Shown: positions 1-64,000 of the stretch, piece after piece
Numbering within the stretch: position 1 is the first letter of the stretch
Layout: every line of letters begins with the position of its first letter
Assembly: GCF_036365525.1 (NCBI RefSeq)
Contig: NC_090379.1
Location: 34,277,790-34,341,789, forward strand
Reading direction: 5' to 3'
Source of the DNA: Heterodontus francisci
Lineage: Eukaryota
DNA: 64,000 nucleotides
Made by a program: the position numbers and the translations under genes
The notes under the pieces: model-generated
Databases searched by the model: none
The model's input: only the letters and a program-made list of their open reading frames with translations
What the model was told of the DNA's origin: nothing

Positions 1-323
1 AATAGTAAGATCACCTTACTAGACAGAAATACTCATCTTGATGCATAAATGATTGTGACAATGGGTTTTTCAGCTCTCCAACATAAGACAAAGAAAATAT
101 ATCGCAAAAAGAACAAAGTGCTTAAATTACATTTTTGCTTACAACTAATTTTATTCAAGAATGGCATTAGAAATATAAACCCTTGAACTGTTCCCTGACT
201 GTTCAGATTGTGACAAACCAAAGGAAAACTATTTTCTACTCTAATATGGGAATATATTATTGAGTAAAACACTCAAATCTTGCTGGTCAGATATCTGAAC
301 ACTGCTGCAGTACATGACTTCTA

Positions 324-485
<162 letters not shown>

Positions 486-990
486 TTAAAAAAATTCAAT
501 TAAAATCACTAAGTGCTGTTTTGCATATTTATGGCTGTCCTATTCAATAAATTAAAACTTCACATGATTAGTACAACAAATGTGATGACTTAAAGGGATG
601 AGTCAGTAATAATTTGGAAAGCACACACATCTCTAGGACTGATGCCAGAAAGCAATAGTTTTTTTTACAAATTAAATCTGTAGTTGAATGATATGGATCA
701 GACATGGTGATCCTACAGAAAGAAAACACAGCAATCTACTTCTTGATGGTTTTGTCACTGACCACTGCAACTTTTTCTATTTAACGGGGATTACCAGAGC
801 AGAATTCTGTCAATTTATATTTCTTGTATATTAAATGCATCATTATGCTGATTAACAGTAACCAGAGGACATGAAGCTGTAGTGACTTGGACTGTTAATA
901 AAGAAACAATGGGAAATCAATCTATACCTTTTCACAGCATGGTGATAGATGGTTCCAGAGTGAAGTACTCTAGAGGTCGGCCATCAAGTG

Positions 991-1096
991 TTCTGATGAA
1001 AGGTCATCAACATGAAATATTAGCCTTATGTTTCTTTCTCCACAGATGCTGTCTGACCCACTGAGTGTTTCCAACAGTTTCTGTTGCTATTCCAGA
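991..1096 (+). mobile_element. Diverged Penelope-like terminal fragment with degenerate hammerhead motif
   Basis: ctgatgaaaggtca...gaaa...ctccacagatgctgtctgacc resembles other copies in the window. Confidence 0.6.
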
Positions 1097-1129
1097 AGAT
1101 CAGTTACTTTAGCTTTAGGAGAATGGGGA

Positions 1130-2340
1130 TTTGATTTATTTTTGATATTTATTCTCATAATGTGGGTGATGCAAGCAGGACATGTATTGTCTATCCTTAG
1201 CTGCTCTGAGGTAATGATAATGATCAATCCTCATTATGATACTGCTCCTATGACATTACGTGGGGAAATCAAAGGTTTTAACCCAGTGACAATGAAGATG
1301 CCAGCAGTATGCATCCAAGTTAGGATAGCGTGTAACTTCAAAAGGAATTTGCGAGTGATGGTATTCTCATAGCGTTGATGCTTTTTTCCTTTCAGGTGGT
1401 AGAGGTGGTGGGGGATGGGAGCTGCTGTCAAAGTAGGTTTGACAAATTGCTGCAATACATCTTGCAGACAGTACATACTAGCCACAGTGCGCTGATGGTA
1501 GTCAGAGTTGCTAATGAATTAAGTGACAATTAAGGGACAATTAAAGAAACTGCTTTGTCCGAGATGACGTTGATCTTCTTGAATGTTGGTGTGGCCATAT
1601 CCATCCAGATAAGCAGTGAGGATTCCATCACATCTTTGGCTTAAGCTTTGTAGCCAGATGTTGATGTGGTTGGTCCAGTTAAACTTCTGGTCCATGGAAA
1701 CCTCAGGACTCTGAAGTTCAGGAGGAGGTGTCTGGGTCATTTCTTGTTGAAGATGGTCAGAGTGAGGCTTTTATGTGCGGTGACTATTACCTGGCACTTG
1801 TCAGCCAAGCCTGCATGCTATTCAGATCCTGCTGCAGACTGACATGGCTGCTCCATTACCAGTTGTTGTGAATGGAGCTAAACACAGTAGACTCATCAGC
1901 AAAGAGGCCAACTTGACCATATGGCACAGAGACGCAGATTGAACTGTATACAGTTATGCCAAGGATGCTGCCCTGAGGAACGCTGGTGTAGATGTCCCGG
2001 GGTTGCGATGATTAGCCTCTAACCACCATGCTGATCTTCCTGTGTGTCGCTATGCTGCCAGCCACTGCAGTTTCCCAGTGACCTCAGTTTTGCTAGGGCT
2101 CATTGGTGCTTAAGTAGTTGAGCGTTACCTTGATATCAAGGGCAGTCACTCTCACTTCTCCTCTAGCGTTCAGCTCTTGTCGAGATCAAGGCTGTGATGG
2201 GGTTCAGAGCCGAAAGGTTCCAGCAGAGCCCAAACTAAGCATCAGCAAGCAGATTATTGGTGACAAATGTTGCTTGATTACTGTTGCATCATTTCTATCA
2301 CTTTCCTAATGTTTGGATGGAGGCTGAAGGTAATTGGCTA
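1130..2340 (-). mobile_element. Degraded LINE (CR1/L2 group) RT and 3' end
   Basis: Minus-strand RT remnants (gttcctcagggcagcatccttggc; DQKFNWTNHIN); 3' end related to 5060-5370. Confidence 0.6.
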
Positions 2341-3065
2341 AGTTAAAAGCCCTTAAATAAAGCCTTTACCAGAGAAAGGCATGGCCGGTTAACTTAGGAA
2401 TAGCTAGCTTGAAAGTGACTTTTCACCTAGAACAACTGCAAAGTTACACTTTTGTCATTTTTTATAGTACGAGCAGTATTCAAAAATAGACAATTCTCAC
2501 TGCAAAAACTCTATTCGGTTCATTCATATGTGTTATGTAGAATAAATCAGTTTGTTGGTTTACAATTGTGGCTTAGTTCATTTGGAGGGCTTTTCAGGCC
2601 ACCTCTGTGAAGATAGGAGAATGCTTATGGCTGCAACTGAAAGATCACAGTATCCTGTACATGCAACAATGGTTCTTACAGTCAAGTAAAACTATCATTT
2701 AACTAAATATTGGACAGTAAAGGTGCACATGGGATCATAGATGGCATTATGTCGTTACATGAGCGAACACCACTGATCAGACACAATATCTAATAAAAAC
2801 CATAAAATTAGCAAAAGCACTCTAGCAACTTTACTATTTTTAGAGGTATGAATGTTTACAACTCTATTAGTCCCAGCAATGCTGTTGGTCCTGATGGCAA
2901 AACAAGCAGTTATTTATAATACCAATTTTTTTAGATCATCCTCATAGCCACTACTAACCATCTTTTGACATTTACTTTTCAAAATGATTAAGAAATTTAG
3001 AATTTATTATTTGATTCCCATGGAATATAAAAAGAAAACACTGAATTCAACAATTTAGAAACAAA

Positions 3066-3843
3066 GGGCTGAAATTTATACTTGGCGGGCGAAAACAATG
3101 GGGGCGGGCCACATGTGGCAGAGCAGCCGCAATATTTAAATAGTTGCAGCGGGCTGCACACCCACCCGCCCCACCCCCGATGACGTGGAGCGGGCGGGCT
3201 GTCCGTCCCTGGCAATGGCATCAGCTGACTGTGCGCAGGCACTGACACCATTTTTAAAGGGCTTCAAGCCCTACCGTTCCACTTCAATATTTAAAGAAAC
3301 ACTTAATAAAAAAAACACATTTATTTTGCCCACCCACCCAACCACCAATAACTATTAAATTAATTACTTGCCCTCTCACCCCCAAAACACATCCCTTGTC
3401 CACCTGACCTTCCCCACCCCACCCCCAAAGTACATAAACTTTAAACTATAACTCTTCCCCACCATCCCCTACACCAATGAATTTACTTTGACCCTGTTCC
3501 CCACCCCCCCATCCCCGCACTGAGAAACTTACCTCCTCCCCACCAGTGTTCCGCCCTGGTTCCCCAGACAGGGATCCAAAGGCTCGGGAGTGCCGGCCAG
3601 CGGCACGAAGATCGCACCGGGACAGATGCTGGGAGCGTAACGGTAAATAATTCAGTGATTTTAATTTAAATATTTAAATGGGGATCCCATCACCAAGCAG
3701 CAGGGGGACGTCGCCACGAGGCCTCACCGCCACCAGCAATATCGGGCTGGGCCCTTTTGCAGTCGGGGTGCGTGGCGGCCCTCTCCCAGATCCACTTTCT
3801 GGCCCCCCACCACTGTCACTGGGTGGTCTGTAAAATTCAGCCC
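3066..3843. mobile_element. GC-rich non-autonomous DNA transposon (PIF/Harbinger-type MITE)
   Basis: TIRs gggctgaaatttata / gtaaaattcagccc; 3-bp TSD aaa; internal similarity to 18742-19456. Confidence 0.8.
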
Positions 3844-5059
3844 AAAGTGTTTTTCACAACAATGGTTGGAACCAACAGCAAAGCACTTTCATAGAATCAG
3901 GATCAAACATTTACTGACTGCATCACAAGGAACATATTTTTCTTTTGAATGGGTCATACTAAGTTGCTTTCCTCTTACTATTAAAATGAATCCTTCTGTA
4001 CATCAATTAAGCAATTTACTGGTGTTTTAAACAGTAAATTTGTACCATCATACATTAAGTATTTAATTGAAACACAAATTAAATACAAGCAAGAAATAAT
4101 TGCTGTATAAAATATGGTTTAAAGAGATGCACGCTAAAAAAAAGACTAATATGTTGACTTCATCAACAGTTTTTTTTGTCCCAGAAAAGAACCGTAAAAT
4201 TTATTTCAACAGTTACGGTTTCTGGCAAGGGCAACAGCTGAACAATAATTAGACTTGTAAATTTTAATTAATTTTAGGTTTCAGTCATATCACCAACCAT
4301 CAAATTTCACAGACTCGGTTTACAAGCTTTAATCCATTGTGCCCAGTCACTCAACTCAATTACATGCTGAAGAGGAGAAAAAACATAGATAAGCCAATAA
4401 TATGCTCTCAACATCAAAGTCTTTCTACAAGTAACAAGTCTTGACGCCTAATTTCAAATAATGCAAGTCATTCTCTTTCAAGTCAAGCAACTGAACTGCA
4501 CTTCAAAATTAGTTTTTTTTCCACCTCAGATATTTTAGCCATATATGGGAATCAAGTAAAGCCCATTTATTTCAATTCCTAGTTTATTCGTATCAATTAC
4601 TGACTTGTAACTGTCAAGTGTGAAAAACCTAAATTTGGTTTATAATGAAATCTGTGATTTCCAAAGTTTAATGATTATAGATATGTATACTGAAAAGATA
4701 AACTTGGTTTAATTTTAAATAAGATACTTCTTTAGCCCCATTATTAAGTATTTTACCTATCCCCAGACTTCTGTTGACTGGTAGATACTTTTACATGGTC
4801 TGTGCAAGAGGAAGCTAGAACATATATTACAATCCAGAATAACAATAATGTAACATTTATCTTGAAACAGAAGTTGGATGAAGAATGGAACGACAATGGT
4901 ACTAAAATATCAACATACAAAGCTTATAAAAAAATATATATTTTTTAACCATTAAGACTCATTAACATTATAGGACTTTAATAAATCCCAATGTTTACGA
5001 AGTCAAATCAACCTTAGTTATGGTCTGATCAGCAGGGAAAAGAATATATGCAATCGACA

Positions 5060-5370
5060 GATGCACCTTCCAAACCCGCAATCTCTACCACCTAGAACAA
5101 GGGCAGCAGGCGCATAGAAACACCAACCCCAGCAAATTCATCCCCAAGTCATAAACCAACCTGACTTGGAAATGTATCGTTGTTCCTTCATCGTCGCTGG
5201 ATCAAAATCCTGGAACTCTATACCTAACAGCACTGTGGTAATACCTTCACCACAGACTGCAGCAGTTCAAGGCAGCAGCTCACCACTACCATCTCAAAAG
5301 CAATTAGGGATGAGCAATAAATACTGGCCTTGCCAGTGATGCCCACATCCCACGAACGAATAAAAACAAA
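5060..5370 (+). mobile_element. LINE 3' end (CR1/L2 group)
   Basis: ggcagcagctcaccactaccatctcaaaagcaattagggatgagcaataaatactggcc...cccacatcccacgaacgaataaaaa; related to 49855-49977 and 52700-53010. Confidence 0.65.
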
Positions 5371-5392
5371 TGTCTCAAATTCATTTCCATAC

Positions 5393-5701
5393 CTCATTTG
5401 GTGACAATGGTTCCAGCGTGGGAATTACATCAAGGTCTTCACTCGCCTCTTTCTCATCAACATCGAAGAGGCTCTTCATCGCTTTTTGCTGAGCTGCAAC
5501 TTGCTCAGAGCTAAGTGTAGATGAGGGAGCATCAACCTGCATTTCCCCTTCTTCATCCTCTCTTAATTCGCCCTCTTCCAGAATGACCCCAGTATCTACC
5601 TTTGACACCCTCATGTCCAAAACACCATCTATCCAGGCTAACTCTGCATCCCTTGCTTTACAGAACTGAAGAGAACTGACTAAAGAATCCTTTAGTCTAA
5701 C
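5393..5701 (-). CDS. CPSF2: CPSF2 coding exon 12
   Basis: [38 protein letters not shown]...[10 protein letters not shown]; cag/gtatgg flanks; 309 nt. Confidence 0.97.
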
Positions 5702-6250
5702 CTGTGAGAATGAAATATCCAAATATTAGGAAATTATAGGATGATAGAGCACAGAAGGGCATTCAGCCCATCATGTCTGTGCTGGTTATGCTAAAGATAA
5801 ATACAACAGTTTTACCAATAAGCAACTAGGCATAAGAAACTACAATATTTTGATACACAATATAAAATTTACAAATGAAATAGGTGTTTAACCTTTATTG
5901 ATATAAAAGTGAAAGATGACATTACTGGAATTTAAATTAATCAAAACATTCATGAACATTTTCAATTTTCTTTTTTACTGAAGTTCTTTTAGAGTTTACT
6001 TCTGACTTTTTTTGGATGCTTTTCTCATTAATAATTTAAGACAAATTTTTACAACATATCAAAATACTGAGCAATAATCCAATTGTTTGTTTATTTCATG
6101 CTTTTATTTATGGTTAATGTGTCCATCACTTTAACACAATTTTAACCTTTGAATAAATCTAATTTCCGTGCCAATGACCTGTTGGATTTAATCTCAACTG
6201 CTAAGCATTTTACTATTTATGCCGCTGTAATTTGCTTTGAAAATATCAAA

Positions 6251-6808
6251 ATAAAAGTAAAATACTGCGGATGCTAGAAATCTGAAATAAAAACAAGAAA
6301 TGCTGGAAATACTCAGCAGGTCTGGCAATTTGTGGAGAGAGAAGCAGAGTTAACGTTTCAGGTCAGTGACCCTTCTTCAGAACTAGCAAATATTAAAAAT
6401 GTAAAAGGTTATAAGCAAGTAAAGCGGGGGTGGAGCAAGAGATAACAAAGGAGAAGGTGTAAATAGGACAAGGTCACAGAATAGCTGACCAGAAAGTCAT
6501 GCAGCAAAGGCAAACAATATGTTAATGATGTGGTGAAAGACAAAGCGTTAGTACAGATAGGGTGTTAATGGACTGAAAATTGAACAGCCGCAAGTACAAA
6601 CATGAAAAAAAAAGTGGGTAAACAAACTGAACAAACTAAGATTAAATTAAATTAAATAAACACAAAAAAAAAATTTAAAAAAGGAAAAAGAAAAAAATAA
6701 CTAAAAATAAAAGTAAAATGGGGGGCCCGTCATGCTCTGAAGTTATTGAACTCAATGTTCAGTCCGGCAGGCTGTAATGTGCCTAATCAGTAAATGAGAT
6801 CTATCGGT
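6251..6808 (-). mobile_element. Penelope-like element 3' end (ORF end, 3' UTR, hammerhead motif, tail)
   Basis: Reverse complement of 41740-42190 and 53568-54074; 10-bp direct repeat aaatatcaaa at 6241-6250 and 6809-6818. Confidence 0.85.
6348..6384 (-). ncRNA. Minimal type I hammerhead ribozyme motif (intact)
   Basis: Minus strand AGUU-CUGAAGA-A-GGGUC ACU GACCU-GAAAC-GUU-AACU: both core boxes, stem I AGUU/AACU, stem II hairpin, palindromic ACGU in place of stem III. Confidence 0.75.
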
Positions 6809-7199
6809 AAATATCAAACTTTGGCTTCAGATGAAATCAATTTGCTGAAATATGTAGGGCTTCCAGCAGAGTTCCAAAGAATTGAGGCTACTGCCATAAT
6901 AGGATGTTAAATTTGTAAATCCTGTTCATTCAAGTGCTGTTTGAAGCAGCAGATTAGCAGCAATTCCTATCTCATCAGAGAATCTTATACCAAGTTATCT
7001 TTCAAAAAGTATGAAGATACAATCAACCACTCAGGATTACCTACTTTTGATCAAATGTTTTAAAGCAGCAGTATGTTGAAAAAGCTATGAGGTTCTGCTG
7101 CATTAATTAGTTATGGCTTTTGGGAAACTGCTGCTGAACTCAAGCCACTGTATTGTGACTTCTAATTTTTAAAAAATATTTTAGAGAAAGAAAGAACTT

Positions 7200-7490
7200 G
7201 TTCTTGTTTAGCTCCCCCTTGACATCATTGGAAGGTTCCAAAGCAATTCATAGCCAGATAAGTTATTCTTTAAAGAGTAGTCATTGTTTTTATGAAGGCA
7301 AGCGTGGCAGCCAAGTAACACACAGTATGTTCCCAAGAACTGTAATTAATGAATGGCTAGTTAAGCTATTTTTGGTAATATTGGCCAAGGGATAAATGAT
7401 GGCCAGGACACTAGGAGAATACCCTGCTCCTCTTTGAGTAACACCAAAGGATCTTCTAGTCCCACCAACACAAGGAAATGGGATCTTGTT
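7200..7490 (-). mobile_element. DeuSINE (SacSINE1/AmnSINE-like) fragment
   Basis: Reverse-complement similarity to 32060-32505 (tgtcctggcc...tttatccc). Confidence 0.55.
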
Positions 7491-7492
7491 TT

Positions 7493-8838
7493 CATAGAAT
7501 CATAGAATATCTACAGCATAGAAGATGTCCATTCGGCCCATCGTGTCTTGGCCAGCTCTCTGCAACAGCAATTCACCTAGTCCCACTCCCCACCTTTACC
7601 CCATAGCCCTGCAAATTTTTTTCTCTTCAGATAACTGTCCAGTTCTCTTTTGAAAGCTTCAAGTGAATCTGCCTCCACCACACTCTCAGGCAGATCATTC
7701 CAGATCCTAACTGCTCGCTACGTAACAAAGTTTTGCCTCATGGAAGCCCTGGTTCTTTTGCAATAAACATAAATCGGTGTACTCTGATACTCAATCCTTC
7801 GGACAACGAGAACAGTTTCTCCCTATCTACTCTATCCAGACCCAGCATGATTTTGAAAACCTCTATCAAATCTCCTCTTAATCTTCTCTTCTCCAAGAAG
7901 AACAGCCCCAGCTTCTCCAACCTATCCATGTAACTGAAGTTCCTCATCTCTGGAACCATTCTCGTAAATCTCTTCTGCACCCTCTCTAATGCCTTAACAT
8001 ACTTCCTAAAGTGTGGTGCCCAGAACAGGACACAGTACTTCAGTTGAGGCGAAACCAGTGTTTCATACTAGTTTATCATAGCTTCCTTGTTCTTGTACTC
8101 TGCCCCTATTTATAAATCCCAGGATCCCATGTGCTTTATTAACTGCTTTCTCAACCTGTCTTCAACAATTTGTGCACACAATCCTCCAGGTCCCTCAGCT
8201 CCTGCACCCCTCTTTAGAACTGTACCCTTTATTTTATGCTACCTTTCCTTGTTCTTCTGACCAAAATGAATCACTTCACACTTTTCTGCATTAACTCTCA
8301 TCTGCCACTTGTCCGTTCATTCCACCAGCCTGTCTATGCCCTCTTGAAGTTTATCACTATCCTCCTCACAGTTCACAATGTTTTGTGTCATCTGCAAATT
8401 TTGAAATTGTGCCCTGCATGCCCAAGTCTAGGTCATTAATATATATCAAGGACAGCAGGGGTCCTAGCACCAACCCTTGGGGAACCCCACTATATACCTT
8501 CCTCCAGTCTGAAAAACAACTGTTCACCTCTACTCTCTGTTTCCTGTCATTCAGCCAATTTTGTATCCAGGCTGCTACTGTCCTTTTTATTCCATAGGCT
8601 CTATAGGCTCTAACTTTGCTGACAAGCCTGTTATGTGACACTTTATCAAATGCTTTTTGAAAGTCCATGTACACTACATCAACCACATTTCCCTCCTCTA
8701 CCCTCTCCGTTACGACATCAAAAATCTCAAGCAAGGTAGTTAAACATGATTTGCCTTCAACAAATCCATGTTCACTTTCCTTAACTAATCCACATTTGTT
8801 GAAATGACTGTTAATTTTTCCCTGAATTATTGTTTCTA
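7493..8838 (-). mobile_element. CR1-type LINE, RT to 3' tail (older copy, continues at 11347-11970)
   Basis: [33 protein letters not shown]; catagaatcatagaat tail. Confidence 0.9.
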
Positions 8839-8845
8839 ACCATTT

Positions 8846-11346
8846 TAACAGTAATCACAATGTAGGATGAAGTATACAAGAAGAAATATTGGATGCTTCT
8901 GATAAAGGGACGACAATAATCATGGGTGATTTTAATCTACATATAAACTGAAAAAATCAGATTGGCAATAGTAGCCTGGATGATGAGTTCATAGAATGCT
9001 TTTGAGATAGTTTCTTAGAGCATCATGTTCTGGAACCAACCAGAGAGCAGGTTATATTAGACTTGGTATTATGTAATGTGACAGGTTTAATTAATGACCT
9101 GAGTAAAGGCACCTCTGGGTAGCCGCAACCACAATATGATTGAATTTTACATCCAGTTTGAAAGAGAGAAGAGCGGGTCTAAGACTAGCATTTTAAACTT
9201 AAATGAGGGCAACTATGTTGGCATGAAAGTTGAGCTAGCTGAAGTGAATTGGGTTACTAGGCTAGGAGACAGATCAATACAGAAGCAGTGGCAGACATTT
9301 AAGGGGATATGTCAGAATACTCAGAGTAAGTATGTTCCAACTATAAAGAAAAATTCTAAGGGGAGGACCCACCATCCACAACTAAAGAAGTTAAGGAAAG
9401 CATCAAACTTAAGGAAAAAGCATACTAATTTGCAAAGATGAATGGCAGGTCATATGATTGGTCAGAATATAAACAGCAGCAGAGAATGACTAAAAGATTA
9501 ATCAGGAGAAAGAAATTACAGTATGAGAGGAAGCTAGCTAGAAATGTAAAACAGATAGCAAGAGTTTCTTCAGGTATTTAAAAAGGAAAAGAGTAAGCAA
9601 AATGAGTGTTGGTCCTTTATAGAGTGAGAATGGGGAATTAATAGTAGATAATAATAAGGAAATGGCAGATGAAATGAACAAATATTTTGCTTCAGTCTTC
9701 ACTATAGAGGATACAAAAAACATTCCAGTAATAGCTGTAAAATCAGGAGGTGGAGAGAAAAGAGGAACTTGGTGAAATTACAATCACCAGGGAAATGGTA
9801 CTGAGCAAACTGATTGAGCTGCGGACTGACAAGTCCCCGGGTCCTGATGGGCTTCATCCTAGGGTCTTAAAAGAGGTGTCTAATGAGGTAGTAGGTGTGA
9901 TGGTGTTAATTTTTCAAAATTCGCTGGATTCTGGAAAGGTTCCATCAGACTGGAAAGTAGCAAATATAACCCCTCTATTGAAGAAGGGGGGAGGCAGAAA
10001 ACAGGTAACTATAGGCCATTTAGCTTGACGTCTGTCGTGGGGAAGGTGTTAGAATCGATCATTAAGGAGGCGATAGCTGGGCACTTAGAAAAACACAAGG
10101 TAATCGTGAATAATCAGCATGGCTTTGTGAAAGGGAAATCATGTTTAACCAATTTATAGGAGTAACATGCGCTGAGGATAAAGGGGAGCCCGTTGTACTT
10201 GGATTTCCAGAAGGCATTTGACAATGTGCCACATAAAAGGTTATTGCGCAAAGTAGGAGCTCATGGTGTAAGGGGTAACATATTAGCATGAATAGAAGAT
10301 TGGCTGGCTGGCAGAAAACAGAGAGTATGCATAAATGGGTCCTTTTCTGATTGACAGGATGTGATGAGTGGAATCCCACAGCAGTCTGTGCTGGGGCCTC
10401 AACTATTTACAATTTATATCAATGGCTTAGATGAGGGATGCGATGGCATGGTAGCTAAATTTGCAGAAGACTCAAAGATAGATAGGAATGTATGTTGCGA
10501 AGAGGACATAAGGAGGTTGCAGACCGATACAGATAGGTTGAGTCAGCAAAAATCTGGCAGATGGAGTATAATGTGGGAAAATGTGAAGTTGTTCACTTTG
10601 GCAGGAAGAATAAAAAAGCAAAGTATTACTTAAATGGAGAACGACTGCAGATTTTCGAGGTGCAGAGGGATCTAGGTGTTCTAGCGCATGAGTCACAAAA
10701 GGTTAGTATGCAGGTACAGCAAGTAATAAAGAAGGCTAATGGAATGCTATCCTTTATTACGAGAGAAATTGAAAATAAAAGTAAGGATGTGATGCTTCAG
10801 TTATACAGGGCATTGGTGAAACCACATCTCGAATACTGTATGTTGTTTCGGTCCCCTTACTTAAGGGGGGATGTAAATGCGTAGGAGGTGGTTTACTAGA
10901 TACCTGGAAGGAGCAGGTTGTCTTATGAGGAAAAGGTGCACAGACTGGGTTTATTTTCACAAGAGTTTAGAAGATTGAGGGGAGATTTGATTGAAGTTTA
11001 TAAGATCCTGTACGATCTTGACAAGGTGGATGTGGAAAGGATGTTTCCTCTTGTGGGTGAGTCCAGAACTACGGGGGCACTGTTTTAAAATTAGGGTTCG
11101 TCCTTTTAGGACAGAGATGAGGAGAAATCTTTTCTCAGAGGGTTGTGCAACTTTGGAATTCTCTGCCTCAGAAGATGGTGGAGGCGGGGTCATTGAATAT
11201 TTTTAAGGCGGAGATAGATAGATTCTTGTTAGGCAAGGGAATCAAAGGTTATCGGGGGTGTGGAATTCGAGACACAAACAGATCTTATTGAATGGCGGAG
11301 CAGGCTCAAGGGGCTGAATGGCCTTCTTCTGCTCCTAATTCGTATG
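8846..11346 (+). mobile_element. CR1-type LINE, degraded ORF2 (endonuclease end to RT to 3' UTR)
   Basis: [43 protein letters not shown] fragments; ends gctcctaattcgtatgt. Confidence 0.92.
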
Positions 11347-11970
11347 TTTTCCCACCACCAAGGTTAAATGGACTGGCCTGTCATTGATGGGCTTGTCCTT
11401 GCACCCTTTTTTGAACAAGTGTCTAACATTTACAATTCTCCAGTCCACTGGCACCACCCCTGTACCTAAGGAGGATTGGAAGATTGTGGCCAGTGCCTCC
11501 GCAATTTCCACCCTTGCCTCTCTCAGTATCCTTGGATGCATCTCATCTGGTTCTGGTGACTTATCAACCTTAAGAACAGCCAGCCTATCTCGTACTTCCT
11601 CTTTAGCAATTTTTAGCCCATCTAGCACCTCAACTAACTCCTCTTTCACCATGACTTGGACAGCATCTTCTTCCTTAGTAAAGACAGATGCAAAGTACTC
11701 ATTTAGTACCTCAGCCATGTCCCCTAACTACATGCATAAATCCCTTTTTAGGTCTCGAATTGGCCCCATTCTTCCTTTTACCATGCTTTTGCTATTTATA
11801 TGCCTATAGAAGATTTTTGGATTCCCTTTTATGTTAGCTGCTAGTCTCTTCTGACAGTGTCTCTTTGCTTCTCTTATTTGCTTTTTCAATTACCCTCTGA
11901 ACCTTTTACATTCAGCCTGGTTCTCAAATGTACTCAAATGTATTATCCACCTGACATCTGTCATATGCAC
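11347..11970 (-). mobile_element. CR1-type LINE upstream part, interrupted by the plus-strand copy
   Basis: MAEVLNEYFASVFTKE...KSPEPDEMHPRILRE; collinear with 7493-8838. Confidence 0.85.
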
Positions 11971-12207
11971 CCCTTTGGTTTAACATTGCATCTGAAAGAC
12001 AGCACCTTTAGTAATGCAGAACTCATTCAGTACTGCCACATAGTTGTCAGCCCATCATGTACTAAACTCCTAGACTAGGGATTGAACCCAGCACTTAACT
12101 TTTAAGTGTCAGTTTTGAGTCATTAGCATTCAGTATCATTTGAAATTAGGTTAAAGACAGCCTTCTAATCGCCAGCAAATACTATATTACTCTTCAAGTT
12201 GTACTAC

Positions 12208-12433
12208 CTGGTAGATATGAGTCTCACTAGTAGCATCTATTGTTTCTTGAAGCTTTGGTGTGTAAATTTTAATGTCCTTTCCACCAAATGCTTTGCATGA
12301 TTCAGCAAGATCTTGGCTGGACTCCGGAGGTCCATGAACAATAATCAACTGCCGGGGTTTCATCTGATTAATAATTTTTTTAATAGAGTCACCATCTGAG
12401 CGTCCTTCATAATCAATATATGTCACTCTGGCT
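12208..12433 (-). CDS. CPSF2: CPSF2 coding exon 11
   Basis: [34 protein letters not shown]...ETHIYQ; 226 nt; ag/gt. Confidence 0.97.
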
Positions 12434-12554
12434 CTGTAAGAAAAAGCAAATTATTTGAAGAACTGTTACATTTCATCTTAGTGGAAGAAAAATAAGCAGA
12501 TTTTCTGTCCACAAGGCTTATCGCCTTCAAACATTAAGAAATGGTCTTACTAAC

Positions 12555-12707
12555 CTGATTTCTATGGTTTCTAATGCTGAGATACATTTTGTTGGAACAT
12601 CAGACAGATCCTGATCCATAGGCTCCTCACCATTACTCAGACCAGAATCAAGTTTGCTCTTTTCTTCTTCTGCTGCCTGAAGTTCTGGAACCAAGAAATC
12701 CTCAGCT
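12555..12707 (-). CDS. CPSF2: CPSF2 coding exon 10
   Basis: [50 protein letters not shown]; 153 nt; ag/gt. Confidence 0.97.
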
Positions 12708-13159
12708 CTGAAATAAAGGAGCCGCAATAAACACCAATAAGGAAGCACAGAAGAAGGAAGATCAATTTTGGATTTCACATCTGTTTACATATGTATCAAA
12801 CAGAATGCCAAAATGAAGGTTTTTTGAAAATAAAGTCTCTACAGGGAAGAGAAGTCAGTTGTCTAAATTCAATGAGAAATATGGCAGATTTCAATTAAGC
12901 TTGTTTAACCAATCACTGACCTTGGACAAGATCAATACTTGTTCAGTTCCAACGGGGCCCCAAGGAGGAATTGTCATTCTCTGAACAACACAGTAGATTT
13001 ATTGCTTCATGTGTAAAAGATCACTTCATTAAAATAAAGGGTGAAGGGCCAAGAATAGTTGTCTTAGAAGATGTTCTTCCTGTTAACTCTTTTCTTTTAG
13101 GTCTCCCTGCACTATACATCTGGACAAGCAAGCCTTTTACAAAGTATTTTTAAAACCAG

Positions 13160-13830
13160 GCAACTTATTTTTATATAGCACATTTAACATAGAAAAACAT
13201 CCTAAGGCACTTCACAGAAGCATAATCAGATAAAAATGGATAAAGAGACAGTGAGATGTTGGGAAGGGTAACTAAAATCTTGATTAAAATGGTTGGAGAA
13301 GGCTGGTGTGGTCGACTGTGTCAAAGGCTGCACATGGGTCAAGAAGGAATTGAGGTAGCATATCTGAGTCATAAATCACAGAAAATGTAATTGAGACTTT
13401 GATTAGGGTAATTTCAATGCTACAACAGGGACAGAAACCTGACTGGAGACGTTCAAACATGGAATTGCAGGAAAGACGGATGCATATTCAACGACTTTGG
13501 AGAGGCAAAAGAGATTGGAGATGGGACTGTAGTTTGCAAGGACAAGGAGGATCAAGGATGGGATTTTGAGGAGGGGTAATAACACCTGAGGAAAGAGAAC
13601 AATTTCCATTCTCAGTTAGCATGGGAGCCAGGAAAGGAAATTCGACGGTCAACAGTTTAGTCAGAATGAGGACAAGAAAGCAAGAGATGGGTCTCATTGA
13701 CAGGATTAACTCAGAGAAGGCATGAGCAGAAAAGAAACTAGAGAAAGGCATGGATTCAGGGTAAGGGCAGGGGGAAATCTGGAAAAACATGGTTTGCGGC
13801 ATGCGGCAGAGGAAGCTGAACCATTGCTCT
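13160..13830 (-). mobile_element. L2-type LINE fragment
   Basis: LANYSPISNLFCLSKVVE L2-like ORF2 remnant and L2-like 3' tail. Confidence 0.65.
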
Positions 13831-14798
13831 CGATATCAATGATTAAATTAACTTTACAATTAAACGGCTATAATGATATCGATGACAATTTTAAAAACTA
13901 TAGTAGAAATAGCATGTCTTATTAAATGACATTAGATGCTTTGTCCCATGTAAAAATCTACACCACCTGTCAAATATAGAGTACAATTGCTGGTAAAGTT
14001 CAGTACCTCACATCCATACAGAGACAAGTAAATTCAACCAATTTGATGACACTACGCACGATATGATATCGCATTTAATTCATTTCTTATCTATGGTCAG
14101 AACTATTGAGTTTTCAGCAGATTTTGCAGATGAGCGTTATGTTTGTCTGTCCAATCCACTTATTTTAAAATGCATAAAAATTTTAAAAATATAAAACATT
14201 TCATCACCCAACAGTTAGTCTCCAGATCCACAATGACCCCTTGCCCCCACCTCCATCATGTTCATTGTTTTAAGTGGAGAAATGTACAGGAGGGTGTGGA
14301 AATAATGTCAAATCAGGGAACCTAGACTGAGGGAAGATGCATTATGATTTTGCACCCAACTTCAATCATGGCATAAAGGTAAACACTCAAGGATAAGGAG
14401 GAAGCCAGTCAAATTTTGCTTACTTTAAAAACTGCACAAACCACAACTACTGATGATTTTGCATTTTTCAGCTAATAGTTTGCTATAAATCAGATATATT
14501 CATATAGCTTTCATTAAAAAAAACTGCTCATCCACAATTTTGCTGAAACAGAATGTCACAGTCATTCAGGACCACTGTGAGTGTTGAAGGGATTTCAAGC
14601 TGTGTGCACTTGCTACACTGTCAATTTGCTATTGCTGAATGCAAGAAAAAAAGCTAAAATTTTGCAATATAAAGCTGAATACCTTGAATATATTTAGCGG
14701 TTAGAGTTTAATTCCACTTGTTACAAGTTTTCTGCTGTAAATGAACACCTTTGCAGAAATATATAGAACAGTAGAATAGCACAAAGCATCAGTAATAT

Positions 14799-15482
14799 GG
14801 GGACGGATTTTGTCGGGGCTCCAGGGGACGCGATGGCGGACAGGAAAAGCGTTAGGGGGGGTCAACCTTGTCCCGGCATTAGGGGGAGCCCCAACCACAT
14901 TTTCTGCCAATATAGCACCTGATGAGCTGTCGTCGGGGCTCCCACCCTTTAAGGGATGAGAGCCCGCCTCCAAGAGCTACCAGCCAATTGGAGGGCTGGC
15001 AGCTTCAGTCCCAGCAGCACCACTGGGAGTGGTGGCCATTGCTGGGACTGCAACCAGCTGCAAAACACATCGATTGCAAGCTGTCGGGTTGGGGGTTGCT
15101 GGGACCAGTCAGTCGGCAGGGGAGGGGGGGGGGGAATGGGTGGAGGGGGATAGGGCACCATTACCATTGGGGGGCCCCTCTGTGGGCCACAGAGTGCCCC
15201 CTCCAACCCGGAGCCCGCAGGGTTCACCAGATATGCTGCTGCCAATGTAGGGGAGGGCCCGCCTGCCACTGGTAAGATGCCAGCAGCAGCAGGAAAAGGC
15301 CCTTAATTGGCCACTTAAGTGGCACAATTGGCTTCTGGGCAGGAGGGCCATCCTCCATCTTTCCCGCTGCTAGCAAAATGCCATGGCGATGGGAAGGTGA
15401 TGGGTACGCCACATCCACCCCCCCCTCCCCTCCACCCCAACACTTTCCAGCCCACTCTTACAGCCCCCATAATGTTCAGTCC
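14799..15482. mobile_element. Diverged GC-rich MITE related to the Harbinger-type family
   Basis: Degenerate ends ggacggattttgt / taatgttcagtcc; internal cttaattggccacttaagtggc palindrome. Confidence 0.5.
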
Positions 15483-16627
15483 ATAATATGAGAAGCAGAA
15501 AGAAAGGGTATAAAATTAGAATACTTTTTTGGGTCGCAGTTACAATTCCTACTTCTTTGGTTTTAATGACTGATATCTCAGGGAGACAAATATAACAATA
15601 AACTGGCCAAACATTAATATGATGACATAATCAGAGACTCATTGTAGACAGCAATGGTAAAATGATCTTTAAGAATCTAACAGATAAAAATAAATAGCAC
15701 CATGTCCCAGCACAGATGATCTGTCCACAAAAAGCTTATCGATCATGTTCATTGTATATAAAGTAATGCTAGAGGAACAATTATACACAAAGTATCTCAC
15801 ATCACTTGAAAATTTATGATGAGGCCTTATTTTCTGAAAGCTGTCCTCAAAACAAAGCAGCTCTTCCAAGATTTGCACAGTTGATGCTGTATTTGTAAAA
15901 CCTTGTGTTTTCTCATTCACATTTGATATGTTATTGCCAGTGCATTAGCCCAGGAAACTATTATTCAGGCCAGATTTAGTTGACAAGAGCCATTTGTCAT
16001 CAAAGCCTGAAAACATGACACAGATGAATGGATGATTCCTGTCAAAATTAAAAGGAGGCAAAGCAAGTTAATAACAATGTGGCATTTAAATAGTTTTCTG
16101 GCAATTCTGCCCATGAAATTATGAGGGAGGTCCAGCGCTTTATGCTTCCTGACTACTACAGGTCCAGATTCTGAGTTACCTTGGAACTGCAAAAGATTTT
16201 TTTGAAAGAATCATTGTGTAAGAAATTAAACAATGGAAGGTAGCACTAAAATTGCAAATCAAATTTCCACAAAGTACAAATTTGAGATCAGCAACATTTA
16301 GTGAATAATAGGAATATATATTAAGGTGCAGGTCCATCTCTTTGAATGCTTGATTTTGGCGGTCAGCAAAATTTTAACAGCTTGATACAGCTTCCATAAT
16401 TCTGTAGTTCAGGAATAATCTGCATTCAAATAACTCCAAAAATAGAATGTTTATGAAAATGTCCTGAATGCACTAAATTGGTGAATGATGTGCTGTATTG
16501 TAAAACAAAACGGGGATATAGTGCCATCATGTGGTTAAGAATGACAAAATATTTCATAGCACTAAAACTAGAAGGAAAGATGCTATCCGCATCCCGAGAA
16601 TGAATAAACAAAAAAGTACCTCAGGAT

Positions 16628-16817
16628 AATAAAAGCACAAAGTGCTAGAAATACTCAGGTCAGGCAGCATCTATAGAGAGAGAATGTGATGAAAGGTTTT
16701 GACCTGAACATTAATACTGTTTGTCGCTCCACAGATACTGCCTGATCTACTGAGTATTTCCAGCATTTTCTGTTTTTATTTCAGATTTCCAGCATCTGCA
16801 GTATTTTGCTTTTGTAG
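16628..16817. mobile_element. Palindromic mini-element made of two inverted Penelope termini
   Basis: Inverted arms tgctagaaatactcag / ctgagtatttccagca; 14-bp TSD aagtacctcaggat at 16614-16627 and 16818-16831. Confidence 0.8.
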
Positions 16818-17005
16818 AAGTACCTCAGGATGTTTCTTTACAGTAGAAGTATTATATAAATATAAGTTGTTTTTGACTCAAGAAATTCATAGCAACTTGA
16901 CTTGTTTGCAAATACATTAAATGGCTTTTGAACTTTGAACAAAAGTTTACCAAAAGCTGTTTATGAAGAGAATGGCCCATTTAGGGTTAGGTCTATTTGA
17001 TATAC

Positions 17006-17206
17006 CTTATTATTTCTCCATATTCATCCCACTTTACTCTCTCTTCAGTGGCGGGGAACATGGGGTATGATTTTTTAGCCTGTTTGAAGAAACTTCCTTT
17101 GCGGCTGCTCTCGCTTTTCATCATGAGATCGTGTTTGGTTTTTCCAGTCAGTGGTTGGTCCAGGTCTTCTTCAACATCACTCTCATCACTGGAGTCAACA
17201 TCTCGC
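17006..17206 (-). CDS. CPSF2: CPSF2 coding exon 9
   Basis: [66 protein letters not shown]; 201 nt. Confidence 0.97.
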
Positions 17207-17817
17207 CTGCAAGAAAAACATAATCATGGGCACTATTAATTTAGTTCCAAACAAAGAAATGTACTGTAATGAGTATAGCTTATGTACTGAGTGTAATGAG
17301 TATATCACACCGACACAATGGCCTTTTGTTCAAAGAGTGAAATTTAGAAACTCTACTTAGACTTTAAACGTGCAGTTTAGTGCAACTATTTCATTGTGTA
17401 GTTATCCTGTGCAAAGTCTTACTTTGATCAAACTTTAACCCCTGTATCTGTTAATGATTAGAAAAATTCACACATCATATAAAGCAGTTTGAATTTTTTT
17501 TCAAGTAATACAAAAAGTAATAACGTTCAGCAGCACCCCATTCTGTTCACATTATCATGTTATGTTACATAACAGTGACAGCATTACCTACTGGTGCATT
17601 ATCGCTGGAATTCATAACTTAACATATAACAGATAGTTTCTGTACTTTTAGAACAATGCAAAGATCATGAATGGAAGGCCAGGCTTCAAAAATGGAGGTG
17701 TAATTGGCTATATATTGAAGCTTTTCTTGGCTAACTTGGGAGCAGGGAACAACCTGCAGAACTTACTCTGAAGTGATTAAATGAGGTAGAGGTCATAACA
17801 TGGTCTGTGGAAACAAT

Positions 17818-18617
17818 GGGATGAATTTTACCAGCCCCTCGACGTCGCAGGTCGTGGCGGGGGGCCAGTGAAATTCTGCAGGGAGAGGCCGCCTCGACCC
17901 CCGACGTTGAGAAGGGCCCACCACATATTATAGGCGGCAGAGGACACTCGATGCGGCCCCCTGCTGCCTGGTGGCGGGCCCTTCGTCTGCATATTTAAAT
18001 TAACATTAATAATATTTAAATAAACTTACCTGCAGGCAGCGGCCTCCCCATGCCAATTTTACGGCCGTCGTTTGTGCTTTGCACGCCTTCGGAATTCCAT
18101 ATGGAGTTCCGAAGCGAGACCCTGGTGGGGAGGGGGCAGGAATAAAATTTTCAGGGCCGGGGAGCGGGGAAATCAATTTTCATTGGTTGTGTGAATGGAG
18201 GGAAGGGGTTGAAGGGCAAATCCTTGAAGGTTGTGGGGGGGGAGTTCGGGTTAGGAATAAAGTGTTTTTTGTCAATGAGGGCCAATTGAAAGCTCATTGG
18301 GGGGGTTGGGGAAGGGCTTCCATAACGTAAGTATTTAATAAAAATTGGCAATAATGTTCCTTTATAAATTTAAATCTGTTTTAAGGGCTTAAAGCCTTTT
18401 AAAAATGGCGTCAGCACCTGCGCAGTGGCGTCGGACGGTGTTGCCGGGGCCCGGCAGCTGCCCCCTCTATGTGATCGGGGGCGGCCGCTCCGCCCCCTCC
18501 ATTTAAATGAGCCCCCACACATAATATCGCGGGGGCTGAGGGATGGCGCATCCACGCAGGAGGCACACCGCCAGAGTGTGCCGCCGCGACCTCAGGCGCA
18601 CTTGTAAAATTCAGCCC
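17818..18617. mobile_element. PIF/Harbinger-type MITE
   Basis: TIRs gggatgaattttac / gtaaaattcagccc; TSD aat on both sides. Confidence 0.85.
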
Positions 18618-18741
18618 AATGGATTTGACAGTGCAAATGGATTTTTTGCATTCACATTCACATTTTATCTTTCTATCACAAAGTTCAGCCATGTAATAAA
18701 GAGAATTTGAAATTTATGTAATACATGTAATAACACATCCA

Positions 18742-19456
18742 GGGCTGAATTTTATGAGCGCGTCACAAATCGCGGTGGCGCACTCTGATTTTGCTGTTCT
18801 TCCCACGCAGTTGCCCCGTCGCTGAGCCCCCGCAATATTTCGTGCTGGGGACTCATTTAAACGGAGGGAGCGGAGCAGCCACACCATCCCTGGCAATGGC
18901 ATCTGGCACCACCGCGCAGGCGCCATTTTTAAAGGGCTTCAAGCCCTTGGAAGAAATTTTAATTTTTAAAGTTATGTCATGTTGCATTGTTGGTAAAAAT
19001 TTAAATAAACGCTGGAGGCCATTTCCCCCCCCTCCCCCCCCCACCCCAATCTTTGTTTTTGGGCCTATATCACCAAAATTAACTTTATTCCCAACCCACC
19101 TCATAACATTTGCCCTTCAACCCCTTCCCACCACCCCCACAGCCAGTACAAAGTGTTTTCCTTGCTCCCTCCAAAACCCGCACTGATAATCTCACTGCTC
19201 CCCCCTCCCCACCAGCGTCACACCTCGGAATTCCGAATGGACTTCCAAAGGCGCAGGAGTTCTGGCCGGCAGGCGGAATATTGGCGTGGGATGCCCGCTG
19301 GGACAAAGCAAGTTAACTTGCAGCTTTTTAACTTACTTTTAATATTAAAATGAAGGGGAGGGGGCTGCACCGAGGCCTCACCATAGCTGGTAAATTGTGG
19401 CGGAAATGCCCACCCGCCACGATCTCAGACACTGGAAGGTCAGTAAAATTCAGCCC
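18742..19456. mobile_element. PIF/Harbinger-type MITE, inverted relative to 17818-18617
   Basis: TIRs gggctgaattttat / gtaaaattcagccc; TSD cca; empty-site paralog near 23200-23345. Confidence 0.85.
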
Positions 19457-19675
19457 CCAAAGTTTGATGATTAGTTTCTGAGTAATTTTCAGTGTCAAAC
19501 TCAATGAAAAGAGGAATTGCCAGCCTTTGAGAAGTGAAGATACCCAGACATCATGAACGTTAATGAACAACTTTTCAATGTGAATTATATAACCAGATCA
19601 CATGTTTACAAAGTAGCAAGACAAAATTTGCACCACAATGTTTCAGGGACAATGATCCCCTTTTAACGGTCTAAT

Positions 19676-21125
19676 ATGCGAATGTAACTCCTTTATTCAA
19701 AAAGAGAGGGAGACAGAAAGCAGGGAACTACAGGCCAGTTAGCTTAACATCTGTCTTAGGGAAAATGTTCGAAGCTATTCTTAAAGACGTTACAGCAGGA
19801 CACCTAGAAAAATACAAGGTAATCAGGCAGAGTCAACATGGTTTTGTGAAAGGGAAATCACGGTTAACCAATTTATTGGTGTTCTTTGAAGAAGTAACAT
19901 GTGCTGTGGATAAAGGGGGCGGTGGATGTACTGCACTTAGGTTTCTAGAAGACATTTGATAAGGTGCTACATCAAAGGTTGTTGCAGAATATAGAAGATT
20001 ATGGTGTAGGGGGTAACATATTAGCATGAATAGAAGATTGGCTAGCTAACAGGAAACCGACAGTAGGCATAAATGGGGTCATTTTCTGGTTGGCAAGATG
20101 TAACGAGTGGTGTGCCGCAGGGATCAGTGATGGGGCCTCAACTTTTTACAACTTATATAAATGACGGATGAAGGGACTGAAGGTATGGTTGCTAAATTTG
20201 CTGATGACAAAGATAGGTAGGAAAATAAGTTGTGAAGAGGACATAAGGAGGCTACAGAGGAATACAGATAGGTTATGTGAGTGGGCAAAGATCTGGCAAA
20301 TGGAGTATAATGTGGGAAAATGTGAAATTGTCCACTTTGGCAGGGAGAATAAAAAAGCATATTATCTAAATGGTGAGAGATTGCAGAGCTCTGAGATGCA
20401 GAAGGATATGGGTGTCTAGTGCATGAATCGCAAAAGGTTAGTATGCAGGTTCAGTAAGTTATTAGGAAAACTAGTAGAATGTTATTGTTTATTGCGAGGG
20501 GAATTGAATACAAAAGAAGGGAGGTTATGCTTCAGTTATACAGGGCAATGGTGAGACCACATCTGGTGTACTGTGTAGAGTACTGGTCTTCTTACTTAAG
20601 GAATGATGTAAATGCGTTGGAAGCAGTTCAGAGAAGGTTTACTAGACTAATACCTGGAATAGACGGGTTGTAGTATGAGGAAAGATTGGGCAGGCTAGGC
20701 TTGTATCTGCTGGAGTTCAGAGGTGAGTTTAGAGTAAGAGGCGACTTGTTTGAAACATATAAGATCCTGAGGGGTCTTGAAAGGGTGGATGTGGAAAGGA
20801 TGTTTCCCCATGTGGGAGATCTAGAACTAGGGGTCACAATTTAAAAATAAGGGGTCGCCCATTTAAGACAAGAGATGAGGAGAAATGTTTTCTCTCAGAG
20901 GGTCGTGAGTCTTTGGAACTCTCTTCCTCAAAAGGCAGTGGAAGCACAGTCTTTAAATATTTTTAAGGCAGAGGTAGATAGATTCTTGATATGCAAAGGG
21001 GTGAAAGGTTAGTGGGGGTAGGCGGGAATGTGGAGTCGGGGTTACAATCAGTTCAGCTATAATCATATTGAATGGCGGAGCAGGCGCAAGGGGCCGAGTG
21101 GCCTACTCCTGCTCCTAATTCGTAT
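19676..21125 (+). mobile_element. CR1-type LINE 3' portion
   Basis: SQHGFVKGKS, LYRAMVRPHLVYC, AVQRRFTRLIPG; CR1 3' UTR. Confidence 0.9.
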
Positions 21126-21830
21126 ACAATATGATCGTTGTGTCATACCTGGATACAAATTGTAGCCATATTAAAAATGAACTTTACAAGAGGAGTATTC
21201 AGACATGATTCAAAAAATATCATTTCAAAAATCATAAATAGATGTACGGTATCTCGTACAGTATCATTTTAAACTATGAATCTTAGTTTGCAGTTGCTCA
21301 GTTTTGGACAGAGTAAGGTGATTTTAACAGTAACCTGGTCTTGCTGGTGGACTACTGTTCTTTTCAAAATACTCTTTATAGTATTTCATACAGAGTAAAG
21401 AAATTTGAAGTGGAATTTTTTTTTCTTGCAATGTGTTTAGTTACAGAATTGAAATTGCATAAATTCTACAACATCTACTTGGTTTACGGCAGAACAGAAC
21501 ATGGAAGGCTGAGCAATAGGAACCACAAAGACAAACTGAAATTTCTCAATATACTCTGAGTCTCACTATAAAGTTCAAAATGCTTAACTCCCAAGTGATG
21601 CACTGAAGTCGCGATAGAGTGTATTTTTTTGTACCTTGTGGCTGGACATTTGTTTACTTTTTGGATTAATAAGGTCAAAGGTCTATGCAATTATGGAAGA
21701 GTTCACTGACTACTGAAATATCACCAACACACCATCAATAAAGTGGGTCCAAATTACACCCCCAGAGAGCAATAAAAAAAAAATAATCCAAACACAACTT
21801 TGTCGGGTTATATACATCCCTTCTACTTAC

Positions 21831-21931
21831 TCCTTCTCTTGTTCTTGCTTTTTAGCTGCCTCTTTCTTGAGCTTCTCCTTCTCCAGATACTCTTCCAACT
21901 CTTTCCCTTCCAATTTTACACGACGTCTAAT
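21831..21931 (-). CDS. CPSF2: CPSF2 coding exon 8
   Basis: [33 protein letters not shown]; 101 nt; tag/gtaagt. Confidence 0.96.
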
Positions 21932-22770
21932 CTATTGGAGGAAATTTATGAACATCAGAGTAGGATGACACAGAAATTGTTAATATTTCAAGGCTTACCA
22001 TAAAAATCTAATCGGGGGTTCAACTATGTAGCCAGTCAGACATAATAGGGTCCCCAGTGAAAATAAGTTAAAAGATGGACTTTTACTGAGGACCAAACTG
22101 AAAATTCAGCTCCAAGTCCTGCATAACAGAACAATTCGCTCTTTATGATTAATAAGAATTACACTTAATTCTTCAAAAACAAAACTTGTGCTCAACAGTA
22201 TATTGTTCCAAGCTCCCCATTACAGTGTTAATGCTTCTTGTTCAGTGCTCAAAAAGTTAAGCTGCTATCAGAGAAGCATTAATTGTACCTAAGTATTTAA
22301 ATAGAAAAAGGATAAAGGTACAGCTAATACAGAATGACTGTTCAGAGCTGTGGAAAATTCTACCATTGGATGGCACAAAGCACTGATACTCCAGGATGCT
22401 GACTCAATGAGCAGTGGGACGTAGACGGTGGCAGCAACTGCCCACACAGTGAATTCCTGTGGACCATTAAAAGGCAACACAGAGTACAGGTAATTTATTT
22501 TCCCCTACAGGAAAATAAATTAGTTGTTTCTGTGCAACTATTCAGGACTACTTTCAATGCATCATTGATGGATGTCTGGGAGCTGACTGCCTCTCAGGAT
22601 GGTGCAGACCCTGGGAGACCCAGAATCTTGTCCATTTGTCAAATTTCATCATCAGCTGCAAATACCTTGACTCATGTACAGTTTGGTTTTATTATGAAGA
22701 TCTTTTCATCAATACATTTAGAACAACATCTCCAATTTTAAGCTATAGCCTTTTTCAGTTTCATCCTTAC

Positions 22771-23061
22771 CTCTATATCCATTTTTTTGGTGCTAGGATT
22801 ATCGATTAAATATCTCGCTAGTGTTCCTGGTGTTGTCCTGTAAGTGAGGATCACAGAATTCTTTGGGTCCTGACACCACTGTATGAAAAGGTCACGTGAA
22901 AACCCACATTCCATATCGGATTGACTGGCCAGTACAACCTTTGGACTGGGCACTCGAGCCAGGTCCGAAAGGCTGTGACACAAAGAAAGGTGACGAAATT
23001 GAAAGGGATTGTTTCGTTTGTCTTCAAAGCATCTCATTAACTTGTCGCTCATCCATTCTAC
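22771..23061 (-). CDS. CPSF2: CPSF2 coding exon 7
   Basis: [29 protein letters not shown]...KKMDIE; 291 nt. Confidence 0.97.
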
Positions 23062-24115
23062 CTAAAATTAAAGGAATAGCCGAGACAATATTTTATCGCA
23101 GTGTCCTAATTCTAGATCATTACACATTTCATAAGAGGTGAGGGTCGTTAACAGCATAAATTAAGTAAAAGAGACTGGCGATTGTGGGGAAGTAGCATAA
23201 TGGATTATTTGCATTCATATTTTATCTTTGCATCACCCAAAGTTCGGCCATATAATAAAGGGAATTTGAAATGTATGTAATACATGTAATTACAGATGCA
23301 AAGTTTAATGAATAGTTTCTGAGTAACTTTCAGTGTCAAATTCAATAACAAAATATTTATAGACAGGCACAGACATGAATGTTCCCATTCTTTTTTTAAA
23401 AAAGGAACAAGCCAAAATGCTGGCTAATGACAGTCACATTAAGGTTGCCGATTAGAATTCAGATTTTGATAACTATAGTAAACTGATCATGGCATGCAAA
23501 CATTAAATAGAAGCATAATATTTCAGAGCAAACTACTGTCATTCTGGAAAAGTTGTAAAGTGGAGTCAAATCAGCTTATAAGCAAATGCTGAGTCACTGG
23601 AGCAAAACTTTTAGATATCCAAATGCAATTCTATGTAAAGGGTGAAGGCAAGAGATTATTTGCTTTTTAAAAATATTTATCTTCAGTCATGGACAATACT
23701 TGAATATTGATAGAAAGTTGTTTTTCCACATCCCACACTAATCAAGTAATGAAATGTACTCAGCAGGCACTAACTTTCAAAATTCTCCAATTGGTGTTCG
23801 GGCAAGAAAATCGTAAGTATTGCTTACTTTGTTGGATATATTTGTTGACAGAGCTGCACTGAAGTCAGTTGAACAGCTCATTCCTGAATTTCAGAGCTAA
23901 AATTTAGGGTTTATATAACGTTGGTGGTAGGTAGACTTTATTTTACATAAATAAAATTCCGATGACCTGTACATTTCCCTTTCTAAAAATATGGAAACCT
24001 TTTTATTTAATTGTGACAATCTATTTAAATATTGTGGAGAGGGCAAAAAACGGAACTTTCAATCAATAAGGTTTTTAATCAATGAAACTTTTCTAGTCAT
24101 TAATTTGTAAAATCA

Positions 24116-24394
<279 letters not shown>

Positions 24395-24454
24395 TTACAT
24401 TGGCATAAAACAATGGTAAATCTTAGAACTTGCAGAAATAAAACATAAAAAGAT

Positions 24455-26030
24455 AACATATGAATTAGGAGTAAGCCACTTGGCCCTTCGAGCCTGCTCC
24501 ACCATTCAATAAGTTCATGGCTGAACTGATTACTCCACATTTCCACCTACCCCCTTGCATATCAAGAATCTATTTACCTCTGCCTTAAAAATACTCAAAG
24601 ACTCTGCTTCCACTGCCTTTTGAGGAAGAGAATTCCAAAGACTCATGACCGTCTGAGAAAACATTTCTCCTCATCTCTGTCTTAAATGGGCGACAACTTA
24701 TTTTTAAACAGTGACCCCTAGTTCGAGATTCTCCCACAAGGGGAAACATCTTTTCCACATCCACCCTGCCAAGACCCCTCAGAATCTTATATGTTTCAAT
24801 CAAGTCGCCTCTTACTCTTCTAAATTCCGGCGGATACAAGCCTAGCCTGTCCAATCTTTCCTCATGAGACAGCACGCGCATTCCAGGTATTAGTCGAGTA
24901 AATCTTCTCTGTACTGCCTCCAACGCATTTACATCCTTCCTTAAATAAGGAAAGCAGTGCTGTACACAGTACTCCAGATGTGGTCTCACCAATGCCCTGT
25001 AAAGCTAAAACATAACCTCCCTACTTTCGAATTCAATTCCTCTTGCGATAAACGATAACATTATATTAGTTTTCCTAATTACGTGCTGTACCTGCATGCT
25101 AACCTTTTGCGATTCATGCACTCGGACACCCAGATCCCTCTGCATCTCAAAGCTCTGCAATCTCTCACCATTTAGATAATATGCTTCTTCTTTATTCTTC
25201 CAGTCAAAGTGGACAATTTCACAGTTTCTCACGTTATACTCCATTTGCCAGGTCTTTCGCAGCCCCCTTATGTCCTCTTCACAAGTTACTTTCCTACCTA
25301 TCTTTGCGTCATCAGCAAATTTAGCAACCATACCTTCGGTCCCTTCCTAACTTGTAAAAAGTTGAGGTCCCATCATTGATCCTTGTGGCACACCAATCGT
25401 TGCATCTTGCCAACCAGAAAATGACCCATTTATGCCTACTGCCTGTTTCCGGTTAGCTGGCCAATCTTCTATCCATGCCAATATGTTACCCCCTATTCCA
25501 TGAGATTCTATTTTGTGCAATAACCTTTGATGTGACACCTTATCAAATGCCTTCTGGAAATCCAAGTACAATATATCCACCGTTTCCCCTTAATCCACAG
25601 CACATGTAACTCCCTCAAAGAACTCCAATAAATTGGTTAAACATGATTTCCCTTTCACAATACCATGTTGACTCTGCCTGATTACCTTGAATTTTTCTAA
25701 ATGCCTTGCTTAATAATAGCTTCCAACATTTTCCCTAAGAAAGATGTGAAGCCAACTGGCCTGTAATTTCCTGCTTTCTGTCTCCCTCCCTTTTTGAATA
25801 AAGGACTTACATTTGCTATTTTCCAATCTAATGGAACCTTCCCTGAATCCAGGGAATTTTGGAAAATTAAAACTAACGCATCAATTATCTCACTAGCCAC
25901 TTCTTTTAACACCCTAGGATGAAGTCCATCAGGACCCAGGAACTTTTCAGCCCGCAGCTCCAACAATTTGTTCAGTACCACTTCCCTGGTGATTGTAATT
26001 TTCTTGAGTTTCTCCCTCCCTTCCATTTCC
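24455..26030 (-). mobile_element. CR1-type LINE 3' portion
   Basis: [38 protein letters not shown]; closely similar to 19676-21125 in reverse. Confidence 0.92.
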
Positions 26031-26291
26031 ATAACATTTGTGCTAAATGTATATGTCCAATGCAAGGGCTCCCAATCATACTCAGGTGCGATCCACGTAC
26101 TCAATTCTACGGAGGATCCACATTTCTTTACTTCTATACTGGCTTTTATGCTCTTCCTCTGCTTGTTACTCTCCTTTTTGCTCTAGTGGTTACCTCCTTG
26201 TTTTTCCTCCCTCCTTTACCTTAATCTACCTGGAAAATTAAAGATATTTGCATTTTCTAAGATTTAACGAGTTTTACTCATTCGAGGTTTA

Positions 26292-26835
26292 CATAGGAAC
26301 ATACGAATTAGGAGAAGTAGGCCATTCACCCCCTCAAGCCTGCTCCGCCATTCAATAAGATCATGGCTGATCTGTTTGTGTCTCAAGTTTCACACACCCA
26401 TCTATCCCTGATAACCTCTGATTCCCTTGCCTAACAAGAATCTATCTAGCTCCGCCTTAAAATTATTCAACGACCCTGCCTCCACCACCTTCTGAGGCAG
26501 AGAGTTCCAAAGTCGCACAACCCTCTGAGAGCAAAGATTTCTCATCTCTGTTCTAAAAGGGCGACCCCTAATTTTAAAACAGTGCCCCCTAGTTCAGGAA
26601 TTCTCCACAGGAGGAAACATCCTTTCCACATCCACCTTGTCAAGACCGTTCAGGATCTTATAAACTTCAATTAAGTCTCCCCTCACTCTTCTAAACTCCA
26701 GTGAAAACAAGCCCAGTCTGTCCAACTTTTCCTCATAAGATAACCTGCTCATTCCAGGTATCAATCTAGTAAACCTCCTCTGAACCGCCTCCAACGCATT
26801 CACATCTTTCCTTAAATAAGGAGACCAAAACTGCA
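26292..26835 (-). mobile_element. CR1-type LINE 3' end
   Basis: QFWSPYLRKDVNALEAVQRRFTRLIPG and CR1 3' UTR. Confidence 0.88.
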
Positions 26836-27949
26836 AACATGCTTTTTCCTCACAAATAGAACCACACTTAGGATCATCCGGTTTAAACTTTTTAGGATGT
26901 GGCCTTCTAGAAATGGTACAAAGAGAGGGATTGGGGAGGCTTTAAATCAATATAGGCATTCACCCCATTATGCAAAAGCATGCCAGGGCATGTAAATTCT
27001 AATTCTGCAGCTTTAAAAATCCACTTTCTACCAACATGTAGCACCATGGTGCACAAAAACTGTATCAGAATTCTCATTAGAGGGCAGCCTGTGGTATGTT
27101 GGCCATGGAAAATGGGGGAGAGGGATTAAAATGATACTGAAGTGCTGGCCCCCGAGTCTGACGGCTGCCTCCATGCATCAAGCAGGCTTTAGCCGCTGCA
27201 GGGGGCCTGCTGGCTGACTGGAAAATTCTAGTCAGCCTCAGAACAGGCCCTTTAATTGCCTAATTAGGCGGCAAGTAGCCATCAACCAACACCCCCCACC
27301 CCTCAAATCTGCCTCCACTAATATTGGCCAGAGGCAGGAACATGCCGACAAACCAACGCATCACTCTCCGATGCCAATTTTCTGGCCCTTCTGCCTCCGG
27401 TTCCGCCTCTAGCGCAATTCAAAAATTCTGCCCATTATCTTTGCCCTTACTTCCAAAAGCAAAATAATGCCAGTTCCAGTTATACTGGGTAATTTGAACT
27501 GAAGCATTGAGTAAGGTTATGCAAAGATTTAGCTGCAAACCTATATTGAATTTGTCTCAAATTACGCTTTTGTTGGATGTACAAGCAAATTATAGCTCAA
27601 ACAAGATGGCGCAAAGAAACTATTAGCTATTGCAAAATCAAATCAAGCTGCGTGGAGTTTTACTTAAGTAAACGTATTTAGAACAGTCTGGCTATTTTGA
27701 AGATTACCAGAGATAGCCAAGGGTGAAGTTGCCCTCCTGTTCACTGCGATCTTCAAGAAATCTATCCTTTACTTGGTAATTCCTCTTACCCATCCACTGT
27801 CAATCTCTCTGTTGCCTTGGAGGACTCAGGCCCTGCTTGCCACTTCAGCTAAAAACTCTGGAAATTATACATTGCACTGTATATCATACAATTGGAAAAC
27901 TAGGAACCGGTACATCAGTCTTAGGTTGCTGGTTTATATTTCAGCCAGA

Positions 27950-28977
27950 GAGACACTGGTCAGAAAGGAGTGATGAGAAACAGGTAGGGGTTTCTGAGAT
28001 TCATAAAACACAGAAGGGAACATGAAGGAGGGATTGGTAATCTCAGGTGCCAGTAAAACAATAGTGGCCACAAATACTAAGTTTCCTTGGATAGGGAACG
28101 AGAGAGAGAAACTTGTCATGCAGATCCCCACCTGCCAAGAATGAGGCATATTAATTTTGTCATATGAACATTGATTTTAAGCTGTTGCTGGAGTAAAGAA
28201 AAGATCACCAGACCTTTGACTGGAGGATATTTGCATACTAAAAGACGGTGCTTGTGGAGACAAAGAACTACTCCTTGGGCCAATGAACCCAGATGGATTT
28301 TGATCATCAGACATTGAAGGTGTAAGGAAGAGCATTCCAGGCACTGCAAAGATGATACAATCCACAAAAGACAGGACTGGTCACATGACTAACCGGCTGG
28401 TCTCGGCTTTGAATGAGACAAAGGAACAGAAGGCAGTTTTTGCAACTGAAGCTGGAACAAGGAAGCCTCTCTCCTGGCTGTCTCTCTCTCTTTCTCCCAA
28501 GCCACTGGACCCACGGAAGACACGTAAACCTCGAGAGGGAAAAGACTCCTACATCGAAACAAGTTGAAGCGTGAACTGGGCCCCAACAAACAGCAGGACT
28601 CACCGGCAACCAAACACTCCACATTGAACTCAAAGGACAGTAAATAACTAACAGGTATTGCCTCAAACTTTTCCCCTTTACTCTTTACTTTTCTGTCTCT
28701 ATCTGCGTGTGTGTTTATCGCGTATGCATGCTAGCGTGGTCGCGTCGCATATTCTTAGTCGTTAACAAGATTAGAGTTTAAGATTAATAAACTTCCACCT
28801 TTCTTACTTAAATCTAAGAAAACCTGTCTGATTTCTTTGCCTCACACTTGGAGCAGTGAACAAGGATTCACTGAGGGGGAGCTAAAATCATGGTGTTTTA
28901 AAATTAAACCCTGTTACGGTTAAACCAGACAAAGGCTGAGAGGGAACCCCTAGACCCGTTCTCACCTGGTCGTAACA
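27950..28977 (+). mobile_element. Probable solo LTR (left boundary uncertain)
   Basis: Ends ...ctcacctggtcgtaaca with an internal aataaa near 28786; no clear TG start identified. Confidence 0.4.
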
Positions 28978-29307
28978 AACTAGATTGCCCACTATACAAT
29001 ACATTTGTAAACATTCTCAATCTTACAGTAAGAAAAATAAAGCAAAATAACATATTGGTGCATGCTAATCAGTTTCATAATGACGTGAATGCTCATGTAT
29101 TGGATGATTCAGAAATATAACAGAAAAAGAAGAAAACTTACATCTTGAAAATGATCCCTTACATTCCTCCCAACTTATGTTTAAAAGCACTGAAAGATTA
29201 AAAACTATTCTAAAACCTTCCATAGCTGTTGCTTGAATGTAATAATGGCACTGGTCTGTGTTTGGTGAAAGCCCCTCCAACTTTTTCCAAGGTTTTCAAT
29301 ATAATCA

Positions 29308-29460
<153 letters not shown>

Positions 29461-29760
29461 TTAGTTTGTAAGGACTACCTTTAGCAATTACTTTTGAAAC
29501 TGTTTTCACCAAGGGTCCATGCACATATTCGACTGTAAAGTTATTAGCAATATGCCTGACTTGAGTCAAAGTTCAAAGAGTTCAGACTTTGCGCTAGAGT
29601 TCTGTAACAGTCATCTAAAGAAGATCCATGCATACTGAAACAGCATATCACAAAGTTCGTGCTGTGCAAAAATAGGAATGTCTATGTGGAGGAAAAGATC
29701 AGTTCAAAAATGTAAACAAAGAAATAATTCTAGCTCTTGATGATTTTTGACAAATACAAT

Positions 29761-30448
29761 GGGCTAAATTTTCAGGTCCCACTGAGGTCGGTTGCAGAGG
29801 CAGATGAGGCCCGAAAATACTGGCGCTGGCTGGTGTGCCGGTTTCCCAACTCAGTTCTTGGTGTCAGCCATTTTTGTCAAGGCAGGTTCGGGGCCGGTAG
29901 GGCTACCCACCCCCACAAGGCAGGTAGCCAATTAGACTCGTTAAGAGACTTGTTAACCACACTTAAAGGAGGCAGAGTCAAATTTTCCAGTCAGTCTCCA
30001 GTTTCCCGTCGCAACACAGTTTAGGTGCCTGGAGACAGGCACTCCAGGCAGACCCAGAGGTCCTCCCTGCCTGCCTAGGCACGGGTACAACTGCAGGCCG
30101 CCTTGTAGAGGGATTTCACACACCCATACCCCTCCCCCCATAGTGATGGCATGGCTGCTTTTTCTGTTTTTTTTAAAGCTTTAAAGTTGGGGAGAGCGGC
30201 TCCATATTGAGGTGCCCTCTCTGCTACTTACCCTTTACTGCAGCCTGCTGCTCCTCTCATGCTGGAAGGTCTCTGATTTGAGAGCCCGCCTGTCATCCTC
30301 AATGAGACAGGAAACCTGTTTCCATGCCACTTAAGCGGATGCCTCCATGAAAATCCTAACGAGTGACCGCTTTCCCCCACAAGGGCAGGTTCGGGACCCG
30401 AAACAGTCCCGAATTCTATTTCCCACCCCTGCAGGGAAAATTCAGCCC
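29761..30448. mobile_element. PIF/Harbinger-type MITE (different internal sequence)
   Basis: TIRs gggctaaattttc / gaaaattcagccc; TSD aat. Confidence 0.8.
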
Positions 30449-30814
30449 AATGTGTTAAAAATTAACATAGTTTCCTAAACTGCACATCACTTAATACTGC
30501 ATCTTTCTCCTGGGCAATTGTGTTTTTATTGCTCCTAAACTCTCAGGTTGCTACCAGTATGTAAACTTTCAAAGGTGTCAAACGATAAATAGGTATATAC
30601 AGCAAGATTGGAAGGTTTTGGAGAAGAGGTAAAGTGATCTGACCTGTACCACACAAACATTGTTTATTATGAAAAGCAGACTCTACCACCTACAGCTATG
30701 TCTGGATTTCTTCAGAAGAAATTGAAGATCTTACTACTTGGTACTGTACATGGGTTTTCACAAGAAGTAAATGCTACATACTGCTACTGAACCAACACTA
30801 GCAATGTAACTCAC

Positions 30815-30944
30815 ATTTCTCTCTTATGGTTAAAGTCAACTGCATATATAATCTCCTCTTCTCCATCTTTCACAATCTTCCAAATTGTTCCTCCAATCAT
30901 GTGACCTGCAGGCAAAGGAGTTATGGATAGACCGTGTCCTTTAC
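30815..30944 (-). CDS. CPSF2: CPSF2 coding exon 4
   Basis: [42 protein letters not shown]; 130 nt. Confidence 0.97.
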
Positions 30945-31778
30945 CTAGACAGAGAACAGAAAGGAAAACTTTCAGTAACTGAGTATAAAAGATACCAGTT
31001 TGCATATTGTATTTCAAAATATTCCTTGCAGCAGAAATTTGTTACAATCCTTTTGGTGCATAATTAAAGGCATGCCTCCAGTCTGTGCACAAACCGTGAG
31101 GAATGAGGCTCAACAGAAATTGAGCCTCGTTGTAATAATAGTTCTGAGCTGCCAGTGCCTGTCACGCTTCCAGAGGTAGCTCACCCATTTACCGGGATCC
31201 AAGTTGGGCCTCAGAGGTGGCAGTCCTTGTGCAAGTGCTGGGAGCGAATGGGAAGAGGACTGGCAGCATCCCACAGAAGTATTGTCGAACCAGGAGGAGA
31301 AATCCTGCTCCTCCTGGCTCCAGGTGGAAGTAAGATTAAAAACTTTATTTTTTTGGTGCCATCTCCAGTGTTCACCATAGGGACTACTGGATATGCCACA
31401 TGTACTCAATGCTGCCAAATTTGCTCGAGGGCTGATGAATCTCATTTATTTATGAGGGGCCTAATGCCCATTTAAAAGTGGCCACTACAGATTCTGGAAA
31501 GTTGCCTCCACCAGTATGGCTGCACCCATGCCCCAGGCACAAATCAGGCACGGGACACTGTACCCTGAAATCAGTCCTTATTGCCTCCGTTTTGTACCTG
31601 GGTAGAAAAAGGATTAACTATGAAATCCTGTTTAGAATATTTCTTCAGTTATATTCTACCTTTGTGGGGATGGAAAGAGGGAAGAGAAGGAGTCTTTACT
31701 GTTCCACATAATTCCCCAGCCAAGAAGTAAGCTAGTCTCAAGTCTATGACAATACTGCACTGTAACCCAACAATAGAT

Positions 31779-31993
31779 TAAAAGCAAAATACTGCAGATG
31801 CTGGAAATCTGAAATAAAAACAGAAAGTGCTGGAAATACTCAGCAGGTCTGGTAGCATCTGTGGAGAGAGAAGCAGAGTTAACGTTTCAGGTCAGTTCTG
31901 ATGAAAGGTCACTGATCTGAAACCTTAACGCCGCTTCTCTCTCCACAGATGTTACCTGACCTGCTGAGTATTTCCAGCACTTTCTGTTTTTAT
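31779..31993. mobile_element. Palindromic mini-element of inverted Penelope termini with central hammerhead motif
   Basis: Inverted arms of about 80 bp; ctgatgaaaggtcactgatctgaaac at 31898-31923; 12-bp TSD ccaacaatagat at 31767-31778 and 31994-32005. Confidence 0.85.
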
Positions 31994-32059
31994 CCAACAA
32001 TAGATGCAGTGCAATGGTAGACTGAATAGACTCAGCCAATTTTACCTCCCTCCCTTAGG

Positions 32060-32505
32060 TGCCAACTATAGCTGTTGGTAGCACTCTTGCCTCTGGATCA
32101 GAAGGGTTTGAGTTTAAGCCCCCACTCTAGAAACTTGCGCACAAAATCTAGGCTGACATTCCTGTTCAGTACTAAGGGTATGGAGGAACCATCTTTCGGA
32201 TGAGACATTAAACTGAGACCCCATCTGCCCTCTCATAAAGGATCCCTTGGCACTATTTGAAGAACAGCAGGAGAATTCTCTCTGGTGTCCTGGCCAATAT
32301 TTATCTATCAACCCACATCGCTAAAAAACAATCTGATTTGTATCTCATTGCTGTTTATGGGACCTTGAGGTGTGCAATTTGGCTGCCACATTTCCTACAT
32401 TACAACAGTGGCTACATTTCAAAAGGACTTAATTGGATGTAAAGTTCTTGGGGCACCCTGAGGTGGTAAAAAGCACTACTTAACTGCAAGTCTTCCTTTC
32501 TTCCT
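32060..32505 (+). mobile_element. DeuSINE (SacSINE1-like), near full length
   Basis: tRNA-like head (tggtagcactcttgcctctg...), Deu-domain-like core ggtgtcctggccaatatttatc, L2-like tail. Confidence 0.7.
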
Positions 32506-32723
32506 CAGGTGAAGCAGGTGGATGACGTTTCTTCAAACAACCCAGCTAAGATTGAAAACTTATGTAGGAGCAGGACATGGAAGCACAAATCCCGAAGCCA
32601 TCCACCTACTACAGCACACTGACATCAACCCACACCAGCACTGTAAATTTAGCATTATTTAATGGACCTCTGTTAATAAATTCAACTTAAGGATCTCTAT
32701 CCATGTTCTGTTTCTGGTCATAC

Positions 32724-32829
32724 CTTTTAAGTTGACAATCTGGGAATATTTCAGTTGCTGAATCTTGTCAAATGCTGCATCCACATCATCCAAAGTAAAT
32801 AGGGAGAACTCTTCAGTGTTGTGCCGAGA
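32724..32829 (-). CDS. CPSF2: CPSF2 coding exon 3
   Basis: [35 protein letters not shown]; 106 nt. Confidence 0.97.
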
Positions 32830-33144
32830 CTTGTAAGGAAAAAATGAAATCAATTTACAACTTTCCAGTAGCAAATTAAATTATGAGCTTAATATTTTAA
32901 TGTATGAAAATAAATTAGAATAAATATGTCTTACTTTCTTAGGATATTAATTATTTTTTAAAAAATGTTCAAGCAAAAACAAACACACATCAGGCTGAAT
33001 TGTACAATCTTGCAGCAGCTGGCAGCTCCTGCGATCACAACAGGAATGCAGTTACTACCAATATTAAGCCATCCAGACATTGGTGAAATCAACATTATTC
33101 TTAATGAAATAAATGAGAACACAGATTTCTTTCAATTAACTCAC

Positions 33145-33304
33145 CTGATAGAGATCGTACATAAACATCTGTCCCATCTTGTAAACAGGAATCGTGGCAT
33201 AAATGGCACAGTTTAAACCCAGTCTACCAACAGCATAAGGGAGAGCTCCCAGGTGTAAGGAATCAGGATGAGAAAGTAGGATTGCATCAACCAAATGAAC
33301 ATAT
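33145..33304 (-). CDS. CPSF2: CPSF2 coding exon 2
   Basis: [53 protein letters not shown]; 160 nt. Confidence 0.97.
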
Positions 33305-34069
33305 CTGCAACAAAAATTGCAATGCATTGTAATACGGCCACAAGTAATTCTCTTCAAATGTAATTGATCCTTTTACTCAAATGAGTAAAGATGAGTAATT
33401 ATGAACAAAGTGCTGAATGTATTTCAGTTTAAAAATTACCATAGGAAATTTAAGGAACTGCAGATGTGAAATTTGGGTCAGATATGAAACAAATGTGCAA
33501 AAATAATGAAATGAAAAAGAAGCAACTGGTTTGTTTTAAAAAAAAAGTCAGGCCATTTTTGAATGAAGATTTCTCGAAATTTCTGATGAATGTAACTGGC
33601 TTAAGCTTTACCATGGCTCAATGTACTACGTGATATTACACTGAACAATACAGGCCACTGGGAAATTCTATGTTTGAGCCCTGGGGAAGAGATGAGGAAA
33701 CATTAGAGAAATTTAAGATTCATTCTAGAGGCATCAGGGCCTCATTAATGTCCATAAAATGTTAAATGATATAGATAAAATATACCCAGATTATAACTTC
33801 AAATTAAAGCAAAAAAAAGCCCAAGGACATAAATTGATATCAGTGAAAAACAACTTTAAAAAGATATAAGGAAAAATGTATTTACTTAAAAGTCATAAAT
33901 ATTTATTATCGTCTAGAAAGTTAGGCCATAGATGTAAAAACATTGGTTTTATTGAAAGTATAATTAGATTGGAGACTTTAATACACAAAGGAGATAAATT
34001 TAAATGAACTGAATGGTCTTTGTTTATCTCCGACTTTTCTTATGTTCGATGACCTCTAAAATAAACTAT

Positions 34070-35290
34070 GGGCTGAATTTTACCAGCCCCTCAACGCCGT
34101 GGGTCGCAGCGGGGGGAATCCATAAAGTTCTGCCAAGAGACCAGCTTTGACCCCCGATGTCGAGCAGGGCCCGCCGCATATTACAATGGCACTCAAGTCA
34201 CCCTGAGTGTGGGGAAGGTGCCAGAAAGGGTAGGAGCATTAAGGTTATATGGACGGTGGGGGCAATCGAAGCAGCTGGTCGGATATTTATGTGGTCATGC
34301 TGATTCATCCTGAGTGTTAGCCAAGATGGGCAATGCCATGCCACACCGCATAGTTGATCCATGAAAGCACCTGATGTACCCGTCAACACCAATCCCTGCC
34401 ATGTTAGGAACCTTTGAATAAATGAAGGATACAACTTTATTTATCACATGGAAATGGGTATGGCTCATTCTAGATTGTGTGATCCGCTTCTCTTGACAAT
34501 CCATAAGTACCGGAGGCAAAATCAACAGGCAGGTGTGGTCCATGTAGAGGCCCCGGCTGTGAGCAGCAGCCCCCAAGGGGAGCTCTCCATTACAGGTCAC
34601 CACACATCTACAGGCCCCACATGACATTGGATGTCAGAGCACCAGTGTCAGAGGCGATTGCGCATGTAGTGTGTGTGGTGGTACGTCTCTAAGCCCTGCT
34701 TAACGACGACCTGCAATCCACGCACTTTGGTGGACATCCTATGCCTGCAGTCCTCATAGTAGCAACGGCTCTTATGGAGAACGGGCAGGAAATTGTTGAG
34801 GCCGAGATGAGATCAGCCATGATCATATTGAATGACGGAGCAGGCTCAAGGGGCTGAATTACCTATTCCTGCTCCTAGTTATGTTCTCTTAAGCTGCTCG
34901 CCTATGCATCTGCTTCTCTCCCCACAGATGCTGCCTGACCTGCTGAGTTTCTCCAGCACTTTCTGCTTTGCTGCCAGATTGACAGCAGCCCCACTCTTCA
35001 ACAGTGAGGTAAGTATTTCTTTGGCAGCTGTCAGGAAGCAGATGCTGGGGCGCTTAAAATAGGGCCCCAACACCTGCTACACAGCTCACAAAAGGTCCCT
35101 CACTGCGCCGGATGTCCTGCCTCTCCCCACGTAATATGGAGGGGGCGGGCGGCACGTCACAGTGATGCTGATGAGCCCTCGCGTGTAATATCGCCGGGGG
35201 GGGGGGTTCTGCGGCAGGCGCTGAGTGCGGGCAACCGCCAAGATCAAAGCGTGCTGCCGTGAAGTGCGACACGCTAATAAAATTGAGCCC
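34070..35290. mobile_element. Harbinger deletion derivative with nested CR1 and Penelope tails
   Basis: TIRs gggctgaattttac / taaaattgagccc; 34591-34669 (+) gives YRSPHIYRPHMTL/MSEHQCQRRLRM, resembling a Harbinger transposase N-terminus; CR1 3' UTR 34770-34890. Confidence 0.6.
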
Positions 35291-35833
35291 AATGTTTGGA
35301 AAATAGACAAAAATTGGAATCAGTCTCAACTGTGAGGACTCCTAATGATGAATGGTCTATAAACACTCACTGCCTCAGCTGGCATGTGAAGAATGGCCAT
35401 TTAAATAAGGTGCCAAACAGTTTCTATTACCCCGGTACCATATTTATGAAGTTACCACCTGCAGGTGATGGGGACCAGAGTAGGGCATTCAGCCACTTGA
35501 TCCACTTCCATCAGTCAATAAGATCATGGCTGATCTGTACCTCAACTCCATTTACTCACCTTTCCTCTGTGTCTACTGAGTTTGCCAACCTACTATAGCA
35601 TCTGGTCCAGCAACGCCTCAAATTTAAAATCTCATCCTTAGGTTCAAGTCCCTGCAGGGCCTCACTCATCCATATCTCTGTAACCTCCTCCAGCCCTGCA
35701 ACCCTCTAAGAACTCTGCCTTCTACCAATTCTGGTCTCTTATGCACCCCCAATTTCTTTCACCCCACCATTGGCAGCTATGCCTTCAGCTATCTAGCTAT
35801 AAATTAAGTCATTATAACAAATATTTTCCTTAC

Positions 35834-35982
35834 TTTTTCAGAGCATCTATTATATCCATGGAGAAGCTTTCATCCCAGCCACAATCAAGCAGAAAGCGGA
35901 ATTCATCCACCTGCAGCATGTAGCAGAGAGCAGATTCTTCCTGGACTCCAGAAATGGCAGTCAGCTTGATGATCGACGTCAT
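35834..35982 (-). CDS. CPSF2: CPSF2 coding exon 1 (ATG at 35982; acceptor puts exon start at 36009)
   Basis: [49 protein letters not shown]; donor gtaagg; 149 coding nt. Confidence 0.97.
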
Positions 35983-36404
35983 GATTGGTTTTCAAATAAA
36001 CAAGCACCACTAGAAAAATTGAGAAAGATATCAATGCACATAAATAGAATCTATTTAGATTTTAAATAGAACTAAAATAATGCCACTAGTAACATCACCA
36101 TTGGAGATCAACGCATAAAAAATATTATCTACTTTTGAATTCAGCAACTGAATTTTGAAGTAATTTATTCCTAATTAACTTGAGCTCTACCAAGACGTCT
36201 TTCAGGTCCAGTGATAAACAGTTTAACGGTTTGGTGTGGTGCATACAGGCTTGCAATTCTTACAGATGCATGTGCAACTGCTAAACTTCATTTGTCTGTT
36301 ATCTTTTCCATCTCCCTAAAAGATTCAAAATCACCAAGTTTTCTTTCTGGATGAGCTCTGTCGGGCAGGAAGGAGGTTGGTGAGATTAGGCCTAGCAGAC
36401 ATCA

Positions 36405-36512
36405 TCTTCTTCTTCTTTGACCTTGTCTCAAGAGACAATGGGTAAGTGGTTTGTGAAGTAGCGCCTGGAGTGGCTATAAAGGCCAATTCTAGAGTGACAG
36501 ACTCTTCCACAG
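36405..36512 (-). mobile_element. RTE LINE 3' end fragment
   Basis: Matches 40537-40660 (gcgcctggagtggctataaaggccaattctagagtgacag) with (aag)n tail. Confidence 0.8.
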
Positions 36513-36779
36513 ACATACCGGTTACAAAAGTGATAAATGGTTTAATGGTGTAGTGTGGTGTGGTGCACATAGGCTTGCAATTCTTACAGATTAATGAACA
36601 TGTTCAGCTGCTAAACTTGTGAGATTAAGCCCTAGCAGGCATACTGGGTATGAAAGTTGGCGGAAGAGGAGAATGGGGCACTGTGGTTGCTGCCAGTAAG
36701 TTAACTGTATAACTTTTCATTCCGAGGAAATTTACATTGCACTTTTTCCAATTCTTTATATCATTCCCACAATGGGGTG

Positions 36780-38710
36780 TCCGCCCTGCATATCAGGCCT
36801 TGTCGAGATTCAACATTACCTCCTTGCTTTTGTGTTCTGTGCTGCTAGATACAAAGGATTTTTTATAGTCATATCTACTTGAGCTGTAACCTTTAGTGAC
36901 CCAAGTTGCTCCACAACAAAATTCCAAAACTCCTCTATTCAAATCTTACTATTTGAAGCATATTTCCATTCCTTTTTCTTACATTCAATATTTATTGCTT
37001 CACATTTTTCTAGATTGCACTGCAACTGCCATCTTTCTACCCATCTCACTAATCCATGACCTTCTGTAGACTTTCACAATCCTTGTCATTATTTGTCATA
37101 TCCTCCATTTTGGTGTAATAAATGTAAAATACTGCAGATGCTGGAAATCTGAAATAAAAACAAAGTGCTAGAGATACTCAGCAGGTCTGACAGTATCTGT
37201 GGACAGAGAAACAGAGTTAACTTTTCAAGTCAGATATGACTCTTACACAGAACCGCATTTTAGTGTTATCAGCAAATTTAGATTTTCTTCCCCAATTTCT
37301 ATCCAGATCATTTACGCATATAGTAAAGCTGAGAGACCCAGTACAGACCCATGTTTATTAAGTACCATTATAATTTATGGTGGCTTTTTATAAAATAAAT
37401 ACCTTTATTGTAAGCCATAAGTTTCTTACCATTAGAAAATTCCAAGTCACCATTGAGTTATAATTATACATGGAGTGTAACAAAAAAATTGATCTAAATA
37501 CCAGATTGTCTGCCAGCACTATGTGTGAAGATTGACTTTGCTCAATAACCATCTGTGCACTCATTATCCAAAGTCCTGCCCCATCCTATACCTCCCATTG
37601 TCATTGTTTTCACAGAATTACGTAGAAATTGGCCGAGCCAATCTGTGTTAGTATTTATCCTCTACACAAGCAGTAGTCCTAATCGCATCTCGTTCCCACA
37701 TCCCTTTACCTCCCTTTCCTTCAACCACCTGTCTAATCTGTTCTTAAATGTTGACATGGTCCCTACTGCAAACAGCAACTCCGGCAGTGTATTGCACAGC
37801 CTAACAAATCTCTGTGCAAAAAGGTTGTTCCTGTCGCCTCTTCTATATCTCATACATTTCATCTAAATCTATATCCCCTCCTTATGAATCACTCAACCAC
37901 TCACTGAAAACTAACTGTTCCTTTCTCTTCTGATTTATCCCTTCATAATTTTAAACATTTGTATCAAATTACTCTGTAATCTTCTCCATTCTAATAAAAA
38001 CAGTCTCAATTTTCATGTCTTTCTCCCTATTTCCTCATACTAGGCAGCATTCAAGTAAATCTGCACACACACGTTCCCCACTGCAGCACACAATACCCCA
38101 AAACTGTGGTCATTGCCAAGGTCATTATACATTACATCTTAACTTTTGTACTCTATATCACTTGCCACAAAACCAAGTACTCTATTCAATTTTTACAGCT
38201 TTATGCATTAGAGGTGCTGCTTTTAATCCAAACTCACCCAAATCCTTCTCATCCTCCACAACTCAATCTTCTCCGAAAGTAAATGTACCACTTCACACTT
38301 AATCAAATTCCATTTTTTTTTCCGATGAAGGGTCACTGACCCGAAACGTTAACTCTGCTTCTCTTTCCACAGATGCTGCCAGACCTGCTGAGTGGTTCCA
38401 GCATTTCTTGTTTTTATTTCAGATTTCCAGCATCCACAGTATTTTGCTTCCATTTTTTTTTTGCCTCTGCCATTTTATCAATTTCCCTTTACAGTTTTCT
38501 TTGGTCCTCAGAACTATTTACCTTCTATTGTAGCAGATGGCTAATTTGGGCTCTATTTCCTCCAACTGTACATCCAAAGTATCATGTGTGGCCTCTGTCC
38601 CTGTGCACCACATCCACTGCATGTCCCCCATTCACCCTTTCTGTCATCTCCTCAAAGAACTCTATCAGGTTTGTTGAGCACAATCTCCCTATCTGAAATC
38701 CATGCTGGGT
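36780..38710 (-). mobile_element. Old CR1 fragments containing Penelope-terminus insertions
   Basis: NLFAQRFVRLCNTLP...TFKNRLDRWL; Penelope tails at about 37123-37255 (-) and 38322-38447 (+). Confidence 0.55.
38322..38447 (+). mobile_element. Short Penelope terminus starting at the hammerhead motif
   Basis: ccgatgaagggtcactgacccgaaacgttaact; TSD ttccattttttttt at 38308-38321 and 38448-38461. Confidence 0.8.
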
Positions 38711-38986
38711 CCTTCTAAATGTTTCCTTATATAATTTAGAGAAATAACACACTTCAGCCATTCCTTTTTTGTCTTTTTCCCTCTCCCTTATCGTCTACCT
38801 TTTCATCTTTGTCACTATCCTTCAAGACCATCTCTTGATCTCAGTCTCATAAACAAGTAAGCAAGACTCAACATTTCATAGAATGAATTTCTTTCAATTT
38901 GACTACGAAATGTGTACAAAATGCACTTCTTCCATAAAAATAAGTAGTTTTTCCATATTACTGCATTCCTTTTACAGCAAACAAAT

Positions 38987-39083
38987 CTAAGAAGGGTCAC
39001 TGACCCAAAACGTTAACTCTGCTTCTCTTTCCACAGATGCTGCCAGACCTGCTGAGTGATTCCAGCATTTCTTGTTTTTGTTT
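38987..39083 (+). mobile_element. Short Penelope terminus (mutated hammerhead core)
   Basis: ctaagaagggtcactgacccaaaacgttaactctgcttctctttccacagatgctgcc. Confidence 0.75.
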
Positions 39084-39775
39084 AAGAATGTGGCTTAGTG
39101 GCTGACAGAAAATTATGCCATCAGCAACTTTGCCTTTAAGGGGATGAGTTTTAAATCAGTCAGTATACTGCCAAGTCCCATTATATAACGTATACCAATG
39201 TGAAAGGAAAATTAGAACTCAATCGTTAACAACTCATGTGGTGTGAACTGTGAATTCTGCATCATGGGCATAATACTGGTTGTATTTTTCAAGGATATTG
39301 TTTAAGATTGGGCTGGATGGTCCTACGTTCTACTGAAAACGCTTTCATTTTAAACACAATAAAATAACTACAACACTTTATGTTGATTATTCTAATAAAC
39401 TAGAAACAAGTCATACGTCAATTGCGATATCAGATTTACTGCGGAAGACTAAAGTAGAAGTGCTGTTTTGTCTCGGTCCCTATTCATTTGAAAGTTTCTG
39501 GATGAGGATTATCCCTGAGCATACAAACAGATTAAATGAAGGGGGTCTCTGCGGCCTGTAATCCCTCCTATTTCTGAAGTTTCTCCGTGTTTATTCTTTA
39601 AATTCAGTCCCACCCCACCGTGCCCCGCGCGGTGACCCTGCAGCCCCCAATCACACACCGTGGATTTTTAATTAAGAGATATGCGACTCCTTTCAGTGAA
39701 ACATACCGGGGTAAAATTGAGTGCCAAGGCCGCTAGCCAGCGGCTGGCCGGCTGACTCCGTCCCTCCCTCTCTAC

Positions 39776-39845
39776 CTCCGAACACTTTACACCGCGAGTC
39801 CTGCTCCAGCGCCAAGTCCCGCTCCCCCGGCCGCCATCTTTCCCT
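39776..39845 (-). other. CPSF2: CPSF2 non-coding first exon (TSS approximate)
   Basis: Minus-strand donor cggag|gtagag just downstream of the YY1-like motif. Confidence 0.55.
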
Positions 39846-39899
39846 ACGTCACTGGGTCAGAGGTTAACGGACTCTACCACCTCCCGCACTCCCTCCGCT

Positions 39900-39993
39900 C
39901 CGGGTGTGTGTGTGTCGATCGGGCAGTTGCCCTTGGCTCCGGTTGAGGCTGAGGCGAGGGTGGCTTCAGGTTGGCGGATCGACCGTGCGGCAG
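39900..39993 (+). other. NDUFB1: NDUFB1 non-coding first exon (TSS approximate)
   Basis: Consensus donor cag|gtgagt at 39993/39994 inside the CpG island. Confidence 0.7.
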
Positions 39994-40536
39994 GTGAGTA
40001 TGGCCGAGGCTCAAGCTTCAGGGCGGTTAACCAGCTGGGGATTGAGTTCATGCTGAACCCTAGCCCTGTCCTCGCGGGTTGCGGGGAACCAATGTTCTTG
40101 TTGCTTCTCCGCTCCGGGCCTAAGCAGGCTCGCCGCTGCCTCTAAGGTCAGTCTGGGGAATCACTTGGATATGGGAAAAGGGAGGGAGGACACAGTTATA
40201 AAAATGTGTAGACAAGACAACAATGAGGAGAATATGAAAACAACTTCTGGATAGTACACGAGTCCATAACTTAGGCAGGTAAGTGTTAGATGAACTTTAA
40301 TGTGGAGAAATGAGAACTGATACATTTTGGGATGAACAGTAAAAGACAGGAAATACACAACAAATGATTACATTTTGAAAGGCGAGGAGCAGAAAGAGAT
40401 GGAGAGGGGGAGTCACATTAGTCTTTAAAAAAAAATGAGTGAACAAAATTGATACTGCTGTTCTTAGAGAAAACAGCATATGGGATTCTACGGCACCTTC
40501 CCCTGCAATCGCAGGAGGTGTAATACCTGCCCATTT

Positions 40537-41446
40537 CTTCTTTGGCCTCCTTATCTCGAGAGACAATGGATAAGCGACTGGAGGTGGTCAGTGGTTTGTG
40601 AAGCAGCGCCTGGAGTGGCTATAAAGGCCAATTCTAGAGTGACAGGCTCTTCCACAGCTGCTGCAGAGAAATTTGCATGTCGGGGCTGTTACACAGTTGG
40701 CTCTCCCCTTGCGCCTCTGTCTTTTTTTCCTGCCAACTACTAAGTCTCTTCGACTCGCCACACTTTAGCCCCGTCTTTATGGCTGTCCGCCAGCTCCGGT
40801 GAATGCTGGCAACTGACTCCCACAACTTGTGATCAATGTCACACGATTTCATGTCGCGTTTGCAGACGTCTTTATAGCGGAGACATGGACGGCCGGTGGG
40901 TCTGATACCAGTGGCGAGCTCGCTGTACAATGTGTCTTTGGGGATCCTGCCATCTTCCATGCGGCTCACATGGCCAAGCCATCTCAAGCGCCGCTGACTC
41001 AGTAGTGTGTATAAGCTGGGGATGTTGGCTGCCTCGAGGACTTCTGTGTTGGAGATACGGTCCTGCCACCTGATGCCAAGTATTCTCTGGAGGCAGCGAA
41101 GATGGAATGAATTGAGACGTCGCTCTTGGCTGACATATGTTGTCCAGGCCTCGCTGCCATAGAGCAAGGTACTGAGGACACAGGCCTGATACACTCGGAC
41201 TTTTGTGTTCCGTGTCAGTGCGCCATTTTCCCACACTCTCTTGGCCAGTCTGGACATAGCAATGGAAGCCTTTCCCATGCGCTTGTTGATTTCTGCATCG
41301 AGAGACAGGTTACTGGTGATAGTTGAGCCTAGGTAGGTGAACTCTTGAACCACTTCCAGAGCATGGTCGCCAATATTGATGGATGGAGCATTTCTGACGT
41401 CCTGCCCCATGATGTTCGTTTTCTTGAGGCTGATGGTTAGGCCAAT
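40537..41446 (-). mobile_element. 5'-truncated RTE-clade LINE
   Basis: 258-aa ORF: FTYLGSTIT, VYQACVLSTLLYGSEAW, RRLRWLGHV, RPTGRPCLRYKD; (aag) tail. Confidence 0.92.
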
Positions 41447-42080
41447 TTACCTCCTGTCTAAGGCCCCAAACGCTCCTTTCAGGTGAGGCAGCGATTTATT
41501 TGTTGTACTTTCAATTTAGTATACTGTGTTCGCTGCTCACAATATGGACTCCTCAACATTGGGGACACCAAACGCAGATTGGGTGACTGCTTTGCGGAAC
41601 ACCTCTGCTCAGTCTGTAAGCATAACCCTGAGCTTCCGGTTCCTGGCCATTTCAAACCCCCCACCCCACTGCTCACATCTCTGGCCTGGGATTGCTGCAG
41701 TGTTCCAGCGAGCATCAAAGCAAGCTCGAGGAAGAGCACCTCATTTACCGATTAGGCACGCTACAGCCTGCCGGACTGAACATGGAGTTCAATAATTTCA
41801 GAGCATGATGGGACCCCCCTTTTTTATTTTTTATTTTATTTTAGTTGTTTCTACTGTGCTGTTGTTTTTCGTGTTTGTGCTTGCGACCAGGGCTGTTCAT
41901 TTTACTGTCAATTGACACCCTCTCTGTACTAACACTTTATTTTTCACACCATTAACATACCATCTGCCTTTGTTTCATGACCTTCTGGCCAGTTATTCTC
42001 TGTCCTTATCCTATCCTTTTGTTATCTCTTGCCCCACCCCTGCTTTACTTGCTTAAAACCTTTTACATTTCTAATATGTC

Positions 42081-42117
42081 AGTTCTGATGAAGGGTCACT
42101 GACCTGAAATGTTAACT
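42081..42117 (+). ncRNA. Minimal hammerhead ribozyme motif (palindrome mutated ACGU to AUGU)
   Basis: agtt-ctgatga-a-gggtcactgacct-gaaa-tgtt-aact. Confidence 0.6.
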
Positions 42118-42489
42118 CTGCTTCTCTCTCCACAGTTGCTGCCAGACCTGAGTATTTCCAGCATTTCTTTTTATTTCAGATTTCCAGCATTTATTATATG
42201 GGATCCTATGTTTTATAAATAGATTCAACTGTTTACATGCCTCCAGTTTGAAAAAATATCCATTAGCCATTGTTTTCTGTTTCTACAGCAATAGATAGAG
42301 ATTACAATTCCGTGTTCCTCCACGCAAACATATCATCCTAATCAATGTTTATCTCCCCGAGTCCCATATCCCTTCTCCTTGATTTACCTATCCAATCTAA
42401 TCTTGAATGTTGGCAGAGTTCCTGTCTCATCTACTAACCCTGAAAGTAAATTTCACATCTTTGTAAAGAAGTTTCTCACTACCTCTTCT

Positions 42490-42700
42490 CCTGGCCAATA
42501 TTTGTCCCTAAGCCAACATCACTAAAAACAGATTATCTGGCCATTATCTCACTGCTGGTTATGGGACCTTGCTGTATATAAGTTGGCTGCGGTGTTGCCC
42601 AGAATGCAACAATGACTATACTTCAGCACTTCATTGCTGTAAAGTGCTTTGGGGCATTCTGAAATCGTGAATGGCACTATACAAATGTGCCAATTCTTTA
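42490..42700 (+). mobile_element. DeuSINE 3' half
   Basis: cctggccaatatttgtccc...tgtaaagtgctttgggg similar to 32290-32500. Confidence 0.65.
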
Positions 42701-43704
42701 AATCTCTTGCAGTTAATCTTGTGTTATGTTTTCTCGTTCTAGATCCCTCAGTTGTCAAAATAGTCTGCATTTATCATATCTTGTAAAAGGAGCTGGTCTG
42801 ATGGACCAAGTATGCCATTTTTTTTCTACCTATGTTTATGTCCTTAGTGACAGAGGCCTGGAGGCTCACAGCTTCTCTACCCCTGAAAATATTGCAGGAT
42901 GCAGAGAAGGCTAACGAGAAGGAAACAAATATTTTAATGGGAGCATTGTAAAATTGTTTGAAAAACATTTCATGTTTCTGATTCTTTGATACCTCATCAA
43001 TGGCTCGAGAATCATATGGATTCCATATCTCCAATTTTTTCTATGTCCCTAATAGCGAATTTGAGCTATGATGGGCTGAATGACCTTTTAGCTTTGTCTT
43101 CCATGATAAAGTTTTACATTATAAATGGTGGCTTTTACTTCCTGTTTCAGTTTTGAAAGTCAACTTTTATATTAGAACATATTTATTGTAACTAGCCAAA
43201 TATTTAGCGTTACAGTTAAGCTATCACGATGCTAACATTTTACTGTTGAAGATACTAATCATAGCAGAAAATGAGCCATGAGTTATTTTGTATTGGCCAG
43301 ATAATACAATTATAAACAAATATACATATGTTTGTTATAATATTGCCAGCAGTATCAGTCTACCTAGTTGAAATACATTTAGCTGCCAAACCACACCAAA
43401 TAGCCAAAGTTCCTAAAGATTGATGTTTGAGTTTACAATGTAAAAAGAGGCATGCAGTATCCATTAAAAATGTTATTCAAATGAGAAGACCAAGGAGTTC
43501 TTCTAAAATTCTTTTTGCAACTTGTCCCCACCAATAGACCGATTGACTAAAACTCAGATATAACATTTAGACCAATTTACCACATGGCCAAAGTAAATGG
43601 GTGGCCATGTCTATGTAGATGGGAATACAGCAGCTTTTCATCAGGAATTTGTCTTGTAAACTTCAGTTTTTTTTTTTTTGTTTTACTTTCCTCCTCTCAG
43701 CACA

Positions 43705-43841
43705 ATGACTTTGGTTAGCATCGTACGTGAGCATTGGACCAATATCCTTGTCCCTTTGGGTTTTGTATTGGGATGTTATCTTGATAGAAGAAATGATAAC
43801 AAACTTACTGCATTTAGAAACAAAAGTTTATTGTACAAACG
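43705..43841 (+). CDS. NDUFB1: NDUFB1 coding exon 1 (complex I subunit B1/MNLL); exon starts at 43701
   Basis: [45 protein letters not shown](R); polypyrimidine-cag acceptor; donor gtgagt. Confidence 0.96.
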
Positions 43842-44129
43842 GTGAGTATGCGATTTACATTTTGATTCCATATTGCCTTATTTACAGATTAATTTGTGTG
43901 GCTGCAATATGCCTAATTGATACATTTTTGTATTAAATAAATTCAGTCTTGATGAGTATCATTCATTTAGTGATTGAAAAGTTTAACAAAATAAAGTACA
44001 TTTCTTTATTCCAACCATAGAAAAATTTTCTGTGTCAATAATTTGCCCATTATATCATTATTTATGGTTGGCTTATAACATGATCTTACTAAATGTCCTC
44101 TTGCAAGAAAGAATATGGGAAAGAGAAAA

Positions 44130-44870
44130 CTGGTTAGACCTCAGTTGGATTATTGTGTCTGATTCTGGGCACTAAGCTTGAGAAAGGATCTCAAGGTTTT
44201 GCAGAGGAAATTTTCCAGAATGGTACCAGGGATGAGAATTCAGATATAGAGTCATAGAGAGATACAGCACTGAAGTCTGTGCCGACCATCAGCCACCCAT
44301 TTATACTAATCCTACATTAATCCCATATTCCCTACCACTTCACCATCCCTTAATTCTCCTACCACCTACCTACACTAGGGGCAATTTTACAATAGCCAAT
44401 TTACCTATCAACCTGCAAGTCTTTGGCTGTGGGAGGAAACTGGAGCACCCGGCGAAAACCCACGCAGTCATAGGGAGAACTTGCAAACTCCACACAGGCA
44501 GTACCCAGAACCGAACCCGGGTCGCTGGAGCTGTGAGGCTGCAGTGCTAACCACTGCACCACTGTGCCGCCCAATATGTGGAGAGAATGGAGAAGCTGAG
44601 ATTCTTCTCCTTGGAGCAAAGAAGGTTATAAGGATATTTAACAGAGGTGTTCATAATTTTTGGGGTTTTGATAGAATACATAAAAAAACTTACCACTTGC
44701 AGGAAGGACAGTAACCAGAAGACACAGATTTAAGATAATTGGCAAAAAAGACAAAGGCAGTGAGAATTTTTTTTAACTCAACGGTCATGATCTGGAATGC
44801 ATTGCCTGAAAGGGTGGTGGAAACAGCTTCAATAGTAGATTTCAAAGGGGATTGGCTATATCCTTAAAAA
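44130..44870 (+). mobile_element. Old CR1 3' fragment interrupted by an HE1 SINE
   Basis: gttagacctcagttggattattgt...ccagaatggtaccagggatgag resumes after 44572. Confidence 0.6.
44246..44572 (-). mobile_element. HE1-like tRNA-derived V-SINE
   Basis: Head with A/B-box-like tggttagcac / gggttcggttc; V-domain-like ggagtttgcaagttctccc...tttcctcccacagccaaagac. Confidence 0.85.
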
Positions 44871-45709
44871 TGAAAGAAATGTAGGGCTATGGGGAAAGAA
44901 CAAAGGAGTCATCTGAATAATAGTCATCTAATATTTCCTTATGTGGCTCAATGTCAGATTTTGTTTAATGCTCCTTTGAAGTGTCTTGAAATGTTTTATT
45001 ACATTCAAGGCGCAATATATTAACGCAAGTTGCTCTTCTAGTACTGCTACCATGTCAGACATAAATTCAGCAACAAAATTACATGGATAGACTGCTAATC
45101 CTAAATATTTAAAATGTTGTTCATCCCAAGTTTTTGCAACTGAATATAACTGTTTTGGTATTTTACTTCTCCTGGGTAATGAGTCTTGGAAGAAGAGCTT
45201 CTTTCATTGCTGGGGGATGGAAGACCATGCTTGTGAATCCCTTGACATTAACGTTTTTTTAAATGGGAAGTTGCAATATGCCACTGTCTAAGCTGAGGAT
45301 ACTGAGTTTATCGTGCTGTTAAATCTGTATCTCCTGGTGACATATTTGCTTGTAAATTCCACAGTTTATTTCCCATACTGAGTTTTGAAATATATGCACT
45401 TTTATGTTGTTTAACAATATATATTTTCCTTTATTCTGATTTGTCCAAGTTAATACTTTCCTTTATTTCCTGTTTGTAACCCCCTTTATTCCTTCTGTAT
45501 GCTGACCTTTTTGCTAAACACATTTCTATTTGTCTATTTACCTCATCAACTTTCTGGTTGATTTATTTTCATTGCCACCCCTGTCCTTCCTAGTTTTTGA
45601 TTCTAGCACCAGGGCAATCATATGTCAAAACTACTAATTTTAATGGTTCTCTCTGGTAACCTGGACCACGTGGCATTTCACACATGCAGTGGCAAATGAT
45701 AAATAGTGA

Positions 45710-46310
45710 TGTGCACAAATTCAGAAGGATCTTGATTAGCTCAATCATTGGTAAAGTGGCAGATGCAATTTAATACAGGGAAACATGAGGTTATGAGATT
45801 TGGCAGGGGGAAGGTGGGTGTGGATTATGTACTTGAGGTGTTGGAGCAGGATGGAGGGATTGTCCTATGAGGAAAGATTAAATAGACTGGGCCTTTATTC
45901 TCTGGGGTTCAGAAGAATGAGAGATGTTCTCACTGAAGCATACAAAATTCTCTCAGGGTTTGACAGGGTAGATGCAGGAAGGATGTTTCCCTTAGCTGGG
46001 GAGTCTAGAACCAGGGGACACGGTCTCAGAATAAAGGGCAGGTCATTTAGGTCTGAGATGAGGAGGAATTTCTTCAGAGGGTGGTAAATCTTTGGAATTC
46101 TCTGCCCCAGAGGGCTGTGGAGGCTCAGTCATTTAGTATGTTCAAGACTGAGATAGATATATTCTACATATTAAAAACATCAAGAGTTATGGGGATACTG
46201 CAGGAAAATGGTGTTGAAGTAGAAGATCAGCCATGATCTCATTGAATGGCAGAGCAGGCTTGAAGGGCTGAATGGCCTACTCCTGCTCCTATTTCTTATG
46301 TCCTTATGAT
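45710..46310 (+). mobile_element. CR1-type LINE 3' end
   Basis: GLSYEERLNRLGLYSLGFRRMR...SRTRGH and CR1 3' UTR. Confidence 0.85.
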
Positions 46311-46887
46311 CTCTTTTTAGTCCAGAAGAAGATGGACAAATATGATTCGCAAGCCATTAAAGCTGACCCAGAGTAAAACATTTCTTGCATGAAAGTTAAC
46401 AAGATAGCCTATCAGATCTTTGTCTGCAAGTTGAGTAAACAGAACTCCAGGTTGAGAGACAGATGGAAGATAATAGTCCTGAGCCTTTTCTGCAGCAGCC
46501 AAATCCACCCCTCCCATGCAATGCCATCCCGCTGTTGCCATCTACATCCCTCCCATCAATCACATCCCATCCCTCACAGAAAAAGTCTCTCCAGCCAGGG
46601 TAACTTTGTTGAGTTCCCCTTACCTTCCTCTGTTCTCCACGAACCCTGCTGCTGCAACGCACGAGCATCACACACCCCAGTCCTCTGCGTGCCCCACGTG
46701 CCAGGCACTGCCCTCAGAATAAACCCATCAACAGACATGCCCCTTAAACTGACTATTCAAAATAATCTGGACAGACAAAAAACGAGTATTATAGATATTG
46801 CAGGACGTTTGTATTTTTTCTTGTATGCTCACATTATTGGTGAGCAGAAGCATGTTGTAACTAATCTAAACTTGTTATAATAAAAGC

Positions 46888-46985
46888 TTTCTGATGAAAG
46901 GTCACTGACCTGAAATGTTAACTCTGCTTCTCTCTCCACAGTTGCTGCCAGATCTGCTGAGTATTTCCAGCAATTTTTATTCTGA
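46888..46985 (+). mobile_element. Short Penelope terminus starting at the hammerhead motif
   Basis: ctgatgaaaggtcactgacctgaaatgttaactctgcttctctctccacag. Confidence 0.8.
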
Positions 46986-47099
46986 ACTTTTATTACTTGG
47001 ATGATAAACTGCACAGGGAAATTTTGTACTATATGAATTGCCAATGTGAAATAGTGAGGAAAGTGAGTGGCTAGTTCTTTGCAGACAAAGATCAAGGGA

Positions 47100-50000
47100 A
47101 GAATTGGCTCTATGGCTGGTAGCTGAATAGTCCAATTCGAGATCTGCAGGCTCTTGAGCATTTGGGGTACAGGAATTCTTGATCTGGGGGAGCCCAAGCG
47201 GAAGTAGCTTCCTTCCGTTCTCGACATTTCTCTCCTACAGCTTTGCGTCTTAAGGACTGAAACCTGTGTGTAGCATTCCTGATTTTTGAGCGCCAGTTGT
47301 TTCTGTCAGCAGCTTCCTGCTCCCACATCCATTGTTCAGTGTTAACCAAGGAGAGGTGTTTCTTCAACTGGTCCTTGAAATGTTTTCGTGGAGCACCTCA
47401 ATTCCACTTCCCGAGGCACAGATCCCGCTTTTGAAATTCTGGTGTCCTCCATGCGTGCCATATGCCCTGACCAGCACAGCTGTCATTGTAGGAGAATGTT
47501 CCCAATGCTGGGTAAATTCGCTCTTCTAAGCACTTAAATATTTGTAATGTAGTCCTGCTATTTGATATTCATGATGGAGCACAAGCAGTGTTGATGGAAG
47601 CATTCAAGTAGCATATTTTGTTTACTGTACAGAACCCAAGATTCTGAGTCATACAAAAGCGGTTTGATAGCAGCAGCTCTGTACACCTGGATTTTTGTGG
47701 AAATGCACAGGGAGTGATATTTCCAAACTTGTTTAGAGAGGCGGCCAAAAGAGCTGTTGGCTTTAGATAAGCGAATTGTCAATGTCTTTACTACTGGAGG
47801 TTTGAAATAATGCTGCCCAGACATGTGAATTGATCAACAGTGTTGAGACTCCCGTCATCGATCTTGATCTGTGGTGGGTTGTGCTTTTCACAGGGTGGGG
47901 GTTGAAATAGCACCTCTTGTTTTCTTCAAGCTAATGGTAAGGCTAAATGCCTTTGCTGCTTCTGAGAAACTGTTCACAATGAGCTGTTGTGCTTACTGTG
48001 TGTGGGCCACAAGGGCACAGTCATCAGCAAAAAGAAGTTCCAGGATTACACTTCTGTGGTCCTTGTCAGTGCCAAGAGTCGTCATAGATTGAAAGGCTGC
48101 CATCTGTTCAGAAGCGATGTAAATGCCCTCCTGGCCTCCTGAAGCATCATGCTGAAGAAGATGGAAAAGAGGGTCAGTGCAAGAACACACCCTCGTTTTG
48201 CACCATTGGAGATAGGGAAGCTGTCCGAATGTGCTCCATTCAGTTTTACCTGACCTTTCTATCCGACATGCAACCGACTGAGTATCTCCAGGAACTTGGG
48301 TGGGCAACCCAGTCTCGACAGTATTTCCCACAGTCCATCCTGGCTGACTGTATCAAAGGCCTTTATGAGGTCTATGAAGGAAACATATCGGCCCATGGTC
48401 TGTTGCCTGCATTTTTCTTGGATCTTTCTCAGTACAAAGACCATATCCATAGTTCCTCTGCTCGGCCTAAATCCACACTGGCTCTCGGGGCGAGTTTCTT
48501 CGGTGACTGTTCTTATGTTCCTATGATTGTTCGTACTAGTCTGTTTAGAAGTACTCTTGCTAAGATTTTGCCTGCAAGGTTAATCCCTCTAATTTGAGTA
48601 GTCCAACTTTTCCCCCTTGCTTTTGTAGAAGCCGACAGCCGCTGCATCACGAAGGTCCTGTGGCACTGTCCCTTTCTCCCAGCAAGTCGTAAACCGATCT
48701 ATGAGCTTGTCAAGAATTGCGCTACCTCCCTGCTTGTAGACCTCTGCAGGAATACCGTCGATACCCAGGGCCTGTGGGATTTCAATAGTATTATAGCACT
48801 TGCGATCTCTTTGCGGGTCGGGGATTCATCCAATTCGAACTTTGTTTTCCTTTATGGTATCCTCTCTGTCAAAGCTTCCTGCACCATCCCTGCTGTCTAA
48901 GTGCTTTGACCATCAAGTCATAATGGCCTCTGTCAGTTAACAGAGTTGTGCCGTCAGATGATCGCAGTGGTGCCTGCATCAGGTGGGATGGTCCATAAAC
49001 TGTCTTCAAGGACTCGTAAAAATCTCGTCTCCGCTGTTTGCGTAATTCTGTATCATCTTTGCCAATGCTTGCCACCAGTCATTTTGAATGAGTCGAAGCT
49101 TGGTTTGTAGGGTACTGCGTGCTTCCTATAATCAGCTTTTGTACATTGGTCACCTAGTCTCACAATAAGTTTTGTATAGCAGGTACACTTCTTTTGGAGC
49201 AAATCTTTTTTTTTAGATTTAGAGATACAGCACTGAAACAGGCCCTTCGGTCCACCGAGTCTGTGCCGACCATTAACCACCCATCTATACTAATCCTACA
49301 CTAATCCCATACTCCTACCACATCCTCACCTGTCCCTATATTCCCCTACCACCTACCTATACTAGTGACAATTTATAATGGCCAATTCACCTATCAACCT
49401 GCAAGTCTTTTTGGCTGTGGGAGGAAACCGGAGCACCCGGAGGAAACCCACGCAGACACAGGGAGAACTTGCAAACTCCACACAGGCAGTACCCAGAATT
49501 GAACCCGGGTCGCTGGAGCTGTGAGGCTGCGGTGCTAACCACTGTGCCGCCAATTCTGGAGTTGTTTTCGTCAAACCAGTGCCAACTCTTCCTCACAGAG
49601 TAACCGACCACTTCCGCAGTTGTTTCCTGAAAAACTGATCACAGCTGCTTCCTCTGTTCATTGGGTCCATTTCAGCATCTGGGAACATGCAATCATTGAG
49701 CTTAATTTCCAGTTTGCTCTCAAGTTCTGCTTTAACCTCTGGCAAACCTTGGAGTTTCCTTGTTACTGAACCCTTTCTCTTGGGAGGGCAACCTTTGGTC
49801 AGTGTAACAGTCAGCACTGGACGTAACTCTGGTGTGAAGTACATCTTTGATGTCTTTTTTTTCATATTCTTTCACGGGATGTGGGTGTCGCTGGTTAGGC
49901 CAGCATTTATTACCCATCCCTAATTGCTCTTGAGAAGGCATTGGTGAGCTGCCTTCTTCAACATTGACTGCAGCAGTTCAAGGGACATGAGATGATCAGA

Positions 50001-50290
50001 ATGACCGATGGGAAGGCTGTGGAGCTTGCTTGCAATCATATTCTTTATCATAAAGCCAGCACGGGATAGGCGTTGTTCCTCCTTGCCTTTCCTTGACCAA
50101 AGTGTGTAGCCTGCACCTTGTTCTGTCAATGAACCTTGATCTGCAAAGCGAATTTCACTGAGTGCTCTGATATCAATTTCAAGCTGAGCTAGTTCTCTGG
50201 CAATAAGCGCAGATTGTTTTGAGGGGCATATGTTGTCATCTGCATAAGTCATTGTGTGAATATTCCAACATGCAAATTTCAGAATGTTTT
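47100..50290 (-). mobile_element. Degraded near-full-length RTE-clade LINE (AP endonuclease plus RT) with nested SINE and LINE tail
   Basis: ACWNIHTM, ALSEIRFADQGSLTE, FIDLIKAFDTV, LLFADDCAL, LLYDSESW remnants in order. Confidence 0.85.
49206..49551 (-). mobile_element. HE1-like V-SINE nested in the RTE
   Basis: Near-identical to 44246-44572. Confidence 0.88.
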
Positions 50291-50390
50291 GGCTCTTTTT
50301 CTTGATAATGTGATCAAGTTTAATACCTTTTTAGTTACTTCTGTAGTTGGACTGTTGTATATTTTTTAATCACATTATCTTTCCTTTTAG

Positions 50391-50427
50391 GGAATTGAAA
50401 CCAGGTGAAGAAACTACATGGAAGTGA
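50391..50427 (+). CDS. NDUFB1: NDUFB1 final coding exon
   Basis: ttttag|G GAA TTG AAA CCA GGT GAA GAA ACT ACA TGG AAG TGA = (R)ELKPGEETTWK*; phase matches the previous exon; 57 aa total. Confidence 0.95.
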
Positions 50428-50741
50428 AGAACCAAAAGCTATGTTGAGGAAACAAGGACCCATTTACCCATTTTTGCATTTAAAACTGCCATTGGGCTAA
50501 TTTTTGTCTTGAATTTTCAATTAGGGATTCAGTGAATATTTATTTGAATAATGCTGTTTTCCAGTAAATTTTGACCTATCACAAGGAATGCTTATTTTCA
50601 TGTAACAGATAATTGGTTTAAAATCCTAAAATTTACCAAGATTTTCCCTTCGTATCATTGGAGTAAAAAATTTAAAAATGCATGGCAAGTAGTTTATTGT
50701 CTACATCGACATGAAACAAATCCAAATTGTACGTCAGACTT

Positions 50742-50806
50742 AATAAATCTTATCGTATTTAATTTTTGTTTGAATTTTTTTTTCCAACTTTTAAATTTTA
50801 AATAAA
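50742..50806 (+). terminator. Candidate NDUFB1 polyadenylation signals
   Basis: AATAAA at 50742-50747 (followed by a T-rich tract) and at 50801-50806. Confidence 0.4.
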
Positions 50807-51589
50807 ATGTTAAGTGAGAAAGGGTGGGACACGGATTTCTGCTCGTAGGTCCCCTTTTCATTCTTTTGCCCTGGGAATTGGCAAGGGAAAAACAGAAACA
50901 TTTCAATCAATTCCGAGTCATAACAGCACAGAAGGAGGCCATTGGGCCTATCGGGTCCATGCCAGCTCTCTGTAAAGCAATCAAGTCAGTCCCATTCCCC
51001 CACTGTATGCTGTAGCCCTGCAAGGTTATTTCCCTCAAGTGCCCATCCAGTTTCCTTGTTGAACTTGGTTTATTCTGCTCACTATGCTTCTAGTGGAGTA
51101 TGATATTGTTTCATTAGTGTATCTGCAATTTTGAGCTGCAGATAATCCAACTGAACCTGACTATTTTTGTGAATGCTCGAGTGGAATTTGTTTCAATATT
51201 TCAGCAGTTTAATTGCTTTACTAGATTGTTAGCAAACTTTCAAGCAAGTTAATTTTAAATTTAAAATAAAAACAGAAAATGCTGGAAATACTCAGCAGGC
51301 CAGGCAGAATTATAACAGCACTTGCTCATTGCACGAGTCCAAAGTGAATGCACCCTAGTACCGCAGCAGTAGCTAGCCTCCTATCTCCCTTTCTCTTCCC
51401 TCGTGCCAAAAATGAGACTGACCGCTGAAAACCATGACAGTATTCAGGAGTTTCGGGAGTGGACATCTTGTCAGCTTCTTGTGTGGGACTAACACTAACT
51501 ACCATTAACTTATACAAAGCAAATGGCTTGCCTTTTTGTTCTTCCCTTTGCCCCCTTATCTCTAGCTGTCGAGAGTAAAAAAATATTAT

Positions 51590-51640
51590 TTCACAGACCC
51601 CCCTGGAAAGTTTCTACAAACCCCAGTTTGAGAACCACTA
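51590..51640. mobile_element. hAT/Charlie-like terminal fragment
   Basis: ccccagtttgagaaccact resembles the cagtggttctcaaac hAT terminus in reverse. Confidence 0.45.
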
Positions 51641-51689
51641 TCCTAAATTATAAGATCCCAAAAACAGCAATGTGATAACTAGATATTCT

Positions 51690-51925
51690 GTTTTTATTGC
51701 TGTTGGTTGTGGGATAGATATGGCCATGATACTGGGAGAACTCACTGCTCTTCAAAATGTTTCCAACTGAGAGGGGCCTTGGGTTAACATCTCATCTGAA
51801 AGACAGCAAGTCCCAAAAGTGCAGCACTGGAGTGTCAGCCTAGATTTTGTGCTCAATTCTCCAGACTGGGACTTGAACCCACAACCTTCTCACTCAGGCA
51901 AAAGTGCTATCACTGAGTCACGACT
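51690..51925 (-). mobile_element. DeuSINE 5' half
   Basis: Reverse complement of the head at 32070-32300 (tgtcagcctagattttgtgctcaa...ggggacttgaaccc-like). Confidence 0.65.
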
Positions 51926-53104
51926 TAATCTGAAAATATGTATTTTCTTAAACAGATAATCAAAAAATGTTTTTTCCTTTCAGATTGAGTTAATTATTGA
52001 AAGTGATGGACAGGAAGACTATTCATTTATGAAGAATGTCGGTTGCAAACCCTGCCCCTTTCCAACCACTGGTCAAGAAATGCAAAAATTGCTGACTGAA
52101 TTTTATGGTTCAAAATAAAATTATATCAAAGCAGCCATCTGTTTACCATGCCAGAGACAAAGTCACAAATGGCAAACTACTTATTTATGCAGCAGTGATA
52201 AATATTTTACCCACATCTCCACCCGTTGTGCCAATGCCCCAATTCCATCTTCCATGCCCACACCATTGCTGAAAAATTCAAGTATCTCCACCCCAGTCAT
52301 GCTGAATCCCAGGACCAACCCTCCTGCATGCTACCAAAGCTTAGGAGTGCACCCAGTGTTGTGGAACTACATGGCACTGCTCTCCTTTATGGCTAATCAG
52401 GGATCTAATTCTAACATTGTGTATATTGCTGCGTATCCTCAGTTTTAAAAAGGTATGGGACAACATTTAAATATATATATAAAGAAATATAAATAAAATA
52501 AAACCAGATTTAATTTTCACAGGAAAATGAAGTTACAAAATTCAATCCCTTAAATACATTAAAAGTACAAGAATATATCACTGGAAAATAATTTGACTTA
52601 GTCATTAATCAGTGGCTCAGAGCACATTGTACATTACATAGCATAAACTAGTATAAAAGAACCATGGGAGATTGATCATTTTATGTGCATTATTTTGATA
52701 TTTTGTTCTTGGAATTTGGGTAACACTTGTATTATTATTGCCTGTCCCTAGTTTCTATGAGAAGGTGGCAGAAGGCCTTGTTGAACTGCTGCAATCCTTC
52801 TGCTGATGGTGTTCCCATAACCATGTTATGTGGAGAATTTCAGGACTTTGACCCAGTGGTGATGAAAGCACGGGTATATGCCCAAGTCAGAATGGTGTGA
52901 CACTTGACAGGAAACTTGCTCTCATTGTCTTGCTGCTCTTGTCCTTCTTGGTGGTAGAGATTGTTGCAGTGGGAGGGATTGTCAAAGTAAGCTTGGATAG
53001 GGCATTTTCTGTGTTACTACTTTGGAGCAACATTTTTATGTCAACAATAAAATGGGAAAATCCTATGTCACTATTTCCTGCCATGTTTTTAAATATAAAG
53101 TATT

Positions 53105-54115
53105 GCAGCATATGGAAAGCTGACATGATGCTTCTATTCTGTGGCATTCAGCCACCACACAGCTATTCAGGGAACAGAGGCAAATTGACAGGTGGATTCA
53201 GGGGAACAATGCCTACCCATTATGCCAAGACACCATTCTGTGTGACCTGCACTGAAAAGCAACATTATAATTGAGCCCAAGCAGCAACTAGCCAGGTGTT
53301 GGAGAGGATAGTTCAGAAAGGTCACATCGATACTTGGACAAGTCAGAGTGTGTCCCCCAGTATGCATCAGAGAGGGAGGGGAGGGGGGAGCAAGAATATT
53401 TGTGGCCTACTGTACACTTCAGAATTTCACATTATGGGAAGGGCACAGTTTGGGCATACCTGGCAAGGAGACCATGGCACCAGAAGATCCTGAGCTGGAA
53501 GTCATGGATGATGTCCACTCAGATGCATCATCACTTTGAGCTGCCAGGACTGTCACAGGGCAGCTTGAGGAACAGCACCTCATTTACCAATTAGGCACGC
53601 TACAGCTTACCGGACTGAACATTGAGTTCAATAATTTCAGACCATGACAGGCCCCCCCTTTTTTTATTTTTAGTTATTTTTTCCTTTTTATGTGTTTATT
53701 TTTTGGTTTGTTTAGTTTGTTTCTACTGTGCCTACCCACTGTTTTTTTCATGTTTGTGCTTGGGGCCAGGCTGCTCAGCTTTCTGTCCATTAACACCCTC
53801 TCTGAACTAATGCTTTGTCTTTCAGCACACCAATAACATACCGTTTGCCTTTGCTCCATGACCTTCTGGTCAGTTATTCTCTGTGACCTTGTCCTATCAA
53901 CACCTCTTTTGTTATCTCTTGCCCCACCCCCACTTTACTTGCTGAAAACCTTTTACATTTCTAATATCTGCCAGTTCTGATGAAGGGTCACTGACGTGAA
54001 ACGTTAACTCTGCTTCTCTCTCCACAGATGCTGCCAGACCTGCTGAGTATTTCCAGCATTTCTTGTTTGTGTTTCTGTCACAGGGCAGCTTGTTACAGAG
54101 GTGTTCAGCACTTCA
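53105..54115 (+). pseudogene. Decayed PIF/Harbinger (HARBI1-like) DDE transposase C-terminus, split by a Penelope insertion
   Basis: Ordered remnants S*HDASILWHS...WIQGNNAYPL / TEKQHYN*AQAATSQVLER / RYLDKSECVPQYASER / ARIFVAYCTLQN / AARTVTGQL-VTEVF follow the DDE_Tnp_4 motif order. Confidence 0.75.
53568..54074 (+). mobile_element. Penelope-like 3' end with hammerhead motif (53973-54009)
   Basis: Similar to 41730-42190; perfect 18-bp direct repeat ctgtcacagggcagcttg at 53550-53567 and 54075-54092. Confidence 0.9.
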
Positions 54116-54646
54116 TTGCCTCTACCTACAAAACCTAGCTTGCCAACCTTTGCCCTTGCTCTCAGACAAAAAAATCTGAAATCATTGCCCTCAGATGCAG
54201 ATGACAATGCATGAGCTCTCATTCCCCACAGCATTATGCAAAAATTCATCAGCTGGATGAACTCAGAACCATCTGTGAGAACCATTCCCGATGTGAGTGT
54301 GATTTCAATGATAATGAACCACAGAATGAAAGTGACCATTCAACTGTAATACAACAATGAACAGAACACAAACAGGCTTCCGTGAATGATAAGGCACAAA
54401 ATAAGTGAACTTTCAACCTGAACAGAGAAATCGCATGAATGACTCAAAAGAATAAGTGCACAAACTACATACATTAACTTCAGGATATATAGCATTCTCC
54501 ATAGGACTATTAGTGCACAGTGAACCTTAATAAAGAAATGTTCAAAGACAAATAGCCCTGCATCAGTGCCTCAGAACAGAATAAGTGCACTGTCAATTTG
54601 CAGACATTAAATGCAAGATTATAAACCTGCTCCATAGAATTGTAAT

Positions 54647-55346
54647 ATTGACAAATGGACAGACTCCCTCACGTCTGTAAAGAGTTTGGAGTGACCATCA
54701 GCATCAGGAAGACAAATATCATGGTCCAGGAAGTTGCCATACAGCCATCAATCAGCACTGACAATGTGACGCTGGAGGTTGTTGATAACTTCACATATCC
54801 AGGCTCCACAATCACCAGCAATGTCACTTGATTCTGAAATCAACAGGCGCATTGCAAAAGCTGCAGCTGTTAAATCCAAACTGAGTAAGAGAGTGTAAAA
54901 CAACAGCAATAATAATAATATAAAATAAAAACAAGAAATGCTGGAAATACTCAGCAGGTCTGGCAGCATTGTGGAGAGACAAGCAGAGTTAACGTTTCAG
55001 GTCAGACAGCCTTCATGAGAACAACAGCAACCTAACAGAAAACACCAAACTGCGAGTCTACCAAGCCTGTGTCTCTGTGCACTCCTCTAGTTTTGAGACC
55101 TGGACAACATATCCTAGGCACGAGAAAAGGCCGAACAGTTTCCACATTTGCCATCTCAGATGTATCCTCTGCATCTCTTGACGGGACAAGGTCACCAACT
55201 CAGAGGTCTTGGAGCGTGATAATTCTGTCAGCATGCAGAGACTGCCATGCCAGAGTGGGGGTCCTGAGCCATACCAAGCAATGTTTAACCACCAAGGTGC
55301 AAACCATCATCTCAAAAGATGGATTGCTGCCAGAGACAGAGAAACA
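54647..55346 (+). mobile_element. 5'-truncated RTE LINE containing a Penelope terminus (54910-55019, minus)
   Basis: LEVVDNFTYPGSTITSN remnant; 19-bp TSD tgctccatagaattgtaat; inner TSD aacaacagcaa at 54899-54909 and 55020-55030. Confidence 0.8.
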
Positions 55347-56719
55347 TGCTCCATAGAATTGTAATGGTGCACATTGAACCATGATATAGCAATGGCCAAA
55401 GACAAACATAACTCAGTAATTCAGAACAGGAACAGTAGTCAATTGCCGTATAGTTATGGCATTTTACAAAGCAGGTACAACAAAACTAAGTGTTCTTTGA
55501 GCTGGAAATGATAAAATAACCAGATGCAACCTGACAGTTACCTTACTCTTTTAAGACACATGCTGCCCACCTGTGCCAGATGTGCCTTTCTGACGAATAT
55601 TCTACTGCTGTGTCTGAGTCTCCTCAAGACCAGTAAAGTGGGAAGTGGTGGGCTCCTGATGCCAAAGTAAAGTCACACTCTTGATTCCTGGCGGCATACT
55701 CCTGGCATGGAACTGCTGCTGGCTGCATCTCTCAGGGGTGAGGGCAACTGTGTAGCCTGGTCTCACCTGCCATGTTCCACTGTCATGGTGATCTGAGGGT
55801 GAAGGCAAGAGTCCTGGCAAATGCTGCTGTCCTAACAGTCGGCAGAATCAACTATTTGGACTACACCCACTTACCTTCAACTTGGCCCTGGAATTGCGGC
55901 CCCAGTCTTCAGTTGGATGGTTACTCCGATGGCAGCCACTAAATCCTGGAAGCTCCAAATCGCTGCATAATCAGAGAATGGAAGCCATGATTCAGGACAT
56001 CCTCCAATCTGTCCCCCAAAGCCACCAGAGCTGCACTAGGAGCTTTCATAAAGGTGGAAGCTCAGACTGCTTCCTGTCTGGTTCTAAACCTAGGGATCTA
56101 CTCCATGCCCCAATACAGCTGCAACTTGTTGCATCGGTTCATGCAAAGCAGACACCGCATCCATGATGTTGCCACTTATTACAGTGTACACCACATTGCT
56201 GCAGCATGTGTCTCTTAAGGAGACAACTCATGATTCTTCTGCCCTTGGTCGCTTTCTATTCTGCCTCTGTGAAGAAATGGCCACATCCTCCCCCACTTCC
56301 CACTCTTCAACTGTCCCATGAACTATCAGCCTCAGCCAGTAAATTTACCTGGCCCCGACACACTGCGCTGGTGCTTGCTAGGTGAACTAGGTGATGCTGC
56401 TGTTGGGACATACGGCCTTGGAGAAGGCAAGGATGATGTGCTCTGAGATGAGGACAGAAGAATAAAGCCTTGATCTGCTTCTGCTTCATCACCCTGCTCA
56501 TGAAGGCCTACAAGGAATAAGGAGGCCCAGGCACTCTTCATTTATTTCCACCTGGAGCTTCTCCCCTTGCTCCTCCTCAGTTAACTGTTGCGGCTTTGGT
56601 GGATCTATAGAAAGTAAAGGAATAAGATTAAAATGGATTCAGTCTCTAGTTAAAGTGGTTTAAAGGTTAGGTTAGTGTAATTGTGCAAAGGGCTACCATG
56701 CAGAGATAACAGGAGCTTA

Positions 56720-56882
56720 GGGTATACACCTGGTGGCAGCATACCACTGACCTCAGCTTCCATCACAGTCACTACGGTATCGCAGCCCAGGATGTCTTTC
56801 TCTTAATGGGAGGTCAGGGCTCTGAGGATGGAGATCTGCTCCACAGTGATCTCCCTCTCTCTGGCATTGTACGTCAACTTGC
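56720..56882 (-). pseudogene. Decayed exon of a Harbinger Myb/SANT-like gene
   Basis: tttgtag acceptor then KLTYNAREREITVEQISILRALTSH*E, resembling KxAHNxRERxxTGGG...LT. Confidence 0.5.
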
Positions 56883-57959
56883 CTACAAAAAGAAGAGAAT
56901 GTAGGTTTACTTGCAGTTAATCAATGTGTGTGTTATGATTCCCATGCAGACCACCAACAAATGAAAAGAATCAAATCCACGGACTGACCCCAATTTAGGA
57001 ATCCAAAAACTAAACAGACAAGATTTCACTTTTATAGGTTTTACTTTAACACTCAAACCAAAGCCAACATAAATTAAACATGAACTAACGGTTAAATCAC
57101 AGTCGATATTTATCTTAAAGGTTACACTTTAACGATCAGATGCAACAAGGATAAATTTCATAAGTCCTTTGACAATCCTTTCAGCAAAATAGCACTGAAC
57201 AGTCCCAAAGTCCTTCAGGTCTTTGAACGTTTCCCGTAGATCTCCAGATCCCATCTTCCCAAGATGCATAGGCCAGCTTCCACTCTGCAATCTGATATGG
57301 CTGGCTTATATGGCTGGTCTAATTCATTTAATGGTCAATGGTAACTCCCAGGATGTTGACAGTTGGGGATTCAGTGATGGTAAAGCAATTAAATGTCATG
57401 GGGAGATGGTTGGATTCTCTCTTGTTTGGGATGGTCATTGCCTGGCACTTGTGTGGTGCTTGTCAGTTGTGTGAATGCTACATAGAATTACATAGAATCT
57501 ACAGCACAGAAATAGGCAATTTGGCCAAACTAGGCTTTGCCGGTATTTATATTCCACACCAGTGTTTTCCCACTCTAATTATCTCTTCCAATCCTGTCTC
57601 TGTATCACTCCATTCCATTCTTCCTCATACATATGTCAAGCCTCCCCTTGAAATCATCAGTGCTATCTGCTTCAACCACTTCACGTGGCAGTGAGTTCCA
57701 CATTATTACCAATCAGTAAGCAAAGAAATTCCTTCTAAATTCTTTACCTATCTCTTAATGACTATCATATTTATGCCCCCTTGTTCTGGACACATACAAG
57801 TGGAAACAGTTTCTCCTTATCAAGCACCTTCCCAATTTTAAAGATCACTATCGGATCTCCTTTTGGTCCTTATTTTCCACAGAAAAAAAGCCCTGGCCTG
57901 CTCAATCTTTTCTGATAGATGCATTCTCTTAATTCTGTTAAAATCCTTGTAAATCCTTC

Positions 57960-58620
57960 ACTGCCTCTGTGTTGTCAGACTGCTGTGTCCACCCAGTCCT
58001 GATGAGCAAAAAATTCTTCAAATTAAACACAGGGAACGCTGGAGCCATTATCTTCAGTCCCTGCCACAAACTCTGTACCCTAGGCAGTAATTCCAAGTCT
58101 CTCCCTCTCCCTGGCCTCTGCTTCACACTAATACAGACTGGCCACAATCTCACCACTGAGATGAGCTTCCGACACCACATCCTTTCCATCACAACGACTG
58201 CCTGCTTCCACCCCTGTGACATCATCCATCTCTGCCCTGCCTCAGCCCACCTGCTGCTGAAATCCTCATCCCTGTTTTTGTTACCTCCACTCAGCTATTC
58301 CACTGCTCATATGGCCATTTCCCTATCTTCCACCCTCGATAAGAACAAGCTCATCCAAAAACCTTTTCCTTATATCCCATCTCTCACCATGTCCCATTCA
58401 CTCTTCTGTTCAAGGGCCTTCATGACCTACCTCCCAGTTCAGCAACATCTTGACTTTAAAATTCTCATCCTCTTATTCAAATTGTTCCATTGCCTTTGCT
58501 CCTCCCCTTCGCTGTAACTTCCTACAGCCCTCCAAAAGCACCGCATTCCTCCAACTCTAGCCTATTCTGTATCTCCCACTTTCTTTGCCTCACTATTGGT
58601 GGTCTTGCCTACCAATGGCA
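57960..58620 (+). mobile_element. L2-type LINE 3' ORF2 fragment
   Basis: LSDC...MSKKFFKLNTGNAGAIIF, LPVQQHLDFKILILLFK. Confidence 0.75.
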
Positions 58621-58874
58621 TTAAGCTATTAGTCTATGGTTCCATCTCCCTTTTTGAAGATAGGAATTATATTTGCTATCTGCCAGAATTCTGGTACTAC
58701 TCCTTTATCCATTGAATCTTTACATATGCATACTATTGCCTCAGCTTTCTATTTTCTTTGTGTATCTTCAGGACCAATCCACTGAGGCCCGGGGCTTTGC
58801 CCTCTTCAGGGTGTCGTTTCCCCTTTCTATTTTAACTGTTAAAACCCCTCCAGACTTTTCGACTTTTGTCATTT

Positions 58875-59660
58875 CATAGGAACAGGTATACGATAATCAG
58901 GCCCTCCAGCTTGTTTTGCCTTTGCTGATCTGTATCTTAATTTCATTTTCCATAACCCTTAATACCCTTGTCTAACAAAAATCTATCAATCTCAGTTTTC
59001 AAGTTTTCAATTGACCTTGCCATAAAAGCTTATAGGGAGTGAGTTCCAGTTTGCCACTACCCTTTGTGTGAAGAAATGCTTTCTGACAGCACCAGCTTAT
59101 TTCTAATTTTAAAGTTATGCCCATTTGGTCTGGACTCCCCCACCAGAGGAAATAGCTCCTCCCTAGCCTTCCCATCAAATCCTTTAATCATCGTATATAC
59201 CTCACTTATGCCATCCCATAATCTTCTACATTCGGGGCATTTCTGGTGAATCTGTGCTGCACCCCCGCCAATATACCCTTCTTGGGATGCAGTGCCCAGA
59301 AATGAATGCAGTACTCCAGATGGGGTTGAACTAGAGTTGTGTACAGTTGGAACATAACTTCCACCCTTTTCAGATAAAGGCCAAAAGTCAATTAACCTTT
59401 TAAATTACCTTCGTACCTGTCCACCTGCTTTTAGTGATCTCTATGCGTGGACCCCTAAATTTCTCTGCTCATCCACAGTTACTAGTTTCTCGCTTCTTCG
59501 AAATACTCTGATATATTATTCTTAGGTTTCTTATGGGTAACCTCTCACTCACATTGAACTCCATCTGCCACAATTTTTCCATTCACTTAATCTATCAATG
59601 TCCCTTTCCAACTTTCTACTCATATTATTCACTGTGCCATCAGCAAACTTAGATATACAG
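58875..59660 (-). mobile_element. Old CR1 3' fragment
   Basis: QLYTTLVQPHLEYCIHFW. Confidence 0.7.
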
Positions 59661-59671
59661 GTCTCTTTCAT

Positions 59672-61565
59672 TCATAAGACCACAAGAAATAGGTGTAGCA
59701 GTAGGCCATTCAGCCCCTCAAGCCTGCCCCGCCATTCAATAAGATCATGGCTGATCTGCTCCAGGCCTCAACTCCTCTTTCAGGCCTGCTCCGCATAACC
59801 CTGGACTCCCTGAGGTTTCAAAAATCTACCTCCTCCTTAAATACATTTAGTGACCTCGCCTCCACAACTCTCTGAGGTAGAGAATTCCACTGAGAGAAGA
59901 AATTTCTTCGCATCTCAGTTTTAAATGTGTGCCCCCTTATTCTGTAACTATGTCTCCTAGTTCGAGATTCCCCAACCAGTGGAAACATCTTCTCAACATC
60001 TACCCTGCCAAGCCCCCTTAAAATCTTATATGTTTCAATAAGATCACCACTCATTCTTCAATGAATAAAGGCCTAACCTGTTTAGCCGTTCTTGATAAGA
60101 CAACCCCTTCAGCCCAGGAATCAGCCTAGTGAACCTTTTCTGAACTGCCTCCAATGCTAGTATATCCATCCTTAAATACGGGGACCAAAACTCTACGCAG
60201 TACTCCAGGTGTGGCCTCACCAACACCCTGTACAGTTGTAACAAGACTTCTCTATTTTTAAACTTCAACCCCCTAGCAATAAAGACCAAAATTCCATTTG
60301 CCTTCTTAATTACTTGCTGCAACTGCATGCTAACATTTTGTGTTTCATGAACAAGAACACCCAGATCCCTCTGTACTGCAGTATTTTGTAGTCTTTCTCC
60401 ATCTAAATAATAATCTGCCTTTTTATTCTTCCTACCACTTTCCCACATCGAACTCTATTTGCCAAGTTTTTGCCTACTCACTTAACCTATCTATATCCCT
60501 TTGCAGATTTTTTGTGTCCTCAACACAACATGCGTTCCCATCTATTTTTGTATCATCAGCAAATTTGGATACACTACACTCTGTCCCTTCCTCCAAGTCA
60601 TTAATATAGATCGTAAATAGTTGAGGCCCTAGGACCGATCCTTGTGGCACTCCACTAGTTACGGCTTTCCAACCTGAAAAAGATCCATTGATCCAGACTC
60701 TCTGCCTTCTGTGTGTTAGCCAATCCTCAATCCATGCCAACACATTACCCCCAATACCCTGCGCTCTTATTTTGTGCAATAACTTTTTATGTGGCACCTT
60801 ATCGAAAGCCTTCTGAAAATCCAAATACACTACATCTACCAGTTCCCCTTTATCCACTCTGCTCGTTATATCCTCAAAGAACGCTAACAAATTTGTCAAG
60901 CATGATTTCCCTTTCATAAAACCATGTTGACTCTGTTTGATTGCATTGTGGTTTTCTAAATGTCCCGCTATTTCTATCTTAATAATGGATTCTAGCATTT
61001 TCCCAATGACAGATGTTAAGCTAACTGGTCTATAGTTTCCTGCTTTTTGTCTCCCTCCTTTCTTGAATAGGGGTGTCACATTAGCAGTTTTCCAATCCGC
61101 TGGTACCCTACCGGAATCCAGTGAATTTTGGTATATTATGACCAATGCCTCCGCTATCTCTGCAGCCACTTCTTTCAAAACCCTTGGATGCAGGCCATCA
61201 GGTCCTGGCAACTTGTCTGCCTTTAGTCCCAGCAGTTTGTCCAGCACCTTTTCCCTCATGACAGAGATTGTTACAAGTTCCTCCCTCCCATTTACACCTT
61301 TTATTGTTGGGATGTTTATAGTGTCCTCCACCTGTTTCCGGGTAGGTTCTGCAACATATTGTTCTAAGAAACAATCCCTGATGCACTCTACAAATTTATC
61401 TTCCATGCTACCCTTGCCAATTTGATTTGTCCAGTTTATATGCAGATTAAAATCACCCATGATAATTGCAGTGCCCTTCTTACATGCCTCCATTATTTCC
61501 TGATTAATATTTTGTCCTACAGACAGGCAACTCCTCAGGGGCCTATAGACCACTCCCACCCGTGA
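59672..61565 (-). mobile_element. CR1-type LINE with internal deletion (386-aa ORF remnant)
   Basis: [49 protein letters not shown]. Confidence 0.93.
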
Positions 61566-62089
61566 TTTCTTTCCAAGAAATTCATCAAAGTAATTTAGAT
61601 GTAGTGAAAAGATGAGGCTCCAATACCGATCCATTGGTGGAGTAAGAACTATTAGTCACATCCTGCCAATTTGAGTACATACCTATTATCTCTACTCATG
61701 TGTCCTACCTTCTAATCAATTCCCTACGCAAGCCAATATGTGGCTTCCAATTCAATGTGCTCTCCTCTTTGCTAGCCTCTTCAGTGAAAACCGAGGCAGA
61801 GTGCCTATCCAGTATCATCTCCTGTGAGCTTATCTTGCCCTTGGTGACCCTATCCCTATTTTAATTATTCTTTCGTTAATTATGTTCTTTTAGAATATTG
61901 TACTATTTGTTCTTATATTCTTTGCCTTCTAATTGTTTTTTCTACCTCCCTTAGGTCTATCCACATTGGCTTTTCCCCCCAAACTATCATCTTAATTTGT
62001 GTACTGTTATCTCTCTCAATTGTTAAGAGAGTTTAGACATGATCATGCCCAGGCAAGGAGGAAGAGGAGGACATCATGAGTTTCTTTAC

Positions 62090-62353
62090 CTTGTTAAATA
62101 TGGTCAGGTCATTAAACTTTTTCTGACACTGCTCTGAGGTCCTGAAAGATACAGAAATGGCACTCAGAGGCAGTGCCACTTCATTGCAAGTGCCACAACA
62201 AATGATTTGGACCAGCTTGGTTATCCTGCTTCCAAGGAGTCGGTCTCTCCTTATCTCTATTTCCTCCAGAAAAGCCCACAGATCTTCCTCAGAGAAACTC
62301 CAAAGTCCTCCTCCAGGTTGCTCTGCTTCTCTATGTCACAGTCGTGGTCATCT
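62090..62353 (-). pseudogene. Myb/SANT-like DNA-binding domain exon (Harbinger second ORF)
   Basis: Stop-free frame SFSEEDLWAFLEEIEIRRDRLLG...NEVALPLSAISVSFRTSEQCQKKFNDLTIFNK ending at donor aag|gtaaag. Confidence 0.72.
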
Positions 62354-62660
62354 CTGCAAAAATAGAGATGCTGTTGAGACACTGGAAACACATAGAAAAA
62401 AGCACTCCCCCGCAAAAAAAAATGAAAGCCAGGAATAGTCTGCCACTTACCTCCAACTTCCAGTTTCTGAAGAATAACGTATGCTGAGTGCTTCAAAAGT
62501 GTACCGTTCCATGCAGTTTCCTAGGGGCCCTAACTGGTCATGCTGAAGTTCCAGATATTTCATACTGCATTTTTTTTTAACATTCCGGCGTAGGAAAATG
62601 AAGGAAAAAACTGTAAATGTAAATTTTCGTCAACACGATCAGCATAGGACATGATGTGAT

Positions 62661-63420
62661 TGTAGTGTAAATAAATAAATTCCGTATCCACGTTATTTTG
62701 TTTTGAAATTAATTATCTCCATAGAGGAGCAGCACTCTGTGTCTTGTTTGGTTTTGTTGTCGCAGACAGCACACGATTCAGCATTCTAACATATGCTTCT
62801 CACTTTAAGTTTCCAACTTTGTTTCTCTGTAGGTGTGTGGCCCTAGCCACCAGAGGGAGCCAATATACATAGACTCACATCAACTCAGTCAGGGTCCTAA
62901 AGGCACAGTACAGCAACCAGGTCATGTTCTACTCATATACCATAACATCTCCCTCCTTTTTCAGAATTACTTGTCCAAGGGAATAAAAGTAAAATCATAT
63001 AGTCATCCCAATCACAGCACAATAACAAACAACGAATGTATAGTGTATGCTGTATGTTTTTTTTTCAGCTGAGTCCTTGAGTGTTGATAGTGTTCTTTTC
63101 AGTTCAACGTGTCAATAAAAGTCTTTGTGCATCAATAAATGAGTATCCAGCGAGCTCTTTAGCAATTGACTAATGTGTTCTCAAACTTGAATAGATCATT
63201 TCAAAAAATCTTGGGTTTTAATCTAGTAGGCACATCAGCTCACTTGCTGACAAAACCCCTACTCATACTTTGAGGGCATCTTGATAGTCTGCCTCGATCT
63301 ACTAGACCTGCTGGATCCTAAAGGTACAGCAGAGCAAACAAGTCTCGTTCTACTCACATACGATAACCTGTCTGACTATATGTATAAAGGTCAGTAAGAT
63401 GACAATAGTTAGCCCCAGAC
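62661..63420 (-). mobile_element. Gypsy-like LTR retrotransposon remnant (pol end, PPT, 3' LTR)
   Basis: Minus strand: SRSRQTIKMPSKYE (RSxRxxKxPxxY-like pol tail), PPT aaaaggagggaga directly before TGTTATG at 62947; putative LTR end actaca at 62661. Confidence 0.5.
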
Positions 63421-63469
63421 AGCCTCCACTTCTCCAGGTTACTCACACTGTTTACGTGGTTAGGGCAGC

Positions 63470-63960
63470 AGTGTGTGTCTATGTGCGCATGCGTGTGTCC
63501 AGGCCGTTGATTGGTTCGCGGGTTTGACCCGGCGGGGTCACGCCGCACAGGACGATGGTCCATTATCCATCATGGAGGCGATATTTCACGAGAAAGTAAG
63601 TTGTTGCGGAAATTACTGTTTAAAATGGCCGTGGCGGCTCGCCGGAGGAGCGCGGTCCGGAAAGGCCGCTGTGGTGGTTGACGTTGAGTTGAGAAGGACC
63701 CTCCCCCTCCTGGAGCTGCAATGAAACAGCTGTGGGACGGGGGCGGTGAGTTTTGTACAGCCCGCTGCCAGGCTCCGATTCGCTTCTTGAGGCCAGACGG
63801 GGATTTGTGGAAAGCAGATGCCCTGTGGTGGTCTTTCAAGGCTCGACTGTTGTGGGTGAGCCGAGTCGCGGTCCAATAATTACGTTCAATTCAGCGTTTT
63901 AGCTGCACGCGGAAGTGTGTCGGGGCTTAGGAGGGCGGTTCACATCTCAGCCCGATATCT
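63470..63960 (+). promoter_or_regulatory. ATXN3 promoter and first-exon CpG island
   Basis: CpG-rich; inverted CCAAT (attgg) near 63511; YY1-like aaaatggccg in intron 1; GC boxes. Confidence 0.7.
63572..63595 (+). CDS. ATXN3: ATXN3 (ataxin-3) first coding exon
   Basis: ATG GAG GCG ATA TTT CAC GAG AAA|gtaagt = MEAIFHEK (human MESIFHEK, 24-nt first coding exon); synteny with NDUFB1 and CPSF2. Confidence 0.9.
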
Positions 63961-64000
63961 AAAGAAAACTGTGAGGTCCCAAAGAACATGCTGTTCAACG

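Follow-up and report, generated by a model that had tools for sequence, protein, structure and literature searches.

The window considered here is a stretch of 64,000 nucleotides of the Heterodontus francisci genome (NC_090379.1, positions 34,277,790 to 34,341,789), in which a short motif recurs many times. The question it raises is what this motif is, which element has spread it and whether self-cleavage takes part in that spread. Judged by its letters, the recurring sequence belongs to the minimal type I hammerhead motifs and is carried in the terminal repeat of a Penelope-like element (PLE) present in very large numbers. At all six sites named in the initial annotation, and at three degenerate ones, the motif or a decayed form of it was found on the expected strand and at the expected position. 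However, only the copy at 6348-6384 (-) has its entire core, stems I and II and the ACGU palindrome all intact; it shows U4, A7 and a G-U pair at the base of stem II. The copy at 38322, described earlier as having a CUGA core, actually reads CCGAUGA and lacks the first two bases of stem I; ACGU is replaced by AUGU at 42081 and 46891, stem II contains a mismatch at 53973, and in the copy at 31894 G16.2 and a pair of stem I are gone. The tolerant N7, the palindromic stem III and the extra nucleotide after A9 were all confirmed, the latter two being hallmarks of PLE hammerheads as described in PMC4209133.

Stems I and II, the extra base after A9 and the palindromic 15.1-16.1 pair are all present, and the motif sits in a pseudo-LTR. 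Older lineages fit the core C3 U4 G5 A6 N7 G8 A9 / G12 A13 A14 A15.1 / U16.1 H17, and the youngest has C4. Several computations count against this identification. Scanning with Rfam gave no hammerhead at E<=10, which was not taken as a refutation because such a result is expected for a motif without stem III. Folding z-scores were near zero, the energies giving no signal over shuffled sequences, unconstrained co-folding did not yield the hammerhead dimer, and the ACGU duplex has a computed energy of only -1.7 kcal/mol.

The parent element encodes a single ORF of 916 aa with a reverse transcriptase (RT), a zinc-finger linker and an endonuclease (EN) domain of GIY-YIG type at the C-terminus, as is typical of EN+ PLEs. 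It carries the DKG, YIDD and VVY..YIG motifs, and its Pfam matches are RVT_1 (E=1e-5) and GIY-YIG (E=0.002), neither of which reaches the curated cut-offs. The linker C-x4-C-xx-C, near residues 781-789 between RT and EN, corresponds to the CX2-5CxxC linker of Neptune (PMC8557442), and the element may be assigned to the Neptune type by this linker, which Nematis also has. A search revealed 1,114 homologues. Twenty intact copies of the ORF are 98.7-100% identical; the family has multiplied recently. Intact copies form head-to-tail tandems of 3,296-bp units in which the motif, within pseudo-LTRs, flanks the ORF at either end; it lies about 280 nt past the stop codon, and the next ATG follows 172 nt after the first base of the motif. 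Head-to-head pairs and two 3' ends correspond to the inverted 5' copies and optional 30-40-bp tail of EN+ PLEs.

The family is very large. An exact 33-nt pattern of the canonical U4 motif has 14,532 matches in the whole 6.01-Gb genome and the C4 motif (CCGAnGA) has 37,142 exact matches, the controls (a reversed pattern for the former) giving 0 in both cases. The window contains 15 terminus matches in 64 kb, so the density of one terminus per 5 kb noted earlier is valid there, but not genome-wide: 57 termini in 93 evenly spaced 10-kb stretches correspond to about one per 16 kb. By extrapolation, the genome holds about 370,000 PLE termini, and their density in the window is some four times the average.

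Copies in the window are truncated insertion products, likely of RNA uncut by the ribozyme. The copy at 6250-6800 (-) is 5'-truncated and comprises the last ORF codons, the 3'UTR, the intact motif and the long tail (82% to the intact unit by blastn); it has a target duplication of about 10 nt and lies on the strand of CPSF2, between two exons of this gene (5381-5725 and 22738-23061, -). Another 5'-truncated copy, at 53562-54075 (+), retains the ORF end, the 3'UTR, the motif 53973-54009 and the short tail, with a target duplication of about 15 nt. A zinc-finger linker piece at 40492-40536 (+), recognised by tblastn and blastn, belongs to the same copy as 41461-42190 (+), and the stretch inserted between them holds an RT-related frame (ORF 40634-41446, -). 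In the second part, a GIY-YIG frame reaching 41805 is followed by the 3'UTR, the motif 42081-42117 with its decayed palindrome and the tail. Hence the motif is indeed downstream of the GIY-YIG frame, but not directly, as had been claimed: it starts about 275 nt past the last codon, and the frame is broken.

Short insertions of different ages are also present. Two of them are young, at 38320-38449 (+), beginning at motif position +3 (96% to the intact unit, C4 core, G-C at the stem II base, T-rich target duplication), and at 38989-39087 (+), beginning at +8 (97%, G12 lost through CpG decay). An older one at 46889-46981 (+) begins at +3 and has A-U at the stem II base and a decayed palindrome. 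Decayed termini are found at 990-1096 (+; old, from +2, 71%), 37117-37255 (-; old) and 54917-55022 (-; from +2). Head-to-head pairs occupy 16628-16813 (old) and 31779-31991, the + copy of the latter carrying the decayed motif 31894-31930. Only the tail remains at 34909-34993 (+; old) and 51257-51310 (-).

Lineages of the family differ at N7, loop II, position 4 and the still-paired 10.1-11.1. The youngest reads CCGAnGA (U4C). Of 43 motifs next to ORFs that are intact or open over a long stretch, 42 have this C4 core; these loci were chosen by likeness to one protein, so that intact U4 lineages could exist. The change is predicted to weaken self-cutting. The base pair 10.1-11.1 of stem II steps through A-U, G-U and G-C across lineages (24, 17 and 16 of 57 copies), mismatches including A-C being found in none of the 57. 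Thus, the covariation of stem II proposed earlier is real, but consists of only a few lineage-level steps. Strand asymmetry shows that CpG decay cannot alone account for U4 and the G-U pair. In the same 57 copies, the palindrome decayed evenly (TG 10, CA 10), whereas position 4 gave TG 32 and CA 0 and position 11.1 gave TG 41 and CA 1, which indicates that U4 and U11.1 are true older states. A hand count of 100 rows (37 TG vs 2 CA and 38 TG vs 2 CA) supports this asymmetry. Conservation of the core over the flanking repeat, also expected earlier, is barely above that of the adjacent tail (544/568 vs 1413/1515 letters, p=0.04, the cells not being independent), and so marginal an excess counts against the preferred explanation.

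The ends of insertions were studied in 100 young copies chosen by the tail alone, namely the first 100 of 54,264, all within 10 Mb of one contig. Their 5' ends fall at -2..+5, the 5' edge of the motif, in 34 cases and at the predicted cut site (+31..+37) in none, which fits run-off copying of uncut RNA starting at the motif. Their 3' ends lie at +96..110 (46/100) and +130..147 (53/100), two end points about 38 nt apart. Genome-wide, 4,125 matches have a non-element base before +1 and 5,594 before +2, and 30/30 and 28/30 of those checked, respectively, were truly truncated. Set against these numbers, truncations at the predicted cut site were estimated at about 170 (736 x 7/30), and those at a control position at about 145 (479 x 9/30); insertion 5' ends as fossil proof of cleavage were therefore rejected. 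By hand count, G is in excess directly before the start, at 66/100 for +1 and 57/100 for +2 (the others before +2 being 29 T and 14 C). Among 12 junctions resolved by target duplication, in loci chosen by that base, 7 have extra bases, 5 of these ending in G, which is only suggestive of a cap-derived G. Abutting target duplications of 9 nt or more were found in only 12 of 60 short copies, and this counts against the preferred explanation. No interpretation was placed on X-drop 5' ends between about -220 and -320, in the T-rich 3'UTR, which are unreliable. Eight runs, all of assembled contigs and seven of them RNA only by guess, hold the sequence. Among the matches listed, which leave out many joints, they show neither a start nor an end, nor a GT..AG joint; contigs of this kind do not reveal starts, ends, strand or level, and these runs were not counted as evidence.

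In our opinion, with a probability of about 0.7, these data are best explained by a Neptune-type PLE that has multiplied recently and carries the minimal type I hammerhead motif in its 3'UTR/pseudo-LTR, the window's copies being truncated insertions likely made from uncut RNA. In a tandem, transcription would begin with the first stem I base of the upstream repeat. The PLE protein would prime at the nicked target and initiate copying internally, at about +98 or +137 of the RNA. When the upstream repeat is used, the RT would run off the 5' end of the RNA and leave an insert of 100-140 bp; use of the downstream repeat would give 5'-truncated or full copies. In vitro, the Poseidon element of Anolis was shown to initiate internally at two sites and to use uncut RNA (PMC11167929). 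The ribozyme itself would be weak, having a 4-bp palindrome, a GUU site and, in the youngest lineage, U4C, and it would need a second copy and probably also the protein; cutting may thus be at most a minor step.

Another explanation, unlikely but the strongest of the alternatives, accepts the same PLE and considers the 5' pile-up as a splice acceptor or an endonuclease/resolution site, not a transcription start. The sequence has a CUAAU resembling a branch point, and a CAG ending at +2, 104 nt past a donor-like GUCAG. In Drosophila Penelope, the start site is located upstream and stem I is where the intron ends (in D. virilis, at the 5' end of helix I, according to PMC4209133), which counts against the preferred explanation. 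However, short copies are not preceded by a shared upstream exon, G is enriched before +2 whereas an exon predicts T, and no such joint was found among the RNA-contig joints listed, although this is a weak test.

It is improbable that the short copies, 100-140 bp long, form a separate family of SINE- or retrozyme-like nature, with transcription of its own and the PLE protein as its mobilising agent. Their discrete 5' and 3' ends, some target duplications and very high number would suit such a family, but both 3' ends and the diagnostic letters are common to short and long copies, and the flanks vary between copies. Close neighbours in 273 loci (some overlapping) were mostly head-to-head (35, against 6 direct and 3 tail-to-tail), the 6 direct ones lying within 1 kb of each other, and a run of three does not occur among the loci listed. 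The retrozyme-like family suggested by the initial annotation is not supported as a tandem one, as short units were never arrayed in threes or more in the loci tested. Least probable of all, and hardly credible, is a motif that no longer cuts and is kept as a promoter or protein-binding sequence, with U4C as drift: U4C is fixed in the youngest sampled lineage, insertion ends are absent at the cut site and the core is only marginally better conserved than the tail, but the stem II base pair kept pairing through two steps, other changes are at tolerated positions, and a viroid hammerhead with U4C is stated to be functional in vivo (PMC3088659).

Returning to copying from uncut RNA, a broader conclusion may be offered tentatively, at somewhat less than even odds: the genome would preserve the PLE life cycle in fossil form, thousands of young inserts being run-off copies of capped uncut RNA whose 5' end is exactly the first base of the hammerhead, and the lineage that multiplied most recently having done so once U4C, a core change weakening the ribozyme, had become fixed. 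If this is true, self-cleavage would act as a brake on transposition and not as a requirement, and three natural versions that can be dated offer a means of testing it. With the series U4/A-U, U4/G-U and C4/G-C it can be tested directly whether transposition is helped or hindered by ribozyme strength, and the role of PLE hammerheads is considered an open question (PMC8557442).

The kind of arrangement is not new. Minimal hammerheads (min-HHR) in pseudo-LTRs of metazoan PLEs, including Xena, Poseidon and Neptune of fish, were published in 2014 (Cervera and de la Pena 2014, PMC4209133), and the motif as such therefore contributes little. As outlined there, they are of type I with a short stem I, a palindrome replacing a real stem III, an extra base between 9 and 10.1, a terminal-repeat position and mostly single copies from truncated elements, as in the shark. 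In contrast to them, stem II here has 5 bp, and the youngest lineage has C4, whereas the core variant described in the main account of that paper is U3-A8. No shark is named there, and the present counts are far above its values of about 4,000 (coelacanth) and 9,000 (Xenopus), obtained by different methods.

Neptune-type EN+ PLEs (Craig et al. 2021, PMC8557442) likewise have one ORF comprising RT, a CX2-5CxxC linker and GIY-YIG at the C-terminus, as well as partial tandems, inverted 5' copies and an optional 30-40-bp tail; the likeness concerns the ORF layout and the linker, common to Nematis too. Animal non-LTR retrozymes with a type I hammerhead from PLE terminal repeats were described, with one chondrichthyan genome represented (bioRxiv 10.64898/2026.07.22.740005), and unlike the loci tested here they are short-unit tandem arrays. 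Poseidon PAc of Anolis (Frangieh et al. 2024, PMC11167929) has two internal RT start sites matching the tail, its main template is uncut RNA and its ribozyme needs protein, features in all of which the shark PLE probably resembles it. The ORF of PAc starts inside the hammerhead, while the shark ATG lies beyond it, and the genomic pile-up of 5' ends at the hammerhead seen here is not reported for PAc in the available portion of that paper. The value of the shark family lies in its size and youth, and its in-genome counts are consistent with the internal initiation and uncut templates observed in vitro.

In the window, the 37-nt motif, a predicted minimal type I hammerhead in the terminal repeat of a putatively Neptune-type Penelope-like element (PLE), is present, intact or decayed, at all nine places listed in the initial annotation; of the six copies set apart there from degenerate ones, only that at 6348-6384 is fully intact and the other five are not. 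On its minus strand the window overlaps CPSF2 (exons at 5381-5725 and 22738-23061, minus strand, Pfam CPSF100_C and Beta-Casp), and the intact motif sits between these two exons, on the same strand as the gene. By profile search, the 64 kb contain 15 termini (PLE ends bearing the motif and the tail 3' of it), a density about 4 times higher than in the genome-wide sample. In that sample, 57 termini were found in 33 of 93 evenly spaced 10-kb stretches, the family covering 22,455 of 917,051 bases, and extrapolation gives a genome load of about 370,000 termini (bootstrap 250,000-500,000). An exact 33-nt pattern gave 14,532 matches in the genome (6.01 Gb), its reversed control gave none, and the pattern with three CpG sites left free gave 67,082.

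The structure of PLEs and the criteria for their clades were taken from the available text of PMC8557442. In longer copies, RT, a C-x4-C-xx-C linker and a GIY-YIG domain were found upstream of the motif. A protein search of the genome (150 scored of 54,323 candidates) listed many open frames of 924 codons, several of them in tandem at a spacing of about 3,296 bp. In 20 fetched stretches the ORF comprises 916 aa counted from the first Met, and the motif lies about 280 nt 3' of the stop codon and 172 nt 5' of the next ATG. Twenty complete copies share 98.7-100% identity, and therefore the family multiplied recently. A Chiloscyllium protein is the closest named homologue (71% identity), which fits a cartilaginous-fish host. 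In the fetched stretches L131-L138 (G000 C2:92.97-92.99 Mb, C1:104.03-104.05 Mb and others), 3.3-kb units that are complete or nearly so and have open frames form arrays of two to four. The window copy at 40492-42190 has a broken GIY-YIG frame with its last codon at 41805, and its linker piece (40492-40536) is split off by an inserted stretch (40537-41460) holding a 270-codon RT-related frame (40634-41446, minus strand), presumably a nested LINE fragment. Long open LINE-type frames, which we take to be CR1-like, were seen at L053:2297-6114 (309 and 971 codons) and L051:5250-7448 (733 codons); they resemble the decayed RT fragments filling the window.

Positions are named, and the NUH rule is applied, as in the available part of PMC3088659. 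The 57 of 80 profile hits that covered the core at >=60 bits (23 were left out) were binned by tail distance to an intact copy. The oldest bin has mostly U4 (the canonical CUGAnGA core), U7 and A-U at 10.1-11.1, the pair at the base of stem II; the middle bin has U4 and G-U, and the youngest has C4 (CCGAnGA), A7 and G-C. This pair is A-U in 24 copies, G-U in 17, G-C in 16 and mismatched in none, and the changes are a few inherited steps, not 57 separate events. Broken palindromes are due to CpG decay, TG and CA being balanced (10 each); the same decay does not account for U4 (TG 32 vs CA 0) or U11.1 (TG 41 vs CA 1). By hand count, 43 motifs border ORFs that are intact or long and open; 42 of them carry CCGAnGA and the remaining one is truncated, and three more CUGA motifs in ORF-bearing stretches are separate insertions. 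For the C4 form, the genome has 37,142 exact matches. The excess conservation of the core expected in the initial annotation is weak, because its columns (95.8%) barely exceed the next 27 tail columns (93.3%), although they are clearly above N7 and loop II (75.9%). At least 16 copies clustered at G000 C1:235.84-236.11 Mb (L366-L370) have the same change at position 17, which suggests local duplication, and three 3-kb loci at C1:7.09-7.12 Mb (L025-L027), >99.8% identical, stem either from recent duplication in place or from a repeat in the assembly.

Insertion ends were mapped with +1 as the first base of the motif (stem I start) and the predicted cut between +33 and +34. The copies were picked by a pattern from the young tail (+65..+98) that is blind to the motif; of its 54,264 matches, the first 100 were used. 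In 34 copies the 5' end lies at -2..+5 (an even spread of the 64 ends across -100..+64 would give 3.1), and in none at the cut site, +31..+37 (2.7 expected from 23 ends in +6..+64). The 3' ends fall at +96..110 in 46 copies and at +130..147 in 53, and one copy runs on into the ORF. Genome-wide, A or G before +1 gave 4,125 matches and non-A before +2 gave 5,594, with the normal upstream sequence absent in 30/30 and 28/30 of those checked. Non-U before +34 gave 736 matches and control position +38 gave 479, with 7/30 and 9/30 true truncations; insertions therefore start at the 5' edge about 30-fold more often than at the cut site, which is not enriched over the control. The main rival explanation is a splice acceptor at +2, such as Drosophila Penelope has, but no shared upstream exon was seen before the short copies. 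At L131:7003-7106, a possible 104-nt intron, ending two bases into stem I, is framed by a GUCAG that resembles a donor site, a CUAAU that resembles a branch point, and CAG; more acceptor-like AG sites lie between motif and ATG. Several short-copy junctions bear short repeats of the first bases of the motif, as would be expected for template jumps at an RNA end. The bases around +1 fit the initiator consensus YYANWYY.

The directly established parts of the mechanism preferred here are the anatomy, the tandems, the lineage series and the end distributions. RNA would start at the motif, short inserts would be run-off copies templated by the upstream repeat, and the predicted ribozyme may be weak and dispensable for most insertions. 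Folding gave no independent support for the hammerhead: the monomer hammerhead-like fold reaches -7.8 kcal/mol and the best fold -7.9 kcal/mol, a competing hairpin wins when upstream bases are included, and co-folding did not favour the hammerhead dimer. In the youngest lineage (L131:7095-7150), loop II and stem II can base-pair with the nucleotides just 5' of the motif. Such pairing, with a modelled energy not beyond that of shuffles, could compete with the hammerhead fold unless RNA starts at +1.

The motif reported in the initial annotation is real, though of an already known kind: a 2014 study described minimal hammerheads with an extra base and a palindrome in the repeats of fish Neptune, Poseidon and Xena, and such hammerheads cut no more than weakly as dimers, according to the available text of PMC4209133. 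The accessible part of a 2026 preprint covers one chondrichthyan (bioRxiv 10.64898/2026.07.22.740005), and the background also drew on portions of PMC6155905, PMC6765202 and PMC3846280. A literature search by title and abstract start, with Lunse et al. 2017 and Repbase (and, for the first item, preprint supplements) outside its scope, found no shark PLE hammerhead family, no C4 PLE core and no 5' ends piling at a hammerhead. In the portions available, PLE transcripts begin in the upstream repeat (PMC2377424), RT initiates internally at two sites by which the tail is defined, its main template is uncut RNA, and the ribozyme requires protein (PMC11167929). In our opinion, what merits a bench test is the end map together with the C4 core of the youngest lineage; a viroid U4C variant, in the available part of PMC3088659, has considerably lower activity in vitro, yet sufficient in vivo.
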